Source: Stegostoma tigrinum (lineage: Eukaryota). Taken from it: a DNA stretch of 64,000 bases. The stretch is taken from positions 1,922,001-1,986,000 of the forward strand of contig NC_081396.1 of assembly GCF_030684315.1 (NCBI RefSeq), given 5' to 3'. The notes under the pieces were generated by a model that did not search any database, was not told the origin of the DNA, and saw nothing but the letters and a program-made list of their open reading frames with translations. Within the stretch, counting starts at the first letter, position 1; each line of letters opens with the position of its first letter. Positions 1 through 64,000 of this stretch are shown here, piece after piece. The translations under genes were made by a program, and so were the position numbers.

Positions 1-689
1 ACTGCCCCGTTCCCAAGGAGTAGAATTCAAAGGAGCTTGAATTTAAAAGTTTTTATTAATGTAAAAAAATAACTCGCAGCGCATAGACTGTCCCCTGATG
101 TCTATGCTAATCATAAACCAAAGAACAGGGATTCTGAAGGTTTTCTAACTCTGCACAGCTCTTGATGAAAACAATTTCAATTTCGACAAGTTCTGCTGCC
201 ATTTACCGTAATTATCCTGCAAAAATGTCGATTAGAGCTTGGCGTTTATATCAGCAGCTCATCTAAACAGCAGATTCACAAATTGTGTATTTTTGGATTT
301 CTTTGTCAGGATCTACATATATTTGAGCTATTAACCGAACACCAAGGCAGCAATATATTCTCCACAAATGAAGATTTTTTTTTCTGACCAGAACTTACTA
401 CAGAGTAAATTGCAGTTTAGAGGAAGAAGGCAATATTCCATGACTGTGTGACAGCATAAGAGATAGACTGGAAATCCAAACAAAACTAAGGCCATTGGGA
501 TGATATGGCAGAGGAAGGAGTTTTAAGCCCACCGGCTGTTTGCAGTTTTCCTTTCAAGTCGTGGAGGCAAAATGGGAGTTAGCCTCGTTAGAAGAATTGA
601 TCTGTCTATTCAAAGCGCATTGTTTAATCTGTCAAAGACCTTTCCATTACACCCACAGCTTTCTGTTTAATGTATTACTCATTATATTC

Positions 690-1132
690 CCTGGCTTACT
701 TCACGTCTTATTGTTCATGGTAACAGGTCGATTCTAAGAATGATAACGTGCTTTGTCTTTCTTTAATTTACTATTAATCTTGACTCTTTTATCGCACTTT
801 GTCGAGGAGGTTCCGTCTCACAGAAAGCAGCTTCAATCTAAAAGAATGAGGGAGATGTTGTCCAGTTGTCATGTATTTGCACATATACGAAAATCAACTA
901 TTCTAATCCATTCTGGTACTGTTAACAGCAGACTGATTCCACAGAGTTGCTGCTGTTGAGAAAAAAAAAATTGGGAACACGGAGATGTGTCTGAGGACAC
1001 TAGTTTTTCTCAGTTTGACGAAGTGAACAGCCTATCGAGCTGAACGTGTTGTAAACTTGACTGACAGGTTCTGTGTTTTCTTCCTGCACATTGATCATCA
1101 CTGAGGCTCAGAATCGACCCTGTACAAAAACT
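690..1132 (+). pseudogene. Decayed TCR V pseudogene
   Basis: GGSVSQKAASI*KNEGDVVQLSC...PFWY motifs from ~805, a leader-like donor GGTAAC at ~720, and nonamer ACAAAAACT at 1124-1132 with a degenerate heptamer. Confidence 0.7.
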
Positions 1133-4100
1133 GTCGGAACATGACTGAACATGACAATATGCCAGGCAAACAGTAAGACGAGGAGTGGATCTGAAATGGT
1201 TCCCAAATTCACGGTGATTTCTGATACTTTTCATTTGAACACATAATGTTGTTCATGGTAAATATATTGTTGAAATCAACTAAAATTTTCAGTTCAGTAA
1301 ATCAAAAGCAAATATATACGTTTCTAAAACTACTTCACTGTGACAGCAAAAATAGGCCCGTGAGATCAGCAATGAAGCATTGGAGTAATCTGAATAACAT
1401 CGAACATTTTGCAGTTATTGACCACTGCTCCTGTGTTACCAGTTCCAGAATGGCAAGCGATAGGTTCAGTGGTCCAGGAAAATGCTGGCTTCCTTTAAAA
1501 TATCGAACAGAAAGTGAGATGTAACTCAGGTATGAAGAACATTAAACAAATGAATAGATTCAGTAAGAGCTGATGAATGAGTCAGTGATCAGTGCTATCT
1601 CAATCACCCTTGGTTTCTTCTTACTCAGTTGTCTGGAAATGAACGTTCTTCATCCGTGATGAAAGATTATTGGGTCTTTGTCAGTGGTTTACATCTGAAT
1701 TAATCAGCTATGTAATGACCAGCGGATTCATCTCCTCCATCTGGTCACACGTGAGGGAAACCGAATCCTGTTGTGACCGCAATTTGCCTTGGAGAACATG
1801 AAGATGATTTTCCCCTTGAGCTGCTGAACTTCTGGGGCTGCAGGTCCACTTACAGCGCACTTAGCAATGGAGTCTGAGGATTTGGACGTTGCAGCACTAA
1901 AGAAATATACACTATGCAAAGACAACATGGTGACTCATTTCGAGGGAAAGTTATAGTTGATGTTGTAATCCTGAAGTTTTGGTTTTCCCATTGGATTTTG
2001 TTTACTCGTCAATCAAAATTTTTTGCTGGATTCCATTCTTCTAACCATTGAGAAACTGTTATTAGTTTCCCTTCTGAATCAATGAACTAACGAACTGAGA
2101 CTGACGCTCCATTTCCATGAAGTGATCAATCGATCCCTAATCTTATAACAACGAAATCTGTTGCTCATGAACAAATAATTATACAAAATCAAATCTGTCT
2201 ATAATTTAAAAAGAATCGAGCACTGATCTGACCTCAGTTCCTACGCAAAGTATTCATATATTTCTACCTGCTCGGCTCTACATTTCCATCTGCCTGATAA
2301 TAATGTATTTAGCCTTTAGATTTTGGATCTGTCGTGTGAGAGAACAGAGAGTGCGGTATCAACACGTTTTGTCCATTTACAATTTATTTGTTCATTGTCC
2401 GCAGGAACAGAGCGACAGCAGGGGATTCAAACATTCAGGATGAGTTGAGGAAAGCTCCCAGTAACAGAAGGTCAATGCCAGCCAAGCACAAAGAACAATC
2501 TTTCACCTGAACTGCCTGTGAGCAATGATTAAGACAGGTTAAAGCAGCAACAAACCTTACCATCGTTCCTTCAGCAGCCTGCAAAACCGTTTCTACATCA
2601 AGAAGAATGAGATTGTAAATACCAATACATATAAATTAGGATGGGTTGACTCACTTTTAGTGTTTTTTTTTAAAGAAAAAATAGGTGTAATCATTTTTCA
2701 AAGATCATATTTTTATTATAAAATCCTTTTGTGGGAATTTAGTTCCTAAGTCTCGATTTCATTGGTGAGGCGGAGTACACATAGACACTGCAAGAACCCT
2801 GGAAGCTGTTTGGCGATCATGTTTCTTCAGTCATTTCCATTCTTAGTTTCATTCCATTTCAACTTTCTGTCATCAAAATAATGTTTGAATTCTCTCATCG
2901 AATTTCAGCATAAATTAATAATTGATCAACTCCACGGCAGATTAAACAAAAGAGATGGGTGATATTGATGTATGTAGCCCACCATAAATGAGAAAGATAT
3001 GACTCTGATAGAACTGCCCGGGGTGCACTGCAGCAGCTTTACACAGTGGGAAGTATCACAGCTTATGAAGTTTAACCGAGCTTATTGCTTATTGTAAACT
3101 TTACCCAACATCCCGCTGTGCTGACTTTCAGTAACGTCAGTCATAGCCATTTTTGATGCTCATAGGGGGCTGTTTTTGTATTTGTGCAAACAAGTAGTTA
3201 AGACAACTCGGACAATTCTACCACTGTGAAGGTATCGTAAAACAATGTTGTCAGTGGAGGAATGTGAATCAAATTGGGAACTGTTAGAAAACTTCAGTGT
3301 ACGTGGCAGTGTCTGTGGAGAGGAAACTTTCGTTTTTTTTGGAGTCTGTGCAATTCTTTTTCGTATTCTTTCATTGATACAATGTGTTCACAGTTTTTTT
3401 CCCCACAAATATTGGCAGAATGCTCAATTAACATTAGTGTTACACCTGCCGCTAAGATACATTGTTGAAAATTACATTTGGAAAATCTCATTTGCTTATA
3501 TTAGCACACTGGTTCAACACGTTCCTGCATGCCCCTGCATGAACGGAGTTGCTCCTTTTCATTGATTTGGGGATTTGTTCTCTTTTGGACTTTTCTACTA
3601 ACTTTTCTTAAAATTTCCTTTCTGCTGTTAACTCACTCAGTTACTCCATACAAAGTAGTCAACAAGTTAAATAATAGACTTTCTTAGGAAATGTGTTTCT
3701 TAGACTCTTGTGTTTTGCCACCTCTTCCCTTAGTTTTAATGATAGCCCATACGTTCGTGTCGTACCCATATGAGAAACCTATACTTCGTGCCATTTTCAT
3801 TAATGATGAATATCAGTGACCGCAGCCCCAAAGGAATATCACATCCACTGACCCCAGACTTTCTACATCTTTGCTGTTGGTATTATGTTAAGGAATGGTC
3901 ACAGCAGAGAAAGAGGGATGTGAAAGCAGGATCACCTGTCAACTAGACAGACGCCAAATAAGGCACTGCGCCATCAGGTATGCTACTCCTGCCCATCAAG
4001 ATACCCATTGCCTTAACAATTCGATCACAGTAACTCTGTGTTTTTCTGTCTCACTGCTGCCCAGTGAGAATTCCAATCACTTTCTGTCTTCGCAGTGTCC

Positions 4101-5554
4101 ACAGAAAACTTGCAGAAAGAGGCAATGTCCATTTGTCTCGTTTTAACAGGGATACTTTAAAATGTTAAACCGACTGAATGAAAGAGGTGTCTTCATTTTC
4201 TAGGACCCGCTAACTGTGTCAATACACACAGAAGTAACCTGACAAGAGGAAGTGTTTAATTGTGGTTAATTGACCAGGAGTGTTGTGTGAGTCAGTGAAA
4301 AATGGGACAGTAATCAGACCCACTAGCATCTACGCTGAGCCTTGGAGCACAAGCTCCACACTCTATTCGTGCCTGGTGCACACTAGTCAATGAAAATTCT
4401 AATTACCTTCTGCCTTTGCATAAACAAGCAATTCACAACTGAGCAGCCTCCAATGAAAACTCGCATAAAGAGACAATTTCCATTTGCATTAGTTTAAAAG
4501 GGATATATTAACCTGTTAAATTAAATGGATAAAGGGGATGTGTAAGCAAACGTAAACAGTGGGCAGTAAACTCTCATCCATTAGCACCAACGCTGCGCCT
4601 TGGATCAAAAGCTCCACACTCAAATTGTGCCTTATGCACACCAGTTATCGTTGCCTTCACTTCTTTTTTTTTGGCCGTAAGTAGCTGCTTATACCACAAC
4701 TGCAGAAAACTGCATACCTGGGGACAATAGCACAATAGTTAATGAGTATGACCAGAAGAGTGGAGATTCGAATCCTCCTTGTCTCGCGTGCAATTCACAG
4801 CTTTTAATTCCTTCTAAGCTAAGTTTACTTATTGTCCTGAAGAATTTAGAATTCGTGATGTAGAGGAATGAGAATGATTTCAATGTTTCATATGAGCAGC
4901 TGGCAAGTATATTGCAACTCACCATACACTTCATGTCTGAGTTCTCAGCTGCTGCTTTCATTTTCTTGGGAAATATGTTACATTCCAGCAAAAGTTGCCT
5001 TTTAGGCCAAAAGAAGCTTGCGTCTTGGGACGGGGAGCTGACGTGAATAAATGACACAGTGGCTACCTGTCAGGATTTCTGTCGGCCTCCATGGTGGTCT
5101 ACTGTTAAGCATCAGTGCTCACTCAGTCAACGAATGAACGTTTATGTGATCCTGGTAATTATTAACCTTTATTTTCAGTTACTTTTGTTTTTAATAAATA
5201 CGGCCCAATTTTTAGAAGTAGAATTGCATCATGAACTACAAGAATTATTTCAGTAAGTATTCTACATCCACATCAGGAGATCAACTGCAATTGCCTGATG
5301 GAATTCAGTGTTGTCAATCGTTGTCAAACTAAAACAGAAGAGCTATAAAGAAGAGTGAAGAGCAATAGTGTTTTGTGAGAGGTGACTACAGATTGCGTTC
5401 AACCTGTGTCAATATGCGTGCTGAAGGCTAGTTTACTCTGTTGACTGTGGCACACAGTTCACTCTGAATATTTCTGCCAAATAACTCCTCCGTTGTTTAT
5501 TTTTCTTAGGTGAGAAAGATATTTTTAAATTGCTTGCAGGTTAGTTACACAGAT

Positions 5555-5950
5555 TCATACTACGATTATAAGACTAGGCAGCAAAAATAAACCATTCAAA
5601 CCATAGAGCCTGCTCCACAATTCAGTATGACTGTTGGCGATCTGAAAATGCTCAACCTCACCATCCTGACACTTCCCAAAATCCTTCAGTATCTTATTGA
5701 TTAAATATCCATGTATAGAATCTTTTTTTCTTTTAATGGTTAACGACCAAACATTGAAATAAAACGTCAGGAAAAGCCTCCACAGATTCACAACTCTCAA
5801 AGGGACGAAATTCCTCCTCATTCCTGGTATATCCATACGACGTGATAATAAGCATCTACCTTCTGGTCTAAGACTATCTCAGAAGACGAAACAAGCTTTG
5901 AACTTCAAACATGTCAAGTCCCATTGGGATTTTGTGTGTTTCAATAAGGA
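5555..5950 (-). mobile_element. CR1 3'-end fragment
   Basis: RRNF..LRVVNLW peptide typical of the CR1 ORF2 C-terminus; paralogue at ~41680-42070. Confidence 0.6.
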
Positions 5951-6094
5951 GTGGCGTTTATGTAACATTACATCCAGTATTTAGGAACAACTGAGTGCTC
6001 AGAAACAGAGGAACAGGCCTTTGGCCTTTTACCTACGCTCAGCCTGTTCCCTGAATTTTATTCAAGCAAGCTGATAAGGTTGTTGCAGTTGTTT

Positions 6095-7835
6095 TCTAGC
6101 GGACTGACATCTGCATTTTAAAGGCCGAAAGACAGCTTTCACATACGTTCTCCCGTTTCCCCTTTGGCCATGTCTGCACAACGCAACACCAGGCCATTGT
6201 CACTGACCTCATTTTATCTGATGACCTTCTCACCAATGCTTTCAACATCATAGGTTCCCGACCACACACTGCTCGCCAATACCTCTTTGTCAAAACCCAC
6301 AAAAAAGACTCCATGGGCAGACTCATTCTTTCCAGCTGCTATTGTTCCAAGCACCCTAACTTCCTCTCTGTCGACTGGTCTTAACGTGTCCAGTCCCTTC
6401 CCAGTTTCATCTGCAATTCCTCCAACCGTTTATGTTAATTTCTGATTTCCAATTTGTGGGGTCAACCGTCTCCTCTTAACTGTTGTCTTTCAATCATTCT
6501 ACACGTCAATTCCTCGTCCTGACAATCTCAAGGCTTTGTGATTTTCTTTTCTGAGAAAAGATCCTGACCTTCTCTGTCAGCCATGACCATCCTTCACCTG
6601 GAGAAACTAGACTTCAATTTTGAACTTCTTCAATTTAAAATTCTCTCATTTTCTTTCGGTAGAATATGTGACCATGAGTACTTACATGGGACTCTATTAA
6701 GTCTGTTAGTGGGATAGGTGGAAGGTGTCTTGTCACAGTCTTATTCATCGGCAACCCACAGCTCATGCTACAGTATATCGATTCGGTCAAGACTGTTTCT
6801 TCTGTCCGTCATCGGAATTGGAAAAGATTATCAATTTCATTTCAATTTCCACCCCTTTCTCACATTCATCTGGCTGGTCTCTTAATGCTCCCTTCATATC
6901 CGCAAAATCAGTTTCCATTTCTTGGGATAGACTGTCCACCAACATTCAGGACAAATGACTTAGCATCCAGAGATTGCTTGACTGTGTATTCTCATACCCT
7001 AAGTCCTGCGAAGATTTTATTCCATTCTCCAAGTTCCTCCCTCTCCTTTGCATCTGTTGTGATAATGGCAACACCGAAAAGAATGCCTAAGAAATACTCG
7101 CTTTCTTCCACAACCAATGTTTTCTTCACACCATGATAGATAGGGCATGCAGTTGTGGCCGAGAAATCCCCTGTTCTTCAGCTATCAATCCCTCTGTCCG
7201 CCACCAGAAAAGCAAAAGATTTGCCCCTTGTCCTCACCAAACATCCCACTAGCATTGACGTCTAGAGAATTGTCAGCCGCTACTTCCACTACATCCAGTG
7301 TTCTGGCACCACCAGAGATGTATTCCACTCCCCTCTTTTGTCTGCTTTGTACAAGAGTGTTTCTATCTGGAACGCCAAGGTGCAATTCTTCTTCTGCTTC
7401 ACTCCCACCGCTGGACACATTCTCACTGTACTTTCCAATTCAATTGCAGAAGCTGTGACACTTCTCGTTTACTAACTCATTCCACAATATCTAATAGTCT
7501 GAACAGGCCTTACAGGCGAATCTGCACTTTTTTTCCCTGTATTTCACTCAGATTGGCCTACTGCATTCAGTGTCCTCGAAGTAGCAGAGATGAAGTGTAG
7601 GTGGAGAGCCTGCTTCACAGTACATCTACATTCTGTCTGCAAAATGGCTCTGTGCTTGCCGTTGTCTACCAGTTCAATGCATTACTTTGCTCCCTGGTGA
7701 AAATCTCTATCTGAGACTTGCTGCAGTGCTCCAGTGATGCTCAGCATAAATTGGGTGAATGGCACCTCATCTACCGTTTGAGTGCTCCGCAGCCTTTTCG
7801 ACTCTGTATCGATCTCAACAACTTTTGGGTTTCAG
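6095..7835 (+). mobile_element. Decayed Penelope-like element (RT + GIY-YIG remnants)
   Basis: RT fragments (FVKTHK, YIDS, FLGI) and an 'AYCIQC' endonuclease start; colinear with 42250-43780 and 61070-62480. Confidence 0.7.
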
Positions 7836-10051
7836 ATGCTGGACAACACATTCCCCCAAGCACAGACATCAGTCATTATTATCAATGAGTAAGAGAATAA
7901 TGCAGCATGGAAGCTGACCCTTGGGCCTCTCTGATCTATGCCGAACGTAATCCCAAAGTTAAGTAGTCCTATCTTCCCTCTCTTGGCCTACATGCCTCCT
8001 GATTCATTCCCTTATCTAAGTGCCTTTTATGCATCTTAATTGTGCCCTCATTTACCACTTCCATTGTTAGGCACTAGTAATTCTCGTGAGCAGCTGTTTA
8101 TTCATTGGCTGACCGCTATCCAGTAATTTCCTGCCTCCAGCTTTGATCGTCTCACTTTGTACTTCGTATCAACCTTTAGTTTATATTTCTACTGCATTAA
8201 AACCAACTGTTTTATCGCTGTTACAAGCACTGCAGAAGTGTCATTGAGGCCACAACGTTAGTTCTAATTTTCTTCACAAATGCTGTGATACCTGTTGTGT
8301 TTCTCCAGCAATTTCTGGTTTTTTTTGCTGCAGAAGAATATGCAAAATGGTCCCAATCCCGTGTTACGCTTTCATTTGGAATATAAAACCACCAGCAATT
8401 CTGACACAATTCTTCTGTTGTTGCCGTTGTCACTGTTAGGTGTTCTAGACATTGTATCGGTTTTTAGAAGTATAAAAAAGAATCAAAGTTATTTTGCAGG
8501 ACAGAATGTCCCGAATCCTTATCCCTCCAGCCTACTCTCAGGGCAGACACCTTCCAGGTTTACATCCTTTCTTAATGACACAGTTCTTGTTCTCTTTATC
8601 TCAATTTGTTTTCATTGTAAAAATTGATTTCCTCTAGACTGATCTAGTCATGTTCTTTTGGTAGCAACAGAAAAGCACCTTCAGTCCATCTTGTAAGTGC
8701 TAATAATCAATATCTATTTGTTATAATCTCAGTTTCCTGCATTTGGCCCATAGACATGTGAGTTCTATCATATTAAACGCTCATCTAAATAGTCCATCGA
8801 TATTTTGAGAGTTTCGATGGAGAAACGTAAGATCCTTCAATCTATAATAGGAACTATAGGTAATCACTGGAACACAGAATCCATACTTTCCCCATTGAAA
8901 CCAGTCTGAAAGCCCAAGATCTTTCTCTGGACTGTTTCGCACTTCCTCTAACGTTTGTTTCAGTATCAGGCTATCGACCAGAATGTCTCTGGCAACCTCT
9001 GAGGGTGTTCCATTTTATAGCCTACTAATTACAGAAATGTCATTGTCTTTTCTGGAGACAAACAGAAAGAGACAAAACACAATTAAACAGACTTTTGTAT
9101 CAGGTGCATTCGAACGAGTGCAGTGCAGATCTTGAAATGTCACAGATGTGGCAGCGTCGTAGATGGGGGATGCCTAGTTACAGATATGTAAGGGATGTTA
9201 CAGAATTGAATGAGTATAGAAGAATCTAGCATGGAATACCTAGTTAGGATTCCTCAAAGTCTCAACAATGAACAAAATCATCCATAAAATGTGCTCAAAC
9301 TATGACCCTTTAATCTGAATCTGTACCAGCCAGGCTTCGGAACTCAAGAGCTTGCAGCATCCTTGCGCTAGCTCCTGGCCAACACCCCACCGCTGAAACT
9401 TATCATCTTGGGCTATACTCGATTCGGAATCCCTCTTGCACCACTTTCCAGCTTGTCTGTACAAATTGTCTTGAAGACTGCTCCAGGCTCAGACTACCTG
9501 CCGATCCATTCTCCAACTCATCTTGACTCGCCACCAGGACTCATCTGCCATGCTAGCTGGGGTCAGAATGTTTCATGTGCACCGACCTGGCCCTTTACTA
9601 GCTTACATGGCACATCTCTCGTGTTGGCCTAGTGTCGGACTTCTGCTCATGCAGAGGTTCACGTCCTCCTTTCCACATTCCCTGTCAGGACGTTTAAGAA
9701 CATAAAAGTTGATTGGAGAGGGGGGAAGATCAAATGTAGAAAACAGAAGAGAAAATTAAGTAAAATGCAAAACAATGGTGGAAGCAGAGGAGTTCCGTCT
9801 GGAGCAATCTAATGTGCCGCCATTTGGCAATGAAATCTCCTCTTGCAGCAGTATACTTTTCCTATCCTTCTGAAGACGTGTCACTGCACTCTAAAAGTTG
9901 TCTTTTCTTTTGCTTCACAGTAGCAGATTTGGTGAACTTCACCAGAAATTTCATTTGTGCTTCAGATATTCAAATTGCACAGTTCTTCATTTTACTTCAA
10001 TCCGATGTAGTGTTATTTATCAAAAGGGTGAAACACTGCTTTTTTTTTAGT

Positions 10052-10260
10052 TAACAAAGTGTGTAGCTGGATGAACACAACAGGCCAAGCTGCAGCTCAG
10101 GAGCACAAAAGCTGACGTTTCAGGCCTGGACCCTTCATCAGAGACCCGAAACATCAGCTTTTGTGCAGCTGAGATGCTGCTTGGCCTGGTGTGCTCATCC
10201 AGCTCCACACTTTGTTATCCTGGATTCTCCAGCATCTGCAGTTCCCATTATCTCTGATCA
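10052..10260. mobile_element. Short palindromic PLE-derived insert containing a hammerhead motif
   Basis: Inverted arms AACAAAGTGTG.AGCTGGATGA.CAC...AAAAGCTGA / TCAGCTTTT...CATCCAGCTCCACACTTTGTT; absent in cassette B. Family members at ~27448, 35876, 36143, 53641, 54230, 54921 and 56411. Confidence 0.8.
10110..10143 (-). ncRNA. Minimal type I hammerhead ribozyme motif
   Basis: CT-CTGATGA-AGGGTCCAGGCCT-GAAAC-GTC-AGCT. Confidence 0.55.
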
Positions 10261-10586
10261 CGCTTATTTTTGGTTATTTTCTCTCCCCAAAGTCCACACC
10301 GTCGTGTGGAGCTGGAAGGGATGGGCCAGAGATGTACAGGCAGTGAAACAGACCAATATTGATAAAATGAACCGAATAACGTACAGTTCTTTGGGAAAGA
10401 TAAAGTAGAAAGTAATTTTATTTCACTGATTGGAGCGTAGCTATCAATGGTTGTGACAGAACAGCAAATCCTGTTCCTGAAAACTCTGCTCAATTCCTCA
10501 ATGACCGGTTAATGACTCTGAAATTGGTAAATATATTGTAAGCCTCCTGGCTTATTTTTGAATACAACTCTCATCCTAACATCATT

Positions 10587-11063
10587 ATGCTTACCATGTT
10601 TTCCCTCATATTCGCCATCTTCCTGTCTGCGCTGGCTGTGGTAAAATAGTTGTCTATCATCCAGGAATTATGCATTATTCCTGAGTTTTCGATCAAACAG
10701 AATTAGTGTTTTAGGTTTGGGTGGGCAGAATTCTGTGTCTCAGGATTCATCTGAATTCATGATTCTAGAAGCTCGGAGTGTGATAATGAGTGTCATTACA
10801 CGCAGCTATTCTTTCTGTGGTGCAATTCTGGTACACGAAGTAACTTGGGAAAACTCTAAGATGTTACCTGAAGATGTACGTCTCGGGGATTGAAGAGAAA
10901 TCGTCAAATGAAGCAAATAAGTTCTCTGCTGAATAAAACAAGCAAAAAAAATCAAAGCGATTCCTTTACATATCTTTGTGACCCTTCTGTCTGACAGCAT
11001 GTTCTATTTCTGTGACATGAAGCTAACATTGAAGCAGAGATATATCAATAATTTCCAAACACG
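10587..11063 (+). pseudogene. TCR V pseudogene
   Basis: Hydrophobic leader MLTMFSLIFAIFLS. Exon from ~10716 reads LGGQNSVSQDSSEF...FWY...KFSAE...LLSDSMFYFCDMK with stops and frameshifts. Degenerate RSS AACATTG-23-CCAAACACG. Confidence 0.75.
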
Positions 11064-11086
11064 TTCATTCCCTCCCCACAACGAGA

Positions 11087-11114
11087 GTTCCAGTACTGTC
11101 CATCAGATGGTGCT
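11087..11114 (+). promoter_or_regulatory. CTCF-like site 3' of V RSS
   Basis: GTTCCAGTAC-tgt-CCATCAGATGGTGCT (upstream motif plus core); paralogue CCAGCAGATGGTGCA at 47525-47539. Confidence 0.5.
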
Positions 11115-11289
11115 CTCACAAAAGAAATAGAAACATTAATTTCACACCTGCAGAGACCTTCTACTCAAAATATAACAGAATCCTTGGAGCGTGGATGTAG
11201 GACATTCATGTCATTGAGTCGTCATCAACTCTCCGAAAATTGTCCCGCTAAAACTAACTTTATCCTCGTGCTTTCAAGCCAAATACAGA

Positions 11290-11885
11290 CAGCGTGTTCA
11301 TCCCTGAACACGATGTGAAGTTTAACATTATCAATATTCCTAACCCACACACCTCTAGAAAATGGGAAGGAAACAGGAGCACCCATAAGAAACCGTGAAA
11401 ATGGACAGCTCCACACAGACAGTCAGTCCAGTCTGCAATAGTTCCCAGCCTTCCAGCAACTTGAGGAAGCTTGGAGATAACATGCCAACCAAAAGCTGCA
11501 ACATAGTGCAACAACTTACAAGGAAAGAAAATGATGCCTGATGGAGTAAAATTATTTTATCCCAATTCGCATTTTCATTTAAACCAGCATTTGTAAGCTT
11601 ATTCACAGAGTAGAAATCGTAGATTGTCTACAATGTTGAAGCAAGCCATTTGGCTCATCACATCTACACTGCCTCTCCAAAGAGCATACCACCAAGAGAC
11701 AGCGCCATCCTTTTAACACTGCATTTCCTTGGCTGGTCCACCTCTCTTCCACAACAATGGGCATAATGGGTCAATTTAGCATGACCAATCGACTTAACTG
11801 TACAGCTTTTCTCTGTAAGAAGAAACTGGCACACATGGAGGAAATGCAAGCAGACAAGCACTGAATATCTAAATTCCACACATAT
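11290..11885 (-). mobile_element. Two decayed HE1/V-SINE-like shark SINEs
   Basis: Resembles, from memory, the HE1 core (TGTGTGGAG..TGCAC...GGTTTC...GGTGCTCC.GTTTCC.TCCCA; CATGCTAAATTGACCC); paralogous pair at ~47730-48310. Confidence 0.6.
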
Positions 11886-12742
11886 TGAATGGCATTTTTT
11901 CTATTGTCTTTGGAGCAATTTCTCTGCATGTGTGTCGTACTGGTCAACCTTTCCACAACCCCACTGTTAGTTTCCTGGAACTTTGTACTGCTGTCTGTTT
12001 ATTGCGTTTAATTGATGTGCGTGTATTCTTAACTAATCCAGGGTGGATGCATAATGAGCATACTTATGAAAGCATTAACTCTGATCCTTAATCAAGCCCA
12101 AAACTTAAAGTGCCCGAACGTCAATTGCCCTTCAGTGTTTGCGATCAAAACTGGAACACTAGTGTTCTGTTTACTGGAAGAATTCTGGGCAATCATTCGA
12201 CCTCCCACCAAAGAGATCCCGATACACTGCAAGTGGACAATTGCCATTGACTGTCGTGTCTTCAGGATGTCAGCTCCAAGTTGGGCTTCAGGTTCACAAA
12301 TGCCATTCAGTCCACAGCCGTGTCATTTACTACTCTGATGGGAAGTCAATCAATGTCAAATCCATCTACAAATTCGAATTGATCAATCACTGTGAAGAAT
12401 TTACCTGACGATCTTCATCAACATGAAATTCTACTTTTTTGAGTTTCATATTTCAGTTTAAAGACCAGGCTGCCAGATGTAATAAATGTCAGGCTCTCAA
12501 TGCTTAAGATTTTTTTATTACTCCGATCACAAGGATGTGAGATTAATGTCAATAACAACGATTTTTGAGACGAAAGTGGCACCCACACAATTATAAGCAG
12601 TATTCACCATTCCTTCCTGCGCTGTAAGTGAGACCAGGCTACTCTCAGGCAATGATCTCATTGTTTTTTGCCTCTCTCTTTTATTCGATACTTTGCAGAT
12701 TTATGTAACACAAATGCATCCCCAGGAATCTGAACAGCGACG

Positions 12743-15700
12743 TTACAGTTTCTCCACGTTCATGCCGATTTTGGTGACTTTCATTGTCGGTAAGAAGTTT
12801 TACACTGAAGTATACGGTTCAACTTCTCCATCACTAAGTGTGAACCAAACCGGTATTCTTTTCAATACGTATGAGGCATTGGTTGCATTCTCCTTGAGCT
12901 ATTATGAAACGATTTCCTCTCTGTCTTGCAAGAAGAAGAAAGGGACACAACGTGTAAAAAATAAAAATGGAGTGATGATCTCAGCACTATGAGATAATCA
13001 TTTTCAAAACGAACAATCAAAACGGTGATACTTCAAAACAGCCTGAATAATGATCCAAAAGAAAACTTAAGGGAATTCTGTCTTTGCCTTAGAATAGGGA
13101 GTTTTTGAATCAGACTGTATCGTCATGAAGGGGATGTCAGATAAACAGATGACGAAGGTATGGAAAGATGGGCATGCAAAATCAGAACATTGGGTAACTT
13201 GGATTCTCTTTTGCATCGCTAACGCTGACATTGGCCAGTTTTTTCTGACGTAGGCTTATACTGAAAGGAAAAAAAATACAAAAATTCCTGTAAGAACTGC
13301 AACCAGAAGCATCACCAATTGGAGCGGAATTAAAACTATTTCTCACTCAAAAAAGCCATCTTCAGAACTGCATTTGTGGGAGTATGGTGCTCCTTGTGAT
13401 TTTTTGTTTTAATATGTTTAAATCCTGTACAATTTCATTGTACACCGAATGTCAGTTTTTTTTTAATATGTCAGTTTGAAATTTCAACTGAACCTCTAAG
13501 TCATCATTCTTGCTTTCTCTAACATTGCCTTTCAGGTCTGAGTGATGGTGTTTCTGTTACTCAGTGAGAGCCCTCATTCACTCAAACAAAGGGAAAATAT
13601 GTATCTTTAACCTGCACGTACATCGGTAATGTTTATTACTTGTTCTAGTACCGCCAGTCCCGTGGAAGAAAGCCTGAGTTCACAGACTGGGCTTTTGAGA
13701 GTAGAGCAGCGCGAGCCGGGCGGACGTGAGGTCAGGGCAGAGAGGCAGTTGGGAAGGTAAGTGAGTGGTATTTAAGTACTTACCTCGAAGCCAGCGGGTC
13801 CTTTTTGCTGCGGAGTGCTATTTAAGTAGATGTGTGCTTAGACCCAGGTCCTACACGGTAGGGCCTCCCTTCCACCCTCCTCCTCTAACCTAACTAAGAG
13901 TCCACAGAGTCACAGCAAGCACACAAAGGCTGAGGGAAGTGCCTGGTGAGTAAAGTGCGAGTTTTCGGTGAGGATGCACAGTCAGGAGATAACGCCACTG
14001 TTGAAGAGGGTGAAGACATGACTGCCAAGCTGATTCAGTGTGCTGCATGCATGATGCGGGAGGTCAGGGACACTGATGATGTTTCTGGCTCCTATAACTG
14101 TGGTAAGTGTGTACACATTTGGCTTCTGAAGGAGGTTGTTGCAGCACTGAAGAAAGAACTAGAAGACATCAGGCTCATCCGAGAGAATGAGAATTTTCTG
14201 GACAGGACCTTCAGCAGGTCACTACACCGAGGATACCTGAAGAGAGATGGGGGATGTCGATGACAAAGGAAGACATGAATGAAGTACAAATGACCCCAGG
14301 GGAAGCATCTATTGTAAACAGGCTGACTGTCTTGGAAACTGCCGAGACAGACGACACTGCCAGTCTGAGAGGTGGACAGGTCTGCAAGTCAAAAATTGCT
14401 GTAGAGGCAGAGCCAAGAAGTCAGACATCACGGAGAGCTGTGGTAATAGGGGACTCCATTGTGAGAGGGACTGACAGGGGTTTCTGCAGCAACAGGCGAG
14501 ATTTGAGGATGGTGTGTTGCCTTCCTGGTGCCAGGATCCAGGACGTCACCGATAGAGTGCAGAGAGTCCTCGAGGGTGAAGGTGAAGACCCAGAGGTGGT
14601 GGTGCATGTCGGCACTAATGACATTAGGAAGAAAAGGAGGAGCATTCTACAGCAGGACTTCAGAGAACTCAGAAGAAGGCTGAAAAGCAGGACTTCCAGG
14701 GTGGTTATCTCTGGTTTGTTTCCAGTTCCTCGGGCTGGAGAGGCCAGGGACAGAGAGATAATCGACCTGAACGTGTGGCTGAGGGACTGGTGTCGGAAGC
14801 AAGGATTTAAATTCTTGGATTACTGGGGTATGTTTTGGGGTCAGAATAAATTGTGCAGGAGGGACGGTTTGCATCTTAATAATCGGGGGACCAACTTTCT
14901 GGGAGGCAGGCTTGCCACTGCAACACAGGTGTGTTTAAACTAAGTAATGGGGGCGAGGGGCCAAACTGGAAATTTAAGAATGAAGTTAAAGGGAAAGTGA
15001 GAATAAGAGAAGTTAAGAAGGACAACAGAATCAACAGAGCAGAAGACTCAAGAAGAGATCATACAGTATGGCCAAGTGAAATAGGGATTGATAGGAAGGG
15101 TGAGGGGAGAAACAAATTAAAAATATTATATATGAATGCACGAAGCATAAGAAATAAGATGGATGAGCTTGAGGCTCAGTTGGAAATTGGCAAGTATGAT
15201 GTTGTGGGGATAACTGAGAGGTGGCTTCAAGTCGACAGGGCCTGGGAAATGAATATTCAAGGGTATACGTGTTATCGAAAGGACAGACTGGTGGGCAGAG
15301 GGGGTGGGGTAGCCCTGTTGGTGAGGAACGATATTCGGTCCCTTGCGAGGGGAGACCTAGAGTCAGGAGATGTAGAGTCAGTATGGACAGAGCTGAGAAA
15401 TTCTAAGGGTAGAAAGACCCTAATGGGAGTTACCTACAGGCCCCCAAACAGCAGCCAGGAGGTAGGGTGCAGGTTGAATGAAGAGTTGAAATTGGCCTGT
15501 CTCAAAGGTATCACTACAGTTGTTATGGGAGATTTCAACATGCGGGTAGACTGGGAAGTATCAGGATGGTACTGGGCCCCAGGAAAGGGAGTTTGTGGAG
15601 TGCCTTCAGAGATGGATTCTTAGAACAGCTTGTACTGGAGCCTACCAGGGAGGAGGCAATTCTGGATCTGGTGTTGTGCAATGAACCGGATTTGACCAGA

Positions 15701-18186
15701 GACCTCAAGTAAAGGAGCCATTAGGAGGTAGTGACCATAATATGAGAAGTTTTAATCTGCAGTTTGAGAGGGAGAAGGGACAATCGGAAGTGTCAGTATT
15801 GCAGTTGAATAAAGGGAACTATGGAGCTATGAGGGAGGAGCTGGCCAAAGTTCAGTGGTACAATACCCTAGCAGGGATGGCAGTGGAACAACAATAGCAG
15901 GTATTTCTGGATATAATGCAGAAGGTGCAGGATCAGTTCATACCAAAGAGGAAGAAAGATCCTAATGGGAGGCGGGGGCAGCCGTGGCTGATGAGGGAAG
16001 TTAAGGACTGTATAAAAATAAAAGAGAAGAAGGATAACATAGCAAAGATGAGTGGGAAGACGGAGGACTGGGAAACTTTTAAAGAGCAACAGTGGATAAC
16101 TAAAAAGGCAATACACAGAGAAAAAATGAGCTATGAAGGAAAACTGGCCAAAAATATAAAGGAGGATAGTAAAAGCTTTTATAGGTATGTGAAAACAAAA
16201 AAAAATGGTTACCACTAAAATTGGGCCCTTGAAGTCAGAAATGGGTGAAATTATTATGGGGAACATGGAAATGGCAGATGAGTTGAATGGGTACTTTGGA
16301 TCTGTCTTCACTAAGGAAGACACAAGCAATCTCCCAGATGCAGTAGTGGCTGAAGGACCGAGGGTAATGGACGAACTGAAGGGTATTTATATTAGGCAGG
16401 AAATGGTGTTGGGTAGACTGTTAGGTCTGATGGCTGATAAGTCCCGGGAACCTGATGGCCTGCATCCCAGGGTACTTAAGGAGGTGGCTCTAGAAATTGT
16501 GGACGCGTTGGTAATTATTTTGCAGGGTTCTATAGATTCAGGGTCAGTTCCTGCGGATTGGAGGGTGGCAAATGTTGTCCCACTTTTCAAGAAAAGAGGG
16601 AGAGAGAAAACAGGAAAGTACAGACTGGTTAGCCTGACGTCAGTGGTGGGAAAGATGCTGGAGTCAATTATAAAAGATGAAATTACGATTCATTTGGATA
16701 GCAGTAACAGAATAGGTCAGAGTCAGCATGGATTTACGAAGGGGAAATCGTGCTTGACTAATCTTCTGGAATTATTTGAGGATGTATCTATGAAGATGGA
16801 TAAGGGAGGAGCCAGTGGATGTAGTGTACCTGGACTTTCAGAAAGCCTTTGATAAAGTCCCGCATAGGAGATTGGTGAACAAAATTAGGGCACATGGTCT
16901 TGGGAGCAAAATACTGAGTGGGATTGAAAATTGGCTGGCTGACAGGAAGCAAAGAGTAGTGATAAACGGGTCCCTTTCGGAATGGCAGGCAGTGACCAGT
17001 GGGGTGCCACAAGGTTCGGTGCTGGGACCGCAACTGTTTACGATATCTATTAATGATATAGACAAAGGCATTAGAAGTAATATTAGCAAATTTGCTGATG
17101 ACACAAAGTAGGGTGGCAGTGTGAAATGTGAGGAGGATGTTATTAGAATGCAGGGTGACTTGGACAGGCTAGGTGAGTGGACAGATGCGTGGCAGATGCA
17201 GTTTAATGTGGATAAATGTGTGGTTATACACTTTGGTGGCAAGAACAGGAAGGCAGATTACTATCTCAATGGAGTCAAGTTAGGTAAAGGGGAAGCAAAA
17301 CGAGATCTAGGTGTTCTTGTACATCAGTCAATGAAAGCAAGCATGCAGGTGCAGCAGGTAGTGAAGAAAGCTAATAGCATGCTTGCCTTCATCACAAGAG
17401 GATTTGATTTTAGGAGCAAAGAGGTCTTTTGGCAGCTGTTCAGGGACCTGGTGAGACCGCACCTGGAGTATTGTGTGCAGTTTTGGTCTCCCGATTTGAG
17501 TAAGGACATTCTTGCTATTGAGGGAGTGCAGCGAAGGTTCACAAGGTCAATTCCTGGAATGGCGGGACTATCATGTGTTGAAAGATTAGAGCGACTGGGC
17601 TTGTATACTCTTGAGTTTAGAAGGATGAGGGGAGATCTGATTGAGACGTATAAGATTATTAAGGGATTAGACACTGTGGACGCAGGAAGCAAGTTTCCGC
17701 TGATGGGTGAGTCCAGGACCAGAGGACACAGTATAAAATAAGGGGTACGCCAAATAGAACAGAGGTGAGGAAAAACTTCTTCACCCAGAGAGTGGTGGAT
17801 ATATGGAATGCTCTGCCGCAGAAGGCAGTGGAGGCCAACTCTCTGGATGCTTTCAAGAAAGAGACAGACAGAGCTCTTAACGATAGTGGAATCAAGGGTT
17901 ATGGGGATGAGGCAGGAACAGGATACTGATTGTGGATGATCAGCCATGATCATAATGAAAGGTGGTGCTGGCTCGAAGGGCCGAATGGCCTACTCCAGCA
18001 CCTATTGTCTATTGCCTGTTGAACTAAGAAGGATTTTGCTCAGAAGCGGTTTTCTAGTACAGTCCAGCAGTCAGATAAGTCGTACCGATTGACGATCTCG
18101 GATCTGCTGCTGTTTGACACCACTGTCTGTTACTGTGTGGCGACCCTCACAGCCATGGGAACAATTGACAGTCTCATACAATAACT
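12743..18186 (+). pseudogene. TCR V pseudogene (paralogue of 49176-50290) split by a CR1 insertion
   Basis: Leader ends G|GTAAG at 12789 and the start codon is lost. The 5' half at 13536-13704 reads LSDGVSVTQ*EP...LTCTYIGNVYYLF*YRQ. The 3' half at ~18017-18147 reads DFAQKRFSSTVQQSDKSYRLTISDLLLFDTTVCYCVAT. RSS CACAGCC-23-ACAATAACT at 18148-18186. Confidence 0.9.
13705..18016 (+). mobile_element. Near full-length CR1-clade LINE (degenerate ORF1 + ORF2)
   Basis: ORF1 has a CxxC..CxxC finger and an SGNH esterase (VIGDSIVRG, HVGTND, DGLHLN). ORF2 has an APE endonuclease (YMNARS, GDFN, SDH) and RT ([17 protein letters not shown]). Stops and frameshifts are present; 3' tail CTATTGTCTATTG. Confidence 0.95.
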
Positions 18187-18549
18187 GCTGTAGTTTTCTG
18201 GGTCACAGCTGTTGCCAGTTGAGGGTTGTTTACAACGGGTTTCACACGCTGATCATTCGTACATTTCTGTGCAAGAAAGCTTCGAGCATAATTCCTATGC
18301 ACATCATTTCAAATCATTCACATGAATTATTGATTCTCACATTGACTCTGGCAGTTTAAAGGAGCAAACATCTGCATTTGTTTGTGTAAATCGCTGAAAT
18401 CGCAACTGCCAGGAAGAAAACAAATGCTTCATGTATAACGAGATGTATCCTTGCCTGACAGTATGAGAAAGACCTCGTTGCAAAGGAGCTCGTAGTTTTT
18501 AGTTGAAATATGGGTGCAAGACCTAATAATTATTATACACTGAGTGCAG

Positions 18550-18885
18550 ATCTCTCAATGTTAAAAGAATTTACACATATTAATTCCAAATATAGATATT
18601 ATTAGCAGGCTCAAGGGAAATGTTATCGTGATACAGCGAAAAGGTAATCAACAGAGAGAAATACAACTGTCATCTGCGACACAGACCTGGTGAGCTCCTG
18701 GTTCTCGAATGATTACTGGATGACCAGACACCAGACTGAGGTCAAAAGCCAAGCTGAAAACATAACAGAAAAATTGAAGGAATTGTTTTTGAAAATCTAG
18801 ATGAACCAGATGAGGATGATACTGCTGTTGTCATTTTAGAACACATCCCGCAGTGATCTGTAGCTGTTGTTCTGTCCAATGTCTT
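18550..18885 (+). pseudogene. Highly decayed V remnant
   Basis: IISRLKGNVIVIQ / RHRPGELLVLE*LL / KELFLKI / EDDTAV, followed by heptamer-like CGCAGTG. Confidence 0.45.
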
Positions 18886-19133
18886 TGCCAGGTAAAACAC
18901 AATGTTAGGTTTTGTAGAGTCAACAGTAATTGGATAACAACGCATTTGATTTACAAGTTGAGCACTCTCTAATCACATATTGACTTTTTTTTTTCAAAAT
19001 GTATTCAACGGAAGTGAGGAGAGGAAATCTTGCCCATTGCTGCACTTATGTGTTTCGTTTGGTAATTACTTTAGTTTATTTCAATTCAGCACATTCTGGT
19101 CTAATGTTAGGAAGTAAATACTATTCCCAACTC

Positions 19134-19690
19134 TACCAGTGACAGGATGCCTTCTGGTTCCTGTTAATGTGTCGCTCAACCCGCAGTAATACAACGCATT
19201 TCCAGACAGTTGTACCTCAGCAATGGTGAAATTCCCCGTCAGCTTTTCAAGCCCGCAGAGATGCAGAAAATCGAACGCGAATGACAATTCCTCTGATGAC
19301 ATTTCTGTATTTATGGATGAAGATGAAGAATGTCGATATTTGACGGGGGCACTGACAATCCAGTTGCAAAGCAAATCAATCACCTCTGATTGAACAGCAG
19401 AAATGAATAGTCACTGCATTTTCTTCCTTTGGTATGTCTGTAACCAGTCCTTGTGAGATGGAGAATGTGCAAACAACAACTGCAGAAAATTGAAAAGACA
19501 AGGGTTTAAAAAGGATTCTTATAATTAATGTTAACAAATTTAGTGCATACATTTTAATGCAGAGCACCACGGGCAAAAAAGAAGTTTTCTGTCCCCATAT
19601 TGCACAAAAAGAACAATTTGCGACTCAGAAGCTTACCAGTTAAGAAAACCATAGCAATTATGAATGATTAGATTGTAAGAGCCGAAATAT
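19134..19690 (-). pseudogene. TCR V pseudogene
   Basis: Leader-like ...IAMVFLT G|GTAAG at ~19636 and acceptor ttttctgcAG. Reads VVCTFSISQGLVT...KEENAVTIH ... RFSAS ... FTIAEVQLSGNALYYCGLS, then CACATTA + 23-nt spacer with a decayed nonamer. Confidence 0.75.
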
Positions 19691-20386
19691 TTAGAATGCT
19701 AATGGTGGGTTTAAGTAGATGGAGCTGAAACTGAATAGTCTCAGCTGAGACCTGATGGTGGCTTTAAGCTAAATAGTTTCAACTCAGCTTTGGGAAGATG
19801 TTGAGTGTTATCTTAAATCACTGCTGACTGGCTCTGTCGTAGCAGGAACACCACGCATCACCCAAACAACTCACAACGCCTCTGTTCTGAAGTCAATGAA
19901 ATCAAACAGCAAGTCGCAGAAACGCACAAAATGTGGTTCAAAACAAAAACCAATTGGCCCTTTAAACCTGCTTGGCTGTAAAATTGAGCACTTTGTAATT
20001 TCTGATGCAACCAGTCTCCTGCATAAACTTTTCAATCCTTTTCCCATTAATATCACCACTCATTCGACATAGTCTGAAGTGAACTGAAAACGGCTGCTCT
20101 CCGTGTTGTAACAGAAGTTAGAAATGGGAATTAATGCCAACGCAGGTTCTTAAAAGTGTTAATCCATAAATTTGGCCAGTGATACTTAACAATGGACGTT
20201 GTTGTGGTTTGGATGCATGAAACAGGTTGTATCATAAGCAATAAATATTAGAGAGAAGGATTCTCCGCAGAAAACAACGCAGAAAACGATCTGGGGAACA
20301 ACTGGCTGTTTTAAGTTTCTTATAAAATTAATAATGCACAATGGGGATCACACATCCGAACCAGTGACTCAGTGCGTTATGGTTTT

Positions 20387-20710
20387 CTTTTTATTAAACG
20401 AACTGACAGTGCCTCTGTCACGGTGTGGTAATCAGTGCGCCATAGAACATTGTAGCGTAGATGACAAGACCGCAGTATGTTATTCAGCTGTTTTCTATGT
20501 CTAGATTAATGGAAATCCGGCCAGATAGCCCTATAAACATATTTCCCTTTCACTTGCCAAATTGTGCTGTCTGCCAAGCAATAAATGTACATCTCATTGT
20601 GGAATTTAGGTCAAGATCTTTGTGGCATTTTGTACTTTTCATGATATCAATGTCAGAGTTCAGGGTATTACGATTGTTACTTTAGTTTTGTCTTTTTTTT
20701 TACTGTCCTA
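20387..20710 (-). pseudogene. Highly decayed V remnant
   Basis: GLSGRISINLDIENS ... ATMFYGALI (cf. SAMYYCAL), followed by CACCGTG-23-AATAAAAAG. Confidence 0.5.
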
Positions 20711-21184
20711 TTAAACATGAAGGGAAAATTATTTCAGAGCTTAGAAATTCCTGTTCTAATTCACTCCCTCTGAACTTCATGGGTGTGAATGATATCAGAA
20801 CTCATGTACATATTTCTATTCCGCGTTTATCGTACTCTTTCATCAATTTCCTGTCAACAGTCATAGCAATAATTGGACGTCAAACTATTTCCTACTGCTC
20901 CAGCAACCAGATATAGTAGTGATATCAATAATTAAGACTATCTTCATTGAGACCCATGTAATCATCTTTACCATTCTTTCATATTTTACATCAGGTGTGG
21001 GAGAGTGGAATTTTATCGACAAGAAATACCCACCCTGTCATGAGTTAATGATGAGGAGGTGCTAAGAGAGAGTTCTGTTTTATACTTCTCTAGTCTCTTT
21101 GTTTTTTGAGAGGGAAACATTCAGTTGTAGGCGAATTACAAGTCGTTGTTGCATTTTTGTTTCTGATCTAACCAATCACAAGAG

Positions 21185-21420
21185 TGCACCGGCAGCAGTA
21201 ATCTCTCTTATTGAACAATTCAGAAAGGATAACACGCCACAAAGAGAACAGTGGGCTTCCAAATGCAATATCAAAAGAAAGAAAGTGTGCAATGGCTATC
21301 GATAACAGCCACAGTTATGGCACAGAAATAGTGAAGCCGGGATCTGAAGAAGTCTGTCTACAATTGGCACGTTTGCAATGTTGACTGCTGAAGACCAACT
21401 AAAGCAGTAGCATGAGTGGA
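21185..21420 (+). pseudogene. Possible V remnant
   Basis: SLIEQ...KCN...(W)YR*QP ... LTAED, in the order expected for FR1-FR3; no RSS recognised. Confidence 0.3.
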
Positions 21421-22094
21421 CAGGAGGCATAAAGCGACTCAAGTAATACAACGTCATCGAGTAGGTAATCATTTAAATTATTTTACCTGCATCAATTTGA
21501 AATGCGTAATTCCATTGTTTTTTTTTCAGCTCTGCATTTTCTAAAGCTCATTAACTTTTCAACTGATGACAGTTTCCTTTTGCGATTTAGCATGGAATCC
21601 TTACATCCTGTTATTTTCATCACTCTGTTTCAGATATTTTAAAGATCATATTGTCATAAACATAAACTATCTTTCACTGCAATCGTCCTTGTCTGAAACA
21701 TTGTTGATTTGGATGTGCTCCATCAAGTGAAATTGGACGATCAAAAGGGCATAACTTTGAACACACAGTCTTAATCCGATCCTCTTTGTCAAAACGAGAG
21801 TAACCTCATTTTCTTTTTTCAACTCAAACACATTCATGTCAGCTGTAATGCTGGTCTACATATTTTCCAAACAACCTTCAGGTGTGGGATTTAACACCTT
21901 TGGATCAGAGGAGATTTCCTTGCTTCCAGGTACAAATACAGCTAATCATACTCTTATAGCTGTTTCTTTATTTCCCAAACAACATTCCCAGGGGTATTGT
22001 TACACTTTAACTTGAACCGGAGCCTTCTGTCCTAATAGTACTTTGCCCAAACCCCAAATGCTTATTCTCCGTTGTTGATATTTTTAAGTATTCA

Positions 22095-22410
22095 TGCGAT
22101 GTTGGCATCGCCAGCTTGACCAATATTTACCATCCCTCTGTATTTTCAAGAGGGCTCTTGAAAATCAACCACATTGCTATGGTTCTGGAGTCATGTGTCG
22201 ACCAGACAAGACAAGAATGTCCGTTTTATTCTCTAACTAACATGAAAGAACCATGTGCGTTTTCTGATAATCGACAATGGAGTCATGGTAATCATTGGAC
22301 TCCTAAATCAAGATTTTCCTTGGATTCAAAGTGTGGGTTTCGAATCGGTTACCTATATCTCTGGATTAACAGTCCTGCGATAATACCACTCAAAGATCAC
22401 ATTCCATATT
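22095..22410 (-). mobile_element. Shark SINE fragment (possibly Deu-domain/SacSINE1-like)
   Basis: TCAACCACATTGCTATGGTTCTGGAGTCA...GACAATGG resembles a common shark SINE core; family assignment from memory. Confidence 0.45.
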
Positions 22411-22703
22411 GCTCGGGATTGGGAACTTACTGTTTGCTGAAAGTCAATGTTTTAAATTGCAAACGAATGACAGTCAGATATAAATATCAGTAGTAATAAA
22501 TTCTCAGCCCAAGCAACACCAATTTTTTTTTTAAAAGTTGTGGGATAGCCTTTTTCATGTTTCTGCTTTGTTACAATCACCAGTAGACCCTGTAAATGTT
22601 CATTGATTCGTTCAGACTTTAATTAACCAGTCACACTCAAGAAGACTGCCTCACCACTGTGTAATGTGACAGGCGCAAGAAAGCCAAGAGGCATCTCGAG
22701 TTG

Positions 22704-22713
22704 TGTGACGTCA
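22704..22713 (+). promoter_or_regulatory. CRE/decamer promoter element TGTGACGTCA
   Basis: Perfect CRE followed by CATAAAT, an ATG at 22755 and a GTAAGT donor at 22802; possibly the promoter and leader of the 23277 V remnant. Confidence 0.4.
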
Positions 22714-23276
22714 AAAAAGCCGGATATTCATAAATGTGTGAGGTTACAACGAGGATGTCTCCCTTCAGTGAGGCAGCGGCTAATTGGCCTGTACAGCTGC
22801 AGTAAGTAAGCTGACAGCTGGGTTGACCTTGTGCGGTGTTTCAGGTCACAATAGGCCAGGCATCCTTCAGTAACAGAGGTCAATATGGACTTTTCGCGCT
22901 GCAGGATATTCCATGAAAATGGGCACGGCACCTACACTGTCTTGGTGAGCTCATAATCACGATTAATGAGTTGAACAGAATCTGGGTTCTTACTCTTCTT
23001 TGCAACTCATTGTCATTCCTTTTTAATTTACCGACAGAGATGCACTCTGAAATGTTTAGAGTCATTGGTGTCTTTTTTTGAAGAGAGCCTGTTTATGTTA
23101 ATAAGGACACATTTTTAAGTAATTCTTCAACGTTTGATATTGTGTCTTGTGTAGTTATCGATGCAAAATTTCCATATGAAGAACAGCTAGGATGCCTAGA
23201 GGCTCCATACAATTGCGCTTGTACAAATATGCTTGGATGGTTATTGCTAACTAATTGATATTTTTCTCCTCTGTAT

Positions 23277-23617
23277 GTGCAATTGGACTATGAGGACGTT
23301 GAGGAACTCACAGTCTCTGGAAATCAGAGTCGTAGCTGTAGGTTATCTTTGAATTTGGATTACAATAAAATCAACCTGGACGCAAGCTACATGCAGTACT
23401 GTCTGTAGAAAATTATCCACCTCCCAATACAGAATTTAAACAAAGTCGTAATATTAGAAAATAAGGAAGTTTCAGGACCACGCATATAGCAGCTGCTGAA
23501 AACTGAAATAAACACCGTTATCTCATTATAAGCATTCTGACAGTGAAAGGTATGGTGACCTATTACTATTCTGTGAAGCATAACAAAGATAAAAACCAAA
23601 ACCCCGGACAACAAAAT
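23277..23617 (+). pseudogene. Decayed V pseudogene with IgH-like motifs
   Basis: SQSLEIRVVAVG / SLNLDY-NKINLDASYMQYCL*K / KFQD / RYLIISILTVKGMVTYYYSVK. The last block converts to DTATYYCAV by single-base changes. A branch point and pyrimidine tract lie upstream; the RSS is degenerate. Confidence 0.6.
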
Positions 23618-24229
23618 GTTCGAATCACAATATCTCAAAAATATTTTTCATTTACATTCACACTTGACTGACAATGCAACGTTATTCAGAACATGTAAAG
23701 GCTTCGCTGATTGGCAGATGGTGACATTAGTTCCATGCTCGGTTTGAAATTATTCAGAATGTTCAGATGTTTGCACGTGCTGAAAATGGCCCGAATAGCA
23801 CCGTGTTTTAAATTCTGGGGCCGCTACGAATCTAGGACACATTGTCCCAAGGACACAAGAGCAAAGTGACAATACTGGATCCTTGAATGTCACCGTCTGA
23901 ACGTCAACAATATGGCAGATTTTCTGCAGAAATGAGAAGATTTACAGCTCGTCATTGATCAATGGTACTTCTCATTGGGCTCTATATTAATTGCAGGCAT
24001 TTTTTGAATGAACTTTTCAGAGGTCTTTTCACACTTCCTTCGAGGAGGTAAAACTTGATTTCAAGTTCACTGCATCCGGGCTGAGATGTGATAAGATCCC
24101 TTATGCTAGACGATGCATTAATGTATCACAGGACATTTAACTGCTCTGGTGGAAAAAGCTCAAAAGTGTGGTTTCTCCACGTGGGTAGCAATCACTGATC
24201 AGGGCAATGAAACCCCTGTGCACTACCAG

Positions 24230-24485
24230 CAGCATCTGCCAGGTATATCTGTAGCTAGAGTGCAATAAAATGCACTCTTCCATCTGGCAGATTAACTCCC
24301 AGAATCTTCAATTCATTTACTTTTCTATTTACAATTGCAGGGTATATTCCTTGAACATATAGTGAAGGCATTTATATTGCTTTTTGCAACTTGCTGCATT
24401 TCATGTAGCAATATTAATGCGAATCTCAGACAGTGACATCTCCAAATTCTCGAACGAAATTCGTTTCAATAGTATCAAGTTCCTG
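24230..24485 (-). pseudogene. Possible V remnant
   Basis: ELKILGVNLPDGRVHFIAL* resembles FR3 (LKI...LSDSAVYFCAL); acceptor-like acaacAG at ~24483. Confidence 0.35.
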
Positions 24486-26000
24486 TTGTGAAACGGTAAT
24501 CTATGATAAGCTCTGAAAATGCAATGTTGATGTGTTCCATCCACCATGATTGAGGGTAGGCACAATAATTCGAAATTCCAATTTCAGCACCAATTTAAAC
24601 AACAGGAGGTTACCGATTTTAATTTAATTATATTTCTCGCTGACCTTCACTGCTGTGTTCAATCAGAAAATAAGTAAAAGATATTTGACTGGATGTTGAT
24701 TTTTGTCTCTCTCCAGAACATACTGCCAGCAGAAATGCGGATATAGTTACATCTTGCTATCAGTTACCATACAACTATTTCAGGTTGAACCTGTTTCCCC
24801 TCGAACCTGTCTGAGGAAACATGTTAGGGCGTACATTTTACTTCTTATCAGCTCTGATGAAGAGTCATCTCGACATGAAACTTCAGCTTGCTCTCTCTTC
24901 ACGAATTCTGATTGACCTGCTGTGATTTCCAGCATTATATGTTTTGACACTTTTTACTTAGTTGTCTTCAAGTTGGCTATATTATATGGTAAATTTCAAA
25001 ATTATGCTGTCACGAATAATCTATTTAATCGAAGTCTGAAATATCATATATTGGTTTGAAGTGAAGGTAACTATTTGGATGCCTTCTGTCCCAATATGGA
25101 CGAGATTTGCTTCAATTTGCAAATTAAAGAATATGTCTGGTGAACATTTAGGCAAAAAGTTCCAGCCTGAACCTTACGCACTGGTTTCAATTCTTTAATT
25201 TAAAAGACACAGGACGCATAATCTGCAGATGCTCCTTTACACCGCAGCATTTGCACTTGAAGATTGTATCGCTTTGAACGGACAGGAAGTTTATTGGAGC
25301 AATTTGAATGAACCATCTGGTGCACCATCCTATTGCAGCAGTGCATAATGTGACAACAGTTTTTCTTTTGCAAAACGTGTGTGAGCTCATGATATTTGTA
25401 TATCAATACATTTCGATGTGAATAATAGAGTCCAATAAAATCCAACTTCTGCATAGTTTGTTCTGATTGTCAGAACTCCATTACAATCGCCACTTAACTT
25501 ATCTGATTCTGTTTGATGATTATGGTTGGAGGTCCAACAGAGAATATTGTGGATTTCAAATATGAAACTTACTTTTATTCAACATTTCACACAGGTGTTG
25601 AAAAAGAAAATATTTAATTCATCGCCTAGGGGCGGATCATATGATAGAAATCTGTGACCTGGCTGTCTCTGGTAACATTCTGTTGAATTCATTCAAATCT
25701 GCGTGTGTAGAAGTCAGGCATTTCTATTCAATTTTCCATTCCTGTTAATGCAAAGCTGATATTTCAAAATGAAAGTATTGAACTGCAAGTTTTGCAAAAC
25801 TGCATTGTTAAAACTTCTCCAGTGTAATTAAATATCCGTGATATGGATAAGGGTCACTCACTGGAGTGATAAGAAGGGAAAATAGTGGAGTACTTTATAG
25901 ATCTAAAGGAATTTTTTTAATTCTATGAACTATTCTTCTCGTCTTAAGTATATGACTGTTCATCTGGAGCTGAACTGTTGTTTCGGTTTATTGGTGAGAA

Positions 26001-26015
26001 AGCGCCTTCTGGTAC
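26001..26015 (-). promoter_or_regulatory. CTCF-like site 3' of V RSS
   Basis: GTACCAGAAGGCGCT ~25 bp past the nonamer; paralogue ACACCAGAAGGCGCT at 51611-51597. Confidence 0.5.
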
Positions 26016-26039
26016 GCTCTAACCAGCACTATCAGGCTG

Positions 26040-26079
26040 AGTTTATGTCGAGGCTGTGCCATAACTCTGCATCAGTGTG
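26040..26079 (-). promoter_or_regulatory. 23(24)-spacer recombination signal sequence
   Basis: CACACTG + 23 nt + GACATAAAC (or 24 nt + ACATAAACT) after YFCAME. Confidence 0.8.
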
Positions 26080-26566
26080 GGCTCCATAGCACAAAAGTAC
26101 ACAGCGGAGTCATCGAAGGTAGTACTGTTGATTGCTAACTCAGTAACCTTCGTGGATTTCGTAAATTTGAATGAGAATCTGTCAGACAAATCAGGATTTC
26201 TGTTCAGAATCGTTTCTGCAATCATGTAAACCATCAACTGTGGAGGCTGCCCTGGGAACTGACTGTACCAGTAAGTATAAGCAGTGGAATCGCTTGTCTT
26301 CAAGCTGCAGGTTACTGTGACATTGTCTCCCTCTTTAACTGTCATTTCAAGATCTGGCTGCTCCACCGAGTTTTGCTGAGTCCCTTGGGGAAAAAAAAAG
26401 CTAAATTCAACTCACAATCATTACCATCGTCGTTTTACTAATAAAATCAGCTTGGGTGCAAACCTCTACGGCAGGGTAATTGGAATGTTGTTGGGGAAAT
26501 AAAAAACAAAACACACTTACTGAAGATTGTTGTAATGATGAGGAGCAGTGCGAGAAGATTCCTCAT
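26080..26566 (-). CDS. T-cell receptor alpha/delta V gene segment, apparently intact (leader exon 26566-26521, V exon 26383-26080)
   Basis: Leader MRNLLALLLIITTIF+A|GTAAGT. V reads TQQNSVEQPDLEMTVKEGDNVTVTCSLKTSDSTAYTYWYSQFPGQPPQL...DRFS...DDSAVYFCAME with no stops. The in-frame acceptor is an AAG after a T-tract. Confidence 0.9.
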
Positions 26567-26574
26567 GGCGCATT

Positions 26575-26885
26575 CCGTGTTTGTAAATCTGTAGTCCGTA
26601 GCAATGTTTGTCCGTGTTTCCAGTTCAAAGCTGTTCCACACAATGACAAATAGTGACGAGTGCAGCAATCTCTCAAGTATCGCAGAGAAGGGAAGGCGTG
26701 TCAGAATCAGGAAGCACCCACAAGCTGAGGGCGGAACTGCCACTGACTCGGCTCTGAGTGGCCTCAGTGCTCCATGAGAGTACAGAATTTGCGGAATGTC
26801 ATGTAGCTGCATCTGGACCTGATGCATGTTGAGAAGTTTGTGACAACCCTGCCTCCTGAGCGATAGAATCACCAAGGGACACATG
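26575..26885 (-). pseudogene. Decayed V remnant immediately upstream of the intact V leader
   Basis: VSLGDSIAQEAGLSQTSQHAS..RCSY ... FSAILER, with nonamer-like ACAAACACG near 26576-26584. Confidence 0.45.
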
Positions 26886-28559
26886 TAACGGGAAGGTATA
26901 AATGTTCAAGAATTGCACGAAAATGATTGAGACAATCTTATTTAATCTGACTGAATTCATGTGCCTTATCATATATTGTTTCACCAAATCAGTAAATCCT
27001 TGTCTCATACGCCCTTTCTGATCTTTATGATGAACTTCAAACCCAGATTTATGTTCTTCCTCTCCACTCATATTTTTCTCCCTCATTGTGTCTCCTCTCC
27101 CTGTTTTCAGTTGCCCAGCTCCTGTCCACAGACTGTGAAAAAAATCAATGAGACCGATCTGGGTCTTTGGCCTCCAGGGAGTCGTTGTATTGGCGAAACA
27201 ATAAAGATCGACCAATAACTCCACTGCTGTTGTAGTGATGAATTTGCTCTTTCATCACCATGGCCATCTGAAGGCACTCATAGGCAATTCCTGTCTTAAG
27301 AAAAAACACAAAGACAGAGCAGTTCTGCAAATATCAGGACAGGTTTCATGTCACAGATGAAGGCATTATACTGGGCCACAAGGAAGGCACGAGAAAAGAG
27401 TCGAAACAAATCGTTGTGACTGTCCAGAGGAGCCATGTTGGTTCCATAGATAACAAAATGTGGAGCTGAATGAGCACACCAGGCCAGCTGCTTGACATGT
27501 TGTGTTCATCCAGGCTCCACATTTTGTTATCTGGGATTCTCCAGCATCTGCAGTTCGCATTATCTTTGGTTTCTGCCTGTAAATAGGATAAATGTAGTTT
27601 CGTGTTTGCTGGTCAACATAGACATGGTGAACTGAAGTGCGTATTTTAATGCTGTATGGATCACTGACTTCAAGGAATATGTAAAGTCAGCATTATATTT
27701 TATTGAAGGGAAAGGCGTTTAGTAAAGCATCTCAGAGTCAAAAAAGTCAATATTGTAACTATCTCTAGTTCAAATAACAAATTCTGTTTCTGGAGTCTAT
27801 AAGTTTGAAACAAAAAAATAAGTATTTTTTGTGATGTACAAACATTTAATTGCAGCAAATGCTTGCCTGTTTTGGAACAAACATTAATCAAGCTTGAATC
27901 CAGAACAATTTGAATCCAGAATTTGGACATACCTATTTTATCGTGGTCATTCTCCATACCATTGTGACTGACTTCAGCAAAGGAAACCTGATTCCCAGAG
28001 CGGTTGGTGTACGAGTTGAAGGCTATATTCAATAGCAATTGTGTATTCAGACACAGGACTAAACCATAAACTGCGGCAACTGCTGCCCAGCATGAAATAA
28101 AGTCATGGGCATTGTCAAATTGCTGAGTTTGTGAATAAAAATGAAATGATGGATTTTGGGAAAGTATGACTAATATTTAGAATCGTTCATTTATTTTATC
28201 GCAATAATAATTAGTTGCCATTCAGATTCTGACAGTTAGAGTTCATTTTTTTTAAACCAAAGCTTCGAATTCAGGTCACCTTTTACATTCTGTCGCAATT
28301 CTCTGTCGAATTGAATGCAGTGCAGAGCAGATGTAATTTGTTATTGAATAAAAATGGTCTAAACTGGAAAAATAAAATAGACAATCACCTTGAAATGGAG
28401 AACTAACGCATAGGTTACTGGAAAAGCTCAACAGGTATGGCAGCAGCTGCGATGAAAAAATCAGATTGGTAATGTGACCCTTCCACTGAAGTGATGGTCG
28501 TTGTGAAATTGTTGGTCGAGATGCAGGCACGAGGGATAGGGGCGGGGAAAACGATAGGA

Positions 28560-30640
28560 TAGGCTATCAACTCCAAAGTGAGAAAAGAGCAAAAAAAAAC
28601 CGAAAGAACTCAGATGCTGTAAATCAGGGACAAAAACAAAGATGATGTAAAATCTCAGCAGTTCTGGTAACATCTGCGAAGAACAGAAACAGAGATAACG
28701 TTTCTTGTCCGGTGACCCTTCATCAGAACTGGATAGCAGTTGGACAGAAAAAGGAGTTGATAACATTCTGGCCTGAAGGGTGAACAGCTGTTAATGGGGA
28801 CCGATATTGACTAACAACAGGGAGTGTGTCATGGCAGGCTATACGAAACAAGGCCTGGGGTGTGGGATAGGGATCTCAGACATCAAAGTGTTTTGGCCCT
28901 AAAATAGTTGAGCTCGATATTAAGTCCAAAGGGTCGCAGTGACCCCAATCCTCAGATGTGCAGTTGCTCCTCCAGCTCGGATTGGATAAGATGGAACACT
29001 GCAGCAAATAAAGCACAGAGACGTTAGCCAGGAAACTGGATTTTTCCGTAAAGTGTCAGGCAACTGGAAGCTTAGGTTCTTTTGTGCGAGTTGAAAGGAG
29101 ATGGCCTGTGAAGCACCCAGTCAATACTTTCCTTCCTCAATATAGATGAGATGATATTGCGAGTATGGAATGCAGTATGTCTAGATTCTCTGAAGCTCAA
29201 ATGAAGAGTTGCTTCATCTGGAAGGTATGTTTGAGCCATTTGATAGTGGAGATTTGGCAGGTGTTACTGGCTACAAGTGAAGGTGCTGTGGATCTATGGA
29301 AGGACTTATTGGGGGTGAAGGGACAGTGAACCAGTGTGTGGCAGAGGGAATGGTCGCTGCAAAAGACTGATAATGGTCGGGATGGGAATATATGCCTAGC
29401 GGTAGTGCAACGTTGGAGGTTGAGAATTAGAGTCTGGTGATCTTCTGGATGTGGATGATGGTGGGTTGTTAGTTAAGGACAACGGGAATCCGAACGCTTT
29501 TGCTGAAAGGAAGACATTGGTTGGGGGTGGAAGTGCGAGAAGTGTATTGAAACCAATTTCGGGCCCTGTCGACAATGGCGTTGACGAATCCTAAACTGAG
29601 AAAGAAGGTGGACATTTGACAGGCTACCTTGTCGAATTTGGCTTCATCTGAATCTATATAATAGCGATGGAGGATCTGGAAAAATGGTGTGCAAACTTCA
29701 CAGGAAGCAGGCAGTATGGATGTATATTCCAGGTTGCTGTCGTTGTCCGTGGGTTTGGGGTGCATAATAGTGGGCAGTCTATCCCCAGAAATGGAAGCAG
29801 CCATTTTCAGTAAGAGAAAGTAGGAGTGAGAGATAGACCAAGTGAAAATGAAGGCAAGGTGGAAAATTGAAGCAAAATCGACAAACTATTACAATCCCAG
29901 ACAAGAGAGGGAAGCAGCACTGATTATACCATCGATATATTGGAGAAAGTGTTATAGGTTACTGCCAGAATAGGGCTGGAGCAAGAAATGTTCCACACAA
30001 CCCACAAGAGAAAAGAATGACTGGTGCCCATGTAGCTTTCCATAGCCAATCCTCTGAGCTGAACAAAATGAGAGGAGCTAAAAGAGAAGTTGCTGAGTTT
30101 CAGGAGGAACTTAGGCAGGCAGAGGGGGTTACTGGTGCGTGGGGTTGGTTTAGGTCTTTGCTCCAGGAGGAAGCAGAGAGCTTAAAGACCGCTCTTCTGG
30201 GAAATGGATGTATAAAGGGAAAGCACAAACATGGTAAGGAGGAGATGGCTGGAGAGTAGGAACTGAAAGTTCTGAAACTAGAGTGAAGTTTCAGACGAAT
30301 CGCAGACTTACATGGATAGGGGTTGGACCAGGGAAGAAACGAAAGCGCCAAGGTATTAAGAGATGCGTTCTGTGAGGAAGGAGCAGGCCGAAAAAATGCA
30401 TCTGCCTGTACAGTCCTCTTTGTGGATATCCAAGAGATGGTAAGTTGTGCGGGCCGGGATAATGTCAACTTTGGAGTAAGTGCGGAGTGAGGGTGGTGTG
30501 TAATCAGATGAAGGGAGATCAGTTACCATAGTCAATGGAATAACCTGGTTGGTAATGTTGGTGTCATGGTCCGCCTAAGAGAGGAGGAGGTATCTGAGAC
30601 ATGGAGCTCAGCCTCTGCAATGAACGTGGTTTCAAAAACT
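28560..30640 (-). mobile_element. Decayed Penelope-like element
   Basis: PLE RT C-terminal and thumb-like peptides (ORF 29469-29804); the terminal repeat carries a hammerhead motif at 28693-28730. Confidence 0.75.
28693..28730 (-). ncRNA. Minimal type I hammerhead ribozyme motif (PLE terminal repeat)
   Basis: AGTT-CTGATGA-AGGGTCACCGGACAA-GAAAC-GTT-ATCT. Confidence 0.55.
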
Positions 30641-30654
30641 TCCAAAATGCAAAT

Positions 30655-33600
30655 TGCAGCTGACTCTTTTATGCAGTCATTTTACATGTCAATTTTCCAC
30701 CAGGAGATCCTTAAGGCTCTCCACAACTTCTTGGAGGAAAAGCCTGAATCGTCCCCAATCACCAGAATACTCTCTGCTCGGTTGAGCTCGTTGTTCCCTT
30801 TTAATGCTGCTCATATTGTTCAGGTCAGATGTTTGTCCATGGGTACCTGAGTGGGCCTGAGATGTGCCCATTTCTTCAAGTGTTACGTGGAGTATTCTTT
30901 TTTCCAGTCATACTCTGGCCACCGCATGCACCTTTTTCTCTGATATATTGATAATATCACCGATTCCGCATCACGCTGTCATCTCGAATTAGAAATGTTC
31001 ATTTATTTCGCTTCAAATTTCTATCATGCCCTCACTTCCACCTGGTCAATCTCTGACTCATCCCTTATATTCCGCGACAATTCTGCTTCCATTTCTGGGA
31101 TCTGTCGCATGCTAATATCCACCAGATGCACGCTGATTCCCAGAGCTACCGGGACGATATATCTACACATCCTGATTCCTCTGAATACCCCATACATTAC
31201 ACAATTCATCTGTTCTATTGCATATGTTGAGACGAGGCCAACTTCGAAAAGAAGGGAGACTTCAAAATGCCTACCATCTGTCACTACCTAGAATCCCACA
31301 GCTCATGGCACACAGCATATGTCAACAAGGCTGTCAACTGTGTCTAACTTATGCCGTCCTCCCTTCCCTCGCATACCACAGTAGCAAATTCAGTTTGCTC
31401 TGTCCTTTCCTACCATGCCACAGAATCCACATCCAGAAGGTCAACAGATGTCATTACTACTGCATCTAGCGAGATGCCACCACCAGAAACATATTTCCCC
31501 CCAATCCCTTGTCCGACTTCAGCACGCACCATTCCTTGAAGGATACCCTGGATCGCTCTTCTTGTCTTCCCAACACACTCCACACAGCCTACGTCACCTT
31601 CCCCTGCATATGGCGAATTTTCACGCATGCCCATTAACATCCTCCTTCCCCACTATCCAGGCCACCAAACACACCTTCTAGGCGAAGCAATACTTCACTT
31701 CCACTTTTCAGAATCTAACCTACTGCGTTCACGGCTCGTAATGTGGTCTCCTCTACATTGGTGAAATGAAACATAGACAGTTTGATCGCTCATAGAGCAA
31801 CTGCATTCTGCTCACAAAGAAAGAAACTAGTCTTGCAGTTGCCTGCCATCTTAAAACACTACCCTTTTCCCTTGTCAGCATCTTTGTATCTGGCTTGCTG
31901 CAAATTTCCAGGGAAACTGAGCACAAGCTGGAAGAACAACACCTCCATTTCTATTTAGGGACACTGCAAGCAACAGAACTCACCAGTGAGTTAAATAATT
32001 TTATGGCATACATTCTTAGAACATAGAACATTAGAGTACAGTACAGACCCTTTGGCTCATGATGTTGTGCCGAATTTTTACCCTAATCTAAGGCCTATCT
32101 AACCTCTACTCTGACCTTTTACCATCATTCATATGCCTAAATAATCACTTTCCTGTGATGAGGCGACCAGAACTGGACACAATATTCCAGATGTGGCCGA
32201 ACCAGGCTTTTGTACAGCTGGAGTATAACTTCATGGCTCTTGAACTAAATCCTTCTATTGTTGAAAGCTAACACACCATATGTGTTCTTAACAGCAGTAT
32301 CCATCTGGGTGGCAGTTTTCAAAGAACTATGGATATGAACCCCAAGATTCCTCTGCTCCTCCACACTGCCAATAATCTTTCCATTAACCCTGCATTCTGC
32401 TTGCAAGTTTATCCTTCTAAAACGAATCACCACACATTTTTCAGTGTTAAACTCCATCTGTCACTTTTCAACCCAGCTCTTCATCCTATCAATTTCACTT
32501 TGTAACACGAACAGCCCTCCACAATATCCACAATGCGACCCACCTTCGTGTCGTCGGTGAACTTACTGATCCACCCTTCCACTCCTTCATCTAAATCATC
32601 TGTAAAAATCACAAATATAAGAGGACCCAAAACAGACCCTTGTGGAATACGAGTCGTAATTGAGGACCATGTTGAATATTTTCCGTCTACTACCACCCTT
32701 TGTCTTCTAAGGGTCAGCCAATTCCGAATCCAATCTGCCACATTTTTCCCTATCCCATGCCTCCTTACCTACCATGAACCTACCATGGGGAACCTTATCA
32801 AACGCCTTATTTAAATCCTTGCTTACCACACCGACAGCTCTACCTTCATCCACATATTTGGCCACCTCTTCAAACAATTCAATAAGCTTTCTGAGGCATG
32901 ATCAACCCCTCATAAATCCATACTGACTATCAACAATCAAACTGGACCTTTCTAAGAGATCATAAATCTTTTCCCTCAAAGCCATTTCCAATAATTTGCA
33001 CACTACTGATGCAGGACTAACTGGCCTGTAATTTCGGGGGTTATCCCTATTCTAATTTTTGAACAAGGGGATGACGTTTGCTACTCTCTAATCTTCGGGC
33101 ACAATACTCTTGGATAGTGAGGATGAAAAGGTCATCGCTAAAGACCCTGCGATCTCTCCCTTGCTTCCTACCGAATCCTTTTATAAATCGCATCTTGCCC
33201 GAGGGATTTATCTATCTTCAAGTTCCTCAAAATTCCTAGCTCATCTTCCTCACTAATATCGATCTCCTCAAGCCTACCAGAATTTTTCACATTTTGTACT
33301 GTACAACTAGGTTCCTCACAGTTGCCTATATCGAAGAAAATTATATATTGAGGATCCCTCCTATCACTTTAGGCTCCGTGCACGAATTCCCTTTAGAATC
33401 CTTGTTCAGCTGTGCTCCTTCTCTGGTTCCATGTCTTAGCAACTTACCACAGACAGCAGACTGCATTGTCACATCGTCTGCCTACTCACACTACTTATTG
33501 TTCATCACCAGCCGTCTCTATTGACATCTGCTCACCATCCTAGCCAGATCGTTGTAAACTCCTACGTCCATCCAAATGCTGTTCTCTCCTGGTTCTATCG

Positions 33601-33790
33601 TCTATCCTATTTATTCCTCTTTACCCCATCCTTCTCCATATCTTCTGCTTATAAAACGATGTTTTCACACCTGCCATCAGTTCTGAGGAAGGATGTTAAC
33701 TCTGATTTATTTTTCTTTGTCCACAGATGTCCCCATATCTCTGAGCTGTTCCAGCACCTTCTTATTTTGTTCCTGATTTATCCACATTTT
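30655..33790 (+). mobile_element. Decayed Penelope-like element (interrupted by CR1 at 32017-33427)
   Basis: RT remnants (QVRCLSMGT, YIDN) and GIY-YIG NLTYCVHGS*CGLLYIGEMKHR at ~31712-31780. Confidence 0.78.
32017..33427 (-). mobile_element. 5'-truncated CR1 LINE nested in a Penelope-like element
   Basis: RT motifs [16 protein letters not shown] and MEFNTEKC; short-repeat 3' tail at ~32018. The flanks are contiguous in cassette B (~56270-56290). Confidence 0.88.
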
Positions 33791-34600
33791 GTCTGGTTTC
33801 TCTGAAGTAGTGTCTTTGTCCTGTTGAAAAGCACATTCATTGTCATCAGATGCCAACTTAAATCGAAAAGTAAAGATGAAATGAACTAGTATGCAAAACC
33901 TTGAGCAGTGATAAACTTTACAATTTGTCGTGCACAATCATTATTCAAAATTGCCATCGTGAGCTGGAAAGTTCCATTCTATGTTCCAAAGCAACAAAGA
34001 ATAGGGGGCAATCTGTTTTGATCCAGTCCAGAAGTAATAAACACGGAAAAAAATCATTCTTTTAACATTGAGAGCAATTTCTTTGCAAAATTGAAGTACT
34101 GTATTGCGTTATCAATGCTGCATTTACTTTTGATATATTAAGAGAAAGTAACGTACACATCGCAACAATGTGAGGAAACTACGCACGTTCAAAATGAAAG
34201 CTGGAGCTTTACGATTAATGCTGAACCATTTCTATTGTTATACTGGAAATGATTTCATTGTGGAAGTTTTAGCGACAATGCAAAAGAAAAACAGCCTAAA
34301 TTAGGGAGGCTGCAAATGAAGCTGAAATGCACTCTATCCCCGCATGCATGTGTTTTACCGGGAAGAAGAACATTGTAGCATTCAAATACAATTTCTGGAG
34401 AGCAAATGTACCCTGCAATTACCACTGTATGTCAGTAGAGGGTAGTGTAAAGCTATGATAAATAATGAACGGAGAGCCCGAGATAGACCAAACTTCGTGA
34501 CAGTGAGAACAGCTATCAGTGTTAAAGGCTTGCTACGAAAGACAAACACTGGAGACACAACATTTTCCAGAAATTCGACAAGAAGCGAACACTAAAGAGG

Positions 34601-34893
34601 ATGTTTGGCTCATAATTTACTATCTGGATAATTGATCTGTCTGCTGCAGACAACCCGTCATTCAGAGACATTTGCTTTAACTGGCACTTCATGAAATTTA
34701 TACACATAGATTATTTTTGCTCTTTTACGGTCTGATCTTTACAGAGGTGGCTGAACAAGATGAGATGAAGCAATACCCTGGGAGGACTTACGTTGGAGAA
34801 ACAGAAATCATATCCATGATTTGCACGAGCACCATTGCCTTTTTTTCCATTGTACACAGTGTTGCAAACATATGGCGAGCTCGTACAGAAAAT
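34601..34893 (+). pseudogene. Internally deleted V (FR1 only) with intact 23-RSS
   Basis: Broken leader at ~34601 (MFGS*FTIWIIDLSAA) and acceptor ctttacAG. Exon 34745-34854 reads VAEQDEMKQYPGRTYVGETEIISMICTSTIAFFSIV, then CACAGTG-23-ACAGAAAAT at 34855-34893. Confidence 0.7.
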
Positions 34894-36399
34894 TACACAG
34901 CGTGGAAGGTGGTTACTGAAAGATGTGCTGTCTATAAGATGGCAGGGCTAATTCTTGGAGTGGGAGGAATGGGAACCAGTTCATGTTGATACCAATGACG
35001 TTGGTATTAACAGATGTGGCACTTCTTGTATTCATGCAGAAGTTACGTCAAAAATGGTACAATGACCCTGGTTGCTATGAATCTTGCCTGCAGGTGAACC
35101 AAAAATAATATCTTCCTTTACGCTTTAAATCATAAAAATGCTTGGTTCTTTATCTCATTGGTCCATCCAAGTTCCTCAGATCGAATGAATCCCTTGATCA
35201 GTTGTAATGAGCTCTGACAGTCAGAGAATAGCTCGGTTCACTGGGGATGTCGAAGAACATGAACGATTTTCCTTCTCTGCACTTTAACACGCATGCGAAA
35301 CTGTTCTTCATCAACATTTAGTTTCATCTTTCTCCAACACCCTGTTGTCACATGAATAAATTCGATTTGATATTCCGTCCCGTCCCGTCCCATCCCAGTG
35401 AAGTCGAGCTCATAGGAGTTTCAATTTCATTGGTTTAATTGAAGAAAAAAAGGAGCTTGAAGCACGTTGGCTATCCACTGATGTCTACACCAAAAAAAAA
35501 ACAACGATTCTGAAATTATTCAACCTCTTGCCGAGTTTTGAGGAAAACAATTTCGACTTTGGCCCACATCTGCTGACATCAACGAAATTGTCTCAGCAAT
35601 CTTTCCCCCAGGAACTATACTTTTTTTTCTGCAGCTGTTCTATTGGTAGATTCATGAATTGTGTATTTTTGCACTTCAGTTCCTTTTCAGGAATTACATA
35701 AACTCGAACAGTTCTATGAACACCGATGCAGCAATGCATTCTTCACCAATTAAGTTTTTTTTTCTGATCTGAGCTTGCCACAGAGCGGAGCACAGTTTGA
35801 CAGAACAAAGCAAACATCCCCGAGTGAATGACAGCAGAAGAGATAAACTGGAAATACAGACAATATACTGAGGCCACAAGGTGTCGAGCTGGATGAACAC
35901 AGCAGGTCAAGCAGCATTGGAGCCTCTTTGGCCTGCACTGTCCATTCAGCTCTCCACCTTGTTATCTCAGATTTCCCAGCATCTGCAGTTCCTACTATCT
36001 CTGAAACAGTGGACTGAGGCCGTCGCGATGACATGACTGAAGGATGAATTTTAAAACCACTGGACATTTGCAGATTTCTTTTCAAATCACGGTGAAAAAT
36101 TTGGAAATGACGTCTTCAGAAGATGTGATATGTCCATTTAAAATAACAAAGTGTGAAGCTGGATGAACACAGCAGGCCAAGCGGCTCCAATATCTCAGGA
36201 GCACAAAAGCTGACGTTTCGGGCCTAGATCCTTCTGCTGCTTGTCCCGCTGTGTTCATTCAACTTCACACTTTGTTATCTTGGATTCACCAGCATCTGCA
36301 ATTCCCATTATCTCTGATCACAATATGTATATTTAAGGCTTGTTTAATCCGTCCAAACCTTTCCCATTACATCAAATGCATTCAGTGTATTGGATAACA

Positions 36400-36865
36400 A
36401 ATTAAATTCACTGATTACTTGTCTGGTCATTGTTCAAGGTGACAGGTCGAATGGGCGTATTAAGAATAATGACGTGGCTTTATGTTTCTTTAATTTACTG
36501 TTAACCTTGATTCTTTTACAGGACGTTTCGAGGATGTTTCGTCCCCCAGAAACTGCCTTCAATCAAAACTCATGCGGGAGATAATGTCAAGTTGTTCTGT
36601 CATCACACAGCTACGAAAGCAACCATCCTAACCTGTTCTGCCACAGTGAGCAGTTCTGCAGTTCTATGGAGTATGTGCTAAATAGAAAGGAAATTATTTG
36701 AAACACGGAGAGATTTCTGAGGAGATTAATTTCTCTCAGAATTTGATCACGTGAAAAGCCAGCGCAGCTGTAAGTGATGTCAACCTTCCTGGCAGAATCC
36801 ATGATGTCTTGCTGCGCACTGAGCCCTACCAAGACTCAGAACCGGTCTGACCCTGTACAAAACTA
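36400..36865 (+). pseudogene. Decayed TCR V pseudogene (cassette B copy of 690-1132)
   Basis: Acceptor ttttacAG at 36521; QKLPSIKTHAGDNVKLFC ... LAESMMSCCALS; 23-nt spacer + ACAAAACTA at 36857-36865. Confidence 0.7.
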
Positions 36866-39800
36866 TCAGAACATTAGTGAAAATGACAGTGTGCCAGGCA
36901 AGCAGTGAGATCAGTACTGGAACTGAAATGGTTCCCGAATTCGCGGTGATATTTGTTACTTTTCATTTAAACAAGTATCTATATCCATTATAAATATATT
37001 CTTGAAATAAATTAAAGCAGCTAGTTTAGGAAATGTAAAGCAAATATTTTTCTTCCCCTTTTCAGATGTCTCAAATTGCTTCACTGATGCAGCGAAAATA
37101 TGTTGCATAAAATGCCATAACCAGTAACATCTAATAACATTGGTGGCTGAACCTCAAACATTTTGTAGACATTGAGCATTTCCCCTGCAGCTGAATGTTA
37201 CCATTTCCAGAATGGCGAGTGATAGGCTCCGTGGTCCAGCAGTCCTTTAAAATATCCAGCAGAAAGTGAGATGTAAATCAGATGAGAATAACACTAACCA
37301 AATGACCAGATTCACTGACTGCTGATGGAAGAGTCAACATGATCACAGTAGTCTCAGTTACATGTGTTTCCCGCTTGCTGACTTGTCTGGAAATTAGTTT
37401 TATTTACGTGTCACGATAGTTTATTGAGTCTTTGCCAGTGGTTTACATCTGGGCATACCAGTAATATAAAGACTAACGGATTCACCTCCTCCTTCTGGTG
37501 ACATTTGAGAGAATCCAAATCTTATTGTGATCTCAATTTGCCTTGCACAACTTGACGGTGTTTTATCTCTTGAGCCGCTAACATCCTTGTGTGTGTAGGG
37601 TCATACACAGTGCCTTTAGCAAGGGAGTCCCAGAATTTTGACACAGCGGCACTGAAAAAACACATACTGTTCAAAGACAGCATGGTGCCTCACTTAGAGC
37701 GAAAGTTACAGTTGATATTGTCATTCTGAAGCTCGGGATTCTACACTGGATTTGGTTTATTCCCAGATCAATATCTCCGACTGATTTCCATTAGTCTCAC
37801 CATTGAGTCACTGCTATCTGTGACTGTGGCAAGTCTTCCCTTGTCCATCAATGAACTAACAAACTGACACTGACCTCCATTTCCCCAGAGTAATCTACAG
37901 TTCCTTCATCTTATAACAAATAATTCTGTTGTCACTGAACCAATGATTATAGAAAATCACTTCTCCCTGTAATGTTAAATGAATTTCAGGCATGGATCCT
38001 AACAGGTTTTGTATCGAAAATGTTGTTGTATTTCTTCCTGCTGTGCCTCATACTTATTTCCACTTGACATGAATACATTTAATCTTCAATTTTTGTATCT
38101 GCAAAGAAGGAGAACAGATGATGTATAATCGACATTTTTCGTTATTTATGATTTATTTGTTCACAGTTCCCTGGAACAGAGCGAAGGAAGAGGTGTCAAA
38201 CATCACAGTATGATTTGTAAAAAGTAGCCACTAGCAGTAGTTCATCATCTGCAGAGCACGAAGAACATTCTATAACCCAACCTGCCGGTATGAACTATTC
38301 AGGACTCTTTAGAGCTGCAGCAACCCTTTCCCTCTTCTCTGTTGCAGATTCTGTCACCGTTTGAAGATCATAGAGGATGAGGTTGTACGTGTCTACTCAT
38401 ATGAATTAACATGGGGTGTCTCAGTTTCAAAGATTCTTTTTATGAAAAATTAATAGGAGTGCAATCAGTTTTCAAAGAAACGCTTTTATTACGTAATTTT
38501 GTTTTGTAATATAGTGTCAAAGTCTTAATTTCACTGCCCGAGGTGCAGACACTGCAGAAACTATGGAAAAACTTCCGTGACTGTACTTCTTAAATAAGAG
38601 CTTTCAAAGGAGAATTTGTTAATGACTTGAAAGCGGATAATCTATGGTTCTATCAGCTCTACTTTAAGGTAAAGCACGTTAACGTCACTATTGAACATTG
38701 TGAGTTCAGAGAATTGCTCCCTGCAGAAACGGATTTGTTCCGTTGCTGGCACCAGAAATATTAACGCATTAACATTACAGAATAAATTCTTACATTTCAA
38801 CATTCTGTCTGCGAAATAATGTTTTAATCCTCTCATGGAATTTCAGCATAAATGAATAATTGATCGAACCCACCACAGATAATCAACCAAAATGGATGGA
38901 TTTGATGTTTGTTCCCCAACATAAGGGTGAATGGTATGATTCCGAAAGAACTGATCACCACGGGCTGCAACATAACAGTTTTTTTTCTCATTAGCAGTAT
39001 AGTCACGTATGAGGTTTAACCAAAGCATGATTATTCCTTATTCAAAACTATCCCCAATAGCACACTGCGCCAACTTGTAATCCAGTCAGTCAGGGCAATT
39101 TTTAATGGTCTCTCCAGAGACTGTTTTGCATTCGCCCCCAAAAAATGTTTTGGGGTCTGATATGAATCTTCCTCAAAATCTTTTCTTTGTGCGAATTGCT
39201 CACAATTTCCCTCACAAGTAGTGACAGAATGGACAGTTAACAGCAGTGTTGCCCATGCTACTGAGACGCATGTATGATAATTAAAATTGTAATATCTGAT
39301 GTCCTGCTATTTTATCACTGTCTTAATACGTTCCTGCCTTTCTCAGAATGACCAGAGTTGCTCCTTCTCATTGATTTGTGAATTTGTCTCCATTAGATTT
39401 TTCCATCATCTTTTTCTTCATTTTCCTATATGATGTTAACCTTTTCCTATTCGTCGCACAGTGACAAACGTGCCACAATAAAACTCTTGGACTTCCTCAG
39501 AAAATATGTTTCTTAGATTCTTACTTTTTGTAACCACCTCCCTCTGTGTTTCCGTGGAAAGTTTGACAATGATGAACGGTAATCCCAATCTCAAAGGAAC
39601 ATCACATCCAGTGTGTACAAGCCTGAGTGATGGCTGGTGCCTTCCACTGGGCTTTCTTTCCCAATTATCTGTCGGGCAAAGAAACCACACAGAGACATTT
39701 TTTCGGCGAAACTCGACAGGTCAGACAGCATTTCTGATGGGAAAGAGCATTTTTGTTTTTAAATCAGCACTTTTTTTCTATCTGCCTCTTTATTATTAGC

Positions 39801-42249
39801 ATGCAGCCATCGACTTTACAATTTAAAAAAAACACTTTTTCAGCTCTAATGCTACTCCCATTGACCTGTCCTGATGAAATAATTTGCTAAAACGCCTGTG
39901 CTTACTTTCGTTCTGTCACTTACCATCCATGTCGAATGCAGAATTGCTCCTTTTCATGTGTACCCGTTTATATGTTTATATCTGTTCTTTTTTCTCTCAG
40001 TGCATCAAACTTACATCTTTCACTCTCTTGGCTCCCATGTCTCATCTCTCTCATTTGACATTTCTGCTCTTTGTAAAGTCTGACATTCAGGGAAAGTTTG
40101 AGGTTGGCGCTGTTGAAATTTTTTTAAAACCTGACTGGTCTGTATCGAACTGGGCTCGCAATCCCAAGATAATATGCCCGTGGTAGGGACTGATGTGATG
40201 AGAGGTTATTTGCCACAAAGAGCAATGAATGTTTAGAAGCGCATATAGAAATTTTAATTCATCCCCAAAACAATTCCATCATAAGTGGGGGTTTATAATT
40301 ACATCATGGCTGTTGGTGTGAAATTAAGAAATAGTCACAACAGAGAAATAAAGATTTGAAACCAGGATCAACTGTCAGCTGGACAGGCACCATGTAAGGC
40401 ACAGCGCCGCAAGGTGGACTATTTATGCCCATCAAGATACCCATTGTCTTCGCAATTTGAAAAAAGTAACTCTGGGTTTTTCTGTTTCAATGTTGCTCAG
40501 TACGAATTCTCATCACCTTCTCTCTCTTCATGAACAGACAATACACAGATGAGCAGTCGACATTGAAAACTCGCAGAGAGACAATCGACTTTTGTATTGG
40601 TTTAAAAATGATATCTTCATCTGTTAAACTAAATGGTTAAAAGTGATGTGTGAGCAAATGTAAACAGCGGGCAGTAAACTCTGACCCATTAACATCTACA
40701 CTGAGCCTTGGAACACGAGCTCCACACTCACTTCCTGCCTCGTGCACAGTAGTCATCGTTCTCTTTCACTTTTGTTTTAGTCCATAAGTAACTGCTCAAG
40801 CCATAACTCCACTCGAAGTAGGAGCTAAGCATCGATGGAGTCAGTAGCACAATGGCTAACGTGTACCACCAGAAGAGTGGAGATTTGACGCTTCCTTGCC
40901 TCGCGTGCAATTCACAGATTTTCAACACTGTGAAACTAAGTTTCATCAATGCCTGAAGCAGAAATGAGGTTTGAATTCCTGATGAGGAGGAAATAAGCAT
41001 GATTTAAATATTTCATACAAGCAGCTGCTTGCTGTATTTCGGTTCGCCGTTCATTTTACGTCTCAGGTCAGCAGTCGTTCTCATTTTCTGAGATGGTATG
41101 TTACAGTCCACCAAAAGCTGCCTTGAGTTAGAAAAACAAAAACAAAAAAGAACATGTCTTTCAGGATGGGAAGCTGACCTGAATTAATGGCAGATGTGGC
41201 TAACTGTAAGCATTGCGGTCAATTTCTCTGTTAGTCCAGTAATGGTTCATGGTTTTCTCAGCCAGGGAATGGCAAAATACATGATCCTGTTGATAATTAC
41301 TGGTTATTTACATTTATTTCTGTTTTAAGTAAATACAGTCTAATGGTTGGAAGTAGAATTACGTCATGAACTCTAAGAAGTATTCCAGGTGTTCCAGTTC
41401 AACGCCAGGAGATCAGCTGTAATTTTTTGATGCATAATCAGTATAAACTAAAAACAGTCGACATATCAGGAAAAGTGAAGGACAATAGTGGTTTCTGAGA
41501 GGTGACTTCAGGCCTACTGCAGCCAGTGCCAGTCTTGGTGCTGAAAACTGTTTTTTTACTGTTTACTGTGGCACAGAGATTACTATGATTACTTCAGATA
41601 AAATGACTCCCTCTCGTTTAGTTTTGTTGGGGGGAAAGATATTTTTACTTGCTTGCAGGTTAGTTATGCAGCTTTACATTGACAGTATAAGACTTGGGAG
41701 CAAACGTAACCCATTCAAACCACCAAACAAGATCCACAATTCAATATGAGCACAGGTGATCCAATAATCCTCAACGCCACTATCCTGTTTTTTTTTTCCA
41801 TAGACCTGTAATTCTTTACTGATTTTTTAAAAGAAAAGTCTATTGCATCCCTTTTTATAGTTAACGGCTGAACATCTACAGACTACTGTGGTAAGGAACT
41901 CCACATATTCACAACTTTCAAGGAGGATAAATTCCTCCCCATCTTTCTCAAATCTGCGCAACCATATACTGAGAATCTGCCTTCTGTTCTAAAGCTATCG
42001 CAGAAGAGAAGACAGCCTCTGGGCATCAAATATGTCAAGCCCTCTAAGAATTCTGTGTGTTTCAATATGGAGCGGTGTTTATGTTGTAATGTGTCTAGTA
42101 TTCAGGAGCAACTGAGTACTCTGGAGCAGAGGAACATCCCTTTGGCTTTTAACGTGTATGTGAACTGCCCCTTGAATTTGTTTTCAAGCCTGCTGACAAG
42201 GTTGGTGCTGTTGTTTTCTGATCAACTGATCTCTACATTTCACATGTCG

Positions 42250-43780
42250 ATTGCCAGTTCTCAGATACTTTCTCCTATTTCCTCCTGGACCATGACCCCA
42301 CAGTGCAACATCAGGCTACCACCACCGAACACATTTCATCTGATGACCTGCCCAACACTGCTCCCAATATCAGAGTCTCTCAACAAAGCAAGGCTCATTT
42401 CTACCTCCTTATCAAAATGTGCAAACAGTCTCCCCGGGCAGTCCCGTCAATTCCACCTGCTCCTGTCCAACAGAACGTATTCCTGCCTTCTTCAACGCGC
42501 CTTTTCTCTCCCGTTGTCCAGTCGCTTCACTAATACATTTGTAATTCCTTCAACGTTTTATGTCAATTTCAGAATTTCCAGCGAGTGACGTTCAACCACC
42601 TCCTTTTTACCTTTGAATTGCAATCGATTAAAATATCAAATACTCATTATATCAGTCTCAAGGCTCTCCTCTTTTTTTTTGTCTGGAAAAGGGCCTGAAC
42701 CGTCCACATCAGCCATCACCCTCCTCTGTCTGGAGGAGCAAAACTTTAATTCTGAACAATTTCTATTTAAAGTTGCCTCGTTTACTGCAGGTAAAAGTTG
42801 TGGCCATGGGTACCTGCACAGGGGTCATTTATGCCTCTTCGTTTGTAGAATACATGGAAAATTTCTACTTACAGTTTTATTCATTTGCCATCCACAGACC
42901 TTTCTCCAGCATTTTGATTATGTATAGCTGTTGTTTCACTCTCTTGTCCATACTTGGAAAGGTTTGTCAGTTTTCCTTCTAATTTTCACACTCACTTTTT
43001 GATATCTTACTCCCAGTATCCTTTGCATCTATTGTGATAATGTGAACCTCGATAATAATGCGTAACAACAATCCACCTTCTTCTTGAAACAAATTTCCTC
43101 GCATAGGGCAGGCAGTTGTTTCTGCGTTATCTCCTACACTTCAGATCCGACGAAAGTTAAAGTGTTCCCCCTTGTCCTCATCAATCGTCTCACTAGTTTC
43201 ACATCCAGAGCATAATCCACTGTCATTGCCACCACATCCAGTGTGAAGGCACTACCAGGAAAAAAAAACCTGTTCTTCTCCCCTCCTTTGTTAGCTTTCT
43301 GCAAGAATGGTTTCATCTGTAACACAAAGTTCCACTTCTCCTTCACTCCCATCGCTCACTGCAGTACCACTGCACCTCCCCATGCAACTGCGGAAGGTGT
43401 AACACCTGTCCGTTTACTTCCATATTTCTCAAAATCCATGGGCCTAAACAGATCTTCCAGGCTGAAGCAACTATTTGTCTGTATTTCAATCAAAATAGTC
43501 TACTGCATTCACCCTTTCCTACATTGGGAAGATGAAATGTAGACTAAGGAGCTGCTTCACAACATATTTATGTTCTCTCTACAGATTGGATCTGAGATTG
43601 TCATTGTCTGCCCCTTCAACACGCCACCTTGCTGGTCAGGCAACATCTCTGTGCCAAGCTTGCTGTAGTGCACCTGCGATGCTCAACACAAACTGCGCGA
43701 AGAACAGTTTATTTGAGTTTTGAAAACTCTACTACCTTGTGAAATCAATATCGACTTGAACAATTTTTTGGCCTTCGGCT
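42250..43780 (+). mobile_element. Decayed Penelope-like element
   Basis: FYLLIKMCK, LQVKVVAMGT and IVYCIH motifs; paralogue of 6095-7835. Confidence 0.7.
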
Positions 43781-44475
43781 CCTTCACCGCCCTTTCACAC
43801 AATTCACACATCACTCCTTGTTGCAATGAATAAAGAAATTATGCAGCACAACTCGTCCACGCTGTACATAGCCTTGAAGTAAATACTTCCCGCCTGCCTG
43901 CCCTGGCCCATAAATCTCCATGTTCATTTGCTTTTCTAAGTGCCTTTTAAGCACTGTAATTGTGCCCACATCTACCACTTCCAATGCTAGGCACAAATAG
44001 TATTAATTAGAAGCTATTTATTCTCATTGGCTGACTGTTAACTACTTACTATTCTTTCAACTGCATTTGTCTCTCTTTGGTCTCCATATAAACCTTTAGT
44101 TTATTAATACCTTCTGCATTAAAACAACTGTTAACTTGCTACTATCAGTTCGGAACAAGCTCCACTGAAGCTGAAACATTAATTCTGCTTTTTCTTCACA
44201 GAAATGTCGAGAACTGTTGTGTTTTTTAGCAACTTCTGTTTTGGTGGACTATGTGAATTGCTCCCTAACGCATCTAATGATTTCATGTCTAATTCAAAAT
44301 TCTCAGCAATTCAGATACGGCAGTTTTGTTTTCACTGTTGCCACTGTTAGGATTTCCCAGTCATTTTAACGGTTATAACACAAATAACAAATCTCCGTTC
44401 CCTGGACAAAAATGACATTGAGTTTGTGAGCCTGAAAGTCCCGAATCAGAACCACGACACCCGCAGGGAAGACAC

Positions 44476-45174
44476 TGTAGAAGATAAAGTAATGGAAAGT
44501 AAGTAACATACCAGAATATCAAATAAGTCAATAGACCAGCAATTGCAAGTATACCAACATAAATATATGGGAAGTAAAGTGCCACACCAGCATGTTAGCA
44601 GAGATCAAAGGGCAGTAACAGCTAAGTGTTAGGTTAGCATAGATCAGACATCAGGCCGGATACAGGCCAGCAAATGTCAACAATTAAGTCAAGTAGCTGT
44701 GTAATGTCAACTGTTAGCCATGTAGTTCAGCTGCTAAAATAATAGTAGCATAATGTAACTAGGACGATCATTAAATCACGTGATCATGTAATTGTAGCTG
44801 TTCACACAATGGCGGCATAATAAAAGTTAAATCGTGTGAATGCTGAAGGCCACAATGATATGGCGTAATAGGCTAAGGGTAGGGTAAAAGACCATTGTGG
44901 CAGTCATGATTTGGAAGACGAATGGCTTTAGAGAGATAACGCGAACTAACACAATTGGTTTATTGCATGTTTGTAGAGAGATAACTCTAGTTGGCACAAT
45001 TCACCATGGTGATAACCTTAGAGGAGCATGACAACTGAAAGTTATATAACATGACAAACCCCGAGTGTCCAGGACAATCGGAAAACCACGTTCTGATTGT
45101 CACAGCCTTTGGTTGCAAAGAAAGGATTACTTTCCAGAAGAATTATCTACGTCTCCTGGTCATTCTGTATGACA
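44476..45174. mobile_element. Solo LTR (699 bp) with 4-bp TSD
   Basis: TGT...ACA termini flanked by ACAC at 44472-44475 and 45175-45178. The paralogous site in cassette A (~8545, gcagACACcttccagg) is empty. Confidence 0.85.
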
Positions 45175-47027
45175 ACACCTCCCAGGTTTTCATCCTTTCT
45201 GAATAAAACAGCCTTGACCTCTTTATCTCAAATTATTTTCACTAGATTTAGATTTCTCCACCAGGCTGATCCATTCGTCGTGGTTTGCTAACGTGGGAAA
45301 GGCCCTTCAGCCGATATTGTAAGTGCTAGTCATCAATGTCTATCTGTTCTCATTTCAATTTCCAGCATTTGGTCAATAGCCTAGAGCGCTCTGACATATG
45401 AAGTGCACATCTAAATAGTTATTCAATTGTTTGAGGGTTTCAGTGGAAAACAAAATCTCCTTCACCCAATGATCGGAATTTTCTGTGACCACTGGAACAT
45501 AAATCCACAATTTCGCATTTGAAGGCTGTTCTGCATGGCCAGACTTTTTCTCTGAGTTGTTTCTCATATTCCCTAATGTGTTGTCTATATATCAGAACGC
45601 CCCTGCAAAGCGCTGGGGAAATTCCATTTTAAATTCTACTAATGACATGAATGTCATTTTTTTTTTCTTGAGTAGAGTAATAGAAAGAAACTGAATAGAA
45701 TAGAAAGAATTTAGTGCAAAGTGCAATTAAAATGTCACCGCTGTGACATTACAAAAATCTAGTACAAGAAGACAAAGTTTTAAACAGTATTCTGACCAAG
45801 AAAAATAAAATCATCAAAATTCACTCAAATTATCGCCCTGTAATCTGAGAACATTCAAGCCAGGCTTCAGAGCTCGAGGGGTCGATGTCTCATTGCGCTG
45901 TCCTCCAGCCAAAGTCTCACCAGCAGAACTGATCTTCTCGATCTGGACTCGATGCAGACTCCCTTTGGTTCCAGTTTCCAGCCTGCGATTTCGCCACCAG
46001 TACACGTCTAAAGGAATTTTCTTCACGAAGACACCAGGCTCACAATAATTCCCACGCCAGGCTCAGATCCACGACTCGCCTCCAGGACTCGTCTGTCAGC
46101 CTGTCTGAGCTCGGAATACCTTTCGTGCTGCCCCCCTTTCCAGGCTTAACTCGGTTGTAGAACTTGCCTGTCGGACGGACCTAGCTTCGGACTTGCTCTT
46201 GCACCAGGGTCTGCCTGCAACTCGCCTCCGTAATTGTCCTTGTGCCCTGGCACGTTCTCTCACTCGTCTCCTGCACTCGTCTGAACTGAGGTTCGGCTCC
46301 TCATTTCTGCATTCCCTTTGGGTAAGTTTAAGAAGTTAAACGTTGATGGCAGAGAGTGGAAGAAAAACTACAGAATATAGAAGAGAAAATAAAGAAAAAT
46401 GACAAGGAACTAGCTAATCAGAGGAGTTCTGGCTGGATCGTCCGACTGTGCCACCATCTTGCACTGAAATCACGAATTACAGCAGGTATGCTTCCACTTT
46501 GCTTCCAAAGATTGGTCACTGCACTGTAAACGTTGTCTCTGCTTTTGTTCTGTTGCTGCAGTCAAACGAATTGCGTTTCTCCAGCAATTTCCGCTTTGTT
46601 TCAGAATTATGTAACGGATGGCTCTTTGTATTATGTTACCCTGATTTGCTGATGTCTATAAACAGTATAAAACACTTCTTATAGTTTTTTTTTATTTATT
46701 ATTTTTAATTGATTTGCCCCCAGAATCCACACCATCATGAAAAGCTGGAATAGATGGTAGAGAACATACAGGCAGTGAAAGACACCAAGTACGATGAATT
46801 GAACAGAATGACAAACGAGTTCACTGAGAAGGAAAAAGGAGAAAGTAATTCTATGCAACTGTCATTAATTGGAGCATAACTGTCATTGGCTCTGTCATGG
46901 CAGCAAATCCTGTTCCTGAAAAACTCCACTCAAGTACACAATAACTGATAGCTGACCCTGAAATGGGATAAAATGTTTAAAAAAAACCTACTGGTTTATT
47001 TTTCTGTTGTCATCTTATCCTAACATC

Positions 47028-47490
47028 ATGTGTTTCCCATGATTTTCCTCATTTTAATGGTCTTCCTGTCTGCTGAGTCTGCGATAAAACAGAATAATCA
47101 ATCCGGAATTACGTGACCTTTTTAAGTTTTCAATCATGTTCAGTTTGTGTTTCCGGGTTGGGTGATCAGGATTCAGTGTCTCAGGGCTCAACTAAATTCA
47201 TGTTTCTGGTAGCCCAGAGCATCATAATCGAGTGCTGTTGCACACAACTCTTCTATCTGCTACACAATCTAGATGAGGAAATCTCTAAGATACTTCCTGA
47301 AGATGTACATCAGGGAGGTTGAAGAGAAATCTTCAGATATAGTGTCAGGTTCTCTGCTGAATAAAACAAACACAAAAGACAAAACGGTTGTGGTACATAT
47401 CTTTGGGAACCTTCTATCTAACTGTGTGTTGCATTTCTGTGGCATGAAGTGCACATGAATGCACAGGCATGTCACTCATTTCCAAACACA
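47028..47490 (+). pseudogene. TCR V pseudogene (cassette B copy of 10587-11063)
   Basis: GLGDQDSVSQGSTKF...IIIEC...RYFLKMY...LLSNCVLHFCGMK, then CACATGA-23-CCAAACACA; splice sites are mutated. Confidence 0.75.
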
Positions 47491-47729
47491 TACCCCACTC
47501 ACATAACGAGAGTACTAGCACTGTCCAGCAGATGGTGCAGTCGTATTAACAAACAGAGGCAATAATTTCACCTCTGCAGAGACCTCCTTCGAGAAAAAAA
47601 ATCATAGAATTCCCACAGCGTGGATGCAGGTCATTCAGTACATCGAGTGTTCACCCATCCTTTGAATAGTATCCCAAAACAGACGCTGCCCCCGTGTTTT
47701 CCAGCAAAATCCGGATCGCCTCGACATCC

Positions 47730-48310
47730 CCGGGCACTGTGGTGAATTTGGCATTCCCAATCCACCTAACCTGCGCATCTGTGGACAATGGGTAAATGAG
47801 GAACACCCATAGGAAAACATGAGAATGGCCAGCTCCACACAGTCACCTCAGACTGGAATCGTACCTGGCCTTCTAGCTCTGTGAGGGAGCATCGAGTTAC
47901 CATAACACACAAAAAGGCATAACAACCAATGCAGCCAAAAAGGAAATTTGATTCTCACTGACGGGCTGGTATTGTTTAATTCCAACTCCTATGTTCATTG
48001 AAATCAACATTTGTAAATATGTACATAGAATGCAAATCATACATTCCCTGCATTGTCCAAGCAGGCCATTCATCCCATCACGTGATCAACACCTCTCCGA
48101 AGAGCATCCCAACGACACACAATCCCGTCCCTGTAACCCTACATTTCCCATAGTTAGTCCACCTAGACTCTACAACCCTGGACATAATGGGACAATTTAA
48201 CATGATACAACTAAATAACTTGTAGGCCTTTCAACTAAAGGAGGAAAACAGCACCATTGACGGAAAGCCACGCAGACAATTGTTAAATATCTAAAGTTCA
48301 CACAGGTTTA
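47730..48310 (-). mobile_element. Two decayed HE1/V-SINE-like shark SINEs
   Basis: Same motifs as 11290-11885. Confidence 0.6.
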
Positions 48311-49062
48311 ATCACTTTTTTTGTCTCTTAAAAGCATTTATCTGCATGTCTATAATATTGGGCAACCTTTCAGAATTTCCACTGTCAGTTTCACTGGGCA
48401 TTTAGTGTGGTGTGTTTATCGTTTTTATTCGATGCAAGTGTATTGTTAATTCGTCCACAGAGGATGCATAATGAGAATACTTCCTAAAGCATTGACGCTG
48501 ATCATTAAAACATCCCCAAAACATAGAGCACCCAGATGTCAAATGTTCTTTTGGATGTTCGTTCAGCATTGGCATATATGTGTTCTGTGCAGGAAGAATT
48601 CTTGGCAATCATTCACAGATCCCAGCAAAAAGACTCCCATACATAGTGAGTGGGTAATTTCCACTGGCTGTGGTCTTTCAGTATGCCAGCTCCATTTTGT
48701 ACTTGAAGCCCACAAATGCTGTCCTTTCAACAGCCGTGGGTCTCTGTAGAAATGGCAAAAATCACATTATGTGTCTCTGACGGGAAGCCAATCAAAGCCA
48801 AATCCACCAAAAAATTAGGTCTGATTAGCCACTGTGTAGCAATTAACTGAAGGTTTTCGTTGGCATTGCATCTCGACTTCTTTGATTTACATGTTTCAGA
48901 TTAAAGAGCAGACTGTCAGCTTTATTAAATTCCAGCCGGCCTATATTTATTCTTCTTTTTCTCTGAACACCAGAATGTGGAAGTAATGTCACAAACATCG
49001 ACTTTTAGGTCGAAAGTGATAGCCAACCAATCATATTTCGAGTTTGTAGCTGCTTGCTGCGA

Positions 49063-49140
49063 AGGAAATTACATCAGATATCTCTCAGCAAATGATCTCA
49101 AACTTGTCTCTCTCTTACATGATATGTGGAGATTTATGTA
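49063..49140 (+). promoter_or_regulatory. Putative V promoter: ETS-like GGAAA, decamer-like AATGATCTCA, TATA-like TTTATGTA
   Basis: AATGATCTCA at 49091-49100 is an 8/10 match to the TCR V decamer AGTGAYRTCA and lies ~80 bp upstream of the ATG. The same decamer and TATA-like motif are conserved in the paralogue at 12651-12707. Confidence 0.5.
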
Positions 49141-49175
49141 GTGTAAACAAATCCCGAGGAATCAGAGCAGCAGTG

Positions 49176-50290
49176 ATGCAGTTCTCAAACTTTATGGTAA
49201 TCTCATTGACTTTCATTGTCGGTAAGAAGTTTTACGTTGAAGAAAATTGTTCAATTTTATTAACACTTAGTGTGAACCAAACGGGTATTCTTTTCAATAG
49301 GTATAGACATTGGTTGCATTACATTTGAGCTGTTGTGAACCGATTTACTATATGTCTTAAAAGATGAAGAAGAAAGGAACACAAAGTGTAAAAAGAGTAA
49401 TTAGAGCAGTGATCCCAGTATTATGAGACAATCACTTTTGGATAATATGATCCAACTTGCGGTGTTTCATAAGAGTCAGAATAATGATGCAAAACAAAAC
49501 TTAAGCGAATCCTGTTTTAGCTTAAGATTATAGAACGCATTGGTGCAAGGGTTGTTAGAATTAGACCAGAACGTTATGAAGTGTGCGTCAGCTAGACAGA
49601 CGAAGACGAGATGGAAAGATGGAAATGCAGCTAAAAGTAAAACAGGGGATTACATGATTCTCGTTTGGGTTGCTAAAATGGGTAGTGGCCAGTTTTTTTT
49701 TCCAAAATAAGAACTTATGTCCAAGAGAAAAGGAAACAAGAATTGCTTGGGGAACTCTAAACGTCGGGCAGCATCATGGACAGAAACATAATTAAAACAA
49801 CTTGTGTTCCTCTAGCCAATTTCAGAATTATGTTCGCTGGCGAACGGTCCCCTTCTGTTTCATTTTCATTTTCATATTTAAATTCCTGTCTAGTATTATG
49901 TCTCAGTATTGTGAGTTTTTTTTCGTGACCGTTAGTTCGAACGTTCATCTGAAACTTTAGTCACTCATTAAATTTTTATTTTCCAGATCTAAGTAATGGA
50001 GTTTCTGTTACTCAGCGGCAGCCCGCACTCACACAAACAGAGGGAGAAGAAGTCACTTTCGCCTGCACATACACTGGGAATGTTTATTACTTGTTTTGGT
50101 ACCGCCAGTACCCTGGCAGACAGCCCGAGCTCGCAGTCCGGAAGTCAGAGAGCAGTGGTGCTGAGTTCAAGGCGGACTTTGCCCAGAAGCGGTTTTCTGA
50201 CACAATCCAGCAGTCAGACAAATCATACCAATTGACGATCTCGGGGCTGCTGTTGTCTGACACCGCTGTTTATTACTGCGCAGCGAGCCT
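49176..50290 (+). CDS. T-cell receptor alpha/delta V gene segment, apparently functional (leader exon 49176-49221, V exon 49987-50290)
   Basis: Leader MQFSNFMVISLTFIV+G|GTAAG and acceptor ttccAG. Spliced V reads DLSNGVSVTQRQPALTQTEGEEVTFACTYTGNVYYLFWYRQYPGRQPE...FAQKRFS...LTISGLLLSDTAVYYCAAS, with conserved Cys/Trp/Cys and no stops, followed by a 23-RSS. Alpha versus delta cannot be resolved here. Confidence 0.93.
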
Positions 50291-50329
50291 CACAGCGATG
50301 GGAACGAGCTTAAGGCTCGTACAATAACT
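50291..50329 (+). promoter_or_regulatory. 23-spacer recombination signal sequence
   Basis: CACAGCG + 23 nt + ACAATAACT directly after YYCAAS. Confidence 0.93.
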
Positions 50330-51637
50330 GCTGCAAGTTTCTGGGTCACATCTGTTGCCTGTTGAAGACTGTTGCTGACACGGCTTTATACACTGGCTCT
50401 TCTGTACGTTACCGTGCATGAAAACGTCGAGAGTAATCCAAACTAAAATAGTTTAAAATCGTTCAAATGTATTATTGATTCTGACGTTGGCACTGACTGT
50501 GCAAACAAGCAAAATGACTGTTGTTTGTTCAGCGAACAGAGCGATTTTGCAACCATTATGAATAAAGCAATTCTGTTTAGTAGGAAACATGCAATGTCGA
50601 AATGTTGATTTGAAGTGAAGGAACCTATCTGGATCGCTTCTGCTCTAATTCTGATTACTTTTCTTTTCAATATGCGACAGAACCCTTTAGGTAGTTGAAA
50701 GCACACATCTGGCGAACATTTAGACAAAATGCTCCATTCCGAGCCTAGCACACTGATTTCAATTATTTAATTTAAAATACACAGAGCTCATGACCCTACT
50801 AATAATCGGCAGATATTGCTCTTCACTACAGCAGGTGCAAGTGAAGATCGAATTCCATAGCAACCCACGTGGCATTCATTAAAACAATTTGAATGAATCG
50901 TATGACGCACTGTCCAATGGCAGCAGTGAATAAAGTGACAACAGTTACATTTTTTTTCCAAAACATCTGTTGAGTTATGATATTTGTAAATGTGTGTGAC
51001 AACGCATCCTGACTTGAAAGATAGATTGTAATAATTTTCAACTTGTCTCTGAAAATTATGGTCTACGCTGAGGAGTCAGAGTACAACGGTCTCTTACCAG
51101 CTTGATTCCGTTTAATGACTATCAATGAATGTCTTACCCAAAGTATTGTCGATTTCAAATGTGAAGCTTCCACTCATTCAACATTTCACAGAGCATTGAG
51201 GAAACATTTAATCCACCGCTGAGGAGTGAACGTTGAGTCAGAAATCTGTAAGTTGGTTATTTGTGATGCTTGTTCAGATGAATTCTTTAAAATTGCAGAC
51301 AGAGGAGTGAAGCATTTCACTTATTTTAACTATTCAGTCTGCTATTCCTGTTAATTGGAAGCTGTTATTTCAGAATTTATGGAATGAACAGTAAGTTTTA
51401 CATTGTCATGTTGTTAAAAGTTCGCTGGTGAAATGAAATTTCCATGACTATGGATGAAGGTCATTCTCTGGAACGATAAGAAGAGAAAATAATGAAATAA
51501 TTATCGTGCAAAAATTAAAATACACATATGAACAGATTTTCTCACTTCTTTTGTTCGACTGATCCTTCACTGCTGGTTTGTTCTTTCAAGTGTTAAAGCG
51601 CCTTCTGGTGTGCTGTAAGTGAAACTGACCGGTAAAG

Positions 51638-52153
51638 TTTTTTTTGGAGGCCCTGCCATTAGTCTGCATCAGTGTGGCCTTCATGGCACAAAAGTACATG
51701 ACGCATTCAGAGAAGGTAGCCTCGTTGATTTTTAACTTGGTAATCTTCGTGGATTTAGGAAATATGAAAGAGAATCTGTCAGACAATTCAGGATTCCTAT
51801 GTACAATCTCCGCTGCAATCATATAAACTATATACTGTGGAGGCTGCCCTGCAAGCTGTCTGTACCAGTAACATAAATGTTGGAATCATTTGCTTCAAGT
51901 TGCATGTTAATGTGATATTGGCTCCCTGCTTAACTGTCATTTCAAGATCTGGCTGTTCCACTGTGTCTTGTTGACTCCATTCTAATAAAAGAACAACAAA
52001 CTTCAAAGCCACGATCATTACCAGTATCGCTTTACTAATAATAACACCTGGGTTGTAAACATCTGTGTCTGTGGAAAATGGAATGTTATTGAGAAATAAA
52101 CACTTACTGAAGATTGTGCCAATGATGAGGAGCGCTTCGAGAAGATTCGTAAT
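51638..52153 (-). pseudogene. TCR V pseudogene (paralogue of 26080-26566)
   Basis: Leader 52153-52108 has ATG>ATT. V exon from 51981 reads WSQQDTVEQPDLEMTVKQGANITLTC, frameshifts in CDR1, and ends ...MYFCAMKA. Heptamer CACACTG at 51676-51670. Confidence 0.9.
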
Positions 52154-52559
52154 GATGCACTCCCAGCTTTCCCAGCTGACTTCAGATTGATGTAGGTGGG
52201 TCAGAGAACTATATCCTGTGTGAATTTGGACATTTCTTTTCTAGTAATTTAAGATATAATAAGTTATCGATGTAATTAATTTGAGGTGGTCCTTCTGGCA
52301 TGAGTCATGAATGACTTCAGTGAAGGAAACTTTGGTTCACAAAGCAGCTAATGTATGCGTTGGAGGCTATTTTCAACTGTGTGTTCCAGGTATCGGGATA
52401 GACAATAACGTGCATCAGCTGCTGCTTAGAATGAGTTAAAGTAATGGACATTATCAAACAGCAGAGTTTGCAAAGAAAGCAAATTGATGGATTTTGGTAA
52501 AAAATGCCTTATATTCAGAGTCTGTGAAGTGGTCACCCAACCATGCTTGATTTTCTCAG

Positions 52560-54220
52560 TGTCGATGAAACCAGAATGTGAGCATTGAATGCACTACATT
52601 AGATTCTCAGAAGTGCAGATGAAGTTTTGCTTTGGGCCGTTGGATAGTGGGGCAAGAGAGAGTAAATGGGCAGATGTTGAAAATTCGACTTTTGCAGGGA
52701 ATCATACTCTAGGGCTGTAACACTTGTTAGGAATGAAGGAAGAGAGGACCAGAGATTCTCAGAGGGAATGTTCCCTTTGCAACGCAGATAACGGAGAGGA
52801 GGGGATAATGTGTCTGGTGGTGGCATCTCGCAGGAGGTGGCAGAATGACGTCTGATGATCTTCTCGATGAGGATGAAGGTCAGATGGTAGCTAAGAACAA
52901 GGGGACCCCCATCCCTGGTGCAGGGGGGATGGGAGGGCATGATGGTTGAAGTACGAGAGATGGGTCAGTTCCAATTGATGGCTCCGTTGACAACGGTGTT
53001 GAACAATCCCCAGCTGAGGAAGAAGGTGGATGTTACAGAGGCTCCCTTGTCGATGTTGGCCTCGTCTGTACCAATGCAACGCAGTTGGAGGAGCTCAGAT
53101 AATGAGATTGAGTTTTTACAGGAAGCAGAGTATGTGGATATATAGTCGATGTACATGTGTGACTCTGTGGGGTTATAATGAATGTTAATGGGCATTTTAA
53201 CCCGACAAATGGAAGCACAGATTCAAGGATGTAAAGGGAGGCATCAGATATAAACCAGATTAATGTCAGGTTATAGTTGAAATTGGAAGCAAATTCCAAT
53301 CACTGTTCCAGTTCCAAATGAAAGTCGGAAGCAGCACTGATGATAGCATCGGTATATCAGAGGAAGATTTGTGAGTGAGGGCTGGAAAAGGACTGGAATA
53401 ATGAATGCCCCACAAAACCAACGAAGAGGCAGACATGACTGGGATGAATGCAGATGTGCATGGTCACCCTTCTGACTTGAAGAAAATTTAAGAATTTAAA
53501 AGAGAAATTGTTGATGGTAAGGACGAGAGCAGCAAAGCGGAACAGTGTGTTGATGGCTGGTGTCAGTTCATATCTTTGCTCCACAAATAAGCGGAGAACC
53601 TAAAGCCCCTCCTGGTGGAGAAGGAACATGTAAAGAGATTGAGATAACAAAGTGTGAAGCTGGATGAATACAGCAGGCCAAGCAGCATCTCAGGAGCACA
53701 AAAGCTGACGTTTCGGGCCTAGACCCTTCTGTAATCTGTAAAGAGTTTACAAGTCCATCGTAAAGAGGATGCAGCTGGAATTAGCAAACTAGAAATTTTG
53801 AAAACAACAAGAAGCATTGGAGGAATCACGGATGTATATGTGTCTGTTTTGGACCTGGAAGAGACGATTGAGTGAAGATAGGAAAAGATGAGTTCTGTGG
53901 GACAAGAGCAAGCAGAAATATTGGGTTTGCCTGTACAGTGCTGTTTGTCGATTTTTGGGAGGAGGAAGAAGCGAGCTACATGAGTCTGGGGGACAAAGAG
54001 CTGAGTCGCTGTGGCCTGGAGGTGACCAGATGAAATGAGAACAGTTACCGTAAATATTACAAAGACTTGATGTATCATGGTGGGTTCATGGTCTGGAGAA
54101 GGTAGGAGGAGGTATGTGAAAGCTGGTGGTAAGCCTCTGCAATGTAGAGGTCAGTATGCCAAACTACAACAGCACCAGCCTTATTGACAGGATTAAAAAC
54201 AAAGTCAGGGCTGTATCACT
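52560..54220 (-). mobile_element. Decayed Penelope-like element
   Basis: RFFLLPKIDK..GKPNISACSCPTE (PLE RT N-terminus) and SISLSELLQLRCIGT (thumb region). Confidence 0.78.
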
Positions 54221-54439
54221 CAGGCAGAAAGAACTGCAGATGCTGGAGTCATAGATAACATAGTGTGAAGCTGGAGTGACACAGCAAACCAGACAGCGTC
54301 AGAGGACCATGAATGCTGACGTATTTGGGCATGGCCCTTCTTTTCTGAAGACGTCTCCTGGCCCAAAATGTCAACTTTCCTTTTCCTCTAATGCTACTAG
54401 ACCTGCTGTGCTCCGCCAGCTCTACACTGTGTTGTCATT

Positions 54440-56300
54440 TTAAATCTCATTGCTTTTCATTTTCCTTTAAGGAATCAAGGCCCAGTCGAAGCAACAACTT
54501 GAAGGTGCCCATGGCCCTTTCTAACCTTGCTCTCTTCCCCATCCCCCTGATTTCATACCGACCCCAACCCCAGCTCTTGTAAATTATCCACCATCCCTCT
54601 TAACCTTCAATTCTCCAATGACCAATGTTCTGTACTCATAAAGGCCTCAGTTTTAATACTCAGCACACCCACTTTTGCCATTTTTTGGCACGGCATGACA
54701 TCTAACTCTTCTTCTAGGGTCTTTGCTTCAATTACCATTTATTTGCATAAGAGTCCTGACACTGTCCAAAAGATGCCTTCGCTGAGTTTCAAAATTCTAC
54801 CTTCACCCGAATCCTTCTTCTGGCGTTTTACCTGCACATCGACCTTTTCATTGAGAACTTTTGACTAGATATTAGTCACCTCAATTTCTCTGTCCTTTTC
54901 ACGAAAACGAATCTATATTACTCTGATAACAAAGTGTGAAGCTGGATGAACACAGTAGGCCAAGCAGCTGCTCCTGAGATGCTTCTTGGCCTGCTGTGTT
55001 CATCAAGCTTCACACTTTGTTATCTTGGATTCTCCAGCATCTGCAGTTCCCATTATCACTGATCAATATCTTACTCTGAAGTGGATCCACTCCCTGTGCT
55101 TACATTTAACATCGAATTTATTAGTAAGCCTGTCGATTAGTCTAGTACTGTTGTAGTGTAGTGTACAGAGCTCTACACAGCAGAGGTGCAGCGATGACTC
55201 TCAGATATCTCCACCTATCATCCACCGAACCATGACCCCACCATGACACATCAGGCATTTGTATCATCTATAGTAACTGATCTCAAATCATCTGGTACCC
55301 GTCCCCACCATTGCCTGCAAGGTGGAAATAGCCGAGCCCTGCCCAGATCGCTTCGACCTTCTCAAAAGAAAACATGTTTAAACAGGACTGTATGGACAGA
55401 GACATTATTCTAGTTGCTCCTACCATACAGAACTCATCTATTCCTTACTTGACTCAATCTTCTAAGTCCTGGTCCAATCCCTGCCCATGTACTTCCACAG
55501 TTCCATTCATGCTTTCTGCTGGTTTCAAAATTTCAGGTTGTAGTTTCATGTACCTCCTCTTTCCCATGGAAAGCACAATCGCTTAACACGCCCTTTCCCC
55601 AACAGGAGGATCTTAGGGGTCTTCACTTCTCCCTGGAGCAAAGGCCTGAATCATCCCAATTTACAACTATCCTGTTCCACTTGGCTGAACACGTCCTCAC
55701 ACTCAACAACTTCTCCTTTAACTCCTTTCTTTTTCTTCAGGTTAGAGATGTGACCATGGGTATCCACATGGGCCCCAGGTATAATCATCTTCTGGTGGGA
55801 GGGATAAGTAGTACTCTTTCTTCACTCCCAACACATCCCACAAAGCCCCACGGAACCATCCCCTGCTTAAGCCAAAGGGATGATAACTGTTAATTTACCT
55901 CCTCTCCTCCGACTATCCAGAAGTCCAAACATACTGTCCTGATGAAGAAGCACTTGATTTGCACTTCGTAGAATCCAGTCTACTGCATTTGATGCTCACA
56001 ATGTGTTTTTGTCGACATTGGGGAAATGAAGCGAAGACGATGTGACTGTTTTGCGTAACATCTGCGTTCTGCTCGAAAAACAGACCCTGAGCTTTCAGTT
56101 GCCGATTGCCTTAAGACACTAACCACTTCCCTGGCAAGGATTACTGTCTCTGGCTTGCTGCAGTGTTCCAGTGAAGCTCATCTCCTGCTGGAAAACAAAC
56201 AACATACCATTTTCAGCTCAGGAACTTGCAGGTCCCCAGACTCATTGTCAAATTCAATCACTTTAGGACCTACACTTTCCCATGTCCTAGCATCCTTTCC
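54440..56300 (+). mobile_element. Decayed Penelope-like element
   Basis: LAEHVLTLNNFSFNS..FLQVRDVTMGIHMGP RT motif; NPVYCI*CSQCVFVDIGE GIY-YIG remnant. Confidence 0.78.
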
Positions 56301-56410
56301 CACACACCAGGGCTTGTTATCACACAAACTACCGTTACACTTGTTGTTAGTCGCTAACAGTTCCCATTAAAAGCAATTCACCCTCCTTGTTAGATCGTTA
56401 TCAACTGCTT

Positions 56411-56622
56411 CAGAGATCGTAGGAACTGCAGATGCTGGAGAATCTGAGATAACAAGATGTACAGCTCGATGAACACAGCAGGCCAAGCAGCATCAGCGGA
56501 ACAGGAACGGTGATGTTTCGTGTCGAGGCCATTCTTCAGGGTCCAGGCCCAAAACGTCAGTTTTCCTGCTCCTCTGTTGCTGCTTTGCCTGCTGTGTTCA
56601 TCCAGCTCTACACCTTGTTATC
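56411..56622. mobile_element. Short palindromic PLE-derived insert with 16-bp target duplication
   Basis: Flanked by TCGTTATCAACTGCTT at 56395-56410 and 56623-56638. Confidence 0.8.
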
Positions 56623-57390
56623 TCGTTATCAACTGCTTTGACTTTCAAACTGCACTTCTTTCTCTTCAGGCGCTATTGTTCATTCAATTGTTAATTCCGT
56701 ACCCGAGCCCTGGCCCTATTTTTTGCACATAACCAGAAGTTTTCCCAGCTGCCACCAGTTCTGAGGAAGGATCACTGAACCCAAATAGTTACTTCTGAGA
56801 TTCTCATCATAAATGTTGCCAGATCTGCTGAACTGCTCCAGTACCTTCTGTTTTTGTTCCTGATTTACACCACCCAATGAAAATGTCCGACTGAAGACCA
56901 AATTCCTTGTCATAATGTACCTACCTAAGTCCAAATTTAAAGAGAAATGGAATAAGAATGTCGAAAACATGAGTTGTGATAAACTTTGCAAATATTGTTG
57001 CACAACGGTCATTCAGATTGTCATCATGTGGTGCAACTTCCTATGCTGTGTTCCATGTAAACAAAGGGTAAAGGAAACTGTGTTAGGTTTTGAACCAGAG
57101 CCTCTAAATTCAGCTAAAATAATATCCCCATTTACACATTGAATAAGTGGAAATATGATTGTTTCTTTACCTCATTAGTCGATCCAAATTCATAACATAG
57201 ATACGACTCCCTGTATCAGCTGAAAGGAGTTCTGATAGTCAAAGAATAACTCTACTCACGGGGGCCCTTGAACAAAATGGATATTTTCATTCTCTGGATT
57301 TGAACACGCTACAGTGAACTTTTAGTCTAGTTTAATTTTTCTCCAGTAACCTGTTGCCAGGTGAACAATATCATGTCGTTATTCCGATAC

Positions 57391-60300
57391 TCCCGTCCCG
57401 TCCCCATGCACTAAAACTAAAAGAAGCTTGAATCTATTGAAGACAGAAGGAGCTTAAAGCATATTGGCTGTCCTCTGATGTCTATGCCAAATGGAAAAAA
57501 ATGAACAGTGATTCTAAAATTATTCAAACTCATCCCAATTCGTGACTAAAGCAATTTCACAGCTAAATCTGCTGATATTCACTGTAATTGTCCTGAAAAC
57601 AGATCTTTACGAAACCCATTGGAATACTATTAAACATGAGAATGTGCCAGGAAAGCAATGAGATCAGGAGTGGATCTGAAATGGTTCCCAAATTCGTGGT
57701 GATATTTGATGCCCTTCATATGAACACGTAACTTTATTAATTATAAATTCTTGAAACAAACTAAAGCTTGCAGTTCAGCAAGTGAACAAAAATACTGTAC
57801 CATTTGAGATGTGTCAATTTGCATCACTGTTACAGCAAAAAGATGTTGTGGACAATGTAGCAACCGGTTACATCCAGCTAAATGTTTTGTGTTCGGGTCA
57901 AGAAACGATAAACTGTTACGTGAATTAAATAATGCAACATTGGAGTAATCTGAACAATGTCAAACATTTATGGGTATTTAGTAACGGCCCTGTAGCAGCA
58001 CGTTGCCAGATCCAGAATGGAGATTGATAGGTTTGCGGTTCCAGGATAATGCAGGCTTCCTTTAAAATATCAACCGGAAAGTGAGATGTAACTCAGATGT
58101 GAAGAAGATGAAACAAACGAACCAATTCAATAACAGCTGATGAATGAATCAAAGTCATCAGTGTAAGGTTCTGTCACATGTGGTTTTGGCTTGCTGGGCT
58201 GTCTGGGAATGACCTTTCTTCACCCAAGATGGAAGTCTATTCAGTCTTTGCCAGTGGTTCACATTTGGATATACCAATACTATAAAGATTAGTGGGCTCC
58301 CCTCCTCGCTCTGGTGATACTTGAGAGAAACCAAATCGTATTGCGATCTCAATTTGCCCTAGAAAAGGTGAGAGTGTTTTTCCTTTTGAAACGATGAGCT
58401 TCTTGGGACTGTGAGGACATTCAAACGTGCACGCAGCAAGGGAATCTCAGGATTTTGACCCAACGTCACTGAAGACTGCTGAAAGACAGAATTGCCACTC
58501 ATTTAGAGGGGAAGCTACAGTTGACATGGTAATCCCAGACCTCTAGATTTTCCACTTGATTTGGTTTATTCCTTGATCAATACCTCCTACCGAATTCCAT
58601 TCCTCTGAGTATTTAAACAATTTTATTAGCGATTGCTGCACAGTTTCCCTTGTTGGTCCATGAAATAACGAACTGACATTGATATTTTTTTCCCTAAAGT
58701 CATCCACAGATCCGTCATTTTATAATAATTCAATCTGTTGTTACTGAACAAATAATTGTAGTGAGTCAACTCTCCCCATAATGGTAATCAAATTCTGAAC
58801 ACGGATCCGAACAAGGCTTGTATCCAAAAAGTTGTTTCACTTCTATCTGCTCGAATCTACCCATCTTTCTGCCTGACAGTTATACATTTAAACTTCATAA
58901 ATTGGATTTGCATTTGAGAGAGAACAGAGAGTGTGGTATCAACATCTATGATTTATTTGTTCACTGTGACCCAGAATAGACTAATGCCAGGGAATTCCAG
59001 CATTTCAGTATGAGTTTTGAATAGTTCCCATTCGCAGTCGTTCATCATCAGCAGAACAAAAGGAACAGTCTGTACACTGACCTGCCGGTGAGGTCTAATT
59101 AGGACTGTTTAAAGTTGCAGCAAAACTTTCCCTTTTCCCTGTCAAGTCAGCGCTAATGTAAGGGCAGTCAGAGTAGATGAACGCCATTATTGAACATTGG
59201 GAGATCGGATAACTTCTCCCTGCAGACATGGATCCCATTGGTGGCATCAGTAATATTGACATATTTACATTCCGGAATAAATCCTTCCAATCATTATTCT
59301 GTCTGCAAAATAATGTTTCAATCCTCTCACCAAATTTCAGCATACATTAACAATTGATCAACTCCACCACGGATAATCAAGCAAAATGGGAGCATACTGA
59401 TCTATGTCCGCCCAACGTAAGTGTGAAGGATGTGAGTCTGATGGAACAACTCTGCACAGGCTGCAGTGTAGCAGCTTTGTGCTGTGGCGGTATTATAGCT
59501 TATGAGGTTTAACCAAGGCACTGTCATTTCTTATTGAAAACTTTACCCTCGACCTTGCTCTCCTGATTTGTAATCTAATCAGTCACAGCAATTTTTGATA
59601 ATTTTCTTCAGAGTCTGTTTCGTACTCTGCAAGGACAAATCATGAATGCAAACAAGATAACGCTGCCACCCTGAAGGTATATTAACGTAATGTCACCATC
59701 AGCGAAATGCGAAATGAAAATGGCATACACCAGAGAGGTTCAGCGAAAGAGAGGGAAATATAGTTAACGTTAAGGGAAATATGGAGAGGGAACTATAGTT
59801 AACGTTTTGAGGACGAATATGATTCTTTTCAGATTTTTTTCATGCGATATATTCACAGTTTTTTTACCACAAGTAGTGTCAGAAAGCTTACTTAACACCA
59901 GTGCTGTTGAAGTGCATGGGTGAAAATTAAATTTGTAAAACGTGATTTCCTAACAGTCTGTCATTCTTTCAACACGTTGCTGCATTTCCCTGAATGACCA
60001 GAATTGCTCTTTTCTATTAAATTAGGAATTGCCCCCCCCCCCCCCTTGGAAATTTTCATCACCTTTTCTTTAATTTGTTAGCCTGTTAATTTAATTTAAT
60101 GCTGTTAGCCTGATCCTCTTCCCCACCCAGCCACTCCACAACAAACTTATACACAAGGAAACTAATGAATCTTCTTCATAAAAGTACTTCTGAAAATCTT
60201 GTGTTTTGTCACCACCTTTGTCAGGGTTCGTGATAACCAATACCCTCCAATGTTACTGTCATACACGAATATGGAAATTATATTTCTGGCCCATTTTGTT

Positions 60301-63300
60301 CACGAATGAAATATCACTGACTCTTGTCCCGTTGGAACGTCACATCCACTGCCCTGCAGTCTGACTAACGACCCATGACCCGCACTGCTTTTTCTTTCCC
60401 ATTTTTATGTCTGCATAAGAAACAATACAAAAAACATTTTTTGGCGAAACTCAGCAGGTCTGGCAGCATCTCTGGAGTCAAATATCAGTTTTGGTTTTGA
60501 ATAAGTAGTTTTATCACTCTTTCTCTCTGTATTTTTTTTAAATCAGTTTGTAACCATCAACAATATTGAAAGGAATTCGTCAGCTTTAATACTCCTCTCA
60601 TTGCCTTTCTGTGATGAAAGCCTCTTTTAAAGCGTTTGTTGTTATTTTATTTCCGTCAATTGCCAGCCATACCGAATTGAGAATTGGTCCTTTCAGTAAC
60701 TTCTCAACATATGCTTATTTCTGTTTCACTTTGTCTCTGTGCATCAACGTTACCCTCTTTCACTCTCTCAGTTCCCCTCTCTGTCCACTTTTGTCATGTC
60801 ACATTACTGTTCTTCGAAAAGCCTGGAATTCAGATAGTTTGGGACTGGCGTTGCTGATATATTTCTACCCTGGTTGGTATGTATAAAATTGGGTTCATAA
60901 TCTCAGGGTAATATGTCTGTTGCAAGGAGTGAGGTGAGGTGAGAATGGTTAGATGCCTAAATGGAATTTCTAATCCATCACCAAACCAATTACAAAATAA
61001 TTGAAGGTTATATAATTACATCTTTAGTGTTGGTGTGAAATTAAGGAAAGGTCACAGCAGAGAAATATAGTCACCTTTTCTGTCCCTTTGTCCAGTCCCT
61101 CCCCAGTTACGAAAGCAAATCATGCAACATTTCATGTTTGTTTCAAAACTTCGAGATAGCGTGATCCAAAGCTTTACTATTGAATTACAATCAATGTACA
61201 CCTCAATTTCCCGTCATGATCGTACCAAATCTCTCTGCTTTTCTTTCGCCGAAAAGGGCCTGAACCAGCCGCATAAAACATCATGAAACTCTTCTGTCTG
61301 ACTGAGCTACACATCAATTCTGAATAGTTTCTATTCAAACTTTTCGAATTTTCTACAGGTAAAAATATTGCCAAGATTACCCGCAAGGGGCTCAGATATG
61401 TGTGTTTGTGGGATGCGTGGGCGATTTTTTCTTACAGTCTTATTCATCCAATACCACAGCTCTTCCTCCAGTATTTCAATTTTGTCATCACTGCGTTTCC
61501 CTCTGTCATCCGGAATTAGAAAAGTCTATCAATCTAGCTTCCAATTTACACCCCACTCTCACATTCACCTGGTTGATATCATACTCCTCCCTTTCCTTTC
61601 TCAAAATCTCTGTTTCCATTTCTTGGGATAGTTTGTCCACCAGCATCCACAACAAGCGAATTATCATCCAAAGTTTCCTTGACTGTACATTGTCACATCT
61701 TATTTCCTGGGAATATTCTATTCAATTCTCCCAGTGCCCCCATCTTTTTTGCACCTGTTCTGATAATGACAACTTCCACAAGAATGCGTCCGAAATATCC
61801 ACCTTCTTCCACAGTCAAGGATTTCCTCGCAGCATATTGAAAAGGGCATGTAATTGTGTCTGAGAAATCTCCTGCACTTTAGCTGTCAATCCTTCTCCCT
61901 TCTCCCAGAAAAGTGAAAATCTTTCCAATGGTCCTCACTAAATCTCGCACTTGTAGCCACATCCGGTGAGAGCTATTAGCTGCTATTTCCACCACACCCA
62001 GTGGGAAGACAACACCAGAGGTATATTCTACTCCCCTCTTTTGCCTGCTTTTTGCAAAGCGGTTCTCTCGGGTACACCATGGTCCACTTCTCTTTCACTC
62101 CCATTGCTCACCATAGTACCACTGCACAGTCCCATGCAACTCCAAAGTGAGTAACACCTGCCCGTTTGCCAATTTGTTTCTGAAAATTCAAGTGCATGAA
62201 CAGAATTTCCTGGTGAGGCAGCACTCTACCTGTATTTCACCCAAAATAGTATACTGCAATCGTTTTCCAGCACATTGCAGAGATGGAGAGACTGTTTTAC
62301 AGCATACCGACGTTCTGCCCGCAAAGAAGACGCCGAACTGGCTGGCGTCTGCCACTTCAACACACCACCTTGATCACCAGCCAAATCCTCTCTCTCAGAG
62401 AATAGCCCCTCATTGTCTATTTTTGAATGCTACTAACTATTGGACTCAATATCTGCTCAAACAATTTTTGGGCTCCCAAATCTTGCCATCTTACAATCAA
62501 TAAAAGATTCATGCAGCACGAAAACAAAACGTTACCTCTAACCAATCCATGCCGAACATTATCCCAATCTAAATTAGTTCCATATGCCTGCTCCAGGCCC
62601 ATATCCATGGCCCTTGTCCATTTATTGATCTAAATACCTTCAAAACGTTGTAATTATGCTCATATCTACCACTTTTACTGCCAAGTCCTAACAGTTCCCC
62701 TTAATAGCTATTTGTTCTCAAAGGCTGAGAGGTTTCCACTCATTTTGTCCCCCAAATGTGTTTGTCTCTCTTTCGGTTCCATTTAAACCTTGAGGTGATT
62801 GCTATCTTCGGCTTAAAGCTAACTGTTTTGTTGCTGCTATCACTGCTGAGAAAGGGTCATCGAAGCCAAAATGTTAAATCTGATTTTTCTTCTCAAATGC
62901 TGTGGGATTTTTTTTCTTTTTTTTTTTCTTTTTTGTTTGTTTTTGTTGCCGAGGAATATTCAGTTTGGCCCCATTCCGATGTTACACTTTTGTTTCTCAT
63001 TTAAAACCATCAGCAATTCCGAAACAGCGGTACCATTTTTGATGTTTTCGCTGTTAGGATTTTGCAGTCATTTTAAAGGTACATATAAGCACAACAAATC
63101 GACCTTACGTGTCGGTAAAAAAAGTTAGCCAGTTGTGTTGAAAATCGCGATTCTAAACCAGTAGAACCCCAGGGAAGGTATATGCCAGACTTATATCCTT
63201 CCATAATGACACCTATTTAACCTCTTTAACTCAAATTCCTTTCATTGGTGATATGTTTCTTCTCTAGATTGACCCAGTCGTCATGTTTTTTTTTTACAAC

Positions 63301-64000
63301 ACGACAAGATCCTTTTGCCCAACTTATATGTGTCAATTTTCAGCATACACCTATTCTAATTTCAGTTAGCATCATTTAGCCCATAGTGTTGAATATTCTG
63401 AAGTATAAATTTCTCATCTGAATAGTTCTTCCATTTTTTGAGGTTTACAGTGGAAGGCAACAATGATCCTTCAAACAATGTTAAGAACTGTAGCTGCTCA
63501 ATAGAGCATAAAATCCGCACTTTCCCCATTGAAGACAGTTCAACAAGCCCAAAGACTTTGAGTTGTTTCTTACTTCCCCTAGTATGTAGTTTAGTGCCTA
63601 CCTTCCAGAATTTCCGTGAGAAGCGCTTTGGACGTTTCATTTTAAATTCTGCCATTTACAGAAATGTCAATGTCTTGGCAGAAGAGAAATAGAAAGAAAC
63701 AAAATAGAAGAGAGTAGACTATATTGTTCCATGCACTTGAATAAGCACAGTGAAAATCTTGTAATGTCACTGCTGTGGTGCCATCTCAGGTAGAGGATAT
63801 CTCAGCACAGAAATGTAGATGTCTGTTTTAGAATTGAACATGTAAATAAAAGTCTTGCATAAGAATACGAAGTTTTACAAGGTACCCAAATTACACAAAG
63901 TCCAGAAAAAAGACCAAAAGCATTTTAAAACTTACTCAAATTATGGTCCTTTAGTTTGAGTCTGTGCCAGGCAAGCTTCAGAAATCGAGGCCTTGCAGCC
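57391..64000 (+). repeat. Tandem V-cassette copy C (runs off the window)
   Basis: Colinear with A 1-9360; lacks the first V pseudogene (junction ~57610) and A ~3910-6370 (junction ~61070). Confidence 0.88.
61070..62480 (+). mobile_element. Decayed Penelope-like element
   Basis: ORF 61402-61863 has PLE RT/thumb-like peptides; KIVYCNR; third copy of 6095-7835. Confidence 0.7.

What the first reader, a model, noticed from the sequence alone, without database searches (positions are those of the whole stretch)
11087..51611. CTCF-like motifs just 3' of V RSSs, co-oriented with each V
Seen: CTCF-core-like motifs ~25-40 bp downstream of the nonamer in two unrelated V families, conserved in both cassettes (11100+, 47525+, 26015-, 51611-). 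Motif orientation flips with the V. Known: RSS-adjacent CTCF elements in mouse proximal VH genes promote V usage during cohesin-mediated RAG scanning. Inference: RSS-proximal loop-extrusion control of V(D)J recombination may already exist in cartilaginous fish.
Basis: partly seen in the sequence, partly recalled or inferred. Interest (0 to 1): 0.7.

Follow-up and report, generated by a model that had tools for sequence, protein, structure and literature searches.

The report
CTCF sites behind dead shark V-genes
Behind one family of broken shark T-cell-receptor gene pieces sits a well-preserved match to the DNA motif of the genome-folding protein CTCF, but almost none of the intact pieces has one, so these sites likely help fold the locus rather than boost use of the piece they follow.

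Summary
The window is part of a shark-type TCR alpha/delta V array. Three of the four motifs score as CTCF sites (13.7, 17.8, 11.2 bits, recalled matrix). The fourth, behind the only intact V of the four, scores 1.7. Locus-wide, 0 of 69 intact and 12 of 85 broken Vs carry an RSS-proximal site, the reverse of mouse proximal VH. The two families likely share one ancestral flank, so co-orientation follows from duplication. In the dead + strand family the site is better kept than its flanks (p 0.003-0.016), and 3 of 3 further relatives found by homology score 18-25 bits. In the - strand family it decays (p 0.96). J segments lie on the - strand, so 55 of 69 intact Vs are inverted and would join by inversion, which linear RAG scanning cannot do. 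Best reading: CTCF anchors likely carried and kept by dead Vs, not usage elements. Better support for ancient CTCF control lies outside the window: strong motifs at mouse EACBE-, TEA- and INT-like positions, and a motif 35 bp behind 9 of 9 distal TCR-beta-like Vs. No binding data exist here. The scan's notes show no earlier report of this.

The parts
10682..11024 (+). V pseudogene, family A, copy 1 (stops and frameshifts; inverted relative to J)
11025..11063 (+). decayed 23-RSS (AACATTG, 23 nt, CCAAACACG)
11083..11091 (+). conserved block upstream of the core; partial likeness to the CTCF upstream motif (motif recalled, tentative)
11097..11115 (+). CTCF core-like site, 13.7 bits, 33 nt after the nonamer
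26082..26378 (-). intact V exon, family B (leader at about 26521-26566); same orientation as J
26040..26079 (-). RSS with 24-nt spacer (CACACTG, 24 nt, ACATAAACT)
26000..26018 (-). decayed likely homologue of the site, 1.7 bits; not a credible CTCF site
47123..47451 (+). V pseudogene, family A, copy 2
47452..47490 (+). decayed 23-RSS (CACATGA, 23 nt, CCAAACACA)
47522..47540 (+). CTCF core-like site, 17.8 bits, best hit of the window, 31 nt after the nonamer
49998..50329 (+). intact V with 23-RSS and no RSS-proximal CTCF site; lies about 2.5 kb 3' of the 47522 site
51679..51973 (-). frameshifted V, family B, copy 2
51637..51676 (-). RSS with 24-nt spacer and poly-A nonamer
51596..51614 (-). moderate CTCF-like site, 11.2 bits, 22 nt after the nonamer

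Best explanation
A CTCF-motif match lies 20-40 bp behind the RSS of one clan of TCR alpha/delta V segments, was likely spread and flipped with each duplication of the V, and is likely kept by selection behind dead Vs as a chromatin loop anchor within the V array rather than as a usage element for the V it follows. Shown: the motif, its place, the dead state of the carriers, the orientation of V, J and motif, and slower change at the informative motif positions. Inferred: one ancestral site; CTCF binding; cohesin stalling. Inferred function: such anchors, with convergent sites around D-J-C, would fold a 5-Mb, mostly inverted V array into loops that bring intact Vs near the recombination centre for diffusion-based joining, as described for mouse Igk and Tcrb. 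In family B the site has been lost without loss of the V.
For: Family A (8 copies found by an exon-based profile without the motif, all broken; 6 score 10 bits or more): mean score 11.1 vs 4.3 simulated at the flank rate, p 0.003. Six-copy set p 0.003 and 0.011; its four copies outside the window p 0.016. Exon divergence (0.21-0.23) equals non-coding flank divergence (0.18-0.22), so the V was likely dead while the motif was being kept. Sister family A': 3 of 3 copies found by DNA homology score 18.1, 24.7 and 20.4 behind decayed RSSs. Changes at the 8 informative vs 10 tolerant positions: 9/128 vs 34/160, Fisher p 8e-4; 39 distinct changes cost 1.78 bits on average vs 3.03 for random ones, p 0.009 (families A, A', C). 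0/69 intact Vs have a site of 10 bits or more. J, D and C are on the - strand at 844-961 kb of contig C55; 55/69 intact Vs and most A/A' sites are on +. RAG scanning cannot do inversional joins (PMC10772921 passages).
Against: No binding, accessibility or contact data. The matrix is recalled from memory and mammalian. Simulations assume a star tree and a consensus ancestor, and the family was first noticed for its motif. 2 of 8 A copies and 2 more relic flanks' worth of evidence are mixed: 1878507 scores 1.6, 1578963 about -7, relic 1613391 1.8, relic 2026900 11.1. The whole 19-mer is not exceptional: 10-14% of other 19-bp windows are as conserved in A, 63% in A'. A' alone is not significant (p 0.11) and was seeded from a copy found by its score. 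Family B was left out of the pooled test; it shows no constraint (p 0.96; 6/40 vs 9/50). Strong hits in the array have no common polarity (31 +, 23 -). One genome only.
Confidence: 0.5

Rival explanations
1. Neutral relic: the site served an ancestral functional V of this clan and is now decaying everywhere; apparent conservation is ascertainment and consensus bias.
For: Family B decays neutrally; several A copies lost the site; A' is too young to test (p 0.11); the number of independent lineages is small.
Against: Informative positions change about three times less than tolerant ones; copies outside the window still beat the neutral model; exons evolved at the neutral rate over the same time.
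Confidence: 0.22
2. The A-family site acts as an upstream CTCF element for the next V in the cassette, about 2.4-2.8 kb downstream, like the 2-3 kb upstream class of mouse VH sites.
For: The RSS end of the next V lies 2766-3115 nt 3' of 5 of 8 A sites, 3 of them intact; mouse upstream sites occur at about 0.8, 2-3 and 5-6 kb (PMC6746451 passage).
Against: Retention does not track the neighbour's state: 1.6 bits beside an intact V, 18.3 and 14.9 beside broken ones. No annotated V follows the A' sites in my list (list incomplete).
Confidence: 0.13
3. One reading: RSS-proximal CTCF sites stall cohesin and raise use of the attached V during linear RAG scanning.
For: Distance class resembles mouse (17-19 bp) and human (19 or 48 bp) VH sites. 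Family B is deletional with the motif facing J. On contig C59 a TCR-beta-like clade has a motif about 35 nt behind the nonamer in 9 of 9 Vs, 6 intact, all facing D-J-C.
Against: In mouse, recombining proximal VHs have the site and pseudogenes lack it (PMC7930373 passage); here 0/69 intact vs 12/85 broken. The three intact B members score 1.7, -1.5 and -4.8. Most Vs are inverted.
Confidence: 0.1
4. The conserved block binds another factor, for example an E-box protein, and resembles CTCF by chance.
For: Both window A sites contain CAGATG; 6 of 8 C59 sites keep CANNTG, and their changes are not CTCF-matrix-biased (p 0.33).
Against: Most A and all A' copies have CAGAGG or similar, which breaks the E-box but fits CTCF; A' sites are near the matrix optimum.
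Confidence: 0.05

Closest known systems
RSS-associated CTCF sites of mouse and human proximal VH genes (PMC6746451 passages; review PMC7930373 passages)
   Same: Motif just 3' of a V 23-RSS, co-oriented with the V, confined to particular V lineages.
   Different: Here behind broken Vs with decayed RSSs and absent from intact ones; spacing to the core varies (about 21-45 nt); no common polarity; best sites face away from J.
V-region CTCF elements of mouse Igk and Tcrb that fold the locus for diffusion-based joining (PMC10772921 passages)
   Same: V array with inversional joining; sites scattered among Vs; likely loop anchors.
   Different: Here many anchors are embedded in pseudogene flanks; binding is untested.
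Mouse Tcra/d INT1-2, TEA CBE and EACBE (PMC4995090, PMC12310595, PMC7515734 passages)
   Same: Outside the window: a tandem pair 3' of the alpha-type C, one site just 5' of the first alpha-type J, and a cluster between D and the first V that is convergent with it.
   Different: Motif matches only; no sequence homology to mouse was tested; EACBE orientation was not stated in the passages read.
CTCF-oriented TADs in little skate (PMC10115646 passages)
   Same: Shows that the CTCF orientation code and loop extrusion exist in cartilaginous fish.
   Different: Fin tissue; the CTCF passages say nothing on antigen receptor loci.

Membership tests
CTCF binding element | core motif match above background | tested here: met
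   3 of 4 window sites 11.2-17.8 bits; 26018- fails at 1.7 (recalled matrix)
CTCF binding element | constraint concentrated on informative positions | tested here: met
   families A, A', C: 9/128 vs 34/160; not met in family B
CTCF binding element | upstream motif at 5-6 bp | tested here: inconclusive
   conserved upstream block in A/A' matches the recalled motif only in part; a stricter pattern is found at 4 of 42 other hit families (pattern chosen after seeing hits)
CTCF binding element | occupancy by CTCF and cohesin in vivo | not testable with these tools
   no ChIP, ATAC or RNA run listed
Mouse VH-type RSS-associated CBE | fixed short distance 3' of the nonamer | tested here: inconclusive
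   21-22 nt in B and C, 28-42 nt in A; not one fixed spacing
Mouse VH-type RSS-associated CBE | found at functional Vs, lacking at pseudogenes | tested here: not met
   0/69 intact vs 12/85 broken
Mouse VH-type RSS-associated CBE | V deletional and site facing the recombination centre | tested here: not met
   A and A' mostly + while J is -; met only for the decayed B family
Mouse VH-type RSS-associated CBE | loss of the site lowers use of that V | not testable with these tools
   no repertoire data
TCR alpha/delta locus | V array with 23-RSS; D with 12/23 RSS; few J and a C; many 12-RSS J and a second C | tested here: met
   both C exons are C1-type Ig domains, but the alpha and delta labels come from layout, not from best hits
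INT / TEA-CBE / EACBE scaffold | strong sites at the three positions, INT and TEA convergent | tested here: met
   18.5, 17.0 and 20.1 bits; random placement p 1.5e-4, windows and cut-off set after seeing the hits

The most novel reading that the evidence does not exclude
The CTCF scaffold of V(D)J control predates the split of sharks and bony vertebrates: the shark TCR alpha/delta locus keeps EACBE-, TEA- and INT-equivalent anchors, dead V genes are retained as carriers of loop anchors across an inverted V array, and a distal TCR-beta V clade uses true mouse-VH-style RSS-adjacent CTCF sites.
Probability: 0.35. Interest if true: 0.75.

Novelty: new variant of a known kind. Interest (0 to 1): 0.5.

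Why it matters
How RAG reaches V segments megabases away has been worked out almost only in mice. This gives named, testable CTCF candidates in a shark TCR locus whose Vs are mostly inverted, where linear scanning cannot be the main route. If bound, they would date CTCF control of V(D)J recombination to the origin of jawed vertebrates and show pseudogenes kept for an architectural role. The finding as first stated, sites that boost the attached V, does not hold in this window.

Tried and rejected
No RNA holder listed for window 46900-52200; V usage stayed untested. Three bisulfite runs laid on that stretch gave almost no depth at the motifs, with mapping dominated by repeats; nothing learned on methylation. 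A second sample of the same study differed at 5 of 5301 bases, too close to inform and possibly not independent. An exact 12-RSS pattern found no match on C55; a J coding pattern did. A transposon origin of the motif was not supported: the V plus flank has 6 matches, all in the V array, and a tight upstream-plus-core pattern has 5 genome matches, 3 of them A copies; these searches skip very common words. The test for A-B flank homology with the core masked was mixed (B p 0.02, C p 8e-4, but several best offsets out of register). The first A8 test included two copies found by their score and is not used; one search replaced it. The simulation p for the C59 clade is inflated by non-homologous downstream flank and is not used. 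No RSS-proximal same-strand site of 8 bits or more in 11 C5, 6 C51, 6 C60, 2 C10 Vs, 5 more C51 Vs or 18 IgH-type Vs on C55. Structure-bank searches did not name the C exons as alpha, delta or beta by best hit. The primary paper on VH CBE mutation was not available; a review was used.

Full report
Setting. The window is G000:C55:1922001-1986000 of a 3.2-Gb genome. V-like matches run from 0.97 to 5.8 Mb on this contig. A J coding pattern gave 79 genome matches, 73 on C55, all on the - strand: 64 at 851-916 kb and 9 at 952-961 kb. A D with 12/23 RSSs lies at 961 kb, a C exon at 947 kb and a second at 844.5 kb. This is the alpha/delta layout; the labels are inferred from layout, since structure-bank hits only show C1-type domains. 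Multi-C Ig clusters lie at 0.24-0.56 and 2.8-4.9 Mb, in line with the elasmobranch linkage in PMC12227049 (search listing; passages, 0 occurrences of CTCF). 'Shark' rests on this layout and on the scan's notes.

The observation. The four motifs are present and co-oriented with their V. I scored them with a CTCF count matrix recalled from memory (MA0139.1-like, from no call) and with the consensus printed in PMC6746451 (passages). Scores: 11097+ 13.7, 47522+ 17.8, 51614- 11.2, 26018- 1.7 bits; 2, 1, 2 and 3 mismatches. The + Vs (family A) carry stops and decayed RSSs. The V at 51679-51973 is frameshifted. Only 26082-26378 is intact, and it has the failed site. Of 9 V segments in the window, the 5 not cited score 6.2 or less. 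The two cassettes are one duplication of about 69% identity.

Locus-wide test. I fetched 120 stretches of 10 kb around V hits (1.24 Mb with the window) and annotated 174 Vs by profile plus 39 by DNA likeness. Dropped before the count: 3 rows on C11 and C50 without RSS, 34 Vs on other contigs, 18 IgH-type and 4 distant Vs on C55. That leaves 154 (69 intact, 85 broken by script criteria), a lower bound because only part of the array was fetched. A same-strand hit of 10 bits or more right after the nonamer occurs at 12 of 154, against at most 4 in any other 100-bp bin. But it occurs at 0 of 69 intact and 12 of 85 broken Vs; at 7.45 bits, 2 of 69 and 15 of 85. With the published consensus at 2 mismatches or fewer, 9 of 154, 1 intact. 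In mouse the pattern is opposite: recombining proximal VHs have the site and pseudogenes lack it (PMC7930373 passages).

One origin. A and B exons fall in different clades, without strong deep support. Yet A, its sister A', B and a third family C align through V end, RSS spacer and about 55 bp of flank. An A flank profile hits C flanks, and A' matches an A flank at 86% over 62 bp. A masked-core test was mixed. One ancestral site is therefore likely, not proven. Flipping with the V is then expected for any sequence 30 bp from the RSS and is no separate evidence.

Constraint. In 8 A copies found with an exon-and-RSS profile, exon (0.23) and non-coding flank (0.21-0.22) diverge alike, while informative core positions diverge 0.11; mean score 11.1 vs 4.3 simulated, p 0.003. 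The four six-set copies outside the window give p 0.016 for the mean and 0.065 for the count over 10 bits. Three further A' copies found by homology score 18.1, 24.7 and 20.4, all behind decayed RSSs; A' alone is not significant (p 0.11). Pooled A, A', C: 9/128 changes at informative vs 34/160 at tolerant positions. Against: B shows none (1 of 7 over 10 bits, p 0.96), two A copies lost the site, and as a plain 19-mer the core is not an outlier. Across 1.26 Mb of C55 the true matrix finds 39 hits of 15 bits or more vs a mean of 5.4 and a maximum of 11 in 30 column permutations; duplicates and repeat-borne hits are included.

Orientation. With J on -, + Vs must join by inversion: 55 of 69 intact Vs. 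RAG scanning cannot make such joins; Igk and Tcrb use loops plus diffusion (PMC10772921 passages). Inversional TRAV joining is known in salmonids (PMC8559430 passages). The best-kept A and A' sites point away from J. Hits of 13 bits or more in the array split 31 + and 23 -, unlike the single polarity at Igh.

Mechanism. Shown: motif, dead carriers, orientation, biased conservation. Inferred: CTCF binds the A-clan sites and stalls cohesin, making anchors that subdivide and compact the array. In the 5.52-5.67 Mb cassettes A' sites pair back to back with a second, non-RSS site family, a boundary-like layout.

Stronger leads outside the window. In 769-979 kb the four hits of 17 bits or more are 830848+ and 832012+ (a tandem pair 12-14 kb 3' of the alpha-type C exon), 918595+ (2.5 kb 5' of the first alpha-type J) and 965763- (between D and the first V, with three weaker - hits). 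Mouse has two sites 3' of the alpha enhancer, a TEA site, and INT1-2 convergent with it (PMC12310595, PMC4995090, PMC7515734 passages). Random placement of three such windows reaches 17 bits in all with p 1.5e-4, a post hoc test. On C59, a TCR-beta-like locus by layout, the 9 distal Vs of one clade all carry a motif about 35 nt after the nonamer (6.5-17.5 bits; 6 intact; one shifted by an insertion), facing D-J-C; the 6 proximal Vs score below 0. It is better kept than the near flank (0.12 vs 0.17-0.24) but not in a CTCF-specific way, and 6 of 8 keep an E-box.

Novelty. Eight literature searches (listings only unless named above) showed no report of CTCF sites at shark TCR loci; subscription papers and supplements were not seen. 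CTCF loop extrusion in cartilaginous fish is known (PMC10115646 passages; bioRxiv 10.64898/2026.10.19.759930 passages). The scan's notes showed nothing on this (8 of 24 shown; 0).

Noticed in passing
G000:C55 830848+, 832012+, 918595+, 965425-967175- (L126, L134, L139): Strong CTCF motifs at the positions of mouse EACBE, TEA CBE and INT1-2, the last two convergent around D-J-C delta. Probably more important than the finding itself.
   Followed up: partly
G000:C59 6231758-6280571, - strand: CTCF/E-box-like motif about 35 nt behind the 23-RSS of 9 of 9 Vs of the distal TCR-beta-like clade, deletional and facing D-J-C; absent from the 6 proximal Vs and from the sister clade on C51.
   Followed up: partly
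G000:C55 0.97-5.8 Mb: 55 of 69 intact alpha/delta-type Vs, including the most J-proximal, are inverted relative to J although they lie 5' of D-J-C.
   Followed up: partly
G000:C55 5523130-/5524828+, 5586345-/5591249+, 5625245-/5629287+, 5663236-/5667995+: Four repeated back-to-back pairs of strong CTCF motifs, a boundary-like layout.
   Followed up: partly
window 50347-50352 and 23 relatives: The family of the intact V at 49998-50288 keeps CANNTG about 18 nt behind the nonamer in 22 of 24 copies by my reading, with changes mostly at the two middle letters; an E-box-like element.
   Followed up: no
G000:C55 5446658+, 5511886+, 5576316+, 3813071-: CTCF motifs of 15.8-17.6 bits 650-730 nt upstream of the RSS end of intact Vs, near their promoters.
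   Followed up: no
window 26040-26079 and 51637-51676: Family B and relatives use a 24-nt RSS spacer as a clan trait, also at intact Vs.
   Followed up: no
window 13715-18025: A 4.3-kb insertion with broken long reading frames splits a V exon (13538-13714 and 18026-18145); looks like a LINE by recalled resemblance, not tested.
   Followed up: no
G000:C10 5689778-, 5866052-: Two light-chain-type Vs with 12-RSS have an opposite-strand CTCF-like word about 10 nt behind the nonamer (9.9 bits in one).
   Followed up: no
G000:C51 and C59: Two contigs each hold TCR-beta-like V and C segments with interleaved V clades.
   Followed up: no
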